64,000 nt of DNA from Phyllobates terribilis. Its lineage: Eukaryota. The notes beneath the pieces are model-generated. The model was given only the letters and a program-made list of their open reading frames with translations. It had not been told where the DNA came from and searched no databases. Shown here piece by piece: positions 1 through 64,000 of the stretch. Position numbers and translations under genes: made by a program. Every line of letters starts with the position of its first letter. Positions within the stretch are counted from its first letter, which is position 1. Location: the NCBI RefSeq assembly GCF_046119375.1, contig NW_027362772.1, forward strand, positions 72,788,001 to 72,852,000, given 5' to 3'.

Positions 1-23
1 AGTTTCTACATAGCATATCATTA

Positions 24-151
24 GGCTACGTTCCCACAATGAGTTTTTTACGCTACGTATTTTTGAAAAAAGCAAGCAACCTGTTTTACTTAATGGGTGC
101 AGAAATGGGTGCATCAAAAACTGGCCAAAAGCTCATCATGGGAACAAAGCC
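24..151. mobile_element. Harbinger/PIF-like MITE
   Basis: Terminal inverted repeats GGCTACGTTCCCA / TGGGAACAAAGCC, flanked by TTA on both sides (21-23, 152-154). Confidence 0.6.
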
Positions 152-334
152 TTAGAATTCCTTTGTTGCCACGCCGTGCCAAATCACAGTCCAAGTTTCA
201 GTGGCATAGATGTTTTACATTTCATACATAAAGCCTACAGATTAGTAGGACCCCCAAAACATGCGGTACCCAGCTAGTGCAAACCGTCAAACTCCAAAGT
301 CCTATGACTTATTTTATTTTTTTATTTTCTATAG

Positions 335-700
335 AAACACAATTTGAAGTCAAGATCTATTATCGTAGCAATCTGGTGAAGAACACCTTGGTGAGGAACT
401 CAAATGGCTTCCACATCACTTCAAGTAAACAGCCAAATCCCGAAAGTTATTTAGAGGATGTGACGTTGCCCCCACCCACCATGATACATGACCAAAAAGC
501 AGCTGCTGAAATAACTAAAATTCTAGACAGCCTAAATCCGGGCACAATGATTGAAGTGCGAGACGGGTCAATATGTGCTAAAAGGCTGGGCAAGTGCCGG
601 AGCTTCTGGACAATGACGGACGAGCCAACTACAACTCAACCCAGTCCTATAAGCAAAACAGACTATAACGTTCTGTATAACTGTCAAACATTTGTGAAAG
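335..700 (+). CDS. irf3: IRF3-like paralog A, IAD (IRF association/SMAD-FHA-like domain) exon; upstream exons lie outside the window
   Basis: Acceptor ttttctatag|, donor AAAG|gtatga. Encodes TQFEVKIYYR...ICAKRLGKCRSFW...LYNCQTFVK, which aligns with the human IRF3 IAD (FEVTAFYRG...QRLGHCHTYW). Confidence 0.92.
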
Positions 701-2053
701 GTATGATCTTGACTCTTTTTCATGAATATTGATTAAGAATGGTCACATTTACTACATGTATGTGCGCGTCAATAAAACGATTGGTTTCGACCAGTCCAAA
801 ATCTTATTTTTAGGAAAAACAGATATAGGTCTTATTTTGTAGTAGTAATCCTACTGATCATAATGCAAAAAATACTATTAAAGGCAACCCGTTACCAGGT
901 CAAAAGTGGACAGTTTTTTGTTCTTTTCTATTCCCGCTGTTCCTCTGAGCATTCCGTTTTTTGTTTTTCTTAAATTCGTCGTACGGTTCCAGAGATATAG
1001 ACCTTTCTATTTAGTGCTAATTTTTATAGTCTGTATCAAGGGGGCGTGGCTCACAGGATAATTTATGCAGAGCAACCTAAACACACGCCCAAGAGGAACC
1101 TGTGAGACACGCCCCCTTCCTAAAAACCAGGCTAAATAAAAATGCCAATATCTCTGGAACTGTTAGACGGGTTTTAAAAAAACAAAAACTGGAATACTCA
1201 ATGGAGCGGCGGGAATAAAACAAGATAAAAAATGACCACATTTGAGCCCTTCTTAGGCCACGTTCAGTATTTGGTCAGTATTTTACTTATGTCTTTCTAT
1301 TATACTTTTCCTTTAATTTTTCCACTCCTGATATTGGCTTACAAATACTGATATAAGATACTGAATGTGTGAACATGGCCTTAAAGTAACATTTAAGTTT
1401 CTTTGTTGTATATAAGTCTGGAAAAATTGTCTGACAGCGAGTATGGTCATCATTATGGTACGTACAAAGGTTGTCACCCAACATTCTGGGAGTCCTGACC
1501 ACCCTGCCTAGTCGTACCACAAGCATCAGCCTTGGTGGAATAGCAATGATGGTCACTGATACAAGTTACCTCTTTTGATTTTAGAAGAAAAATTGTAGGA
1601 GAAAATTTTAGATTTATTTCTGTAAAGTTCTAAAGTTTAAAGGATTTTTCTAAAATCTAGGTGGATTTCAAATATCCCCTAAACCATGCAGAGCATAAAG
1701 GAATAGTCGTCAAAAACACTCCAGTGACATCACAATGTTACATAACCAAACAGTCAATCATGGCAGGGGCCTGTGAGCGCAACACTACAACCTTGTGCCA
1801 TGATTGGCTGCTATCGTCATATGAGATTTCAAGCTAATGTGATGTCACTATCTGTAGATCCAGGTTAGACAATGGCATTTATTCTCTTACTGTGATTATT
1901 TTTGAAGTTTTTTCATTTATTGATGTTGTGCATAGTATAGGGGATTTCCAAGTTTCACTCAGATTTTGGGAAACCCCCTTTTAAGTGTTTTTTTTTGTTG
2001 GTTTTTTTTTAATTCTAATATTTTTTTTACATCAATTGTCTTTTTCTTTTCAG

Positions 2054-2172
2054 AACTAATTGAGTTCATAGAACAAAAGAGGAGAGAATCTCCTCAATAC
2101 TCCATTTGGATCTGTTTAGGGGAATTTTGGCCGGATGGAAAATCTTGGAAAAAGAAGTTCATTATGGTCCAA
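2054..2172 (+). CDS. irf3: IRF3-like paralog A, penultimate coding exon (119 nt)
   Basis: ttttcag| ... CAA|gtgagt. Encodes ELIEFIEQKRRESPQYSIWICLGEFWPDGKSWKKKFIMVQ, matching IRF3 SPRYALWFCVGESWP...KRLVMVK. Phase is compatible with the neighbouring exons. Confidence 0.93.
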
Positions 2173-2528
2173 GTGAGTTTCCTACCTGTGAAACTGTCGG
2201 AATTTACAATATATCAGTATAGTATTTAACCTAATGGGGATGTCGGCCATTATTTTCCTTTAATTGAGTTGAACCTATTTTTGGTTGTATTGCTTTCCTC
2301 ACAATTCACACTCTCTGAGACCCAAAACTACCTCAAAAACAGGGGCCCCATCCTCGTATCTCATGGCAACTGTCAGCAAAGAGGTGGCAGTGCATGTGCT
2401 TCTCTTTCCTTTTGAGTCCTTTGGAAGTTCCCATAAAACTTCCAGAAACATCAATGAAGGGAGCTGCACATGCACGACCACCTCTTCACTGATAGCAGCT
2501 GTGAAACACAGGATGGATTATGCTGTAG

Positions 2529-3435
2529 TTGTGTGGAATCCATTATACTGTTTGGAGGGCTATTTGGAGTATCATTATACTGTATGTGGGCCATTATACT
2601 GTGTGGAGGGTTGTGTGGGGTCCATTATACTATGTGGAGAGTTGTGTGGGGTCCACTATACTCTGTGGAGAGTTTTGTGGTGTCCATTATACTATGTGTA
2701 GGGTTGTGTGGGGTCCATTATACTCTGTGGAGAGTTTTGTGGTGTCCATTATACTATGTGTAGGGTTGTGTGGGGTCCATTATACTCTGTGGAAAGTTGT
2801 GTGGGGTGCATTATACTATGTGGAGAGTTGTGTGCGGTCCATTATACTATGTGGAGGGTTGTGTGGGGTCCATTAAACTCTGTGGAGGGTTGTGTGGGGT
2901 CCATTATACTATGTGGAGGGTTGTGTGGGGTCCATTATACTATGTGGAGGGTTGTGTGGGGTCCATTATACTATGTGGAGGGTTGTGTGGGGTCCATTAT
3001 ACTATGTGGAGGGTTGTGTGGGGTCCATTATACTATGTGGAGGGTTGTGTGGGGTCCATTATACTATGTGGAGGGTTGTGTGGGGTCCATTATACTATGT
3101 GGAGGGTTGTGTGGGGTCCATTATACTATGTGGAGGGTTATGCAGGGGCCATTATACACTGTAAGGTTGTCTCAGATCCATTATACTGTTTAGAGGGCTA
3201 TGTGGGATATCTTTATACTGTTTGGAAGGCTGCTGGGGGCCATTATACTGTGTGGAGGGTTGTGCCGGGACTATTATATTATGTGGAAAGTTGTGTGGGA
3301 GCCATTATACTGTATGGAGGGCTGTGTGGGGGCCATCATATTGTGTCAAGGGCTATATGGGGGCCATCATACTGCGTGCGCGGGGATTGCGGGGGCTATA
3401 ATACTGTGTTGGGTCCACTGTGGGTTATCATACTT
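2529..3435. repeat. 31-bp minisatellite (CCATTATACTATGTGGAGGGTTGTGTGGGGT)n, about 28 copies, intronic
   Basis: Period 31 (copies at 2901, 2932); degenerate at both ends. It explains the repetitive ORFs at 2470-3468. Confidence 0.95.
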
Positions 3436-3805
3436 TGCGGGAGGGGGGTTACTTTAGGGTCATCATAGTGTAGGTGTGGAGGAACTCACTGTTTGGGTGT
3501 CTTACTGTGTTTGGGGGACACATTTGTTGCCATCCTACTTTATGGGGGCTATGAAAGTGGTATCTTAGTGTGTGGAAACGCTAAGGGGCTTCAACAGGAG
3601 CAAAATGAATTTGTAAGGGCTGCTCTTCTGTGACCCCGTTGAATATTTTTTTTTTGTTGGGAGGGGCAGATATCGATTTTTAATTTTAGATGCCTAAAAG
3701 TAACTTAAAAAAATTAGTTGTAAAGGCGGAAATGGCCTTTAAATTGACTAGCGACTAAAATAAGACTATTGAATGTTACTTTACAATCTTCTTATTTTTT
3801 TTTAG

Positions 3806-3976
3806 ATCACACCAATCTCAATGCAAATGCTACATGAGATGAGTTACAACATCGGAGCCTCGTCGTTACGCAGCAGTGAGGTCAACCTGCAAATCTCCGA
3901 CTCTCTGTCTCTGCACAGTACGAGTGATCTGCTGACTTTTCTTAAAGAGTTTGAAGAAAGGATGGAGTGTTCTTAG
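3806..3976 (+). CDS. irf3: IRF3-like paralog A, last coding exon (regulatory serine-rich tail)
   Basis: ttttttag|ATC...TCT TAG. Encodes ITPISMQMLHEMSYNIGASSLRSSEVNLQISDSLSLHSTSDLLTFLKEFEERMECS*, with GASSL (human S385/S386) and the pLxIS motif NLQIS (human DLHIS, S396). Confidence 0.93.
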   Translation: MTPISMQMLHEMSYNIGASSLRSSEVNLQISDSLSLHSTSDLLTFLKEFEERMECS

Positions 3977-4129
3977 AAACGCACAAGCTTGATCTTCCAC
4001 CGAGAGGAAAGAGACACAGAACTTAATCAGCGGTGTATCAATTTGCAAAATAGGACCACACACTGGCATCAACTGTACCTCAAACTTATTTCAACAGAAA
4101 ACGATAGGATAGGTGAAACTGTAAGTGTA

Positions 4130-4380
4130 TGATCAATGGGAGTCCAACCACTGTGACCCCTATCAATCATGAATGAGATCACGAGTGGATGTAGGGGTAG
4201 TGTCATCCATTACCACCACTCCATTTACTCTTCTGGGTCTTTGGGACTGATGGTGAACCTCCGTGACCACTAGTACATGGAGTGGCCTACACGCATGCTA
4301 CCAATCCATTCATCTGGGTAACACAGGACCTTCCTTCTTGAAATATCGTGGGGTCCCAGCAGTCGGACTCTCGTTGATCA
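4130..4380. mobile_element. Degenerate palindromic MITE remnant in the presumed 3' UTR of paralog A
   Basis: TGATCAATGGGAGTCCAACCACTGTGACCCC at the left is an imperfect reverse complement of GGGGTCCCAGCAGTCGGACTCTCGTTGATCA at the right. An inner pair CCACTCCAT/ATGGAGTGG is also present. Confidence 0.55.
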
Positions 4381-4410
4381 TACAAATTATCACCAATCTT
4401 TGGGATGGAT

Positions 4411-4416
4411 AATAAA
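4411..4416 (+). terminator. Candidate polyadenylation signal (AATAAA) of paralog A
   Basis: First AATAAA I found after the stop codon at 3976. Confidence 0.45.
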
Positions 4417-6542
4417 TGCTGCTAATAAATCCATCCAAAGCTATAATGTTGTTTCAAGGGTGGTCGTCCGCCTTCTAAAGAAATGCTTCTTGTGGGTCAA
4501 CCCTATTAACGAGAAAACCCATCCAAAGGTATAATGTTACTTTAAGGGTGGTCAGCCGCCTTCTGAAAACCTTGCCTTGGTTTTGTCTTAATTTCTGTTC
4601 ATAAACGAGGGCTTCTTAAAGGCTCACAGATCGTTGTGTCCCAATATAGCATGAATGTTGTCAGCGGGACATCCTCAGATTACACGGGCAGTCATGCGGC
4701 TGACAACTATGACTTGCATCATTCGTTTGCTGACTAGTATGTCCACAGCTTCCCTTTCAGTACAAAGGAAGCACATAGTATATATTTCATGGCTCTGCAC
4801 CTCTACATGATTCCTAACACAATTTTGTCATGCATCCTAAAATTAAAGGGTTTTTCCATTTACAGAAACCCCCAGTCCCCTCCCCTAATGCAATTTGTTT
4901 TAAAAAAAATAAATAAACTGCGCTTTATTCCTCCTGCCCGGGACTCCTCCGCTGCTCCTGGTGTCTGCTATTGTCTGCAGCACAGTGCCCGAGTTGACGT
5001 TATTGCCGTCGAGCTCATTGATTGGCTGCAGCGCTGTCAATGTGACGTCAGCCCTGCAAATAATAACAGACATCAGGAGAAACAGCCTAGATTCAGTTCT
5101 GGACCCAGGGAGGATGAGTAAAGCACAGTTTGTTTGTTTTTTAAGCAAACTGAAGCCGAGGAACAGGTTTCTTGAAAAGCAGAAGACCCCTTTAAAACCA
5201 AATCTGTGTGGCACTCAGAGGCAGGCTACTGTATAGTACATAGAATATGCTCTACACACTTGTATATATGTTCTTGTTCAGTTCAGAGGCAATCTGAAGT
5301 CACAGTAACCTTAATAGGAGCTGTAAAAAGATACATAAGACTAGATCTTGAAGATGTACGCCATATTAATTTAGTTATGCCTTTGTAGCCTAAGGATATG
5401 TTCACCATTCTTCTCCGCCATTTCTGAAATATTTGAAGAACTTATATGTTATCGAAGAACAATCAACTGAACACGAACAAACATAGACTTTTTTTAAATT
5501 TGTTGAACCCAGAGAATTCGAACAATATATGTATAAAAGCCAAAGCAGGGAATGCAGCAGTCCTTTTTATGGTGAATCTGGATAGTGAGAGGACATCACA
5601 GCTCACAGCTTAGCCATACAAATAGGGAGAGAATGCCATAAAACACTGAAGAAATGGTACAGATAGTGTGTGACAGCACAGCAGAGAAGAAAATTACTTT
5701 GTAAGGAAACAAGAATAATACAGATTTTAATGATATGGAGAGAGATAGGAAACCTCAGACCTTTCCAGGACAATTTAAGGCTTTGAAGAACTTTTGGTTT
5801 GAAAAATTGAATTGAAAAATTTCCTGGCAGAAGCTGGTGAATTTGAGTTTCAAAAGATTCGCACATCACTAAATGCGACCCATTCTTTGTGCACTTAAGT
5901 TCATTTTATCTATGTGATGTTTTCCAATTTCTTCTTTGTCGGCGGTGCTCCAAATGTCATGAGTATAAAGATATTTAACGGAGAAACTGTTTCCATTTCT
6001 TCCAATAAATGTTCTTATAGATCAAAAACTTTTGAGAACAAGTTTCAAGTGCACAAGTCATATCTTTAATAAAGCTAGTTATTTTTCGGAAATAACAGTC
6101 AGCGAGCTCTCATTACCGAAGCCAGAGAAAGTATAGTTCAAAGACAGAGTATCTCTTAGAGCGTGTCCTTATTAAAGGGGCTTTGCAATACCGGACAATC
6201 CCTTATTAATGGGCCTCCATACTAAGCGCTACGTTCCTCACTGGTCTCCTGGGATCAACATCTGGTGAGTCATCATGTGAACGCTCCAGCCGATCAGAGG
6301 CACTGAACGGCCACAGCATTTATAATTTATCTCACTGAAGGCAGCACTTAGTTCGCAGGACAACTTCTTGCAAAAAATGATCCCTACTAACTTGAGTTGG
6401 TGGGTACCGTTAGCAGTACCTGGTCCATCGGGCACATCAGTAATTTGTGGCCGCTGGACGGGAGCCCTGAGAACCTCCTCCTACCTCCCGGCATCTGTGG
6501 CTCTTTTTATTAGACGGCCTGGCGCAACATTACATGTGCGTC

Positions 6543-6814
6543 CAGTGCCGGACTGGGCCCACCAGTAACACTGACTCTGGTGGCCCACTGATCAGCTACA
6601 CGCAAATATCACATTACCCTCATTCACAAATTTGCCTAGGTTTCTATATAATAATAAACATGGTAGTTTGTTAAATGAATGTTGAGATGATCCCTTGTCT
6701 GTACACAGTGAAACAAATGTATTGTGCCAACGACTTCTCATATAGGTGGAAGAAAGAGCTTATTCCTGCATGGGGGCCCACTGGAGGATTCTCCTGTTGG
6801 CCAGTCCGAGCCTG
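6543..6814. mobile_element. hAT-like MITE
   Basis: TIRs CAGTGCCGGACTGG / CCAGTCCGAGCCTG; imperfect 8-bp TSD tgtgcgtc/tgtacatc. Confidence 0.6.
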
Positions 6815-7602
6815 TGTACATCACGCCGCAACAATGACGTCGAGCCAGGACAACTAATCAAAAGAAGAGACATGGATGCCTACAAGTAGGAGGTGGTTCT
6901 CTGGGCTTCATTTTTACTAATATGCAAATTGATTCCTACCAACTCTACTATTAACAGTACCAGACAGAGAATGCCTCCATTGCCAATGTCCTCTTTAACA
7001 ATGCAAGTCAGAGAATGCCCATACATATATACTGCCATACAGAGAGCACTGCCATCAATAGTGACGGTAAAGAGTGCCCTCGTTAGCAGTGCAGTGACTA
7101 TAATGGCAATGCCAGACAGACACAGCCTACATAAGCCGACATAAGCAATGACTCGAGCAAAGATGTGAGCACTTTGATGCATATTGTGCACAACAGATAT
7201 GCAGGCTGGTTGGAAAACGCCAGGGCATGGCACCATTCAAGTACAATTCTAGGTGGGTCTGGAGTATAAAAAGAGGGAGCGATTGTATCTCATGGTCAGG
7301 CAAAGTAGATGGCAGTTAGGTATGGTGTTCCACAGTGAGCAGCACCTGAAGGGGAATTAACACAGTGCTAGTCTCTGAGACCAGTAGGGGATTTTGCTAT
7401 AGTAGAATCTGCGGGGAAGAGACATGGAGATCATGAAGTGGTTCTGAAACAACATATAGTTGCGGACTACTCCCAGACAGCACATAAAGTGTCTAAAACA
7501 CATAATAAATATGGTGCAAACATGAAAGACAGGTTTTTTTGGCTCAAATTGCACCAGAATTCTGGAGAATTTTGTTTGATGAATTTCCCCCACTCTTCTG
7601 TT

Positions 7603-8504
7603 AAGCTCTATGCCATTGTACAATAGTGTAACCACCAAGCTCCGTGTCACTGTACAGTAGTGTAACTACCAAGCTCGATGCCACTGTACAATAGTGTAAC
7701 CACCAAGATCTGTGCAATAGTGTAACCACCAAGCTCCGTGTCACTGTACAGTAGTGTAACCACCAAGCTCCGTGTCACTGTACAGTAGTGTAACCACCAA
7801 GATCTGTGCCACTGTGCAATAGTGTAACCACCAAGCTCTGTGCCACTGTACAGTAGTGTAACCACCAAGCTCTGTGCCACTGTACAATAGTGTAACCACA
7901 AAGCTCCGTGCCACTGTATAGTAGTGTAACCACCAAGCTCCGTGCCACTGCACAATAGTGTAACCACCAAGCTCTGTGCCACTGTATAGTAGTGTAACCA
8001 CCATGCTCTGTGCCACTGTACAATAGTGTAACCACCAAGCTCCGTGCCACTGTACAGTAGTGTAACCACCAAGCTCCGTGTCACTGTACAGTAGTGTAAC
8101 CACCAAGATCTGTGCAATAGTGTAACCACCAAGCTCTGTGCCACTGTACAGTAGTGTAACCACCAAGCTCCGTGCCACTGTACAGTAGTGTAACCACCAA
8201 GCTCCGTGTCACTGTACAGTAGTGTAACCACCAAGATCTGTGCCACTGTGCAATAGTGTAACCACCAAGCTCTGTGCCAATGTACAGTAGCGTAACCACC
8301 AAGCTCCGTGCCACTGTACAATAGTGTAACCACAAAGCTCCGTGCCACTGTATAGTAGTGTAACCACCAAGCTCCGTGCCACAGCACAATAGTGTAACCA
8401 CCAAGCTCTGTGCCACTGTATAGTAGTGTAACCACCATGCTCCGTGCCACTGTACAATAGTGTAACCACCAAGCTCCGTGCCACTGTATAGTAGTGTAAC
8501 CACC
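7603..8504. repeat. 34-bp minisatellite (AGTGTAACCACCAAGCTCCGTGCCACTGTACAGT)n, about 26 copies
   Basis: Period 34 (7741, 7775), with a few shortened units; explains ORFs at 7647-8506. Confidence 0.95.
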
Positions 8505-10035
8505 ATTTAAAAGCTGCTATTCTCTGGCAGTAAATTGTTGTGATTGGCTAGCACGCCCAGAGGGTTTCCATATTGTATACTGCCAATCAGTGGTGACCTG
8601 GGCGAGGGGGCAGTGGGGCTTGTGCCCCCAACCAGCCCAGTCTCCTAGTAGTTGTTTGGTTTCGCCCTAAATCTGCCGACCACATCATAGTATAGTAAAC
8701 GCAGACAGGCAGCATGCTGTGTTAGTGATGAGCGAATCGGTTCTAGAAGAATCGAATGAACCTCGAATTTTACAAAAAAAAATCCAGATTTGAGTTGCTG
8801 GAGGCCTTCTCCTGAAGATCTGGCCCAGAGTGAAAGAAGATGCGAAAGAGCTTGTTGCCTGCCACGTAGACCAGAAGAGACCCGAAGCCAGCAGGGGATC
8901 GGCTGACGAAGGGACAAGTGAACGGCAAGGTGAGTATACTGTTTTTTTAGCTCCTACATTCATTACATTTTGGGGTCTAGGGTCGGGAGCGCGCTGCCAA
9001 TTTCAGATTTCGGTGCCGTCACTGGATTTGTCCACTACTCAGACAACCCTATCTCAATCACTGTTACTCTCTGACTTCTTTCGAGTGTATGTTTCGTCCA
9101 AAAGAAGTGAGTGTGAGGAGGCTAGTGATTTTCTGCAGGGCCCACGGGACATCATAATGTCATGTGAGTGCCGGCACCGAAATTGTTGGAATGGTGCCGG
9201 CACCGAAGGCGAGTATAGACAGTTATTATTTTACAAGGGGGAAATATAGTGATTGAAAAGGGGTTGTCCAAATAGTGGAAAATATTTTCTGGTGACTTTA
9301 TAGAGCATTACTGAAGCTAAATAGTAATTAGGCCCCATTCAGACATACATTTTTCAAGGATAGATAACGTACCCATTATAGCCTATGAAGCTGTTCACAT
9401 GTCCATTTTTTTGTGGACCAAGTGTACTCAAAAGATACCGGAGATATGTCCATTTTCCACAGTTTTGATCCAATATCAACCAATCGAGTGAATGGGACTG
9501 TAAAAAAAACCCCGTAGCTCGTAGATACTTCCTGTGATTCATCCGAGTGCTCTCTGGTTTTTATTGATTAATGTGTATGAAAAATTTGGAATTTTTTTTA
9601 TCTGACAAAAATGGATAAAAATCGGATCCAGCACACGGATCTAAAGAGGTCCTTTTTATTCATATATGAGAAATAAAAAGATATTTGAATGTAGCCTTAC
9701 AGCCAGGCTAAGGCTGGGTATCTCGTAGCATTCGGCGTGCGTAGCGGGTGTCTACAAACAAGTTGATTCAAGTTCGCGCGTATTTCCACTGGGTCATTAA
9801 TTGCAAATTTCTGGGGCTGGGTTTAATAGGGGATGATCATTTTTTTTCTATACACTCTTACATGTCTCATAAAATGGTGACATAAACCATTTTTTTTTCC
9901 CTTTTACAAAGCTCTGAATTTTTTTCTTACCGCTTCAATAAACAAAACAAACTGGTATTACCGGAATCGTACTTTTTTTTTTTTTTGTTACATTTTTACT
10001 GCACAATGAACACTGTAAAAATAAAATCTAACGTC

Positions 10036-10054
10036 TTTAGCGCCATCTAGAGGT
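10036..10054 (-). promoter_or_regulatory. CTCF-like motif
   Basis: Minus strand reads TGCACCTCTAGATGGCGCTA, one mismatch to the core consensus CCASYAGRKGGCRS. Confidence 0.55.
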
Positions 10055-10107
10055 GCAAATAACTTGCTGGACTAGAAGAAGAGGGTGGAGCGATAATGAT
10101 GAGATCT

Positions 10108-10120
10108 GGAAAGTGAAACT
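10108..10120 (+). promoter_or_regulatory. ISRE / IRF-binding element GGAAAGTGAAACT
   Basis: Exact GAAANNGAAACT consensus in sequence I could not assign to a repeat, between the two IRF3 paralogs. Confidence 0.55.
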
Positions 10121-11009
10121 TAGCCTGAGATAAAAAGAGAATGCACTTGTCAGAGAATCTGAAACCTATGCAGACTGCGCTGGAGGATACGGCTCGAAGG
10201 TCTTTCCATCTGCAATATATTGGGGTCAGTATTGTCCAGCTTCTTTAGGGGGAGCACATACTTACATTTTCTTATATTCTACATAGTATTTACAGTCAGT
10301 GTCGGACTGGGGTGTCTGGGGCCCACAGGAGGAATTGATCCTCAGGACCCACCCTACAGCAATATGCAAATACCCGATAGCCGATATCCCCGTTATAGTG
10401 GAGCGTCGACTGTAAATCACAGGCGGCTCCTGCACATATACTGTGCACCACCATAACTGGGATGTACAATTACGGTAGTTTGCAGTAAAGGGGTTCTTTG
10501 GTTAAAACAAGTTATCACCGATCCATGGGCTCCTCAGGATCGGTGATAACTTACTGATCGTTTGGGTCCGAACATTGGAAACCACACCGATCAGAAGATT
10601 GGGGAAGTTTTATCAATGACTGGACACTTATCCCCATTTTAAAATGCACCAGCAGGTGGGACGTCTGACCGCAGCTCCATTCATTCTCTTTGGGGGTTTC
10701 CTGAAAAATAATAAGAACAGCCACTGAGGGAATGAATGGATCAGTGGTCAGTCGCACATGAGCTCCTGTCTAATGGGGATAAAAGCTCCACATTCTACCA
10801 ATCGGTGCGGGTCCCAGCAGTCAGACCCTCACTAATCAATAATGTATCATTTATCCTGTGGAGAGGTGATTACTTGTTTTCCCCAGAGAACCCCTGTAAG
10901 TGCATCTTGTTCCAAGTATTTAATCACTAATGGAAATAAAGAATCTTCTAATTAATATCAGAGAGAACAAATGACCGCCATACAAAACACAATCCACTGT
11001 ACCAACACC

Positions 11010-11355
11010 AATAGTACCACATACAAGGGAGAAATACTGCCACACCATGACTGGACTACATATTACCACCACATAGTGACCGAATAATACCACATACAAG
11101 GGAGAAATACCACCACACTGTGACCAGACCACATATTGCCTTCACATAGTGACCAAATAATACCACATACAAGGGAGAAATACCACCACACCATGACCAG
11201 ACCACGTATTACCACCACATAGTGACCGAATAATGCTACATACAAGGGAGAAATACCACCACACCTTGACTAGACCAGATATTACCACTCCATAGTGACC
11301 AAATAATACTATATACAAGGGAGAAATACCACCACACCATGACCAGACCAGATAT
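11010..11355. repeat. 73-bp tandem repeat, about 4.7 copies
   Basis: ACAAGGGAGAAATAC recurs at 11023, 11096, 11169, 11242 and 11315. Confidence 0.9.
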
Positions 11356-11439
11356 TAACAGCATCCAAATAATTCCCCATGATTTCTCTCCCCACCTCCA
11401 TAATTGCTCCTTCCCATCCCCATCATTGCTCTCCCCCAC

Positions 11440-12765
11440 CTTCTCCAACATTCTCATATCTCCCCCACCTTCTCCATCATTGTCATATCTCCCCCACCTC
11501 CTCCATCGTCATATCTCCTCCATCATTGACATATCTCCCCCCACCACCTCCATCATTGCCATATCTCCCCCCACCTGCTCTGTTATCATTGCCATATCTC
11601 CCCCCACCTGCTCCGCCATCATTGCCATATCTCTCCCCACCTGTTCTGTCATCATTGCCATATCTCCCCCCACCTGCTCCATCATCATTGCCATATCTCC
11701 CCCCACCTGCTCTGTCATCATTGCCATATCTCCCCCCCCACCTACTTCATCATCATTGCCATATCTCCCCCACCTGCTCCGTCATCATTGCCATATCTCC
11801 CCCCACTACCTCCATCTTTGCCATATCTCCCCCCACCTGCTCCGTCATCATTGCCATATCTCCCCCCACCTGCTCTGTCATCATTGCCATATCTCCCCCC
11901 CACCTACTTCATCATCGTTGCCATATCTCCCCCACCTGCTCCATCATCATTGCCATATCTCCCCCCACTACCTCCATCGTTGCCATATCTCCCCCCACCT
12001 GTTCTGTCATCATTGCCATATCTCCCCCCACCTGCTCCGTCATCATTGCCATATCTCCCCCCACCTACTTCATCATCATTGCCATATCTCCCCCCACCAC
12101 CTCCACCATTGCCATATCTCCCCCCACCTGCTCCATCATCATTGCCATATCTCCCCCCACCTGCTCCGTCATCATTGCCATATCTCCCCCCCACCTACTT
12201 CATCATCATTGCCATATATCCCCCACCTGCTCCGTCATCATTGCCATATCTCCCCCCACCACCTCCATCGTTGCCATATCTCCCCCCACCTGCTCCGTCA
12301 TCGTTGCCATATCTCCCCCCACCTGCTCCATCATCATTGCCATATCTCCCCCCACCTGCTCCGTCATCATTGCCATATCTCCCCCACCTGCTCCATCATC
12401 ATTGTATGTCTCCCCCACCTCCTCTATCACTAATGCCATGTCATATCTCCCCCACCTCCTCCATCATCTTGCCATGCATATCTCCCCCTACCTCCCCCAT
12501 CACCATGCCATGCATATCTCCCCCCACCGCCCCCATTGCCATGCCATATATCCCCCACCATGTCATATCTCCACCCCCTCCCCCATTGCCATGCCATATC
12601 TTCCCCCACCATGTCATATCTCCCCTCACCTCCCCCATTGCCATGCCATATCTTCCCCCACCATGTCATATCTCCCCTCACCTCCCCCATTGCCATGCCA
12701 TATCTTCCCCCACCATGTCATATCTCCCCCCACCTCCCTCATTGCCATGCCATATTTCCCCCCAG
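11440..12765. repeat. C-rich minisatellite (about 31-33 bp; CATCATTGCCATATCTCCCCCCACCTGCTC)n
   Basis: Directly visible. It produces the low-complexity Pro/His ORFs at 11339-12881. Confidence 0.95.
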
Positions 12766-15700
12766 TGACCCCACCTCCTCAATTACCATTGCTCTCCCTC
12801 AAAAAAAAAAAACAACTTACCTCTCAGCGCCCTCCCCTGCAGCATCGTCCTCTGCGTCCTGCCCGGCATCTTTCTCCCTGACACAGGCTCGCGCTGCATG
12901 ACGACGTCATCAAGCAGCGCGTGCCTGTGTCAGGAAAGAAGCGCTGGGCAGGAAGCAGAGGACAGATCCCTCCAGCTCCGCTGCCATATTCCTCCTGTCG
13001 GCAGCGGAGCTGGAGGGATCGCTCCCAGCCCGCCGCACAGGATGAGGGCAATCTGGCCATGGGCCCCCCGGAGCCTGGGCTCCGAGAAGCAGGCCGGATT
13101 GCCTTCATCAGCCTCACTGCAAGGGCCCTCCTGACCCTCTGGGCCCTTGCAGTGCGGAGCACCGGCGGCCATGTTAACCAGGGGCCCCCGTGCGTCCTGC
13201 TCGGGACCCTGCTGAGGACCCGGGCCTACTGGAGAATTCTCCGGTGTCCCGGTGCCCCAGTCCGACCCTGTTTACAATGAATTAGTGGCCATCATATGCG
13301 TCATTTTCTGTATAAATTTTTCCTATTTTATTCAACTACATGTTTTTCAAATGAAACAATTATGAAAACATTTGCAGAAACAGTATATGATCCAAAGGTT
13401 CTGTTTAAATAGTTAAGGTCCAACTTATTAGAATATGATGATGGCTCTGAAAAAAAGCAAAAACTGAAGTGAGAGCATTCGACATATGTAGGGTGTGTAT
13501 TATATCTAAAAGTTACAGATCATCCGGTGGTTCTACTGGACAGGACTTACCATAAGGTTCTATGGAAAACTAAGTCCTGTTCAGCAGAATCCCGTAACAG
13601 GTGTCTGGATGTTGCATCTGTCATACAGACAGTAAAACGTGGTCGTATTATGGTCGTGTGTCTGCCTAATCAATATATTTGCCTACACGTGTGTGTCTGG
13701 CTAATATTTTTCAATGTATTTAAAGGGGTGGTCTGCTGAAAAAAATAAGATCATGGATTGCACATCTAACGATTTTCTATAGTGTTGCATTGCAGACAAC
13801 CAAAGTACCAACTGTTTCCAAAGGTGTTGAATTTTTGCAACTTTCACGTGACTTGCCTGTGATGTATCAGTTTTTCTACAGCAGAATCGTAGCTCAAAAA
13901 TATTTGCACGACAGCAAGTTGCAGACAATTTTTACACAGATGTTTTTGGTCAGCGACTTGTCTGAGAATTACTGTCGCTTGACACACATTACCGTATAGC
14001 CACAACCTTGTAGCTTCAATTCAGAACCTTCAGCTACAATTAAAAACATACAAGCAAAATAATAATATGGGTATGTTCACACTAGGTGTTTTTTCACCAT
14101 TTTTTTCCTGCAACAAAACCTGATATCTTCGCAGGAAAGAAGCAGCGTCAAAAATACAGGTTTTGGTGCGTTTTTTCGCTGCAGTTTTTGCTACGTTTTA
14201 GGTACATTTATCAGGATACCAAAGTTCAGTTTTACTTCCACTATAGAAGTAGGAACACAGGTCACTAATGCGAGACATATGTTCATGTAAAAATACACAT
14301 TACAAATGTAACTAGGGGGTTGTGAATTGGTCGGGAATAGTTTACCTAAGACATAGGTAGTGCATTGAGTTTGTAGTACACTGTTTACTTTTTCTCACTT
14401 TGGTCTGGCATTGAGTTGCTCAGGCATTGTTCAATTTCACACCTTGGTCGGCCACAGCTATTGTTCAATCTCACACCTTGGTCCACCAATGTTTACTGTG
14501 CACCCATCACTAAGTTAATTAAACTGTCCTAATCCAAACTGCCATCTCATGCGACCAAGACAAGATGGTAAACTTGGGAAAATCACAAAAAGAAATGCAT
14601 TTCACATACTGCTGTACTTGAATTGTTTCATTAAAAACGAAGCAAGACGTTCACACTAGGCGTTTTGCTAAAAATGAAGCAAACCGTTCACACTAGGCAT
14701 TTTTTCAGCGTTTTTTGCACCACCCATTGCTTTCTATGGATGAAAAATGCAGAAAAATACCTGAAAGAAGTGACATGCTCTATTGTGCAAAAAAAACCAT
14801 GCAAAGCACAAAATACTGAGGACAAAAAAACAAGCTGTGTGCATGAGATTTCTGAAATCTCATAGGCTTTGCTGGTACTGTAAAATGCTGCTGAAAATTT
14901 GCATAAAAAAAGTCTAGTTTGAACATAGCCTAACTGCGGCTACATTATTAAAAATTAATCAAAATATAAACATCCTCCAATCTGAATCTTCCAAGTTTTT
15001 ATAAAAAAAATAGGAGGAAGAAAAAGTAGGAAAACGTTATCAAGAGTCATATTTGGCGAGGAGGAAAGAAAGAGGTACGGGGACTAGGAAACCACCTATA
15101 GTTACAGAACACAAGGAAAGAATGTTGAACAGATCTAACAAGTCAATGACCGTAGTAGAGGTAATTATATCAATCATATCGGGAGAAATCACAGCATATC
15201 CAGATACTCCCTTCTAAAAATAAAGAAATGAAAACAAAAAAATAAACATATTTGGAATCTATCAAATGATAAAATTATTAAAAATGTTGGTTAAACAGTG
15301 AAAAGGAAAAAAAAAGAGTGCAAAAATTGCCAGTTTTTATTCGCCTCACTTCCCCCCCAAAAATATAATAAAAACAATTCAAATCTCATATGTACCCGGA
15401 AATGGTCTAAAAAACCCGTCATCTCAGGGCACAGAAAACAAGTCCTTACACCCCTTTCATCAAGAGAAAAAGTAAAAAAAAATTCCGGGTCTCAGAAAAT
15501 GGTGACGCAAACTAAGTTGTTGTTTTTTTCTTTAAATTTCAGATTTTTTCCACCACTAACAAAATTGAAAAATTGGACATGTTTGGTATCGCCATAATCG
15601 TGCTGACCTGGAGAATCATGTTACCAGGTCACTTTCAAAACCCGAAAAACGATGTTGGAATTTTTACCCCACATGATTTTTTTTCCATTTTCTAGTACAT

Positions 15701-17301
15701 TATATAGTAATGGTTTCATTCAAAACTGCAAAAAAAAAAACTCATACAGCTATGTTGACAGAAAAATAAATAAAAAAGGACGGAAGGAAAAAAAAAATAA
15801 ACGCAAACTCAAAAACAAAATAAATTCCCTGGTAATTAACCCCTTTCCGACCCAAGGCGTACTAATACGTATCTGTGCCCTGGGACTTATGGACCTGATA
15901 CGTATTAGTACGCCCTGGCGATTTCGCCCGCACACAGGCTGTGCGGGCGCGATCGCCACCGGGTGTCAGCTGATTGTCACAGCTGACACCCGGTACTATG
16001 TGCAGGGAGCGGTCACGCACCGCTCCCAGCACATTAACCCCCGCGATGCTGCGATCGAAGTCGATCGCAGCATTGCGGTGGCAAGGGGAGGTGATCGCCG
16101 ATACTCACCTCCTCTTCCGGCCTCCAGCGATGTCTGCTGGGGCTTACAGGATGTTGCCATGATGACCCGATGTTGTCATGACAACATCCGGGTCACCAGA
16201 CAGCAGGAAGATTTTTTGGACATGCACAGTGCATCTCCAAACAATCTTCTCCCTGTCCAGCGCTGACAGCCTGCATGGCACAGGGATGGTGCTGCATTCC
16301 TGTGCCATGCAGGCAATCAGAGAAAAAAAAGTGAAAGTCCCAGAGTGGGACGAAGTAAAAAAGTATAAAAACTATCAGAAAGTGGAAAAAAAAAAAAAAA
16401 AAAAATTGTAAAAATATTTTAAAAAAAATAAAAAAAATAATCCACCAAAAATAAAAATATAATGTACCCATCAATAAATATTATTATAAAAAAAACAATA
16501 AAAGTACACATATTTGGTATCGCCGCGTCCGGAACAACCTGACCTATAAAACTGTCCCACTAGTTAACCCCTTCAGTCAACACGGTAAAAAATAAAAATA
16601 AAAAACGACGCAAAAAACAATGCTTTATCATCATAACGCCAAACAAAAAATGGAATAACACGCGATCAAAAAGACAAATATAAATAAAAATGATACCGCT
16701 GAAAACGTCATCTCGTCCCGCAAAAAACAAGCCACCATACAGCTCCATCAGCCGAAAAATAAAAAAGTTATAGCTCTCAGAATAAAGCTATGCTAAAAAA
16801 TAATTTTTTCTATAAAATTGCTTTTATTATGTAAAAGTGCAAAACATAGAAATACGATATAAATGTGGTACCGCTGTAAATGTATTGACCCGAAGAATAA
16901 AGCTGCCTTATCAATTTTACCACACGCGGAACAGAATAAAAAAAAACAAAAAAAACAATTCCTGAATTGTTGTTTTTTGTTTATTCTGCCTCCCAAAAAT
17001 CGGAATAAAAAGCGATCAAAAAATGTCACGTGCCTGAAAATGGCACCAATAACAACGTCAACTCATCCCGCAAAAAACAAGCCGTCACATGACTGTCTGC
17101 CAAAATCTGGAAAAATTATAGCTCTCAAAATATAGCGATGCAAAAACTAGATTTTGCAAAAAATGCGTCTTTTAGTGTGTGACAGCTGTCAGTCATAAAA
17201 ACCCCATATGATTCTGGTATCGCTGTAATCGCACCGACCCGAAGAATAAAGTAATCTCATCACTTATTCCGCACGAGGAACGGCGTAAAAAATAAACTCT
17301 C

Positions 17302-17380
17302 AGGTTAGGGTTGTGCTACGGTTAGGGTTGTGTTAGGGTTAGGGCTGGGGTTGGGGTTAGGGTTGTGATGGGGTTGGGAT
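17302..17380 (+). repeat. Degenerate (TTAGGG)-like tract
   Basis: ggttagggttg...gttagggttagggctggggttggggttagggttg; internal to the piggyBac-like element. Confidence 0.7.
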
Positions 17381-17420
17381 TTTTTTCAAAAGTAAGAAAA
17401 AAAGATGACGATATGGCGAC

Positions 17421-17720
17421 TAGTGTTGAGCGCAAGTGCTCGCTACTTGAGTTTGCATCGGGTGTTCTGGTATGCATTGAGTATCGTGGCTATTTGAGTG
17501 ACATGCTCGAGTCTCCGCCCCATATGCTTCACGGCCCAAAAAACTTTGCGGGGATTGCCTGCCTAGCACGAGCGATCCCCGCATGTTTTTTTTGGGGTGT
17601 CTAATAACCGTGAAACATCCGGGCGGGGACTCGAGCATGTCACTCGAGCACACGTAGTACATGGTGCATACCTGAGTACCCGATGCAAACTCAAGTAGCG
17701 AGCACTTGCGCTCAAGACTA
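17421..17720. mobile_element. hAT-like MITE with about 43-bp TIRs
   Basis: TAGTGTTGAGCGCAAGTGCTCGCTACTTGAGTTTGCATCGGGT and its reverse complement at the right end; imperfect 8-bp TSD atggcgac/atgacaac. Confidence 0.8.
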
Positions 17721-17849
17721 ATGACAACTTATTCAATATGATGACCTAATGTTATCAAATTCTGTGTCGTACCTCTGGGTTCAAAATGTTCACTATACAC
17801 CTTAATAAAATCCTTGAGGGGTATAGTTTCCAAAATTGGGTAACTCGTG

Positions 17850-19425
17850 GGGGAGCTCCACTGTTTAGGCACATCAGGGGCTCTCCAAACGCGACATGGT
17901 GTCCGCTAACAAATTGAATGGAAAATCGGCTCAAATTGTTAGCGGACGCCATGTTGCGTTTGGAGAGCCCCTGCGTGCCTAAACTTTGGAGCTCCCCCAC
18001 AAGTGACCCCATTTTGGAAACTAGACCACCCAAGGCACCTATCTAGATGCATAATGAGCACTTGGAACCCCCAGGTGCTTCACAAATTGATTCGTAAAAA
18101 TGAAAAAGTGGAAAAAAAAATACTTTCTCATTTTTACGAATTAATTTGTGAAGCACCTGGGGGTTCCAAGTGCTCATTATGCATCTAGATAGGTGCCTTG
18201 GGGGGTCTAGTTTCCAAAATGCGGTCACTTGTGGGGGAGCCCCAATGCTTGGGCACACAGGGACTCTCCAAACGCAACATGGTGTCCGCTAACAAATTGT
18301 CGGCTCAAATTGTTAGCGGACACCATGTTGCGTTTGGAGAGTCCCTGTGTGCCCAAACATTGGAGCTCCCCCACAAGTGAACCCATTTTGGAAACTAGAC
18401 CCCCCAAGGCACCTATCTAGATGCATAGTGAGCACTTGGAACCCCCAGGTGCTTCACAAATTGATTCATAAAAATGAAAAAGTGTTTTTTTTTTCACTTT
18501 TTCATTTTTACGAATCAATTTGTGAAGCACCTGGGGGTTCCAAGTGCTCACTATGCATCTAGATAGGTGCCTTGGGGGTCTAGTTTCCAAAATGGGGTCA
18601 CTTGTGGGGGAGCTCCAATGTTTGGGCACACAGGGACTCTCCAAATGCAACATGGCATCCGCTAACAAATTGTCGGCTCAAATTGTTAGCGGACACCATG
18701 TTGCGTTTGGAGAGCCCCTGTGTGCCCAAACATTGGAGCTCCCCCACAAGTGACCCCATTTTGGAAACTAGACCCCCCAAGGCACCTATCTAGATGCATA
18801 GTGAGCACTTGGAACCCCCAGGTGCTTCACAAATTGATTCATAAAAATGAAAAAGTGCTTTTTTTTTTTCACTTTTTCATTTTTACGAATCAGTTTGTGA
18901 AGCACCTGGGGGTTCCAAGTGCTCACTATGCATCTATTTAGGTGCCTTGGGGGGTCTAGTTTCCAAAATGGGGTCACTTTTGGGGGAGCTCCAATGTTTG
19001 GGCACACAGGGGCTCTCCAAAAGCAACATGGTGTCCACTAACAATTTGAGCCGATTTTCCACTCAATTTGTTAGCGGACACCATGTTGCATTTGGAGAGT
19101 CCCTGTGTGCCCAAACATTGGAGCTCCCCCACAAGTGACCCCATTTTGGAAACTAGACCCCCCCAAGGCACCTATCTAGATGCATAGTGAGCACTTGGAA
19201 CCCCTAGGTGCTTCACAAATTGATTCGTAAAAATGAAAAACTGAAAAAAAAAAACACTTTTTCATTTTTACGAATCAATTTGTGAAGCACCTGGGGGTTC
19301 CAAGTACTCACTATGCATCTAGATAGGTGCCTTGGGTGGTCTAGTTTCCAAAATGGGATCACTTGTGGGGGAGCTTCAATGTTTGGGCACACAGTGGCTC
19401 TCCAAACTCAACATGGCGTCCGCTA
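17850..19425. repeat. Array of alternating inverted repeats (Y-Y'-X-X')n with a 373-bp higher-order period
   Basis: X arm (AAGTGACCCCATTTTGGAAACTAG...AAAATGAAAAAGTG) and Y arm (GGGGAGCTCC...CCGCTAACAAATTG) are each followed by their own reverse complement four times. Mirrored ORFs on both strands recur with offset 373. Confidence 0.9.
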
Positions 19426-20828
19426 GTTATTCAAGCAAATTTTACAATCAAAAAGTCAAATGGCGCTCCTTCCCTTCCGAGCCCTGCCGTGCGCCCAAAC
19501 AGTGTTTTTTCCCCACATATGGGGTATCTGCGTGCCCAGGGGAAATTGCACAACAAATTTTGGGATCCATTTTTTCCTGTTACCCCTGCGAAAATAAAAA
19601 AAATTGGGTCTAAAGTAACATTTTTGTGAAAAAAAGTTACAGTAAATGTTCATTTTTTTCTTACACATTCCAAAAATTCCCGTGAAGCACCTGAAGGGTT
19701 AATAAAGTTCTTGAATGTGGTTTTGAGCACCTTGAGGGGTGCAGTTTTTAGAATGGTGTCACTTTTGGGTATTTTCTGTCATAAAGACCCCTCAAAGTGA
19801 CTTCAAATGTGATGTGGTCCCTAAAAAAATGGTTTTGTAAATTTTGTTGGAAAAATGAGAAATCGCTGGTCAACTTTTAACCCTTATAGCTCCCTAACAA
19901 AAAAAATTTTGGCTCCAAAATTGTGCTGATGTAAAGTAGACATGTGGGAAATGTTATTTATTAACTATTTTGTGTGACATATCTCTCTAATTTAAGAGCA
20001 TAAAAATTAAAATTTTGAAAATTGCTAAATTTTCTAAATTTTTGTCAAATTTCCGTTTTTTTCACAAATAAACGCAAGTGATATCGAAGAAATTTTACCA
20101 CTATCATGAAGTACAATATGTCACGAAAAAACATTCTCAGAATCAGGGGGATCCGTTGAAGCTCCAGAGTAATTACCTCATAAAGTGACAGTGGTCAGAA
20201 TTGTAAAAATTGGCCTGGTCATTAACGTGCAAACCATCCTCGGGGGTAAAGGGGTTAAAGGATTAATAAGACACATAATTGTTGGCAGCCATTTTATTAA
20301 CTAAAAAACGACACAAAATGCGCTCCTCGAGATGAAAAATCTGGCCAAAATCTACCTATGTATTAACCCCATGTGTACCCTAAAACCTGCTTATACCTAT
20401 CATGATTTTTTCCAAACCCAGTCCCCTCCATAAACGTCGGGTCAAGCCGGCCTTCTCTTTGGCTTAAAGCCAAGGCCTAGCCCTCCTTTTCTAAGTAAAT
20501 TGGGGTCAATGTCTATGAACACCCCCTCAGCCATTAGTTGTGAGGGGCGATAAAGAGTTTAACTTGTTATATATAAGAAAAACTAATGTTATTGCCCAGG
20601 GCAACCAATCAGAGCGCAGCTTTCATTTCTCAAAGTGCTTTTAAAAAATGAAACCTGCCCTTTGATTAGTTGCCATGAGCAGCATGGCTACTAACACAGT
20701 CTTTTTACTAAACTATTTCTATATGTGTGGCCCAATGTACGTGCACATAATACGTATAGTATCGGTGTGTTAGTGAGGAACCTCGCTATAGTGGCAGCAT
20801 AACAACTGAGCAAGTGCTGGCTTCAAAC

Positions 20829-21111
20829 AAAATGGCCGCTGCCTTCAGCAGATCAAGCTCAGTTATACCCTACTAATCTAATTAGTCACGTCATGTTCTC
20901 CATTTTGGGAAACATAATGGGAGTCCCAGTAAATGATTGTAGTTTGTGGGTAAACCTGGTGTTTAATGCGCCATTAAAGGAAAAATTGAGTATTACACAC
21001 TATTGAGACAAAATGGCCGTACATGTCCCGAACTGAAAGGCTGAGAGACATGTATTTTGTTGCTACTTTCTAATTTGGCAAACTGGTGATGGCCCTAAAT
21101 TGGGAATTCCC
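20829..21111. promoter_or_regulatory. Candidate promoter/enhancer motif cluster upstream of paralog B
   Basis: AAAATGGCCG (YY1-like) at 20829 and 21010, GTCACGTCAT (CRE/ATF-like) at 20885, perfect palindromic kB site GGGAATTCCC at 21102. Motif matches only. Confidence 0.35.
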
Positions 21112-22067
21112 TTTTAATAACCCTAAAATGGGAATAAAATAGCACATCCAATGGGATTTATTGCACACGCTCGACCATACAAAGCAGCTGCCACTAGTAA
21201 GGCAAGAGGGATGCCTGAATGATAAAAGTATTTTTTAATAGGTATATAATGTATAATGTATACAATATACATCATACTGAATAAAAATGCAAAAGTGACA
21301 CAATCCCTTTAAGTAAGGATATACAGGTGGGTGGTGGTCTGGGTGTTTTGGATAATACGAGAGCCAAAATACCGCCATAATATCTGCATTACTCCCATAC
21401 TCTTACAGATAGCACTTGTGTAATATTTCAGTAAGGAAAGATGCGGGCGGACGTAGCCTGTACATGTGAAGGTGCAGCGGCCATGCCCAAGTTGCCCCAA
21501 GCACCTACTGTAATTTTCATACAGGAAAAAAAATATAATTTATTAAAAATGAGCCAACTGATTTAAGCAGAAAAAGTAAGATTTTTCTCAGGGTACAGTC
21601 TACTGTAAGGTGCTGTGCTTGGTTTAAAGGAGACCTGTCATCGGGTGAAAATTGGGCAATTTTTGCTCTTATTTTATTCACTCTGCTCTCCTTAATATTC
21701 CATTTTTTTCCTTTTTTTTAAAACTGCCGTCCGGTTCTAGGGATATGGACCTATTTATTTAGTTATTAGTTTTTATGGTCTTTACAAGTGGGTGGGTCAT
21801 AATGCAGACACGCCCCTGAGGATAATGTGTAAAGATCCCAAAGTAAAAAAAGGTCCATATCTGTAAAACCGTATGGCAGATTTTATAAAAACAAGAACCA
21901 GCATACTCAGAGGAGCAGGGGGTGGGAGAGGGGTGTATAATAAGAGCCAAAACTGCACACTTTTGACCTGTTAACACAAAGTAGAAGATGACAAATACCG
22001 TTTAGCCCCTTCCCAATGTCGGATGTAGAAGTATGCCCTGTGACAGGTGAGGATCTATGAAGCAGGC

Positions 22068-23398
22068 TGTCACGGGTGTGTAAGATGTTACAGACAGTCG
22101 CTCTGCAGCTGGCTGCAGAAGGTCACTTTGTTTGGCATTGCAGACGCCTTCTTAAATCCTTCTTACCTTAGGACCCAGCGGCTACCTCCCTCCTGCTTTG
22201 ATTGACACCCTGGCCTGGACAGTGCCGTAACTATAAACTTCGGGGCCCCGGTGCAAAACTTCATAGTGGGGCCCCTCAACATTTCAATCACTAGAGGTTG
22301 TGCCGCACAAGAGACAGTGCGGCTGCCCAGGATATGTGCACTGTGTCCAGACATCAAACCCCCTACAACCCCCGACCACAGGTACAGCAGTCACTATTGC
22401 TCCGTCCCGGTTGTGAGGAGAGTGGGGGTTGTACACAGCTCTGATTATTGAAAACAAGAGGCAGATGACTGAGAAGATAGATACTGCATGACCCGAAGTC
22501 CGGAGGAATGTGTGATTATGGAGACTTCCCCCTCCTCCCCTCCTCCTCGCAGCAGTATAGACCTATAGCAGGGCTTCTCACAGTTTGTCACAGAGATATT
22601 TGTGTCTGCTGAGACTGTCTCCTCTCAATGATGCTGAGAGTTTGTTACTGTCAGCGTGCACTGTGCCTGCCTTGCCAACTCTCTGTGATCTCCAGACTAA
22701 CATATTGTTACAAATCTTGTGCTATGAGACTCTCCAGGCCAGTGCAGGTTTCCATTCATTGACAGCTGGCAGAGTTCCTGGAAATTATTGAAATGATAGT
22801 CTCTCCTGTCCTCCGGGGGACATTGTCTGACAGGAATATAGGAGCTGGGTATTTTATGAGAAATTAAAGTATTAAAATACAATTTTTTACCATCAGTTTG
22901 GGGCCCCTTGGGTGGTTGGGGCCCCGGAGCAGTGCCCCGGCTGCCCCGGTTGTAGTTACGGCCCTGGGCCTGGGTGTTTAAATACTTTCAGTTTGCTGCA
23001 GGGAGTCGCCGGTGATATTCACATATTCCCTTGTGAAGGCTTGGAGGTATAGCTGTCTGTTTACTTCCTCTCTGGTGCTTTGGAGGACGTTTGGTGTAAT
23101 CTCTCTGGAGTCTGCTCAAGCTAAGTTTCTCCCCCTTTTGTTGTCTCCCTTGCTGTCTTTAGTTTATAGTGGGGACTGACAAGTTCTCATCCCCCCATTC
23201 CCTATTCAGGGCCTAGCTCTAGGGATATACAAGGCTTAGGTTTCCTGTTCGGCGATTGGTGTGGAACCAATATAGGGACGGTAGGGGAGGCAGGGTGATA
23301 TTAGATCAGCCTAGGGATCTCCATTCCCCCTCTCCCTAGTGTCTGGGCTCCCTTCCCCTCATCTCTTCGTGTTGCACTTTCCTACACTGTGCGTGACA
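22068..23398 (+). mobile_element. Solo LTR (Gypsy-type), interrupted by a hAT element
   Basis: Termini TGTCACG...CGTGACA with exact 5-bp TSD CAGGC (22063-67, 23399-403). Orientation is inferred from similarity in layout to the 32943 LTR. Confidence 0.8.
22220..22966. mobile_element. hAT-like non-autonomous element inside the solo LTR
   Basis: TIRs CAGTGCCGTAACTA / TAGTTACGGCCCTG; TSD ggcctgga/ggcctggg (7/8). Confidence 0.8.
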
Positions 23399-24855
23399 CA
23401 GGCTCAGGACCTCAACCCGCACCATACCCAAAAGGTGGCATGGCTGCCTGAAGACCACCATCACTGCTGCCTTGGTGCTTCTATGAAGCCTAGCTTGTCG
23501 TTGGGTTTAATAGATAGTTTTTCAGTCTATAGAAAAAATGATCACAAGTTCAAGTTCCTTAGGTGGGGGCTAAAAAATAAGCCAAAATAAAAGAACAAAT
23601 ATATAGAAAAAATAAACAACGTTTAAACCATGCAACTTTTCCCAGTACAAAAATGAATTTAAAAAAAGATGTTTAATGTTTGGTATTGTCGTTTCCAATA
23701 TATCAAAATATAAAATTATTTACGCATAAAAAAAACTATTGCTGAATTTTGCATAGATTTTTATGCTGTTTTGTATAGAAAAACAATTATCACAAGTTTG
23801 AATTCATTAGGGGGGACTAAAAAATAATCCAAAATAAAATAACAAATATATCGGAAAAAAATAAGCAATGTTTTAACCATGCAACTTTTCCCAGTTCAAA
23901 AATGTATATAAAAAAACATATTTGGTATTGTTGTGTTCCAATCTATCAAAATAGAAAATTATTTATGCATTAAAAAAAACTAAATTTAGACCCCATTTAT
24001 CCATCACCGCACTTCCCCAAGAATTGAATATGTACCCCAAAATGTTACCAATAAAAATGTAAACTCAACACACAAAAAAAAACAGGTCAATTAACCTAAA
24101 AATAAAAAGTTTTGGGTATCAGAAAATTTTGATACAGCCAATTTTTTTCTATTTTACAAAGTTTAGAATTTTTTTAACCACTAAAAATAGAATAATAACC
24201 TTACTGGTTTGATATTCAGAATCATACTGACTTTAAGAATCAAGTTATCAGGTTATTTTTTCCGCACAATGAATGCTGTAAAAACAAAAACCAAGAAACA
24301 ATGGTTGATATTTTGGTTTTTTTTCACCATGTTACCCCACTTAAATTTTTTTTATCTTTTTCAATACATTATATGGTACAGTGAATGGTTTATTTTAAAA
24401 CTGCAACTCAGCCCTCAAAAAAACCCCTCTCTTATTGGTATGTTGACATAAAAAAAAAAAAAAAAAGTTACGGCTCTTGGAAAAAGGGGAGTAAAAAAAA
24501 TGCAAAAGAGCAAAATTGAAAGATATGGGGTTATGACTATTGGAATAAAGTAATTTTCATGTTACTGTTACATTTTCTGATTATATTTGTTGCTACTTCC
24601 TTAATATATATATGTATATTAATTATTATTAATTTTAAAATATAATAATAATTAAAGGGATATGAAATAAAAGAAAAAAAAAATTTTTTTTATTTATTTA
24701 TTTTTTTATTATTATTTTTTTAATTTGTACTTCTTTATTCCCCTTTATTGTTTGAACTTTAATTATATTTCTATTCCATTTTGCTCTTATCCCTTTAATT
24801 GTTTTTCCTACTTTCCCATATTCCCTGTTAAGGTTTATTTTCTTATCTTCTGAAC

Positions 24856-25023
24856 ATGAGTTCCCGGAAGCCCAGAATTATCCCTTGGCTCATCAGTCAG
24901 ATCGACAGCAACACCTACCCAGGGTTGAAATGGTTAAACAGGGAGCGCACACAATTCCAGGTGCCTTGGAAGCATAAGCAGAGGCAGGACTTGGATTTGG
25001 ATGATGATTTTAAAATTTTTAAG
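24856..25023 (+). CDS. irf3: IRF3-like paralog B, first coding exon (DBD N-half)
   Basis: MSSRKPRIIPWLISQIDSNTYPGLKWLNRERTQFQVPWKHKQRQDLDLDDDFKIFK|gtaaaa; matches human MGTPKPRILPWLVSQLD...FRIPWKHGLRQD, with the same phase-0 intron position. Not in the ORF track. Confidence 0.93.
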
Positions 25024-25774
25024 GTAAAATAATTTTCTAATTATTGATAGTGTATAGATTATATTTTTTTTACAGATATGTGTTCTTATAATTTTGTGTC
25101 TATATAATTATTGACAATACATTTTTGTTTTTTGGGGGGGATTTCAAGGCAAAAAGAGCTTCAAACAATACAAAGCATTTATACAGCAAACTAAGTTATA
25201 GCCAACTCTTATTTTCTTTGTTAAAAAATGAACTCTTTGTTTGAATAATATTAAAAATGTACATTTGTTTCTCATCTTTGTATTCCTTAGTCTAAGCCAG
25301 GGTACAAGAAAAAATCTGCAAAAGTCATTAATTAGAGCACACCATTTAGTCAATGGGTCAGAAACGGGTTTCCTAACCGTATGCTCTTATTGCTGAATTT
25401 TGCATATATTTTTTATGCTGTTTTATACTGTTGGGAGGGCTTGCTATTTTTTAAGGTGGGCAATAATGTTTGATATCACCACAGTACTTATTTATTATTC
25501 TTATTTCTATAGCGCCAACATATTCAGAAGCGCTTTATAGAAATTATCATCACTGTCCCCATTGGGGCTCACAATCTACATTCCCTATCAGAATGCCTTG
25601 GGAGTGTGGGAGGAAACCGGAGAACCCGGAGGAAACCCACATAAACACGGGGAGAACATACTGACCAAATAATAGTCCCATACTGTGCCTATTTTATACT
25701 TTGCCAAATAACAGTACCATGTAGTGTATAGGCCTAAATAATACCACTATATAGTGACAAATAACAAGAACATA

Positions 25775-26821
25775 TGTGACACCCCAGGGGTCTGGTTGCC
25801 ACAGTAATAGAGATATTATGTCTGAGAGCAAGTGGGAGGTTTCTCTGGTCAGGATCCCTAAGCATGCAACACGGTCCGCCCAGACCTGGGAGGGGAGGAA
25901 TCTGCCCTTATAAACTGGGTCTGGGCGGGATTAGAGCAGTCTGAGTCAGAGTCAGAGTGAAGCTGCAGACACAGGGAAAGTGAGATCAGGAGCTCTGGAG
26001 GAGCAGTAGCTGAAGTCCAGGGGCTGGAGCTGAGCAGAGTTCGCCCTGGACGAAGATACTAAAACCAGACACAGGAGTCCGAGGCTGTGGGGACATCCAG
26101 GTCAAGCAGCAGAAACCAGCCGGCAGGGGATTCCAGGTCCTCTGGCCATAGAAGCCCGGAGGCTCAGTCACAGAGAAGGGACCAGCGCCGCCATCCAGGA
26201 GCGGAGACTAACAGAAGGCCCCAAGTCACCAGCCATACGGGTGAGCACCACACGGTATACTCAGGGACGTGGGCTACTTGTAACCGCTGATAGCAAGGTA
26301 GCCAGGAAGAGTGCAGATAAACGGGGAGGCCTACAACTCCACCTGGCCAAGGGAACTCCTGCTTGCTCGCAGACTGACCAGGCCCCTTATACTAGCCAGT
26401 ACTCCCGGGAGGGTCTGCCTTGTACCATCAGTAAAGACCCTGAACTGCACCACACGTCTCTGTGATTCCTTGCCGCTCCTGCACCATTAGCACTGGGACC
26501 CTCAGACCATCACTCCCATCATCTTCCACATTAGCTGCCCTGAGGCATTACTTCTCCCGTGGGGAGTCATCCCATACTCAGCTGCGCAACCAACATCAGC
26601 CTCAGCGGTCTGCAGCGCAGCGGCGGTCCCCACTGACCGCAATCCACGGGTGGCGTAGTCGGACACTTATTCCAATACAAATAGACTGCCACTGGTTTGA
26701 CCACCCTGGGCACGGACCGGGTCACCGCCACACGGAGACTACAACCCCCAGCATCCCAGCGATCCGGTTCCGGGTATTCCCCCTGCACAGCAGCAGCAGC
26801 ACAGGCCCAGGGGGCGCGTCA
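25775..26821 (+). repeat. 5' LTR of outer Gypsy (1047 bp)
   Basis: Matches 32850-32942 plus 37920-38873. TATAAA at about 25908 reads TATGAA in the 3' copy. Confidence 0.95.
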
Positions 26822-26825
26822 ACTT

Positions 26826-26844
26826 TGGCGTAGTCGGCAGGATT
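26826..26844 (+). other. Primer-binding site complementary to tRNA-Ser 3' end
   Basis: TGGCGTAGTCGGCAGGATT is the reverse complement of the vertebrate tRNA-Ser(AGA/TGA) end ...AATCCTGCCGACTACGCCA; it starts 5 nt after the LTR. Confidence 0.85.
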
Positions 26845-27272
26845 TCGTGCCCGCAACCACCGGGTACTGCGTGCCTGAAAAAGAGACTTTTATACTTACC
26901 TGTGGTGAAGTTTCCCGCAGTCCGGAGTCGTTTCCCGCCATCCGGAGCCGATTCCCGCCATCAGACGCCATCTTGGACCGTTTCCCGCCGTCTTCTGCCT
27001 TCTTCCCGCCATCCACAGCTGCTTCCCGCCTTCGGACGCCATCTTCGGGACGCCGCACAGGAAGAAGAGGGGCGTGGACGCCGAAAGCGCGCGAGATCCG
27101 AAGCTCCGCCCCACACAGTGACGCTGCGCAAGGTCCTGGAAGGGAGGAAGAGCGACGCTGACGTCATCGGAGCGCGACGCCAGGTCCTCAACCCCGACGA
27201 TCGACTGCGGAGCCGCGGCCTACGGAAGAAGAGCATCGCAAGGTAGGCCACGGTCCACTAGGGGGGAGGAGG

Positions 27273-28256
27273 ATGCCGGACACCGAGGGGAGCTCCACTG
27301 CCACAGCCACCGCCAGCGCAACCGCTGCGGCAGTCATGCCATTCACCATGCCCTATATCCCGGGGGCAGCCTGGCTACCCCAGTACTCAGGGGAATCACA
27401 TACCCTAAATGACTTTAGAGAAAGACTGGATAGCCTCTTCCAGGTGTACCCCCTCACAGAAGAGCAAAAAGTGAGCATCCTGGTGGCCCAATTAATCGGG
27501 GCAGCCCAAAGGGAGGTAAAGTCCTGACCACTTGGGAGGAAGAGGACTGTCAGAGAGATACTAGCCCGGCTGAAAGACACATTTGACACCCGCACCTCAG
27601 CCGAGATAAAGCTCAGATTTTACGGGTGCAAACAGCGAGCACATGAGAGTATAAGAGACTATGCTTTAAACTTACAAGAGGCCCTGAGAGCCATTAAGCA
27701 GGCAGACCCTGACAGCGTGGGAAATGAAGATAAGCTGTTGACTGAACAATTTATTGAGGGTCTACTATGCAATGCCCACCGAACCCAGTTGCGGGCAATG
27801 GCCTTACAGGGCCCTGACCTGGACTTTGCACAATTCAAGGACAGAGCCATCCGGGTGCTCCGAGAACCGGCACCAGGTGGCGCTGTGACCCACAGGCACC
27901 CTGCTATCACTTACCACCAGGGGACGGCGCCCTTGTCTGCAGAGCCTGTGGGAGCTGATGCGCAGGCTTTAAACAGTGACCCGGCTACAGACCTGCACCA
28001 TCAGGTCCAAGAGCTGACTAAGAGCGTTGCCGCGCTAACCAGAACTGTGCAGTCTTTACAGGTCTCTTCTCCAGGAAAGATCCAGCTGGCATCCGGACCG
28101 GAGGACGTCCCGTGGCGCCGACTGAGGAGGACCCCACCGGCCAGAGGAAGACCCAGCGACAGATACAACGAGGATGGACGACCCATCTGCCGCCGCTGCA
28201 ATCAACCCGGACATGTGGCAAGGTACTGTCATTTAAACGGGCACAACCTGGGGTAG
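27273..28256 (+). pseudogene. gag: Outer Gypsy gag with one premature TGA (27525-27)
   Basis: ORFs 27273 and 27717 are in the same frame, separated by EVKS*P (likely TGG>TGA). C-terminal CCHC knuckle CRRCNQPGHVARYC. Confidence 0.85.
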
Positions 28257-28290
28257 AGGGCCAACCCCCAGGCATAAGACCATCAGGCCC
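28232..28290 (+). promoter_or_regulatory. -1 ribosomal frameshift signal (slippery heptamer plus predicted pseudoknot)
   Basis: T TTA AAC in the gag frame at 28232-38; 8-nt spacer; stem 1 CCTGGGG (28247-53)/CCCCAGG (28266-72); stem 2 GGGCC (28258-62)/GGCCC (28286-90). Confidence 0.7.
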
Positions 28291-28359
28291 ATCAAACTGG
28301 CGTGATAAATACGTAGGGGGACGTCCAATCTTGCCTGTGGTGGACTGGATGGCATTCCT

Positions 28360-31300
28360 ATGAGTGCCCTACTAGACACCGGGTCACAGGTCACCACCAT
28401 CCCGTACGTGCTCTTCAAGCAGTACTGGAATGACTCGGACATAACCCGCTACCCAGATGACGACCTGAGTATCATCGCCAGCAATGGTCAGCCCGTGCAG
28501 CAGGTGGGATTCAAAAAGGTGACCATTAAGATCGGTAAAGTCGAACTGGCGGCACAAGGACTGATAATAGTGGACATAGACCGTCATGAGAGTCACCCTA
28601 GAATAACCTTGGGAACTAATGTGATTGAAAATTGTCTTGCAGAGGTGATTCTCATTTTACAGCAGGTTGCCAAGAACGCCAGTTCCGGCCAGCAGCGTGT
28701 GCTCCAAAAAGAGATCCGGGCACTGATGAAGCGGCAACAGGTGGAACTATCTGGTGGTGAGATAGGTAGCGTGAGAATGTGTGACCCGTTCCCTATTGCC
28801 ATGCCCCCAAAAAGTGAGATGATGATTTGGTGCCGGGCAGCTATTGGTCTAAGAGGTAGAGACTACCAAGCAATGGTAGAACCCGTCTACTCAGACAGTA
28901 GGCCCACCATTTTGACAGCACGGGGGGTGGTCGATGTACGCCATGGGAGGGTGCCCGTTCGCATCATAAATATCGGGGAGAGAGAAGTATACCTGCCCCG
29001 GTATGCCACGCTAGCCAAATTGTTCACCATAAACCAGAATTCTGTACAGGCCGTGGAACCCTTGCCTCCATCTCAACCAGAGGAAGGTAACGGCTCTAAG
29101 AAACCAATGGAGGACTGGTGTCAGCAACTGCATTTGGGTACTGACTCCACTCCCTCACACCAGAAACAGGGAGTCTATCGGGTGGTTCGAGAGTACGAGA
29201 GAGTGTTTAGTAAACACCCGCTAGACTTCGGGCGAGTAAAGGGGGTAGAACACCACATCCCCACGGGAGACCATCCTCCCATAAAGGAGAGATACCGACC
29301 CGTACCCCCGGCACACTACCAACACGCCAAGGGGATGCTTAGAGACATGAAGGAGGCTGGGGTAATCAGGGACAGCTGTAGCCCCTGGGCAGCTCCACTA
29401 GTCTTAGTGAAAAAGAAAGACAACACCATGAGAATGTGTGTAGACTACAGGAAGGTCAACCGTATCACACACAAAGATGCGTACCCGTTACCAAGGATAG
29501 AAGAGTCCTTAGCTGCATTAAAATCTGCTCACTTCTTCTCTACTTTGGATCTCACTAGCGGGTACTGGCAGGTTCCTGTAGCAGAGACGGACCGGGAGAA
29601 GACCGCATTCACCACCCCGATGGGTCTCAGCGAATTTAACTGTATGCCGTTCGGGCTCTGCAACGCACCAGGAACCTTCCAACGGTTGATGGAATGCTGT
29701 CTGGGACACCGGAACTTCGAGACGGTCCTGTTATACCTGGACGATGTCATCGTCTATTCCAAGACCTACGAGGACCACCTGAAACACCTGGCAGAAGTGT
29801 TTGAAGCTCTGGCAAACTACGGCCTAAAGGTGAAACCCTCCAAGTGTCACCTCCTGAAACCAAAGGTGCAATACCTGGGACACGTGGTGAGTGCTGACGG
29901 AGTGGCTCCCGACCCTGATAAGATCACTGTGATTAAGGACTGGCCAAGACCCTCCAGCATAAAGGAAGTGCGGCAGTTCCTCGGGTTGGTAGGCTACTAC
30001 CGAAGATTCATTCCCGGTTTCACCAAAATGGCAGCCCCTATGCAGGACCTCCTGATAGGTCAATCTCGGAAAGCCAAAAACCAGAAGCCGCCCTTCAGGT
30101 GGGAAAAGCTGGAAGAGGAGTCCTTCTGCCAGCTGAAGATGGCCCTCACGGGGGATGAAATCCTGGCATATCCAGACTACAGCCAGCCCTTTATCCTCCA
30201 CACGGACGCAAGCAACATCGGGCTAGGAGCCGTACTGTCCCAGATCCAGCAAGGGAAAGAACGGGTAATCGCTTACGCCAGCCGAAAGCTACGGCCCACG
30301 GAGAGGAACCCTGAGAATTATAGCTCATTCAAGCTGGAGTTCCTGGCAGTAGTGTGGGCAGTGACCGAACGTTTCAAGCATTACCTTGCCTCCTCCAAAT
30401 TCACCGTGTACACGGATAACAACCCATTGACACACCTGGACACTGCAAGGCTCGGTGCCCTGGAACAGAGATGGATGGCCCGCCTGTCCAACTTTGAATT
30501 CACCATCAAATACCGGGCAGGACGCTCAAATGCCAACGCGGATGCCCTGTCTAGAATGCCGAACTTACCGGACGTAGGGGAAGATCCAGAAGATCTGGAA
30601 GAAGTCGAGCTCCCTGCATTCCACCGTCATGGGATTACCCTGTATTCCCACCGTGTGAAGGACAGGCGCTCTGTGACGTTCAATCCCTTGCCCCACTACA
30701 ACTGGGCAGAAACGCAAGACAGTGATCCCGCAGTCCGTCTGGTGAAGGAAATGCTGACCCAAGCCGATGCCAGTCTTGACCCAGACGCTCCGGAGGAGAC
30801 CAAGCAACTGTGGAAGGAGAAAAGTAAGCTGTTCCTCTACAGGGAGAAGCTGTGCCGGAGAATGGTTAACTCTCGAACACATGAGTTGACCTGGCAGGTA
30901 GTGGTCCCAAGACGAGACGCGGCTATGATCCTGGAGGCATACCACAACGGAGCAGGGCATTTCGGATGGAAGAAGCTGGAGTTCTTGTTGCGTGAACGGT
31001 TCTACTGGGTAGGCATGAGAGGAGCCATCGAGAGGTGGTGCAGAGACTGTGGCCCGTGCCACCTGAGAAGAAAGGACCGTGCCAGCCAGAAGACTCCCTT
31101 GCAGCCCATCATCACCAGACAGCCACTGGAACTGGTAGCCCTGGACCATGTGAAACTGGCTCCAAGCAGATCTGGGTATGTCTACGCCCTCACAATCGTA
31201 GATCATTACTCCCGGTTCCTGGTGGTGGTCCCGGTCAAGGACTTAACAGCTCAAACAGCAGCTAGAGCCTTCCAGCAGCACTTCTGCCGTCCACACGGGT

Positions 31301-32370
31301 ACCCGGACCAAGTGCTGACAGACCAAGGGCCAGCCTTTGAAGCGGAGGTCTTCCAGGAGTTCTGCAACCTGTATGGCTGCAAGAAGATAAGAACAACGCC
31401 CTATCACCCTCAAACCAATGGACTCTGCGAGAAGATGAACCAGGTGGTGATAGATCTGCTAAAAACATTGCCCCTGGAAGAACGCAGTCTGTGGCCTGAG
31501 AAACTGCCCGATCTGATGGACGTGTATAACCACATCCCTGTAGGTTCCACCAACTGTACCCCGGCTTACCTAATGAGAGCGAGACCTGGTAAGCTGCCTA
31601 TTGACCTGGATATGGGAGTCCTGACACCTGAGGACACCTCGCCAGAGGCAGACTGGGATACAGAACGGCAGCAGCAGTATCGGAAAGTACAGGAGAGCGT
31701 CGAGCAAAGTCTGTCTCAAGCTAGAGAAAGGCAAGAGAAGGCTTATAACCAGTATGCTCCCGCTGTTCCCCTGGTACCTGGAGAGCAGGTCTTGAAGAGG
31801 AAGAGGCGGCTCCACAAGTTGGACGACCAGTGGGAGAAGGACCCGTACACCATACTGCCATCAAGCCATGAGAACCCAAAAATCTGCGTAATCAGTAAGG
31901 ATGGAGGAGAAACCACAGCCATTGTCTCCAGAGACCACCTGAAGAAGTGTCCCGAGCAGCTGCAAAGCCCTGAAGAAGATCAAGAAAACCCTCAACCCGC
32001 AGAGGAAAGGGAAGAAATGATCAGTACCGTACTCGGAGACTTCCCCCGGTCTTGGACACAAGTAAACGGCGCTGTCGTGGTACCCGTCCTCACCTTTCTC
32101 CAGCCAGCCCCGCAAGTGCCTACAGAGGAACCGGTAGAGCTGGAAGAGCAGCCGGCCCAAGAGGCAGAAGAGTCCACACCAGCAGTACAGGAGGATCAAC
32201 CCTCTGCTAGTAGTGAGCCTGCCGTGCCCCTAGTGAGCCAAAGAGTGCGCAGAAAGCTGCCCAGCTTGCCCATAACACCTCCTACACCCTGTAGTGCAGA
32301 ACCAGTTAGTGAGCTCCGTAGGTCCACTAGAGTCACTAGAGGTCAGATGCCCGCTCGCTGGAGAATCTAA
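28360..32370 (+). CDS. pol: Outer Gypsy pol polyprotein (PR, RT, RNase H, integrase), open for 1336 aa but out of frame with the gag-pol fusion
   Basis: LLDTGSQ (protease), YLDD (RT), LHTDAS (RNase H), HNGAGH...CGPC (IN zinc finger), LDH/TDQG/E core; no chromodomain. Confidence 0.93.
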   Translation: MSALLDTGSQVTTIPYVLFKQYWNDSDITRYPDDDLSIIASNGQPVQQVGFKKVTIKIGKVELAAQGLIIVDIDRHESHPRITLGTNVIENCLAEVILILQQVAKNASSGQQRVLQKEIRALMKRQQVELSGGEIGSVRMCDPFPIAMPPKSEMMIWCRAAIGLRGRDYQAMVEPVYSDSRPTILTARGVVDVRHGRVPVRIINIGEREVYLPRYATLAKLFTINQNSVQAVEPLPPSQPEEGNGSKKPMEDWCQQLHLGTDSTPSHQKQGVYRVVREYERVFSKHPLDFGRVKGVEHHIPTGDHPPIKERYRPVPPAHYQHAKGMLRDMKEAGVIRDSCSPWAAPLVLVKKKDNTMRMCVDYRKVNRITHKDAYPLPRIEESLAALKSAHFFSTLDLTSGYWQVPVAETDREKTAFTTPMGLSEFNCMPFGLCNAPGTFQRLMECCLGHRNFETVLLYLDDVIVYSKTYEDHLKHLAEVFEALANYGLKVKPSKCHLLKPKVQYLGHVVSADGVAPDPDKITVIKDWPRPSSIKEVRQFLGLVGYYRRFIPGFTKMAAPMQDLLIGQSRKAKNQKPPFRWEKLEEESFCQLKMALTGDEILAYPDYSQPFILHTDASNIGLGAVLSQIQQGKERVIAYASRKLRPTERNPENYSSFKLEFLAVVWAVTERFKHYLASSKFTVYTDNNPLTHLDTARLGALEQRWMARLSNFEFTIKYRAGRSNANADALSRMPNLPDVGEDPEDLEEVELPAFHRHGITLYSHRVKDRRSVTFNPLPHYNWAETQDSDPAVRLVKEMLTQADASLDPDAPEETKQLWKEKSKLFLYREKLCRRMVNSRTHELTWQVVVPRRDAAMILEAYHNGAGHFGWKKLEFLLRERFYWVGMRGAIERWCRDCGPCHLRRKDRASQKTPLQPIITRQPLELVALDHVKLAPSRSGYVYALTIVDHYSRFLVVVPVKDLTAQTAARAFQQHFCRPHGYPDQVLTDQGPAFEAEVFQEFCNLYGCKKIRTTPYHPQTNGLCEKMNQVVIDLLKTLPLEERSLWPEKLPDLMDVYNHIPVGSTNCTPAYLMRARPGKLPIDLDMGVLTPEDTSPEADWDTERQQQYRKVQESVEQSLSQARERQEKAYNQYAPAVPLVPGEQVLKRKRRLHKLDDQWEKDPYTILPSSHENPKICVISKDGGETTAIVSRDHLKKCPEQLQSPEEDQENPQPAEEREEMISTVLGDFPRSWTQVNGAVVVPVLTFLQPAPQVPTEEPVELEEQPAQEAEESTPAVQEDQPSASSEPAVPLVSQRVRRKLPSLPITPPTPCSAEPVSELRRSTRVTRGQMPARWRI

Positions 32371-33413
32371 ACCAATGCACTGTAAAGTTGACTGTTTATT
32401 GAAAAATGTTTATGGTTTATGTTTGTTGCCTGTTACTAATTATGTTTCTCAGCTACCCTGCAGATTTTTATGGACTAACAGGTTATGGACACTGGATAAC
32501 CGGAACAGTTTTGTAGATAGTTGCACCTTGGTGCCTCTTGTGAAGACGGCCGCGGAAGAGAAAACCTGTCTGGCGTGGCCTCATTGCGGCCCAAAGTAGT
32601 TAGTCTACCCTTGCAGCCACGCCCAAGGACAACGCAAGGGGTTTGCTTTGGACAGGTCCCCTATTCTGTGCCAAGACTTCGCCTTGTTGGGTGATATGGA
32701 CACCCGGTCACGGAAACGCCGTGACCTCTACAGACTAAAGCTTCTTGTAAATATGTTGTCTTGTTATTGTTATACCTTGTATTTATGTTTCTTTAAAAAA
32801 AAAAGAAAATGTGTTTAGTCCCGGAGTACTAAAATTTACTAGGGGGGAATGTGACACCCCAGGGGTCTGGTTGCCACAGTAATAGAGATATTATGTCTGA
32901 GAGCAAGTGGGAGGTTTCTCTGGTCAGGATCCCTAAGCATGCTGTTAGAACCTTGCTGTTAGGTTTTTTTTCCTTTGCTGGTCACATGACCTTGTTGGCC
33001 TATTTAATCCTGCTCCGCCCTTCTGGCTTTGCTGGACTTCATTGTATATCTACTTTCTAGCTAGCCTGTGCTCTGTATCTATCTCTGTTAGTTTGCTTGG
33101 TCTACGGACCTCTATGTTCTATCTATTTTGTTTGTTCGTCTGTCTGCTACTATTTCTGTTAGGAGGTGTCCCATATTCCTTCCAGTCCTTAGTACTTGTA
33201 GGGATTCCCTCCCCACATCTATAGGTCTTCGTACAGACTAGATTAGGACTTTAGCAGGTCTGATCGCAGGATCAGGTTCCCTGTTACATCGTAGGGATTC
33301 AGCTGAGTCCTATAGTAGGGACAGATCTCCTCTCTTTCCTTAGCTTTGGTAGCAGAACATAACAGTAAGTCCAGCCTGCAAATTCTCTAAGGAAAGATTT
33401 TTTTTGTTCCATC

Positions 33414-34253
33414 ATGGTGTCGGTTCAGGATTTGGCTAAACACCTGCAGGGACTCTCTCTGGAAGTGGCCGAGCTCCGTCAGCACGTGAGTAACTGTCCT
33501 GGAGCATATTTCTTGGAGCCTAAGGTATGTTTGCCGGATTTATTTTTTGGTGAACATCGAGAATTTTTTTCATTTAAAAATGCTTGCTTATTGTATTTTC
33601 GTTTGAGACCCAAGTCCTCTGGGGATGAATCCCAGCGCGTAGGGTTCATAATGTCACTTTTGCGCAAAGAGCCTCAGGAGTGGGCCTTTTCTTTGCAACC
33701 TAGTGATACATGCTTCAGATCAGTGGATAGTTTTTTTTCTGCTTTAGGACTATTATATGATGATCCTGACCGTGTGGCATCAGCTGAGACTGAGTTGAGA
33801 CGTTTAAAGCAAGGATCAGGTAATGTGGAAAAATATTGTACTCATTTTCGTCGTTGGTCCACTCAAACAGGGTGGAACGATTCTGCTCTGAAAAGTCTAT
33901 TTCTTGCTGGGCTCAGTGAAAGGGTTAAAGACCTGCTAATTGCTTATCCTACACCTGAGGATTTGCAACAGGCTATGCAATTAGCTATACGGGTGGATAG
34001 AAGACTGCGTGCTAGGGTTAATGAGAGCAAATCCTCTGCTATGTCAGTTTCTGGTTATGATAATGTGTGTACTAACAGTGGTGAACCAATGGAGATTGGA
34101 TCGGTGGCACCTCGCTCTCAAGAAAAAGACCGTCGTTTTTCGGAAGGCTTGTGTTTCTATTGCGGAAAATCTGGTCATTTGATTAAAGGCTGTGAGCTTC
34201 GTATGAAGAAAGAAAAAAAAAAATGGTCAGTCACGCCCGTATTGCCTGTTTAA
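33414..34253 (+). CDS. gag: Inner element Gag (retrotransposon gag domain, CCHC knuckle)
   Basis: FSFKNACLLYFRLRP...LKQGSGNVEKYCTHF...EPMEIG...CFYCGKSGHLIKGC; typical Sushi/PEG10-like Gag. Confidence 0.92.
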   Translation: MVSVQDLAKHLQGLSLEVAELRQHVSNCPGAYFLEPKVCLPDLFFGEHREFFSFKNACLLYFRLRPKSSGDESQRVGFIMSLLRKEPQEWAFSLQPSDTCFRSVDSFFSALGLLYDDPDRVASAETELRRLKQGSGNVEKYCTHFRRWSTQTGWNDSALKSLFLAGLSERVKDLLIAYPTPEDLQQAMQLAIRVDRRLRARVNESKSSAMSVSGYDNVCTNSGEPMEIGSVAPRSQEKDRRFSEGLCFYCGKSGHLIKGCELRMKKEKKKWSVTPVLPV

Positions 34254-37200
34254 ATTCCAAGGGTATATTTTTAGCTGCTTCCACGATTGCTCAGGAAAAA
34301 TTAATGGAATTTCGGGTGTTTGTTGATTGCGGGTCTACACTAAATGTAATTGATGGGGGATTCGTGGAAAAACTCAATTTAAAACCTGAACCTTTATCAT
34401 CCCCCATTGCTGTGGTTTCTGTGGATGGCTCCCCTTTGAAGAATATTACTCTCAAGGTCAGTGAATTTCCTCTCACTATTAATGGTGTTCACCATGAGAA
34501 ATTGGATTTGGTAGTGTTGAATAACTTGCCTTCTCCAGTAATATTGGGTTTGCCCTGGTTAAAATTTCACAATCCTGTACTGGATTGGTCTACCAGTGAA
34601 ATTAAATCCTGGAGCCATAAATGTTATGACAAGTGTTGTAACGGGCGTATTGCAGCTTTGGATAGGGGAGAATTGCCTGTTCCTATTCAGGATTTTTGGA
34701 GAGTATTTTCTGAGAAAGAATCGCAGGTTTTGCCTCCCCATAGAGACTATGATTGCTCTATTGAATTTGTCCCTGGAGCGACTCTTCCTAAAAGTCGTTT
34801 ATTTAACCTTACTATTCCTGAGAGGAAGGCTTTGGAGGAATACATACAGACAAGTTTGGCCGCCGGTCACATTAGGCCCTCTAAGTCTCCTGTGGCGGTT
34901 GGATTTTTTTTTGTAAAAAAAAAGGACGGCGGTTTACGTCCTTTTCTGGATTTTCGTGAGATTAACAAAATTACGGTACGCAATCCTTACCCACTGCCAT
35001 TGATTCCTGATCTGTTTAACCAGTTATTGGGGGCCAAGTGGTTCTCTAAAATTGACCTTAAGGGGGCATACAATCTGTTGCGCATGAAGGAGGGTGATGA
35101 ATGGAAGACTGCTTTTAACACTCCTGTGGGTCATTTTGAGAATCTGGTTATGCCTTTTGGTCTTACTAATGCTCCTGCATTTTTTCAGAATCTGATTAAT
35201 GACATCCTTAGACCTTTGATCGGTAAAAATGTGGTTGTGTATTTGGATGACATTTTGATTTATTCGCCAGATCTGGAGTCTCATTGGCGGAGCGTGCGTG
35301 AGGTATTACAGTTATTAATGGACAATTCGCTTTTTGCTAAGCTGGAGAAATGTGAGTTCGCTGTACAGAGAATTAGTTTTTTGGGCTACATTATCTCCAG
35401 CAAAGGTTTTGAGATGGATCCGGTTAAGGTTCAGGCTGTGCAGGAATGGCCTAGGCCTATTGGTTTGAAATCGATACAGAGGTTTTTGGGTTTCGCCAAT
35501 TACTATAGAAAATTCATAAAAAATTTTTCTAGTATTGTCAAACCTCTGACTGATCTCACCAGGAAAGGTGCTGATGCGGTTCAGTGGTCTTCTGAGGCCA
35601 TTGAAGCTTTTGTGTATCTCAAGGAGAGGTTCACCTCTGCTCCCATCCTTATGCAGCCTGATGTTACTAGGCCGTTTTTGGTTGAGGTTGATGCTTCCTC
35701 TGTGGGGGTTGGCGCAGTATTGTCTCAGGATAACGGGGATGGATTACATCCCTGTGCCTTTTTTTCAAAAAAATTTTCGGAGACTGAATTGAATTACGAT
35801 GTTGGTAATCGGGAATTATTGGCTATTAAACTCGCATTTGAACACTGGCGCCACTTCTTGGAAGGTGCGGAATTTCCCGTTCAGGTTCTTACGGATCATA
35901 AAAATCTGATATATCTTGATGCTGCCAAGCGCCTGAATGCCTGTCAGGCTAGGTGGGCACTGTTTTTCTCGCGGTTTAATTTCTCCGTTACTTACATCCC
36001 TGGTACTAAGAATGTTAAGGCGGATGCCTTGTCTCGCAGTTTTTCTCCCATAGTCGGTGCTGAGAAAGAGGAAAACATTTTACAAGGTGTTGTGATAGCT
36101 GCTTTAGACTCCGTTTTGGAAGATGAGATTCTTAAAGCTCAGGAGAATGCCCCATCTAACACTCCTCATGGGAGGTTGTTTGTGCCTGGGACCTTTAGGA
36201 GAGATTTGTTTGTTGAGTGTCACGAATCTCGGTTGGCAGGTCATCCCGGAATCTCTGAGACCAAGAGACTGGTGGGTCGCAGTTTTTGGTGGCCTGGATG
36301 GCAGAAGGAAGTCATTAAGTGGGTGCGCCAATGTACTATATGTGCTAGATCTAAGTCCTCACATACTCCTGCTGCGGGGTTGCTTTGTCCTTTGGAGGTC
36401 CCCAGTGCTCCTTGGACACATTTGGCTATGGACTTTATAACTGACCTTCCCCCCTCTGAGGGTTTTACTGTCATCTGGGTGGTCGTGGACCGTTTTCGCA
36501 AGATGTGTCACTTGGTTCCCTTCGTCAAACTGCCCTGCGCTAAAACTCTCGCTAAGACCTTTGTCAAAGAAATTGTCAGACTTCATGGCGTTCCTACTGA
36601 CATTGTTTCTGATAGGGGTCCTCAGTTCGTGGCTCGTTTTTGGCGTGCCTTTTGTGACAGGTTGGGAATTCATTTGTCGTTTTCGTCCGGATATCATCCT
36701 GAATCTAATGGCCAGACAGAAAGGAAAAACCAGGATGTTGAGCAGTTCTTGCGTTGTTTTGTGGCAGACAATCAAGAGGGGTGGTCTGAGTTTCTGCCAC
36801 TTGCCGAATTTGCTCTGAACAATCATACATCTTCTTCTGCTGGTTGTTCGCCTTTTTTTTGTTGTTCTGGGAGACATCCGTCGTTTGGGTCGTTCTCCAA
36901 GTTGGGATCTGCCGTGCCTGAGGAGGAGAATTTTTCCGGTGATTTGGAAAGAGTTTGGACGGATGTGCGTGGTAATCTTCAGGAGGCCAACAGAAAATCT
37001 AAAGACTACTTTGATAGGAAACGACAGGAGGTTTTGTTCGCTGTTGGTGACATGGTTTGGTTGTCCTCTAGGAATCTGCGGTTGAGGATTCCTTCTAAGA
37101 AATTGGGTCCCAAGTTTGTAGGGCCCTTTAAGGTGCTTCAGGTTGTCAACCAATCTGCTGTTAGGTTGGAGGTTCCTACCTCCTGGAGAATTAATCCGGT

Positions 37201-37480
37201 CTTTCATGTCTCTCTGTTAAAAAAAGCTGTTGTGTCGGATGGTGACGCCTCTGCCTCTGTTCCTCCGGTGGTGGAGGACGGGGAATATGAAATTTCTCGC
37301 ATCCTTGACTCTAGACGGTATAGAGGTAGTTTGCAGTATCTTGTGGCCTGGAAAGGTTTCGGACCCGAGGATAACTCTTGGGTGAGGTCAGATGATGTTT
37401 CCGCGTCCAGACTTATCAGAGCGTTTCACAGGAGATTTCCTGATAAGCCTGGTCCTAGGGGATCCGGAGGATCCTCTTAG
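34223..37480 (+). CDS. pol: Inner element Pol (PR-RT-RH-IN-chromodomain), -1 frame relative to gag
   Basis: FVDCGS protease, YLDD RT, EVDAS RNase H, HESRLAGH...CTIC, MDFI/SDRG/E integrase, GPKFVGPF (GPY/F), chromodomain YEISRILDSR...YLVAWKGFGPEDNSW. Confidence 0.95.
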   Translation: MVSHARIACLNSKGIFLAASTIAQEKLMEFRVFVDCGSTLNVIDGGFVEKLNLKPEPLSSPIAVVSVDGSPLKNITLKVSEFPLTINGVHHEKLDLVVLNNLPSPVILGLPWLKFHNPVLDWSTSEIKSWSHKCYDKCCNGRIAALDRGELPVPIQDFWRVFSEKESQVLPPHRDYDCSIEFVPGATLPKSRLFNLTIPERKALEEYIQTSLAAGHIRPSKSPVAVGFFFVKKKDGGLRPFLDFREINKITVRNPYPLPLIPDLFNQLLGAKWFSKIDLKGAYNLLRMKEGDEWKTAFNTPVGHFENLVMPFGLTNAPAFFQNLINDILRPLIGKNVVVYLDDILIYSPDLESHWRSVREVLQLLMDNSLFAKLEKCEFAVQRISFLGYIISSKGFEMDPVKVQAVQEWPRPIGLKSIQRFLGFANYYRKFIKNFSSIVKPLTDLTRKGADAVQWSSEAIEAFVYLKERFTSAPILMQPDVTRPFLVEVDASSVGVGAVLSQDNGDGLHPCAFFSKKFSETELNYDVGNRELLAIKLAFEHWRHFLEGAEFPVQVLTDHKNLIYLDAAKRLNACQARWALFFSRFNFSVTYIPGTKNVKADALSRSFSPIVGAEKEENILQGVVIAALDSVLEDEILKAQENAPSNTPHGRLFVPGTFRRDLFVECHESRLAGHPGISETKRLVGRSFWWPGWQKEVIKWVRQCTICARSKSSHTPAAGLLCPLEVPSAPWTHLAMDFITDLPPSEGFTVIWVVVDRFRKMCHLVPFVKLPCAKTLAKTFVKEIVRLHGVPTDIVSDRGPQFVARFWRAFCDRLGIHLSFSSGYHPESNGQTERKNQDVEQFLRCFVADNQEGWSEFLPLAEFALNNHTSSSAGCSPFFCCSGRHPSFGSFSKLGSAVPEEENFSGDLERVWTDVRGNLQEANRKSKDYFDRKRQEVLFAVGDMVWLSSRNLRLRIPSKKLGPKFVGPFKVLQVVNQSAVRLEVPTSWRINPVFHVSLLKKAVVSDGDASASVPPVVEDGEYEISRILDSRRYRGSLQYLVAWKGFGPEDNSWVRSDDVSASRLIRAFHRRFPDKPGPRGSGGSS

Positions 37481-39305
37481 AAGGGGGGGTACTGTTAGAA
37501 CCTTGCTGTTAGGTTTTTTTTCCTTTGCTGGTCACATGACCTTGTTGGCCTATTTAATCCTGCTCCGCCCTTCTGGCTTTGCTGGACTTCATTGTATATC
37601 TACTTTCTAGCTAACCTGTGCTCTGTATCTATCTCTGTTAGTTTGCTTGGTCTACGGACCTCTATGTTCTATCTATTTTGTTTGTTCGTCTGTCTGCTAC
37701 TATTTCTGTTAGGAGGTGTCCCATATTCCTTCCAGTCCTTAGTACTTGTAGGGATTCCCTCCCCACATCTATAGGTCTTCGTACAGACTAGATTAGGACT
37801 TTAGCAGGTCTGATCGCAGGATCAGGTTCCCTGTTACATCGTAGGGATTCAGCTGAGTCCTATAGTAGGGACAGATCTCCTCTCTTTCCTTAGCTTTGGT
37901 AGCAGAACATAACACATGCAACACGGTCCGCCCAGACCTGGGAGGGGAGGAATCTGCCCTTATGAACTGGGTCTGGGCGGGATTAGAGCAGTCTGAGTCA
38001 GAGTCAGAGTGAAGCTGCAGACACAGGGAAAGTGAGGTCAGGAGCTCTGGAGGAGCAGTAGCTGAAGTCCAGGGGCTGGAGCTGAGCAGAGTTCGCCCTG
38101 GACGAAGATACTAAAACCGGACACAGGAGTCCGAGGCTGTGGGGACATCCAGGTCCAGCAACAGAAACCAGCCGGCAGGGGATTCCAGGTCCTCTGGCCA
38201 TAGAAGCCCGGAGGCTCAGTCACAGAGAAGGGACCAGCGCCGCCATCCAGGAGCGGAGGCTAACAGAAGGCCCCAAGTCACCAGCCATACGGGTGAGCAC
38301 CACACGGTATACTCAGGGACGTGGGCTACTTGTAACCGCTGATAGCAAGGTAGCCAGGAAGAGTGCAGATAAACGGGGAGGCCTACAACTCCACCTGGCC
38401 AGGGGAACTCCTGCTTGCTCGCAGACTGACCAGGCCCCTTATACTAGCCAGTACTCCCGGGAGGGTCTGCCTTGTACCATCAGTAAAGACCCTGAACTGC
38501 ACCACACGACTCTGTGATTCCTTGCCGCTCCTGCACCATTAGCACTGGGACCCTCAGACCATCACTCCCATCATCTTCCACATTAGCTGCCCTGAGGCAA
38601 TACTTCTCCCGTGGGGAGTCATCCCATACTCAGCTGCGCAACCAACATCAGCCTCAGCGGTCTGCAGCGCAGCGGCGGTCCCCACTGACCGCAATCCACG
38701 GGTGGCGTAGTCGGACACTTATTCCAATACAAATAGACTGCCACTGGTTTGACCACCCTGGGCACGGACCGGGTCACCGCCACACGGAGACTACAACCCC
38801 CAGCATCCCAGCGATCCGGTTCCGGGTATTCCCCCTGCACAGCAGCAGCAGCACAGGCCCAGGGGGCGCGTCACATACAGTGCCTAATCTCATTGTATAG
38901 TCCTATAGAAAGAAACAGTGTAGTCTCACACTCTGCCTATATTATACAGTGCCAAAAACAGTACCATATAGTTCTTAATCCTAAATAGGGCCTAAATAAT
39001 ACCACCATATAGTGCCTAGTCCCATAGTATGGTTGGAAACCATAGACCAGTATCATCCATTTTATACTTTGACAAATAACAGTACCATATAATATTTAGT
39101 CCTAAACTGGGCCTAAATAATACCACTATACTGTGCCAAATAATATGGCAATACAGAACCTAGTCCCATAGTATCATCTCAAACAATGGAACAGTATAAT
39201 ATCATACTGTGCCCATATTATACTGTGCCAAATAACAGCACCATATAATACTTATATTGGGCCTCAATAATACCACGATATGGTGCCAAATAATATGGCA
39301 ATATG

Positions 39306-39564
39306 CAGTGTTGGACTGGGTTGGCAAAGGCCCACTAGTAACATTGATTGATTCTTGGGGCCCACTGTTCAGCTGACCCTAGTACACAAATTTACTTTGG
39401 CTTCTATGCAATATTAATTTGGCTAGCTTGATTAATGAATGATTAGATGATACCTTTTTCTGAAAATTGTGAATCAAGTGTAATAGCACTTATCATCAGC
39501 ACTCCTTCACAGGGGCGGCCTACTGGAGGATTCTCCGGTTGCACCGTGGGCCAGTCCGAGCCTG
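39306..39564. mobile_element. hAT-like MITE (same family as 6543-6814)
   Basis: CAGTGTTGGACTGG / CCAGTCCGAGCCTG termini; TSD gcaatatg/accatatg (6/8). Confidence 0.6.
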
Positions 39565-39666
39565 ACCATATGGTGCACTGTCCCTATTTCAACCTTACAG
39601 TGCCATATCTTTGCATTATATGGTGGTTAATACCATACTGTACCCCAAACCTTATTGTCTCTCCAG

Positions 39667-39832
39667 GAATGGGCCATTGCCAGTGGGCGCTACGATCCCT
39701 TGAAGGACCAGCCTGATCCAGCACGATGGAAAAGGAATCTCCGCTCTGCTTTGATTCGGAAGGAAGGAATTCGCATGATTCTAAACCACAGCACAGCTCA
39801 TGCCAATCCGCACAAAATATATGAGTTCATCA
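39667..39832 (+). CDS. irf3: IRF3-like paralog B, DBD C-half exon
   Basis: ctccag|EWAIASGRYDPLKDQPDPARWKRNLRSALIRKEGIRMILNHSTAHANPHKIYEFI A|gtaaga; matches human AWAEATGAY...WKRNFRSALNRKEG...DPHKIYEF. Confidence 0.95.
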
Positions 39833-40415
39833 GTAAGACATCCTTATCAATTGGTTCATTGAGTGTTACTTAGTAATTCCAACTAAAGACGAGGCAGTAT
39901 ATCCTGGAGGGGCTCATCGGAAAGAGGAGGACACCCAGTCCTGGTCACCCCCCATAACATTTGCTATAAAGCTGGTCCCTTGTCTGAGGAACTGTCTACC
40001 AATAGTTACATTTCCCAAACTGTGAAAATGTAACCCTGCCTCTGAGACCACCCAAGAACTGTCCCCCATTTTTGTGACTAGCTTCCTAGATTGTCCCTGC
40101 AGTTGGCAATCATGGCCAAAAAGTTGTGGTAAAGATGTGTAAGGGGAAACAAAAACTAGACCCTTCTATTCTTTGTGGTAAAAACCCGACACTATATTGG
40201 CCGGCCCAGATGGATCTTTGCTATGGGGCCTCTTCTTTTATGTGTAGACCATTGATCTGAGACAGTATTATACTACATCATTCCAACAAGAAGTGCGGCC
40301 CCCTCTAAGTTGTCCCAGCGCATCGTCATTCTTGAGCCCAACTACTGAGCAGTCATGTCTAAGGCCATTGTCCAACCTCCCAAAAACTAACTTCTTGGGT
40401 CTTTTTAAGTTCCAG

Positions 40416-40504
40416 TACGTGGAGCTGCTCCTGTAGGCCAATATGGCACCGCTTCTGCCAACCCAACGTTACCTCCGGCCTCTTCCAATAACCAAGATGC
40501 AACG
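40416..40504 (+). CDS. irf3: Paralog B linker exon (89 nt)
   Basis: ttccag|...ACG|gtgagt; phase 1 to 0; (I)RGAAPVGQYGTASANPTLPPASSNNQDAT. Supported by splice sites and phase only. Confidence 0.7.
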
Positions 40505-41513
40505 GTGAGTTTATATTTTAAAGCGTATTGGATTATTCCTCCTCACTGCAGTTGGATGATCATATTTTTCCCAGCGGTTGCTTAGTTGCATGTAATGTAA
40601 ATCAGCTCATTAGGCATTGACTTCCTTGTCTTTGTTAGCAGCCAAAGCAGAGCTGCTGTGTAAAGCATGGGGGAGGGGGGGGGGGGCATATGTATGCCTC
40701 TGAGGAGACATATGGTGGATTCCAGACTCCCATTAGGTAATGCTAAAGCAAGTATTGTGCCATGCTGCTGCTTTTAGGAAGAAACACTAAGGGGAAGCCA
40801 TATAAGGAGGTTGTGGAGGGAAGTGGGGGGCATGTAGAGACAGTGGACCACCTATGAGTGCTACAATGTTCTTAGGGCTGATTCAATCATCATGAGATGG
40901 GCAAAAGCTGAGGTCAACAGATTGAGAGGACTTCTGTTTAGGGTTAGAGAAGACTCCGGGACTTTGACCTGTAAATTACACCAGAGTGTCGGTTAAAGAT
41001 ATTAGATAGGACCCTGGGTAATTTCTTGCAAAGTGACTGGTGACTGGTAGACCCCCCAAGACCCACAGTGGCACAGTAAGAAAGGCTGTATAGCCGATGG
41101 TCACATTGGTGCAACCAGACTTGGTGGCGACTCCTGCGGGGCTCCCCAACCACAGTAAGGACAGTCCTGAAGAATCGGGACATCACAATTCAATCTGACA
41201 ACAAACTTGTTAATTGCTTCCAGTACTAATCTAGCAGAACTACAAATGCAGCTCTGGAGTATAATTCATGCTGAAATAAAGTAAAGAATTAATAAGGTTG
41301 TCTCATTTTCTTAAATGGGAAACATTGCAAAGCGCTTGTTAAAAGAAGCAACTTTGCAATTAACTTCTAATTAAAAACTCTCTCTGGAATCCTTCTCAAG
41401 AACAAAGGGATCTTTAATTCTATAGTTTACTACTCATTCCCTGGGTTACCAGCCACCGCTGCAGTCAATCGATGGTAGACAATCTCCTAGACAAGGAGCG
41501 TAATGCATGCAAG

Positions 41514-41794
41514 TAGAGATGAGAACCCAAACCTGTACAGTTCGGGGTTCGTACCGGACACTAGAGTGCTGAACTCCAAATTTCTCCCGGAAGTCTGTTT
41601 TAGTGATTGGAGTTCTGGGAGAAGTCTGAGGTGAGAGAGAGACCCCTAGCCCTTACTACAACCATTTTACAGCGCCAAAGTTCGAGTCCCCATTGACTTC
41701 TTTGGGGTTTGGGTTCTGGTACCCGAACCGAACTTTGGATTAAAGTTTGGTCGAACCCGACGAACTCAAACTTCCACTGGTCCGCTCATCCCTA
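41514..41794. mobile_element. hAT-like MITE
   Basis: TAGAGATGAG / CTCATCCCTA termini; TSD catgcaag/cttgcaag (7/8). Confidence 0.65.
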
Positions 41795-42230
41795 CTTGCA
41801 AGCCCTTTACTTTGGAGCTTGTAAGCCTTGCTCAGAAGCTGGCTGGATTGCTTTACCTCTGCAGCCTCCGATGCTGCAGAGATAAAGCTGTCTCTGCTCA
41901 CAGCATTGGAGAGCAAACAGTTTAGGTCAGCCCTAGTCTGAATCATCAGGAGTACACCAATTCTGGCAGGAAGGAACCCGGGAGGCAGGGGAGCGGTGCG
42001 CTCCTGAAGAAAGGAAAATCCCTTTAAGTAGGTTGATGTTTTATGTGGATGGACAAATCTTTTAATTGTATCAGTGACGTGCGCACAAGACCCATACAAA
42101 AATTAAATATTAAAGACCTGCGATAATTGGGGGCCCCGTTGGATGTTTTGCATTCTGGCTCTTGAGCTTCAAGTTTCGCCACTGGTACTAACATATCCAT
42201 TATTCCCTTATCACTGCCTCTCCTTTGCAG

Positions 42231-42282
42231 ACGACTCTTTTTGAAGAACTGGAGGATCTGGATCTTTACCGAGACGAGGAAG
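42231..42282 (+). CDS. irf3: Paralog B 52-nt exon encoding a leucine-rich NES-like motif
   Basis: tctcctttgcag|TTLFEELEDLDLYRDEE G|gtactg; phase 0 to 1. Confidence 0.72.
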
Positions 42283-42409
42283 GTACTGATTTATCACTTT
42301 TTTGTTAATAAGAATATTCCATTCATTTAGAACAACCAGAGATCTTGAAGATGTTGAAGAATTGAGTCATTCCAACATCACTGGTCCTTTCTTTCTATTT
42401 AACCTGCAG

Positions 42410-42613
42410 AGCTGTACCTTCCTTATGAAGATTTTAAGGGCGTCCCGGAAGAGATGGATCCCAATAAGTCATTGCTCGCTGAACAAGTACCATACAACGA
42501 TACATCCCCATTACAGGGTGCGGCTGCTGCTTCTGCCATTCCTGTCCTTCCAGAACATGCTCATGCCATCTACAGTGACTCTCCATCATATACAGCAGCT
42601 GGAGTCCACGTTG
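42410..42613 (+). CDS. irf3: Paralog B linker exon (204 nt)
   Basis: aacctgcag|(E)LYLPYEDFKGVPEEMDPNK...AGVHV G|gtaggt; phase 1 to 1; overlaps ORF 42454. Confidence 0.72.
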
Positions 42614-43232
42614 GTAGGTTCTTCCCTGCCAGATTTTGCACCAAATCCATCCAAACTAGTTCCCAATGTTTGTTTTATTTGGCACAAATTCAAAGACGCT
42701 AATTTTTGGGGCTCTTTAAAGTAAAAAGTTGCACGATCCTTTTAGGAAGCCTTAAAATTTAGTCTTCAACTGCGCGAAACAAAAATTTGATGGATTTTGT
42801 ACCCCGTTAGGGAACTTGAGTACAATTGTGCAAAATTTTTTGGAAAAGTTGCAAATGATGAATTAGGCTGAGACTTCTGGCTAAACAAAACTCCCACCAT
42901 GCGGGCGTATTTCGAGATTCGTATACAGACTGTGGGTCTCCCAACCCAAACTTCCAGCCTCATATGTGCACATAGCCTTCCAGTGTCCATACACAATAGA
43001 TATCCGTAAGCTGAAGGTTCATTCAGTCAACAGTTACATCTCGCGAACCCCCACCCCATATATGTGCACGCTCGACTTAGCTGAGTGTCCACGTGTTTTC
43101 ATCTGTGGGGCGACAATTGCAAGGTCTCAAAACACATTAGATCGTCATCCGCTCCCATTAGTATTGCCAGGCTCAGACGACAATAATTGACTGGAATTTT
43201 TTCATAATTTTACATTTTCTATTTTTTTGCAG

Positions 43233-43313
43233 AACAAGTTCCGTCCCAGCCAGATGAAGACCAGGAGACTTTCCAACAGAAGATACTTAAACATTTCAGC
43301 TACAATTCATTTC
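43233..43313 (+). CDS. irf3: Paralog B pre-IAD exon (81 nt)
   Basis: ttttttgcag|(E)QVPSQPDEDQETFQQKILKHFSYNSF C|gtaagt; phase 1 to 1. Confidence 0.78.
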
Positions 43314-44305
43314 GTAAGTAACACTTAGTGCAAAAATTAGGTGGCATTGAAGAAAAACTGCCAGATTGGTCACTCAATGTCGAGACCTCCAGTTCAATCA
43401 CCAATCAGACCACCTACAAGTAAATGTTGAGAAAATTCATCATCTCAGTACAATAGCACCTGTTGAGGGCCGGGATATATAAAACAGCAAGTGACAGTCA
43501 ATTCTTGCCAAAAGATAGCCAAGGAAGTGAGTCCTTGATAACCCACTAAAGGGAATGCATAAGCAGCATGAAGTAGGGGCAGAGAGCCTGATTGCAGCGA
43601 TGTATCACTTACTGGGCTGCTTGCTATAGTTTTGATGCAATCCCAATTTTCCCTGCTGAAGATTTAGCAGTGCTATGAATGCAGTGTAAATCCGCCCACA
43701 CCACTGATTGGCAGCTTCCTGAATACATTGGTAGGAAGCAGCCAATGGGTGGCGTGGGCGGGGTTATACAGATTAGCTGGACTGGCTTGCACATGACACC
43801 TAGTCGTCAGTGATAATCTCCTGCTGATAAAACATTGGCATAGAAGGGAGGAGGGGAGAAGAAATGTAGAAAGCTTACCACGTTGTCGATTTCAAAACCA
43901 TATGTCAGCCGGAATCCATCCTGAGGGTGCCGCACCCATTGGTGATCACAAGCAAATGAAAAAGAAAAGGGAAATCTACCGGCACATCCAACAGGAAATA
44001 ATTAAAAATTGTTCTTTATTGAAGAAAAAACTAAACATGGGTTTCTGAGGTTTCATTTTAGCATGTTTTAGTTTTTTCTTCAATAAAGAACAATTTTTAA
44101 TTATTTCCTGTTGGATGTGCCGGTAGATTTCCCTTTTCTTTTTGATAAAACATTGATTGTATTGAAACTCTCAAAAGCTGCTGAGCAAATGACACATCGC
44201 TGGAATATGCTCTCAGATTACATAGTTTCAACATGTAGAATAATTATTATTTTCCCACGTAAATCACAATATTATAAAATATTTTTTTCTGTTCTTTTAC
44301 TACAG

Positions 44306-44674
44306 AAACAGATTTTGAAGTCCAAATTTTTTACCGGGGAAAGCTGGTCCAAACATCAATGGTGACAAACGCACCTGGATTCTACATCACCGCTGACCAA
44401 CAGCCAAGTCACGGTGGCTATGTTGACCGAGTCTATCTGCCGCAGCCGGCATCAGTAGTGGTGAATCAGTTATTGACGGAGGCAGTCGGACACCTCCTGA
44501 CAAAGCTGAAAGAAGGGACCCTGGTGGAAGTCCGAGAAGGAATGATATGCGCGAAGAGATTTGGCCTTTGTAGAAGTTATTGGAGTTTAACAAATACACC
44601 AGAACCAAAAACACCGAATCAGATTGACAAAAGAGAGTACTCCATCCTGTACAGCATTTATCAGTTTATTACAG
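44306..44674 (+). CDS. irf3: Paralog B IAD exon (369 nt)
   Basis: tactacag|(Q)TDFEVQIFYRGKLV...ICAKRFGLCRSYW...YQFIT G|gtaatc; homologous to 335-700. Confidence 0.93.
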
Positions 44675-44687
44675 GTAATCAATTCTG

Positions 44688-44996
44688 ATTGTAGCACTTT
44701 TTTTGAAGGAACTCAACAGTGAGGTGGTTCCAAACATCTTGGAGAACTGACCACAGATCTTCTGTGGATGTCGCTTGTGGAAATCCTTCTGTCTTTTCAT
44801 GTAGTCCCAGACAGACTGGATGATGTGAGATCAGGGCTCTGTGGGGGGGCCGGATCATCACATACAAGACTCCTCGTCCTTCTTTACACAACCCCAAACA
44901 TCCAGTCAATGTCATTAAGAATGATCTTCAGTGTAAAGAAAAACAAAGGAGTCCCGGAAGCGATGATCCGGCCCCCACAGAGCCCTGATCTCTATG
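44688..44996. mobile_element. Tc1/mariner transposase C-terminal fragments in inverted arrangement
   Basis: Minus 44688-44860 gives ...TSTEDLWSVLQDVWNHL..EFLQK; plus 44885-44996 gives degenerate NPKH..NVIKN.LQ.KE...MIRPPQSPDL (Tc1 WPPQSPDL motif). Confidence 0.7.
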
Positions 44997-45468
44997 ATGA
45001 TTGTTCTTCCTGATGTCCTAAAATTGGATTCTACATTTGCAGAGAGTGACTACCAGCGTTAACTCTTTTTTTTTTAATCCATGTACAACACAATATTAAA
45101 GGGGCTTTCCACTGTTATAAAAGTTAATGGTCCCAGGATGATGTAAAAAAACCAAACAACAAATCTATACCCATCTACCAGATCAATGTTGCTCCTCCAC
45201 ACTCATATTTTGTCTCCTGAGCCTGTTTGGAATGTGAAATATGCAGCCAATCAGTAGCCGCTGATTGGCTGCAGCGGTCACGTGATGCCAGGAGTCTGCA
45301 GAGGAGCAGCGCCGATCCAGTAGGTGAGTAATTTTACTTTTTCGCTAAACCACACTGGGCTCACCAAGTTTAATTTTTAAAGTAGTAGAAAACTTCTTTA
45401 AGTAGATGTATTAAGTGTATGTGTAGACCACTGTATGTTACATTATTTCTTTTCGTTTCTTGGTTCAG

Positions 45469-45587
45469 AATTGATTGATTTTGTGGAACGACGGAGAAAA
45501 GAGTCTCCACAGTATTCTATCTGGATTTGTCTGGGGGAACAATGGCCGGATGACAAACCATGGGACAAGAAACTCATCATGGTGAAG
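45469..45587 (+). CDS. irf3: Paralog B penultimate coding exon (119 nt)
   Basis: ggttcag|ELIDFVERRRKESPQYSIWICLGEQWPDDKPWDKKLIMVK|gtgaat; same size and phase as 2054-2172. Confidence 0.94.
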
Positions 45588-45984
45588 GTGAATGGAAAAT
45601 CTAAAATTGTATAGAAAGTCTGCTCTCGGGGGAAACAATTCTAGAGTAGGTTAGATTTTTACTTGTTTTTTTCCTGCATAGAGTTTAGGGGGAACCGAGC
45701 AGGAGTATGGAACAATGCTCCAAGGGAAAAAGTATGCAAAGCAGCTCTCTTCCAGAAGGAAGTTAGTCTCTCTTCCTTTCCGAGTGGTGACGGGTTTGGC
45801 TGATAGTTTTCTTTCTGATGAAGGTCAGATAATGTGTATTCTTTCCCCTGAGTTAAATTAGATTATATTAGATTAGTTACAAGAATAGAAAAAAAAAACT
45901 ATCCTACTCAATATAATTAATTGTAGTCTATTCTAATCTATCATGTCCAGGGAAACATATGCAAATTAAAGAGGATAAAGAAAG

Positions 45985-46460
45985 TCGAGTTAAATACCTT
46001 GTAAAAATCCCTCTGTTCCCCTGAGTCTGACGCTCTTTTCCGTTTTGCTCTGCGTTGTTCCATTGCAGAGATATTCACATTTGTTGCTTTTCGAGCGCAG
46101 TATGTGAAATCTCTGTCTTCTCTAGGGGCATGTGCGCTTTCACCTCTCCCAGACGCTGCCAATCACAGCTCAGAATCTGATCTACCAATCTTATCAGTCT
46201 CGGATGCTACCAAGCTGTGATTGGCAGCGTCTGGGAGGGAGGGATAAAAGTCCACGCCCACAGAGAAGACTCTAAAGAAACACCCATTTGCACTACAAAG
46301 AGAGATTTCACATACTGTGCTCCAAAAGCAACAAATGTGAATATCTCTGCAATGGAGCGACACAGAGCAAAACGGAAAAGAGCGGCAGAATCAGGGGAGC
46401 TTGGGGATTTTGTTTTATAAGATATTTAACTCAAATTTTTTGAGCAAGTGACAAGTCCTC
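45985..46460. mobile_element. Long palindromic MITE, intronic
   Basis: Mirrored arms; the ORF track shows near-identical peptides on opposite strands (45941- and 46217+). Ends are approximate. Confidence 0.7.
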
Positions 46461-46786
46461 TAAATGGAAGTAAAAACAGATTGATCTCTTTTTCTTTAGA
46501 TGAAGTTTCTGGTTTGGATTATATGAGGTAGTATTCTAGATGAGAGTTATTTTGCATATTCTCCTCTGGATATGATAGATTATATTATTTTAGGGTTAGG
46601 ATCAATTACATTAGAATTGTTTGCATCCTTCTGGGATGTATCAATCCAGAGATAAGTGAATCAATCCGCAGGACCCTGGTCCAGCTGCCGCTTTCTGTCT
46701 CCTGGCTTTTCTGGCTCCTCTTTTGCATAACCGGCCTGGCATGACGTATCAAACTAAAAACTCATCCAAAACGAAGAGATCAATTT

Positions 46787-46985
46787 AAGGCGCAGTCAGA
46801 CAACTGTATAACATGGACAATGATCGCATCGCAGTGCACGGACTGGCCGGCGGCTCTCCTAACCTTAGCATGACACCATGTATTTCTATTCAGCTGTCAC
46901 TTTCGGGTCGGAAGAGCCGCCGGCCAGTCTGTGCACTGCGATGCGACTGTCGTCTATGTTATACGGCTGTCTGACTGTACCCTAA
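46787..46985. mobile_element. Short hairpin MITE
   Basis: CAGTCAGACA...GCATCGCAGTGCAC.GACTGGCCGGCGGCTCT is mirrored by AGAGCCGCCGGCCAGTC.GTGCACTGCGATGC...TGTCTGACTG. Confidence 0.7.
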
Positions 46986-47542
46986 AGGCTCTATCAGGAT
47001 CAATTATCCTCCCACGCGCAAAAATTTTGCTTTTATTTTGCTTGTTTTTTTTTCTCTGTATTTAGTTCGCCTCAAAACATGCAATAGCAATTTTTTACTA
47101 ATTATTGAGTTTTTACTGCGTTTTTGTTTCATGCGTCTTTGGTTTAGATTTAAAGCAGCATATTTTTAGTGCCAAAATTTCGGATTTAAAAAAAAAATAA
47201 TAATTTCAGGCACCCTATAGAAGTCTATAGGCAAAAAAAAATCACCAAAAATTGCACAGTTTAAACGCAAAGGGGGCATGAGTTTTGATGAAGGCACTTA
47301 AACTTTGCTTCAACTTTTCAACGCAGATTTTCTGCATGGAAAAATGCATTGTGGGCACATAGCCTTAGATAGATCCCTGCAGGAAGAATAGAAAAAAAAC
47401 TTTCTTGTATCCCCCTAAGTTTTTCTTACTTTTTCCAGTTGGGGTCTAAAAAAACATTATGGGAATATAGCCCTGAGAAATGAGTCCTGCATGGTGTTAA
47501 TGTCCGATATTGTATCAGTAGTCCTTCTTTTGTTTATGGCAG

Positions 47543-47710
47543 GTGACCCCTGTGGCAATGCGACTTCTGCATGAGATGAGCTACAGCACCGGAGCTTCTT
47601 CTCTAAATAACAGCGACATAAACTTGGAAATCTCAACCTCCTTATCCAGCACAAACAACCTGCTGTCACTTCTGAGGAGCATCGAGGACATGATGGACTG
47701 GGAAAACTGA
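47543..47710 (+). CDS. irf3: Paralog B last coding exon
   Basis: ggcag|VTPVAMRLLHEMSYSTGASSLNNSDINLEISTSLSSTNNLLSLLRSIEDMMDWEN*; GASSL and pLxIS (NLEIS). Confidence 0.94.
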   Translation: MTPVAMRLLHEMSYSTGASSLNNSDINLEISTSLSSTNNLLSLLRSIEDMMDWEN

Positions 47711-47808
47711 GAATTAACACACTTCCATGCATCTTTACCCCTTCCAGCCACAGACATTTTGGGCCTTACTGACCAAGCATCATTTTTCAAAATGGACTAA
47801 CTGTATGG

Positions 47809-48149
47809 TTAAAGGGGTATTCCCATCTCCAAGATCCTACCCCAATATATAGTAGATGTAATTATAATAATATCAACAATTACCTCCAATTAGCTAGGTC
47901 ACTTACCCCATGTGCAGGGCATAGCAGTAGCTTAAGTATCCTTGGTTACGACCAGTAACAACTAACTGTCACTGTATGAGTGGTCGTAACCATTGATACC
48001 TAAGCTATTGCATTGCCCTGCACATGGGGCAAGGGACATAGTGAATCAGAAGAACTACACTGCATTTCTAATTAGAGGTAATTGCCATTATTATTATTAC
48101 ACCTACTACATATTGGGATAGGATCTTGGAGATGGAAATACCCCTTTAA
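47809..48149. mobile_element. T2/Kolobok-like palindromic MITE, copy 1 (presumed 3' UTR of paralog B)
   Basis: TTAA-AGGGGTATTCCCATCTCCAAGATCCTA ... TAGGATCTTGGAGATGGAAATACCCCT-TTAA; the arms pair over most of the element. Confidence 0.85.
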
Positions 48150-48465
48150 TTACTGTGAAATGCTTCTTACGATTCCACTGATTTTGAGGTTTTTTTTATG
48201 ACACATTGTACTTTATGTTAGTATTAAATTTGGGTCGATATGTTTCGCATTTAAAAAAAATCTAAAAATGAAAAAATAAAAGAAATTAAAACATGTAGAA
48301 AATGTTTCACATTTTGTTTTGCAAACTCAATTTTTTTTTTGCAGTTATTCAATTTGATTCCATGTTTTTCAGTAACACAGCAGGTGCTAACAGGGTAACA
48401 TTACTCCAGATTTATTACCCCCGATTTGGCATTTTTAGAAATATTTCATAAATGGCCGTAGTGTG

Positions 48466-48831
48466 TTAAAGGGCTATTCCCATCTCCAAGATCCTATCCC
48501 AATATGTACTAGGTGTAAAACTAAAATTATTAGCAAATACCTCCAATTAGAAATGTAGTATAGTTCTTCTGATTTGCTATGTCGCTTTCCCCATGTGCAG
48601 GGCATTGCAGTGGCTTAGGTATCCATGGTTACGACCACTAACAGCTGTCACTATATGAGTGGTCGTAACTATGGATACCAAAGCTACTGCAATGCCCTGA
48701 ACATGGGGTAAGCGACGTAACAAATCAGAAGAACTATAATACATTTCTAATTGGAGGTATTTACTAATATTTTTACTATTACACCTGGTACATATTTGGA
48801 TAGGATCTTGGAGATGGGAATACCCCTTTAA
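48466..48831. mobile_element. T2/Kolobok-like palindromic MITE, copy 2
   Basis: Same termini and TTAA target as copy 1. Confidence 0.85.
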
Positions 48832-49264
48832 GACTTAAACATATGATTGAAGAAGCTTAGGGTACTCCTTTTATTGGGACTTTTTCGAGGCAGCAGCATA
48901 GGTTTGCAGAAGCCTTAATTTGCCAAAACATTCCCAGAAAGGACTCTAATTTGGAAACTGCATCCCTCCGGGAATTTATCTGGGACCAACGATGAAAATA
49001 CATTTTTCTTTTTTTTTTCAAAATAATTTGTTGTTTCAGCTCCAAGTTTCTTGTTAACAGGAGAACTTGTAACGTAATTTCTCCTGAGTATATTGATTGG
49101 GCACACAAGAGGGTTCAGAATGGAAGAATCATAATTTGGCTTTTTGGAGCTCAGATTTTGCAGGAATGGCCTAATATTTCAGGAGTAGTGTGGAACGAAA
49201 AGGAAAACAGCAATTCAGAGATTCTTCGTTGGCATATTATGTAACATGGTGGAGATTGAGCAGG

Positions 49265-49540
49265 TCAGTCTTTGCTCAGGGGGTGGCGGAGTTTCTGCCT
49301 ATTTAACTTGTTGGTGGCAAACAAGGGTGTCCAACGAACCCTGCCAGATTCAAAAAACGTCATCAATATATCGGCGCCAGAATAAAGCATTTTCATGAAA
49401 GGTCTCATTATTATAGGTATAGTATTCCTCAACCTGTATCTGTAGAAAAAGATCATCCTAAAATAAAAAGAAACCAGACACACTAATTATTATTATCAAA
49501 AAGGAAGGCATCGATGGCTGGCTCTGGAGGTATTTCGAAA
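49265..49540 (-). pseudogene. Penelope-like element reverse transcriptase fragment
   Basis: Minus strand reads DDLFLQIQ..(deletion)..NALFWRRYIDDVF*IWQGSLDTL, the Penelope-type YIDD context; one internal stop. Confidence 0.7.
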
Positions 49541-50342
49541 AGTTATCATTAGAAAATGACCTTTTGTTTAAATAAGATTTTTGTATCAAATGTAGGTTTT
49601 CAAAAAAATGTTGGTAATTTTTTCCCCCCATATCACAATCTGTATTAAAAATAAATGTTGAAATTCTCACTGGCAACTGGGGCTTTTTTTAGATTCTAAC
49701 TTTCTGTTGTTTCAGGAAACAACACATGTACATTGTCAGCAATGAACACACTCAGATCTTGTCTTTTTTATTGAAGCTTCTAATGAGCATGTGCAAAGAT
49801 CATTGTGAAAGGAGGGGGGAGCTGTGACATCGCCTATTGTGATTGTTGGGTCCTGTGTGATCAGCTGAGTATAGAGGTGTTACCTGTCACTGTAATCCTA
49901 CCTCTGCTGATATGGAGCCTGCTGAAAACTCTTCAGAAAGTATAAGTCTAGAAGGAAAAAAAACAACCCAGTGCCAGTGTGAAAATTGAAAGATTACTAA
50001 TTTTGTTTTTAATAAAAAATCATGCTATGAAAAAATAAAGCAAATAACTCATTTTCTGATGATAGCTTCCCTTTAAATATTGCTGGCCAATAAAAATGAA
50101 AAGAGGATTTTTGGTACTCACCGTAAAATCCCTTTCTCGGAGCCTTCATTGGGGGACACAGGAAATCATGGGTGTATGCTGATGCCACTAGGAGGCTGAC
50201 ACTAGGCAGGAATAAAAAAGGCTAACTCCTCCCCAGCAGGCTACACCCACTGACAGGGAGAGAACTAACCAGTTTGTAAGAAAGGAGGTATAAAGAGACT
50301 ACCCTGAGATGAACCAACAATGGCACAAATAAGGGTGGGTGC

Positions 50343-50435
50343 AGTGTCCCCCAATGAAGGCTCCGAGAAAGGGATTTTACGGTGAGTACCAAAAATCCTC
50401 TTTTCTCTAACGCTTCATTGGGGGACACAGGAAAC
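50343..50435. other. DIRS internal complementary region (ICR) of the outer element
   Basis: The plus strand reproduces the minus-strand circle junction ...GGTGAGTACCAAAAATCCTC TTTT CTCTA.CG.TTCATTGGGGGACACAGG, i.e. it is complementary to both joined termini. The inner element has the equivalent at about 57924-58020. Confidence 0.8.
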
Positions 50436-51134
50436 CATGGGACGTCCAAAAGCAGTCCCTAGGGTGGGAAGAGACAAGTACTCAAAAAAGGTAAGGTCGG
50501 TCCACTGCTGCATGAGGGACCTCCTATTCAGATTGGCGCTGCTGAGGCCGAACGGAGCTACCGTGTAGTACAAGAAGGTGTGGACCGAAGACCAGGAAGG
50601 ATCACCAGTTCCTGGAGAGGTAGAAAGATTTTGGATAATCTTGGAGTGTTCCCCTTCGGGAGAAACTGCGGAGAAAAAACATAACAGTGAGTTCAGCGGA
50701 AAGAACCAGACTGTCTAATTTAGCGCTCCACCCTGGATGTAATACATGGCTGGGAAGATAAGACGGGAGAATCATGGACTTCCCGGTGGCTATTGACTGA
50801 GGTCCTAAAAGGCAGTTCCCAGGCCGAGGAACAAGTGTCACAGGACACTTTGTACTTTCGACAGGCGGAGAGCTTAAAAGAGAAGAGAGGATGGCTCCTC
50901 CCATACTGGAAAAACTTCGCCCAGAGGTAAGACGAAGGGTCACCCTGTCCCATGTTTTACACTGTCCCCCCATATTACTGAACATGCTTATGTAGAGATG
51001 ATAGAAGGGGGGAAACAGTGCAGGGAGATAGAAACCAAAGAGTCCGACTTTGAAAGGGAAGAATCCAGGACTCTTACCGTGGGAGCCTTGGCGCCAACGG
51101 AGGGAGGATTCCACACACACGATAGGAGTAATCA

Positions 51135-51435
51135 TGATGACACCTGTCAGGCTGGAGTAACGACCGCCCATCTGATGACACCTGTCAGGCTGGAGTAACG
51201 ACCGCCGATCTGATGACACCTGTCAGGCTGGAGTAACGACCGCCCATCTGATGACACCTGTCAGGCTGGAGTAACGACCGCCCATCTGATGACACCTGTC
51301 AGGCTGGAGTAACGACCGCCCATCTGATGACACCTGTCAGGCTGGAGTAACGACCGTCCATCTGATGACACCTGTCAGGCTGGAGTAACGACCGTCCATC
51401 TGATGACACCTGTCAGGCTTGAGTAACGACCGCCC
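51135..51435. repeat. 38-bp tandem repeat x8 (TGATGACACCTGTCAGGCTGGAGTAACGACCGCCCATC)
   Basis: Copies start at 51135, 51173 ... 51401; no unique spacers. Confidence 0.95.
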
Positions 51436-52990
51436 GACTGAAGTGAAAACTGTGATGAGGAAAAACTTTACCTGCCTCTGGAAATGTAAACGACCGACTG
51501 GTCCGTGTTACGCTGGACAGGCCGGTTGAGGAAGGGCCATCATATCCTGAATGGCGGAAGTTCTCTCGTCGAAGGGGAAGATACGGTAAGGGACACGGCA
51601 TTAAAGGGGGCCTTGTGGGGTAGGCGGCAGAATACTCAGGATGTAGAGTTAGGGATCCATCCTAAGCCGTCCGGAAAACGATAGTCCATCTTGGTCCTAG
51701 ACAGGTGACAATCCTGAAGGGAGGAAGAGAAGACGAGTACCTGTACGCGGAATCATGAATCCAAGCTGAGTTTCCCCGAGATGAGCTCCATTAACAACCA
51801 ATTAACCTGCAAATGTCGGGCGCTGCTGACAACTATAGGGAAAAATAAAAAACAGAGACAACAACTTGTGTAGGGGTACTCACGACTTCCTATAGGAGCT
51901 CGGAGGGAAAACTTGGCCAGGAGCTTGGACGGACCGGAGCAGTCCTGAAAGCCCCATAGCGGCAAGCAGAAGCAGTCTTGAGGACTGAACCTGCGACCTG
52001 ACGATGCAGAGATAGCCAGCGGCTTGTAACTGTTCGTGGAGGAGAGGAGGACAAAGCCGTGACGCGGCACCACGTACCAGACATTAACGGACGAGGCTAC
52101 TGAAAAAGGATACAGGATGAGCGGGCTGAGCGAATCCGTTTCCACGATGAACAGAGGCCTGTCCCTGACACGCACCAGATACCAGGTCTGTAACACCGTC
52201 AGGGCTGGAAAGACATCATGACGTAACTGATGAAGGCTTGAAGTGGTGAGTTCCTGAAGGAATAAGGTGTTAAGTACCGATACACAAACAGGCTGAGGAT
52301 CATGGATCGATAATTATACAGTAGGTAAAAGCAGGACGCTGCACTGTAACTGCAGACAAGGAAGGTAGTAGGTCTGATCCGCTATGGATAACAGTCAGAG
52401 AGCCAGTAATAGTTAATATAGGTAACCTTTCCCTAGATGTGGCTGTGGGCAGAAGAGAATGTCTGCCATAGGGAAACAGGGCTAATGGGTCTGACCTACA
52501 GCAGGATGTTGAGAACATAACAGACAGTTGACGCATAAGTAACTCTCTGTAGCAGAGGTAAGGGTGGATGAAGGCCTGTCTGTCCATAAATAGCAGGGGT
52601 GATATAACACCCTGCTCCTGATTCCTACTATAGACTGTAGAGGTGCTGACCGAGTATGACGGGTTACGGTACATACCTGCGAATCCTATCCCTAGGCACA
52701 GGGAGTGCGGCTCCTGTATATAGCTATACGGGAGTGCCATGCGATGAGGCAGTATCCGAGGAATCCTTTAGAGGAAATGGGCTGCAGAAATGAGGAATTC
52801 AGAATGTTACCTGATCTGGATACCTTATCCTGAAAGTCTCCCCTGTCTGCGGAGATTCTCTGATGGAGTCTTCATGGATGAATCGTCTAGCCTTCTGGAG
52901 GTAGACCGAGGGCTCCGTGGGAGAGGTAGTCTTCCTGATTAAGTCTGCTGATAGCTGTTGACCAGCTGTGCATCATGTCCTGTAACTTTA

Positions 52991-53816
52991 GGCTATGTGC
53001 CCACGATGCAGAAATGAAGCAGAAAATTTCTGCAGCATTTCTGCATCTCCCTGGCAGAAAAAACGCATGCAGATTGTGCATGCATTTTTCCTGCAGAATA
53101 CATGCGGATTCACATGCGGATTCACATGCGTTTCCGCATGCAGATTGACAAGCGCTTTCCAGGCGATAGTGCTTGACAACTAGGTCACACTATATAAATC
53201 CATGCAAACAGCATGGATTTATATAATGTGACCGTAAAACAATGCTTAAAATAAAGCTATACTCACCCCCGAGGCCCCGGCGTGGCTGCAGCGCTCGTTC
53301 CTGTCTGGTTCCCGGCTGCCGGCATATCGCGAGACAGAGCGGTGAAGGGCCTGCGGTCACATGACTGTGACGTCACCGAAGGTCCTTCAGCGCTGCCGGC
53401 ATGCAGAGAGAAGCCGCCAGACAGGTGAATATAAACTTTATTTGTTATTTTATTATTTTTTTCACAGGTACAATGGTACCCAGGTCTGGATGAGAGTCTC
53501 CTCTCCTCCAGAACTGGGTACCATCCGCACATTGAATCGCATATTATCCGCGTGTACAAATGTACAGACACGGATTCTATGCGTCTCAACGCAAGTCAAT
53601 GGCGGCGCTTCCGCTGCGCTTCCGCAAAATTAATGAACATGCTGCGGATTTATGAGCGCTGCAGAAACGCTGCGGAAAAATCTGCAGCATGTGCATTGAC
53701 ATTGCGGAATGCCATTGGTGACCATGGGGTGCGGATTACCATGCGTTTTTGATGCGTTTCCGCTGCGGAAACTCTGCAGCGGAAAGGCATGAAAAACGCA
53801 TCGTGGGCACGCAGCC
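52991..53816. mobile_element. Harbinger-like non-autonomous element inside the outer DIRS
   Basis: GGCTATGTGCCCACGATGC / GCATCGTGGGCACGCAGCC termini flanked by TTA/TAA. Confidence 0.7.
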
Positions 53817-54532
53817 TAAGAGCCGAGATGTAAATGGCAGGGGATCAGCGACAGACCCCAGACTACCTCTGGGAGAGAGGAGTAGGAATCATGGAAATGA
53901 ACCTGGATGGCGGTCCAGACGTTGAGTGGGAGTGAACCCGCTTATTCGACCTGTGTAATGTCGGTCACAGCTGCAAGTATCTGATTCAGGAGTAACTGAT
54001 CAGAGCTGCAGAGGCAGACGTATTCTTAGACAGCCGCATGGGGTCCTTAACCAAAGACTGAGATGCGCCCGCTTCTAAGACCTATGTAATGCGTCTAATT
54101 CAGGAGGAACTGATCAGAGCTGCAGAGGCGGATGGATTATTAATTAGCCGCAAGAGGACCTCAACCAAAGACTAAGATGTGTTGGTTAGGTCAGTATGAC
54201 TGAAATAGGGAGGCAACCTACTCTGAGGAGGGGGTGCGCTTTCATCCCTGGCGGCGGGGGGCTCCTGAGAGACTTAAATTAATCTGGCTGTGGTCAGAGC
54301 AGGGACACTTGGTCTGGAATAATAAAGTCCATAAACCCATACAGTTCATAGTCAGGGATGATTCAAACACTATGGTTCTGCAGTAAGATCCTGCACGAGA
54401 GAGAGCACCTTTCATTTGTATTTTATTTATTTATTTATTTTTTATTTTTTTATATATGGCATGACCATAGGCTATATGGTTCTGGAGTCTACAAAACTAT
54501 ATGGTTGCAACAAGATGTCTCTGATATGCCCA

Positions 54533-55830
54533 CAAACACTATGGGTTTGGAATGAGATGCCCCGTGAACACTATGTGTTTGGAATGAGATGCCCCGTGAA
54601 CACTATGTGTTTGGAATGAGATGCCCCGTAAACACTATGTGTTTGGAATGAGATGCCCCGTAAACACTATGGGTTTGGAATGAGATGCCCCGCAAACACT
54701 ATGGGTTTGGCATGAGATGCCCCGTGAACACTATGGGTTTGGAATGAGATGCCCCGTGAACACTATGTGTTTGGAATGAGATGCCCCGTAAACACTATGG
54801 GTTTGGAATGAGATGCCCCGCAAACACTATGTGTTTGGAATGAGATGCCCCGTAAACACTATGGGTTTGGAATGAGATGCCCCGCAAACACTATGGGTTT
54901 GGAATGAGATGCCCCGCAAACACTATGGGTTTGGAATGAGATGCCCCGTGAACACTATGTGTTTGGAATGAGATGCCCCGTAAACACTATGGGTTTGGAA
55001 TGAGATGCCCCGCAAACACTATGGGTTTGGAATGAGATGCCCCGCAAACACTATGTGTTTGGAATGAGATGCCCCGCAAACACTATGTGTTTGGAATGAG
55101 ATGCCCCGCAAACACTATGGGTTTGGAATGAGATGCCCCGCAAACACTATGGGTTTGGAATGAGATGCCCCGCAAACACTATGGGTTTGGAATGAGATGC
55201 CCCGCAAACACTATGGGTTTGGAATGAGATGCCCCGCAAACACTATGGGTTTGGCATGAGATGCCCCGCGAACACTATGGGTTTGGAATGAGAAGCCCAG
55301 CGAACACTATGGGTTTGGAATGAGATGCCCCGCAAACACTATGGGTTTGGAATGAGATGCCCCGCAAACACTATGGGTTTGGATTGAGATGCCCCGCGAA
55401 CACTATGGGTTTGGAATGAGATGCCCCGTGAACACTATGTGTTTGGAATGAGATGCCCCGTAAACACTATGGGTTTGGAATGAGATGCCCCGTGAACACT
55501 ATGTGTTTGGAATGAGATGCCCCGTAAACACTATGGGTTTGGAATGAGATGCCCCGCAAACACTATGGGTTTGGAATGAGATGCCCCGCGAACACTATGG
55601 GTTTGGAATGAGATGCCCCGCAAACACTATGGGTTTCGAAGGAGATGCCCCGCAAACACTATGGGCTTGGAAGGAGTTCCCCCGCAAACACTATGGGCTT
55701 GGAAGGAGATGCCCCGCAAACACTATGGGCTTGGCATGAGATGCCTTGCAAACACTATGGGTTTGGAATAGTGGCTCACAAACACTATGGAGATGGAATG
55801 AGATGCCCCACAAACGCTATGGTTGTGGAA
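54533..55830. repeat. 32-bp minisatellite (AACACTATGGGTTTGGAATGAGATGCCCCGCA)n, about 40 copies
   Basis: Period 32 (54601, 54633); homogeneous core with a degenerate right end. Confidence 0.97.
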
Positions 55831-58071
55831 TAAGCTGACTAGGCCTACCTGGTCCTGTGTGGAGACCCTGTTGTTGCCCAGCTAGAGGTCCACGAATATT
55901 GCCTGAAAATATGCCGGGGGCTGTAGGCATCCGCTGTGCATGGACGTGTGGATGGAGCTAAGGCAGGGCAAAAGGCATCTGCAGATAGACCGGTGGCGCG
56001 GCTGGGCCATGCCAAGAGCCACAGACAGCCGTGTTGATGAGTGGCGAGCATATATAAGCCGTGGGCGTCCGCAGACGCATGGATGTCGCGGCAGAGACTA
56101 TGGTGGGGGCCCAGGCCGCCGCACGGAAGCCGTAGCAGGAGCTGACCCGGGTTCGGCAGGCAGCCGCTCGGGTGTTGTGGCCAGGGCTGTGAGGCCGCAG
56201 ATGGATGGGAACTGCAGCTGGAGACATGCTGCGAGCCACAGACAGGTATATAGATGTGGTGGTGAGCGGGCTAGAAGCTGCGGGCGTCCAGAGTAACATG
56301 AATGCTGCGGCTGGAGCTGAGGCCCGCAGGAAGTGGTACTGGAGCTGCGGTCAGGACTGAGACCAGGCCGGTCGGAAGCCGCACCAACGCAGCGGCCGGA
56401 GCCGAGCCGGGGCCGCAGTCAGCCGCACGGATGTTGAGGCCGGGACTGTGAGGCCGCAGTCAGATGGGAGCTGCGACTGGAGATATACTGGAAGCCACAG
56501 AAGGAATATTGAGTTGGTGCCCGCAGGTAGCATTACTGATGCAGCCGTGAGGGCTGAGATCGGGCCGGTAGGCAGCCACACCGATGTTGCAGCTGGGGCT
56601 GAGCCGTGGCCCGCCGGCAGCCGTACAGATGCTGCAGCTGGAGCTGAGTCGGGGCCCGAAGGCAGCTGCACAGATGCTGCGGCCAGGACAGTGCTGGGAA
56701 TCACAGGTGGCCGTATGAATGCCGCGACCGGCCGAACCAGGAATCGCAGGCAGCTGCACGGATGCCGTGGCTCGGCAGTGCTGGGTCCCGCAGGCAGCAG
56801 CACAGAAGCTGTAGCCGGGGCTTTGCATATGAGATGCCTCTGCAGTCGCATGGAAAAAGATGGCGGGAATGGAGGGGGGCGGGGCCAAAAAGGGCACGCA
56901 GAGAGCCCGCTCTGAGAAGACAGTAAAAACCCAAAGGATTGGTTCAAAAAGGCGCGGGGAAGGCACCACTGCTATGATAGGCTAGGGAGAAGGGGGGTGG
57001 CCTAAGCGGAGCATGGAGCTGGGCTGAAGCCGGGGTCTAAATTTATTGGAAAGACACATGTGTCTTTGCTGTGGAGCCCTGCCGCCAATTACAGGGAGCT
57101 ATGGAAGGGAGGGATACCTGCATCCAGACGTGGTCCCGACTCCTTCTTCACAGCTCTGAAGACGGCATCAGGAGCTCCCGGGAATAAAAAGGGGGTCAAC
57201 TGGGATCTTTGCGTCTTCCTTCCTGCACCGTCTCTGGTCCCAGACGGTGCAGAAGACGGTGTCGACCCTGAATGAAGGGAGGGTCACTGACTAGTGACCA
57301 CAGTCTTCCTCCCGGCCCGCTCCGATGAGGGGGCTGCGGGGAGGGGAAGGCAGGACCGTCCGCCATGAGCAGCTCCGAGACACGCTTGAGGTGTTGGAGG
57401 GAAAAAAGGGTCCTGCCTGTTAGACAAGAGAGTGGACGATGTGAGCGACACCACATTGTTCTCTCTGTCCCAAAACGTGGGAAATCAGGGTGAGCTGTTA
57501 CAGCCTGTTGCCCGAAGTCACAAGCTGAATCAGAAAGAAAAAGATCATTAGTAAAACACAACAAGATGGTAGAGAAAGGTCTGAGCGCAGACCCATGTCT
57601 TGCCTCCTTGGACACTAAGCAAAAGAGGGATTTTTGGTACTCACCGTAAAATCTCTTTCTTGGAGCCTTCATTGGGGGACACAGGACCATGGAGTGTATG
57701 CTGTTGTCACTAGGAGGTTGACACTAGGCAAAAAAAAAAAAAAAATGTTCTCCTCCGCAGTATACACCCGCCTACAGGCACCAAGCTCACCAGTTAGTGG
57801 CTAAAGCAGTAGGAGGAACTTAAAACAATTAACTATGCAATGCCCAACGGGGCACAACCGTGAAAACTAAATTAGATGCCCAACAGGGCCCACTGTACCT
57901 ATGCCCAAAATCAGGGAGGGTGCTGTGTCCCCCAATGAAGGCTCCAAGAAAGAGATTTTACGGTGAGTACCAAAAATCCCTCTTTCTTCATCGCTTCATT
58001 GGGGGACACAGGACCATGGGACGTCCAAAAGCAGTCCCTAGGGTGGGAGAACAGAAAAAGGTAGCCACAGA

Positions 58072-58314
58072 CTAGGTCTGACTGCAGGCAACCGCTGCCT
58101 GCAGAACCTTCCGTCCAAGACTGGCAACAGCCGATGAATAAGTGTGGACCTTGCAAAACCTTGAAAAGGTGTGGAGTGAAGACCATGTTGCGGCCTTACA
58201 GCTCTGAGAAGCTGAAGCCTGATAGCGAACAGCCCAAGAGGCCCCCACCGCCCGGGTGGAGTGAGCCCTTACCCCCGGAGGGGGAGATTTGTCCGAGACG
58301 CGATATGCCCCCAA
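58072..58314 (-). pseudogene. DIRS tyrosine recombinase C-terminus (frameshifted from 58269-60584)
   Basis: AHSTR (HxxR) and KAATWSS.HTFSRFCK; the expected catalytic Tyr position reads Cys (TGC). Confidence 0.85.
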
Positions 58315-60584
58315 AATGGTCGAACGTATCCAACGGCGATGGTTGACTTGGAAGCAGGGAGACCCTTGCGACGCCCCTCAGGAATGACAAACAGGGCGTC
58401 CGAACGCCGAAGGGAAGCGGTTCTAGAAAGGTACACACGCAGAGCTCTGACCAGATCCAGTTTGTGCAGGGATTTCTCCTGAGTGTGCACTGGGGTCGGG
58501 CAGAAGGAAGGCAAAACAATGTCCTCATTGATGTGGAAAGAGGAGACTACTTTTGACAAAAAGGAAGGCACTGGCCTGAGCACTACCTTGTCTTGATGGA
58601 AGACTAGAAAAGGCGACCGACAAGAGAGGGCTGCGAGCTCCGCAACCCTCCTAATAGAGGTAACAGCCACCAGAAAAGCCACCTTCCAGGAGAGAAGAGA
58701 GGCTGAGATGTCCCGAATGGGTTCAAATGGGGGCTGTTGAAGGACGTTCAGGACCATGTTAAGGTCCCATGGATCCACCGGTGGACGATAAGGCGGCGCC
58801 AGGTGAGCTACCCCTTGCATAAACGTCTTGACCTGAGGACGGAAAGCCAAGTTACGCTGGAATAGAATGGACAAGGCCGAAACTTGGCCTTTGAGAGTGC
58901 TTAGAGAGAGTCCCGCCTCCAGGCCAGACTGAAGGAAAGCCAAAATGACCGGTAGCGAAAAGGACATGGAAGCTAGCTGATCCTTCTCGCAGTGACGAAA
59001 AAAGGCTCTCCAGGTTCTGTGGTATATGCACGAGGTTGCGGGTTTCCTGGCACTAATTAGGGTCTGGATGACGTTGTCCGCAAAACCCGCCTGCCTCAAC
59101 GGCCATGCCATTAAATTCAGAGAACGAGAACTCTGATGAAGAATAGGTCCCTGAGAGAGGAGGTCCGGACGGTCCGGTAGTCTCCAGGGGGAGTCGACGA
59201 GCAGGTTTACTAGATCGGCGTACCAGACGCGTCTGGGCCAATCCGGGGCTATTAGAATTACCCGTACTCCCTCTGTCTTGATCTTTTTGATGACCTGAGG
59301 GATCAATGGTAGAGGGGGAAAGAGATAGGGCAGCTGGAACTGAGACCATGAGATGACTAGCGCGTCTTGAGCGATCGCAAGGGGATCGCGGGACCGGGTT
59401 ACGAAGGATGGAACCTTGTGGTTCAACTGCGACGTCATGAGGTCGACGTCCGGCGTGCCCCATCGTGAGCATATCTGATGGAACACCTCGGGATGGAGAG
59501 ACCATTCTCCTGAGACAAGGTCCTGCCGACTGAGGAAGTCGGCCGCCCAATTGTCGACCCCCAGAATGTGTACTGCCGAGATTGCCGGAACAGTGTTCTC
59601 GGCCCAAACTAGCACTCTTGTCACCTCTTTTAAGACGGACTTGCTGCGCGTTCCTCCCTGACGGTTTATGTACGCCACCGCCGTGGCGTTGTCCGATTGT
59701 ACGCGGACTGGGAACCCTGCAAGAATGTCCTGCCAGTGACGCAGCGCCAGGTAAATTGCCCTTATCTCCAATATATTGATCGGTAGGGAGGCTTCGTGGA
59801 GACTCCAACGGCCCTGCGCTGTGTGGTGGAGGAAGACTGCCCCCCAACCGATGAGGCTGGCATCGGTCGTGACCACCTGCCAGCGAAGCAGTAGGAATGA
59901 CCTCCCGGGTCTGAAGAAAGAAGGACGAGTCCACCATATTAATGACCTTCTCACATGAAGAGGTAACCTGATGCGTCGATCTAGAGACGACGGGTTCTTG
60001 TCCCATGCCGACAGAAGAGCCAGTTGAAGAGGCCGGGTATGGAACTGGGCAAACGGGACAGCTTCCATAGCTGCCACCATTTTTCCCAAGACACTCATGC
60101 ATAGGCAAAGACGGCGTGGATTTGGGTCGGAGAGAAGGTGAATCCCCCGACGGAGAGAGTTTATCTTCCTACTCGGGAGAATGACCATGGCATGGGTCGT
60201 GTCGAACTGCATCCCTAGAAAGGTTAAGCACTGAGATGGGACCAGGGAGGATTTGTCTGTGTTGATCAGCCAGCCTAACCGAGAAAGCGTGTTCAGGGTG
60301 ATTTGGAGACTGTGGAGGCAGTCCCTGAACGTGGGACCCTTGAACATTAAGTCGTCGAGGTAGGGGATAATTACAATCCCCCTGGCTCGTAGAATGGCCA
60401 TGACCGTTGCCATTACCTTTGTGAAAACCCTCGGGGAGGAGGCAAGCCCGAAGGGGAGAGAAGTGAACTGGTAATGTGCGTTCTGGAAGGCAAATCGAAG
60501 GAACTTCTGATGTGGTGCGCAGATTGAAATATGAAGATACGCATCCTGAATATCCACTGAACATAGGTATTCCCCGGCCTCCAT
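58269..60584 (-). pseudogene. DIRS RT - RNase H - methyltransferase-like domains running into the YR N-half
   Basis: DIQDAY, LPFGL, YLDD (RT); TTDAS (RH); DLMTS...YLFPP (MT-like); then ARKPATSCIYHRTW...VAVTSIRRVAEL (YR). The RT N-terminus is in another frame (60600-60950). Confidence 0.9.
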
Positions 60585-60985
60585 CGAGGAGATTACCGAC
60601 CTGAGGGACTCTATTCTGAAGTGCCGTACACGTATCTGTCGGTTTAGCTGTTTGAGGTCTAAGATCGGACGTAGTGAGCCGTCCTTTTTTTGGAACGACG
60701 AAAAGATTTGAGTAGAAACCCGAACACCTTTCTTGAAGGGGGACTGGAACTATAACTCCTGAGCGCAGAAAGGAGGCAATGGCCTGAAGGAAACCGGGAA
60801 GTAGAGATGGATGCGGGTGGCGGGACCTGAGAAATGGTGTTCTTGGTATGGCGTTGAATGCGATCTTGTAGCCTGAGGTCACTATCTCCTTGACCCAGGC
60901 ATCCTCTATTGCCGATACCCAATGGTCTCGGAACAGAAGTAGACGGCCGCCCACCCTGGGAGAAAGCCCAGGTGGGGGTGACCGG

Positions 60986-62465
60986 TCATGCTGAGGAAAA
61001 TCTGTTGGATCGTGATCGGGATCCAGAGGGCTTGGAAGAGCGACCCTTTGCGTGCCAGTTGGGAGTGGGCCTAAAGGTAGGCTTACGTTTGTCCTGCTGT
61101 GCTGGGGTATGGTCCTGTTGAGAGGAGGGTCCTGGTTGAGCGAACCGACGAAATGACCGAAACTGAAGGTAACGTTTCCTAGGAAAGGGACGATTAGGTC
61201 TCGGCTGAGGAAGGGAAGTGCTCTTGCCCCCAGTGGCATCAGAGATGATCTGGTCTAATTTAGACCCAAATAGTCTGGAGCCCTGAAAAGGGAGATTTGT
61301 TAGTGATTTCTTGGAGGCCGGGTTGGCGTTCCAAGCCTTCAGCCAAAGAATCCTACGTATGGCGATGATATTGCTGGAGACGCGGGCTGAACAGGTAGCG
61401 GCGTCAAGGGACGCCGTGAGAAGATATTTCCCTGCGTGGGCGATCTGATCCGCTAGGTCAGCCAGATCGTCTGGGGAAGCCCCGGTGAGGATGCCCTGCC
61501 TAAGCTGTTTGGCCCATGCGGAGACTGCTTTTGATACCCAAGTTGAGGCGAAGGAAGGACAAAAGGAAGTGCCAGCGGCCTCAAAGGCTGACTTAGCCAA
61601 GGCCTCAACCTGTCTATCCGTAGTGTCCTCGAGGGAAGAACCGTGTGGAAGGGACAGTACCGTCTTAGCCGAGAGACAGGAGGATCCACAGAAGGGGACT
61701 CCGTCCATCTGCTGACGAGGTCGTGGTTAAAGGGGAATAGCATGTCTAACTGTTTCTTTCCAGTGAAGCGCTTCTCAGGATGCTCCCATTGTTTCTGAAA
61801 GACACCATCAAATTCTGAATGGTTAGGAAAGGTGCGTGCCGGGCTCTTGATTCTCTTGAAGGAAACGGAGTAGTCCTGAGAAGGGCTCTCGTCCTCTAAC
61901 ATGCAGAGTCTGATTGACAGCCGATATAAGGCTGTCAACCATGTCCTGGACTCTAGAATATTGGTCCGTGTCGGATCCAGAGTCAGAATCTGATTCCGTG
62001 TCTGATCCCGGAGCGACCTCTGGGGAAGAGATGTGAGATGCAGGGAGCAATTTGGAGTCTGGAGAGCTGGAGGATGAGCTTGTGTGAGTCCGTTTCTGAG
62101 AACGTGCCCTCGGTCTGCCCTTAGAAGGAGGGGGGCAGGGGTGCCTGCGAATCGTCCGTTGGAACGTTCGGAGCACTGGTGGCCGTGGATAGCATGGGCA
62201 AACGTTCTAAGACCTGCACCAGAGATTGAGATACCTTGGTGAGGTCAGAGACAGACTGGGACATAGCAACAGCCCACTCCGGAGGAGGGGGAGTTACCTC
62301 GTCCTGGGCGGCAGGGGGGTCTTGGGGTGCCAGCATGGTGGGAGGCTTGCAGGTCGAGCAGAAAACCGTTGTCAGACCCGCGAGCCACTTAGTACTGCAA
62401 AGAGTATAGGCGTAATATGTGACTGTGTGAGTGGGACGGACGGAAAGCTCCCTGAGATTGGGCAT
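60986..62465 (-). pseudogene. DIRS ORF1 (gag-like, LAP2alpha-related region), frameshifted into several pieces
   Basis: SVDPPVSRL...DRQVEALAK...RRILWLKAW...LPFQGSRLFGSKLD pattern across ORFs 62121, 61823, 61453 and 60986. Confidence 0.8.
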
Positions 62466-63895
62466 ATGTGCCTAACCAGGAATAATGTAGAGGAGGGAGC
62501 CTGTGGGAGTAGGGCCTACCCGGTCTGGAATGGGCACGGTCCCGTATCCCCCATCGGAAAGTCCGGAGCCGCGGAGACAGGAGCAGGGCTGCGATGATGA
62601 GGCAGTCACAGAATAATGCTGTCAGAGCGAGACCGAGAGCAGCGTAGAGGGGCGGAGCCAGAGCGGAGCGTGCTGCCCTGAGCAAGCTAGGGGAGCCAGA
62701 GCTCCGATAGGCATAAGGGATGGAGGCGGGCTTAAGAACTCGGCCGCTGATAGGGATAAAAGTGGGCGTGACGGAAGAGTCATAATGCTCCTCGGTCCTG
62801 ATTGACCGGTTTTTGGGAGGGGTGTATACCCGCCGGAAAGAGTAAAGCCCACCCCGAACCACCCCCCCCCCCCCGACAGAGAACGCGCGGGCAGAAATGC
62901 CGTGCAAAAAAGGACAGAGAAACGGGGGGGGGGGGCTGTGGGGGACGCCATGCTATTGTGAGTCCGAGGCCCCCGGTTCGCTTCCTGATGACTGTGAGGA
63001 GAGGGGGCGTGGCCAAGCGCTGCTGTAAGTGAGCGTCGACGGGGAAATGTGATGCCCCCCTTATTATCCCAGGATTTACGAGGCCCGTGCCATAGCTGAG
63101 ATGTGAGGAACCTGGGGCTGAGGAGGCAGCAGGGAGGGATTGTACCTTTCCCGATGACTGTTCTTCCTCTTTCCCTCTGAGGATGGACACAGGAGGTCCT
63201 CCGTGGATAGGGGGGATCCTGGCTCTTCCTCCTTCCCGCAGGGACCGGTCCTGGACAGTGCAGGAGACGGTGTCAACCCCAGAATCAGGGGGAAGGTCAC
63301 CGTAGTGACCACCGTCTCCCTCCCAGGCCGCTCTGAGGAGGGGGCTGGGGTGGGGAATGGGCAAGGACTGGCCACCGAGAATCACCCTGAGACACCCGAA
63401 GGTGACAGGGGATAGGTCCTGGCCAGCGGCTCCGAGAGTGGGCGATGTGGGAAATGCCACACTGCTCTCTCGGTCGCTTGAGAATGGGGATAACAGGGGA
63501 CACAGTGTTCCCTGTTAACCCTGAAGAGCTGTATCTGAAAAATAAAGAAGAAAACATTAATAAAACACAACAGGGTTGGATCAGTAGGATCCAGGTCTAC
63601 CTCCTACAGTCACTAAGCTTAAACTGGTGAGCTTGGTGCCTGTAGGAGGGTGTATACTGCGGAGGAGGAGCTTTTTTCGCCTAGTGTCAACCTCCTAGTG
63701 ACAACAGCATACACCCCATGGTCCTGTGTCCCCCAATGAAGCGATAAAGAAAACTGGTTAGTTATCTCCATGTCAGTGGGTGTAGCCTGCTGGGGAGGAG
63801 TTAGCCTTTTTTTTATTTCTGCCTAGTGTCAGCCTCCTAGTGACAGCAGCATACACCCATGGTTTCCTGTGTCCCCCAATGAATCGATAGAGAAA

Positions 63896-64000
63896 TGACC
63901 TTTTGTTTAAATCAGATTTTTGTATTCAAATGTAGGTTTTCAAAAAAATGTTGGTAATTTTTTTCCCCCATATCACAATCTGTATTAAAAATAAATGTTG
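63896..64000 (+). repeat. Second copy of sequence 49556-49660
   Basis: TGACCTTTTGTTTAAAT...ATAAATGTTG matches 49557-49660 with about 3 differences in 105 bp; it runs off the window end. Confidence 0.9.

Follow-up and report, generated by a model that had tools for sequence, protein, structure and literature searches.

IRF3 is the first-line switch of interferon induction and is treated as a single-copy gene in tetrapod immunology; in amniotes its neighbours are BCL2L12 and SCAF1. Frogs are hard hit by ranaviruses. IRF3 of mammals is single-copy, whereas most frogs have two copies, here called paralogs A and B. Human IRF3 (PDB 1QWT, 5JEJ and 2O6G) and both frog proteins are built alike from a DNA-binding domain, a linker, an IAD and a serine-rich tail. 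The tryptophan pentad, the WKRNxRSAL helix, the equivalents of R285 and K313, GASSL and LxIS are intact in both frog copies. Identity between the mammalian and frog proteins is nevertheless only about 31–33%; in place of human H288/H290, A has K/R and B has L/R, and R213 is not kept in the frogs.

IRF3 of salamanders, caecilians and early-branching frogs (Ascaphus, Bombina and Discoglossus) belongs to the same orthology group and has the ancestral states found in A; one gene is listed per species, without the B-derived states. IRF7 resembles the pair in its IAD type, in a GASSL-like motif and in activation by TBK1/IKK, which is predicted for A and B. It forms a separate, older clade that predates sharks (PMC7066157), and neither A nor B belongs to it. 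A and B may be analogous to the IRF7/IRF3 couple, in which a slow constitutive gene is paired with a fast one. Lineage-specific IRF duplicates have been described in teleosts (IRF4a/b and IRF11; PMC2885996). Like the frog genes, these are retained immune-IRF duplicates that diverged in sequence or expression, but they belong to other subfamilies and stem mostly from whole-genome duplication, whereas in frogs IRF3 itself was duplicated locally in tandem.

We analysed a stretch of 64,000 nucleotides (the window), whose proteins are Phyllobates terribilis RefSeq entries (100% identity). It very probably represents a P. terribilis chromosome carrying an IRF3 tandem pair that arose by an old duplication, with both copies under purifying selection.

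Structure of the tandem pair

Paralog A is the RefSeq 'IRF3-like' protein P0126 (464 aa), to which its C-terminal 217 aa are 100% identical. Paralog B is 100% identical over 381 aa to P0096, a P. terribilis IRF3-like entry, and P0126 and P0096 map to the same 324-Mb chromosome. B starts 20.9 kb downstream of A on the same strand, head-to-tail. The initial annotation had described two apparently intact IRF3-type genes. The pair is present, but A has only its 3' part in the window and B is larger than had been described, with nine coding exons from position 24856. Because the 5' exons of A fall outside the window, to its left, the intactness of A rests on the RefSeq model.

The window portion of A comprises its last three exons (335–3976, plus strand). 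The IAD exon (335–700; 366 nt, phase 1 in and out, bordered by AG/GT) matches Pfam IRF-3 with E = 3.4e-22 and is 100% identical to P0126; the penultimate exon (2054–2172; 119 nt) matches the same family with E = 8.6e-10. The last exon (3806–3976; 171 nt including TAG), assigned by a motif and boundary check, encodes GASSL and NLQIS.

B is complete within the window, also on the plus strand, from the ATG at 24856 to the stop at 47710, and encodes 473 aa. Exon 1 (24856–25023) contains the ATG and the N-terminal half of the DNA-binding domain, and exon 2 (39667–39832) the C-terminal half with RWKRNLRSALIRK and NPHK. Both match PF00605 (E = 7e-18 and 2e-12), and all five Trp of the pentad are present. 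The linker is encoded by exon 3 (40410–40504), which is the sole GT–AG solution reproducing P0096, and by exons 4 (42231–42282), 5 (42410–42613) and 6 (43233–43313), placed by comparison with P0096. Transcript contigs also support exon 5, and the joints 42282/42410 and 42613/43233 were each found in contigs of four runs. The IAD exon (44306–44674; 369 nt; Pfam IRF-3 E = 7e-18), the penultimate exon (45469–45587; 119 nt; Pfam IRF-3) and the last exon (47543–47710; 168 nt including TGA; GASSL and NLEIS) are likewise seen in transcript contigs, and the 3' UTR extends to at least about 47838. A model of B with six coding exons (397 aa) was ruled out, since comparison with P0004, P0087 and P0096 adds three linker exons. 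A polypyrimidine tract and AG just 5' of exon 1 suggest a further, non-coding 5' exon.

The last three exons of A and B are all bordered by AG/GT. Their coordinates and their lengths (366/369, 119/119 and 171/168 nt) had been given exactly at the outset, and the intron phases are the same in both genes (phase 1 on both sides of the IAD exon and phase 0 at the end of the 119-nt exon). The IAD exons and the 119-nt exons of both copies match PF10401 (IRF-3), and the best PDB matches of both copies are human IRF3 IAD structures. Recomputed identity in the IAD exon was 50/122 (41%), in agreement with the earlier hand count of 50/123; it is 50% (108/215) over the three C-terminal exons and 49% over the full length. 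In the six-frame translation, GASSL is present at just two places, 3854 (A) and 47591 (B), and is followed by NLQIS and NLEIS, respectively, so that the GASSL and LxIS tails noted earlier are confirmed in both copies. These phospho-acceptor tails, with GASSL (S385/S386), LxIS (S396) and further Ser/Thr, read GASSLRSSEVNLQISDSLSLHSTS in A and GASSLNNSDINLEISTSLSSTN in B.

Intron 1 of B measures 14.6 kb and is filled with nested Ty3/gypsy LTR retroelements (25863–38214, plus strand), the outer LTRs of which are 98% identical. The inner Ty3/gypsy element (32942–37791) has LTRs that are 100% identical, and its gag and pol are intact and include a chromodomain. A scan for ISREs (GAAANNGAAAS) yielded 3 matches versus 1.8 expected, none of them near the first coding exon of B. 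There is no flanking gene in the 64-kb window. In Nanorana and Ranitomeya, B is followed by a gene of about 1600 aa on the other strand; when the Nanorana sequence 3' of B was compared by tblastx with the window 3' of B, there was no match.

Phylogeny and age of the duplication

The relationships of the two copies were analysed in a careful ML tree of 69 proteins rooted on IRF7. The IRF3 clade was split from IRF7 of a frog, a shark and a ray (Leptobrachium, Stegostoma and Hypanus) at 100/99, and neither copy grouped with IRF7. A and B nest deep within anuran IRF3; IRF3 of salamanders, caecilians, amniotes, lungfish, coelacanth and sharks branches outside A+B. Neobatrachian proteins fall into an A clade of 17 rows and a B clade of 18 rows, both supported at 100/100 and both including myobatrachoid, ranoid and hyloid species. 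An old duplication retained under selection had been proposed for this locus. The proposal is borne out by the span of the A and B clades over the three main neobatrachian lineages, by saturated dS between A and B, by an ortholog dN/dS of 0.19–0.37, which is not near 1, and by the spliced B transcript described below. Judged from these sequences, the tandem IRF3 duplication is older than the neobatrachian radiation, and it may precede the neobatrachian–pelobatoid split. It is common to most modern frogs, in which both copies have stayed intact for more than 100 million years. The order found here, A upstream and B downstream on one strand, recurs in Nanorana and Spea. Pelobatoid frogs likewise have a tandem IRF3 pair, with fused gene models in Pelodytes and Pelobates.

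There is almost no room for the pair being an assembly artefact or an uncollapsed haplotype duplicate: copies with 49% protein identity and saturated dS do not fit such an origin, both were found in independent DNA and RNA-like runs, and many genomes contain orthologs of both. It is just as improbable that one gene of the pair is really IRF7 or another IRF. That assignment could appeal only to GASSL and the Pfam IRF-3 domain, which occur in IRF7 too; because GASSL is conserved in IRF7 as well (PMC7066157), it cannot discriminate between the two. Against it, IRF7 is the outgroup at 100/99 with A and B inside anuran IRF3, and the DNA-binding domain of A (P0126, outside the window) scores about twice as high against human IRF3 (130–139 bits) as against IRF7 (72–76 bits). 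The chances are roughly even that a single event before the pelobatoid–neobatrachian split, or earlier, gave rise to both pelobatoid copy 2 and neobatrachian B, which would refine the main account. A quick tree places B together with pelobatoid copy 2 and the X. laevis protein 36051 (SH-aLRT 97); D and R/K ahead of WKRN, which are derived in B, recur in pelobatoid copy 2, as does LEIS in part; and in Spea the slow copy lies upstream of the fast copy on one strand. The node is a polytomy in the careful tree, however, and AU tests leave independent duplications standing, as they rejected neither a sister grouping of A+B (p = 0.48) nor a pelobatoid-only duplication (p = 0.47). Moreover, convergence or gene conversion could mimic the common residues, and a second IRF3 copy is not among the listed proteins of Ascaphus, Bombina, Discoglossus, Rhinophrynus and X. 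tropicalis.

The X. laevis protein XELAEV_18036051mg (P0008) has a long branch and an unstable position: the quick tree groups it with B, and the careful tree leaves it in a polytomy. When it was used as a query, no close ortholog was found.

Expression, selection and derived changes

Spliced B mRNA was found in four runs, each with one contig of 1.4–1.7 kb that joins exons 4–9 at GT..AG borders. The contigs had 0 mismatches in three same-organism runs from two studies; the fourth run is from a related organism. In the studies with B contigs, about 24% of the words from the stretch of A are present, a share that fits the A exons plus 3' UTR. Spliced expression is thus visible for B as junctions across exons 4–9, and for A it is indicated by word share alone. 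The B transcript of the related organism has two coding differences, L183V and one synonymous change, too few for a rate estimate.

One pairwise comparison with a hyloid transcript for each copy (Logan transcript contigs L001 and L002; dS of about 0.4–0.65) gave a dN/dS of 0.19–0.28 for A and 0.21–0.37 for B. On these sequence comparisons, both copies are under purifying selection. The crown-to-tip path is 0.296 in A and 0.542 in B, so that B evolved about 1.8 times faster. In an alignment of 451 columns, conservation reaches 90% or more in 205 columns for A and 132 for B, and four fixed derived changes are found in B and one in A. Derived states of B are N→D and V→R directly in front of the WKRN recognition helix, the absence of an otherwise conserved Lys where human IRF3 has H288, and Q→E in the LxIS motif; A keeps the ancestral states VWKRN, ALNRK, GKCR and NLQIS. 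In the phosphoserine pocket, as placed by sequence alignment alone, both copies have R at the equivalent of 290, and at that of 288 A has K and B has L.

The faster evolution of B and its fewer conserved columns could mean that it does not work as an activator and either is degenerating or regulates A as a dominant-negative form or decoy. The residue equivalent to human H288 also varies across the B clade, and LTR elements have added 12 kb to intron 1. We consider this reading unlikely. The 473-aa frame is intact over nine exons with canonical splice sites, the gene is transcribed and spliced, and its dN/dS is 0.21–0.37. Orthologs of B are intact in 18 species, with conserved DNA-binding domain, GASSL and LEIS. 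B may still act as a regulator that does not itself activate.

Proposed roles and naming of the two copies

Retention of two IRF3-type genes under selection is the preferred account, with A as the slowly evolving, ancestor-like copy and B as the faster copy with derived changes. By analogy, both would be latent cytoplasmic factors that dock on the phosphorylated pLxIS adaptors STING, MAVS and TRIF. TBK1/IKK-epsilon would then phosphorylate the GASSL and LxIS serines, and phosphorylated A and B are predicted to form dimers, which would move into the nucleus and bind interferon genes at their ISRE/PRD elements. B probably took over or shifted part of the IRF3 role (subfunctionalisation). The formation of heterodimers and a split in adaptor or promoter specificity, raised in the initial annotation, may occur; the changes of B near the recognition helix, the phosphoserine pocket and LxIS are compatible with them, no more. 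With more doubt than confidence, we suggest that in Neobatrachia, and perhaps in all Acosmanura, B-type IRF3 constitutes a third, unnamed IRF3/7 member, in which the changed helix flank, pocket and LEIS confer a distinct adaptor or promoter preference. If so, B might, for example, control the amphibian-specific expanded intronless type I interferon genes, or serve as an inducible amplifier or brake via A/B heterodimers. Two very different IRF3s in most frogs over more than 100 million years amount to a natural experiment in dividing the functions of adaptor docking, dimerisation and DNA binding.

NCBI annotation already includes the pair in at least 16 anurans, among them P. terribilis, but the pair itself has apparently not yet been studied. 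No description of anuran IRF3 paralogs was found in the literature outside subscription journals; the only trace was an 'IRF3-like' differentially expressed gene mentioned in passing for Quasipaa skin (PMC13701283). The names given by NCBI are inconsistent: Rana temporaria and Hyla sarda have the B type as 'IRF3', Bufo bufo and Pseudophryne have the A type under this name, and the B type of Nanorana is labelled 'IRF5-like'. Therefore, studies that use one 'IRF3' per amphibian can mix the paralogs, an example being the analysis of the DPHK/NPHK motif in PMC7066157. In our alignment this motif varies inside both the A and the B clade.

Structure and expression of the two genes

The window (46% GC, zero N) is repeat-rich vertebrate DNA carrying two sets of IRF3-type exons on the + strand, paralog A and, 20.9 kb downstream, paralog B. 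Paralog A is represented by its last three exons at 335–700 (366 nt), 2054–2172 (119 nt) and 3806–3976 (171 nt, TAG stop), all with AG/GT borders. Since the exon at 335 begins in phase 1, the upstream exons of A lie to the left of position 1. The corresponding exons of B are at 44306–44674 (369 nt), 45469–45587 (119 nt) and 47543–47710 (168 nt), and their phases are identical to those of A. In both genes, the exon of the IRF association domain (IAD) and the 119-nt exon match Pfam IRF-3, and the last exon encodes GASSL followed by NLQIS (A) or NLEIS (B). GASSL occurs just twice in a six-frame translation of the window, once in each of these last exons. The identity between A and B was 41% (50/122) for the IAD exons and 50% (108/215) for the three C-terminal exons. 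Thus, the initial annotation of a tandem pair with GASSL and LxIS tails and an IAD identity of about 41% was exact: coordinates, lengths, phases, identity and motifs were all reproduced. A search of the window for further IRF-like fragments found none besides the exons of A and B.

In B, a motif scan placed coding exon 1 at 24856–25023 (start at 24856, MSSRKPRIIPWL...PWKH), and the remaining half of the DNA-binding domain lies at 39667–39832, both on the + strand. A model of six exons (397 aa) fell short of the full gene; comparison with homologs gave three extra linker exons. One combination of GT/AG borders yielded nine coding exons and a product of 473 aa, which matches RefSeq P0096 without a difference over 381 aa. 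The C-terminal 217 residues of A are 100% identical to RefSeq P0126, a full 464-aa protein whose DNA-binding domain scores 130–139 bits against human IRF3 and 72–76 bits against IRF7. NCBI names both proteins 'interferon regulatory factor 3-like isoform X2 [Phyllobates terribilis]' and both genes are on one 324-Mb chromosome. As RefSeq already annotates the pair, neither gene is new in itself.

Contigs of four runs were aligned to 42000–47900. In each run (4/4), one contig of 1.4–1.7 kb spanned B exons 4–9, with every joint exactly at the GT..AG borders of the model, confirming spliced expression of this copy. Three runs (P. terribilis, two studies) had zero mismatches to B, and the fourth, from a related organism, differed at two coding sites (L183V and a synonymous change). 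One contig extended 605 nt upstream of exon 5, a length sufficient to cover all of the B coding sequence together with a 5' UTR of about 124 nt. For A (300–4300), 24% of sampled words were found in runs of the same studies and 18% in the related organism. The 24% share fits the 656 nt of exons plus ~300 nt of 3' UTR; by this indirect evidence, A is putatively transcribed.

Phylogeny and age of the duplication

We inferred a maximum-likelihood tree of 69 proteins (LG+C20+F+G4) rooted on frog, shark and ray IRF7. IRF3 and IRF7 were separated with support of 100/99, which rules out an IRF7 identity for either copy. A and B fell within anuran IRF3, in agreement with their initial annotation as IRF3 paralogs; by sequence-based membership tests, both are IRF3 and not IRF7. 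The IRF3 sequences of shark, ray-finned fish, coelacanth, lungfish, amniote, salamander and caecilian all lay outside the anuran sequences. Neobatrachian A (17 rows, 100/100; window A adjoining Dendrobates) and B (18 rows, 100/100; window B adjoining Ranitomeya) each formed a clade containing myobatrachoids, ranoids and hyloids, so the common ancestor of these three groups sets a minimum age for the duplication.

A protein search found two IRF3 or IRF3-like proteins per chromosome or scaffold in many further anurans: the hyloids and myobatrachoids Rhinoderma, Dendropsophus, Eleutherodactylus, Leptodactylus, Engystomops, Anomaloglossus, Mixophyes and Pseudophryne; the ranoids Nanorana, Lithobates, Rana, Mantella, Hyperolius and Pyxicephalus; and the pelobatoids Spea and Leptobrachium. 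Xenopus laevis has adjoining locus tags (18036051 and 18036052), and the gene models of Pelodytes and Pelobates are two fused IRF3 copies. NCBI names mix the A and B lineages. The order is kept in Nanorana, with B 15 kb downstream of A, and in Spea, with a fast copy 3 kb downstream of a slow one on the same strand.

This identical order and strand in Spea, Nanorana and the window favours one older duplication common to pelobatoid copy 2 and neobatrachian B. A quick tree also grouped these two (SH-aLRT 97), and the derived D and R/K before WKRN in B are present in pelobatoid copy 2 as well. However, the 69-protein tree had a polytomy of pipoid IRF3, both pelobatoid copies, A and B at the base of Pipanura, and the AU test did not reject sister pelobatoid copies (p = 0.47). 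Sister A and B were likewise not rejected (p = 0.48). On balance, we give the older event an even chance.

P0008 of X. laevis (18036051mg) is a highly diverged extra IRF3-like gene adjoining irf3 (18036052mg), to which it is about 42% identical. Its tail has LQFS in place of LxIS, its branch is long and its position in trees unstable; a search of other pipids found no close ortholog. It could be a B-type relic or a Xenopus-specific copy.

A 2020 survey used one IRF3 per amphibian species (PMC7066157), and in a 2026 Quasipaa skin study an 'IRF3-like' gene changed along with Mx genes (PMC13701283). In the open-access literature, to which our search was confined, we found no description of two frog IRF3 lineages. 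The pair is of moderate interest for comparative immunology and carries a warning on orthology.

Constraint and predicted function

Single pairwise comparisons with transcript contigs of another hyloid, one contig for each copy (dS about 0.4–0.65), gave a dN/dS of 0.19–0.28 for the three exons of A, 0.21–0.24 for the matching exons of B and 0.30–0.37 for 374 codons of B, in line with the retention under selection initially proposed. Between A and B, dS was saturated. Full-length identity was 49% (DNA-binding domain 64%, linker 34%, IAD plus tail 50%). The mean crown-to-tip path was 0.542 in B versus 0.296 in A, and 132/451 versus 205/451 columns were at least 90% conserved. Ten positions were fixed differently between the clades; the derived state belongs to B at four of them and to A at one.

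Both copies keep the features on which IRF3 depends: the tryptophan pentad, the WKRNxRSAL recognition helix, residues equivalent to human R285 and K313, GASSL (S385/S386), and LxIS (S396) with further serines after it. A retains the ancestral states of salamander, caecilian and early-frog IRF3. In B, the residues just ahead of the recognition helix show N->D and V->R, and the end of the helix, which overlaps R86/K87 of the nuclear import signal in human IRF3, often shows N->I or R->Q. B has also lost the conserved pocket Lys at the position of H288 and has Q->E in LxIS. The sites concerned bear on DNA binding or import, on the recognition of phosphoserine and on the motif for docking and dimerisation. 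The xPHK motif of the DNA-binding domain has D, E or N in the A clade and N, E, V, A or D in the B clade (window, EPHK in A and NPHK in B); DPHK/NPHK is discussed in PMC7066157.

By analogy with established mammalian and fish IRF3, A and B would be latent factors brought to phosphorylated pLxIS adaptors. TBK1/IKK-epsilon would then phosphorylate them, and the phosphorylated proteins would dimerise, move into the nucleus and bind ISRE/PRD sites. We infer that a partial division of labour between A and B would be the likeliest arrangement.

Repeats and candidate elements

Within intron 1 of B (25024–39666), one Ty3/gypsy LTR element is nested in another. The outer one (25863–38214; LTRs 98% identical) has an intact 1336-aa pol at 28360–32370 (RT, RNaseH, integrase). 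Nested in this older element is a chromovirus-type element (32942–37791; 300-nt LTRs 100% identical) in which both gag (279 aa) and the protease-RT-RNaseH-integrase-chromodomain pol (1085 aa) are intact; its insertion looks very recent. B is spliced correctly although its first intron has 12 kb of retroelement insertions. Long ORFs of 771, 356 and 240 aa lie at 58269–63460 on the - strand. Since the 771-aa ORF matches RT and RNaseH without integrase, this region is probably a retroelement, either DIRS-like or of another non-LTR-integrase type.

Between A and B, the 20.9-kb spacer contains a perfect ISRE-like core, GAAAGTGAAAC (10109–10119), and two CpG-rich patches (12801–13200 and 15801–16300), candidates for a B promoter or non-coding first exon. 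The number of ISRE motifs in the window is not above chance level. Large minisatellite arrays occur at 2591–3373 (period 31 nt, in the last intron of A), 7603–8505 (34 nt), 11521–12475 (33/162 nt) and 17812–19425 (373 nt), with long spurious ORFs in all frames.
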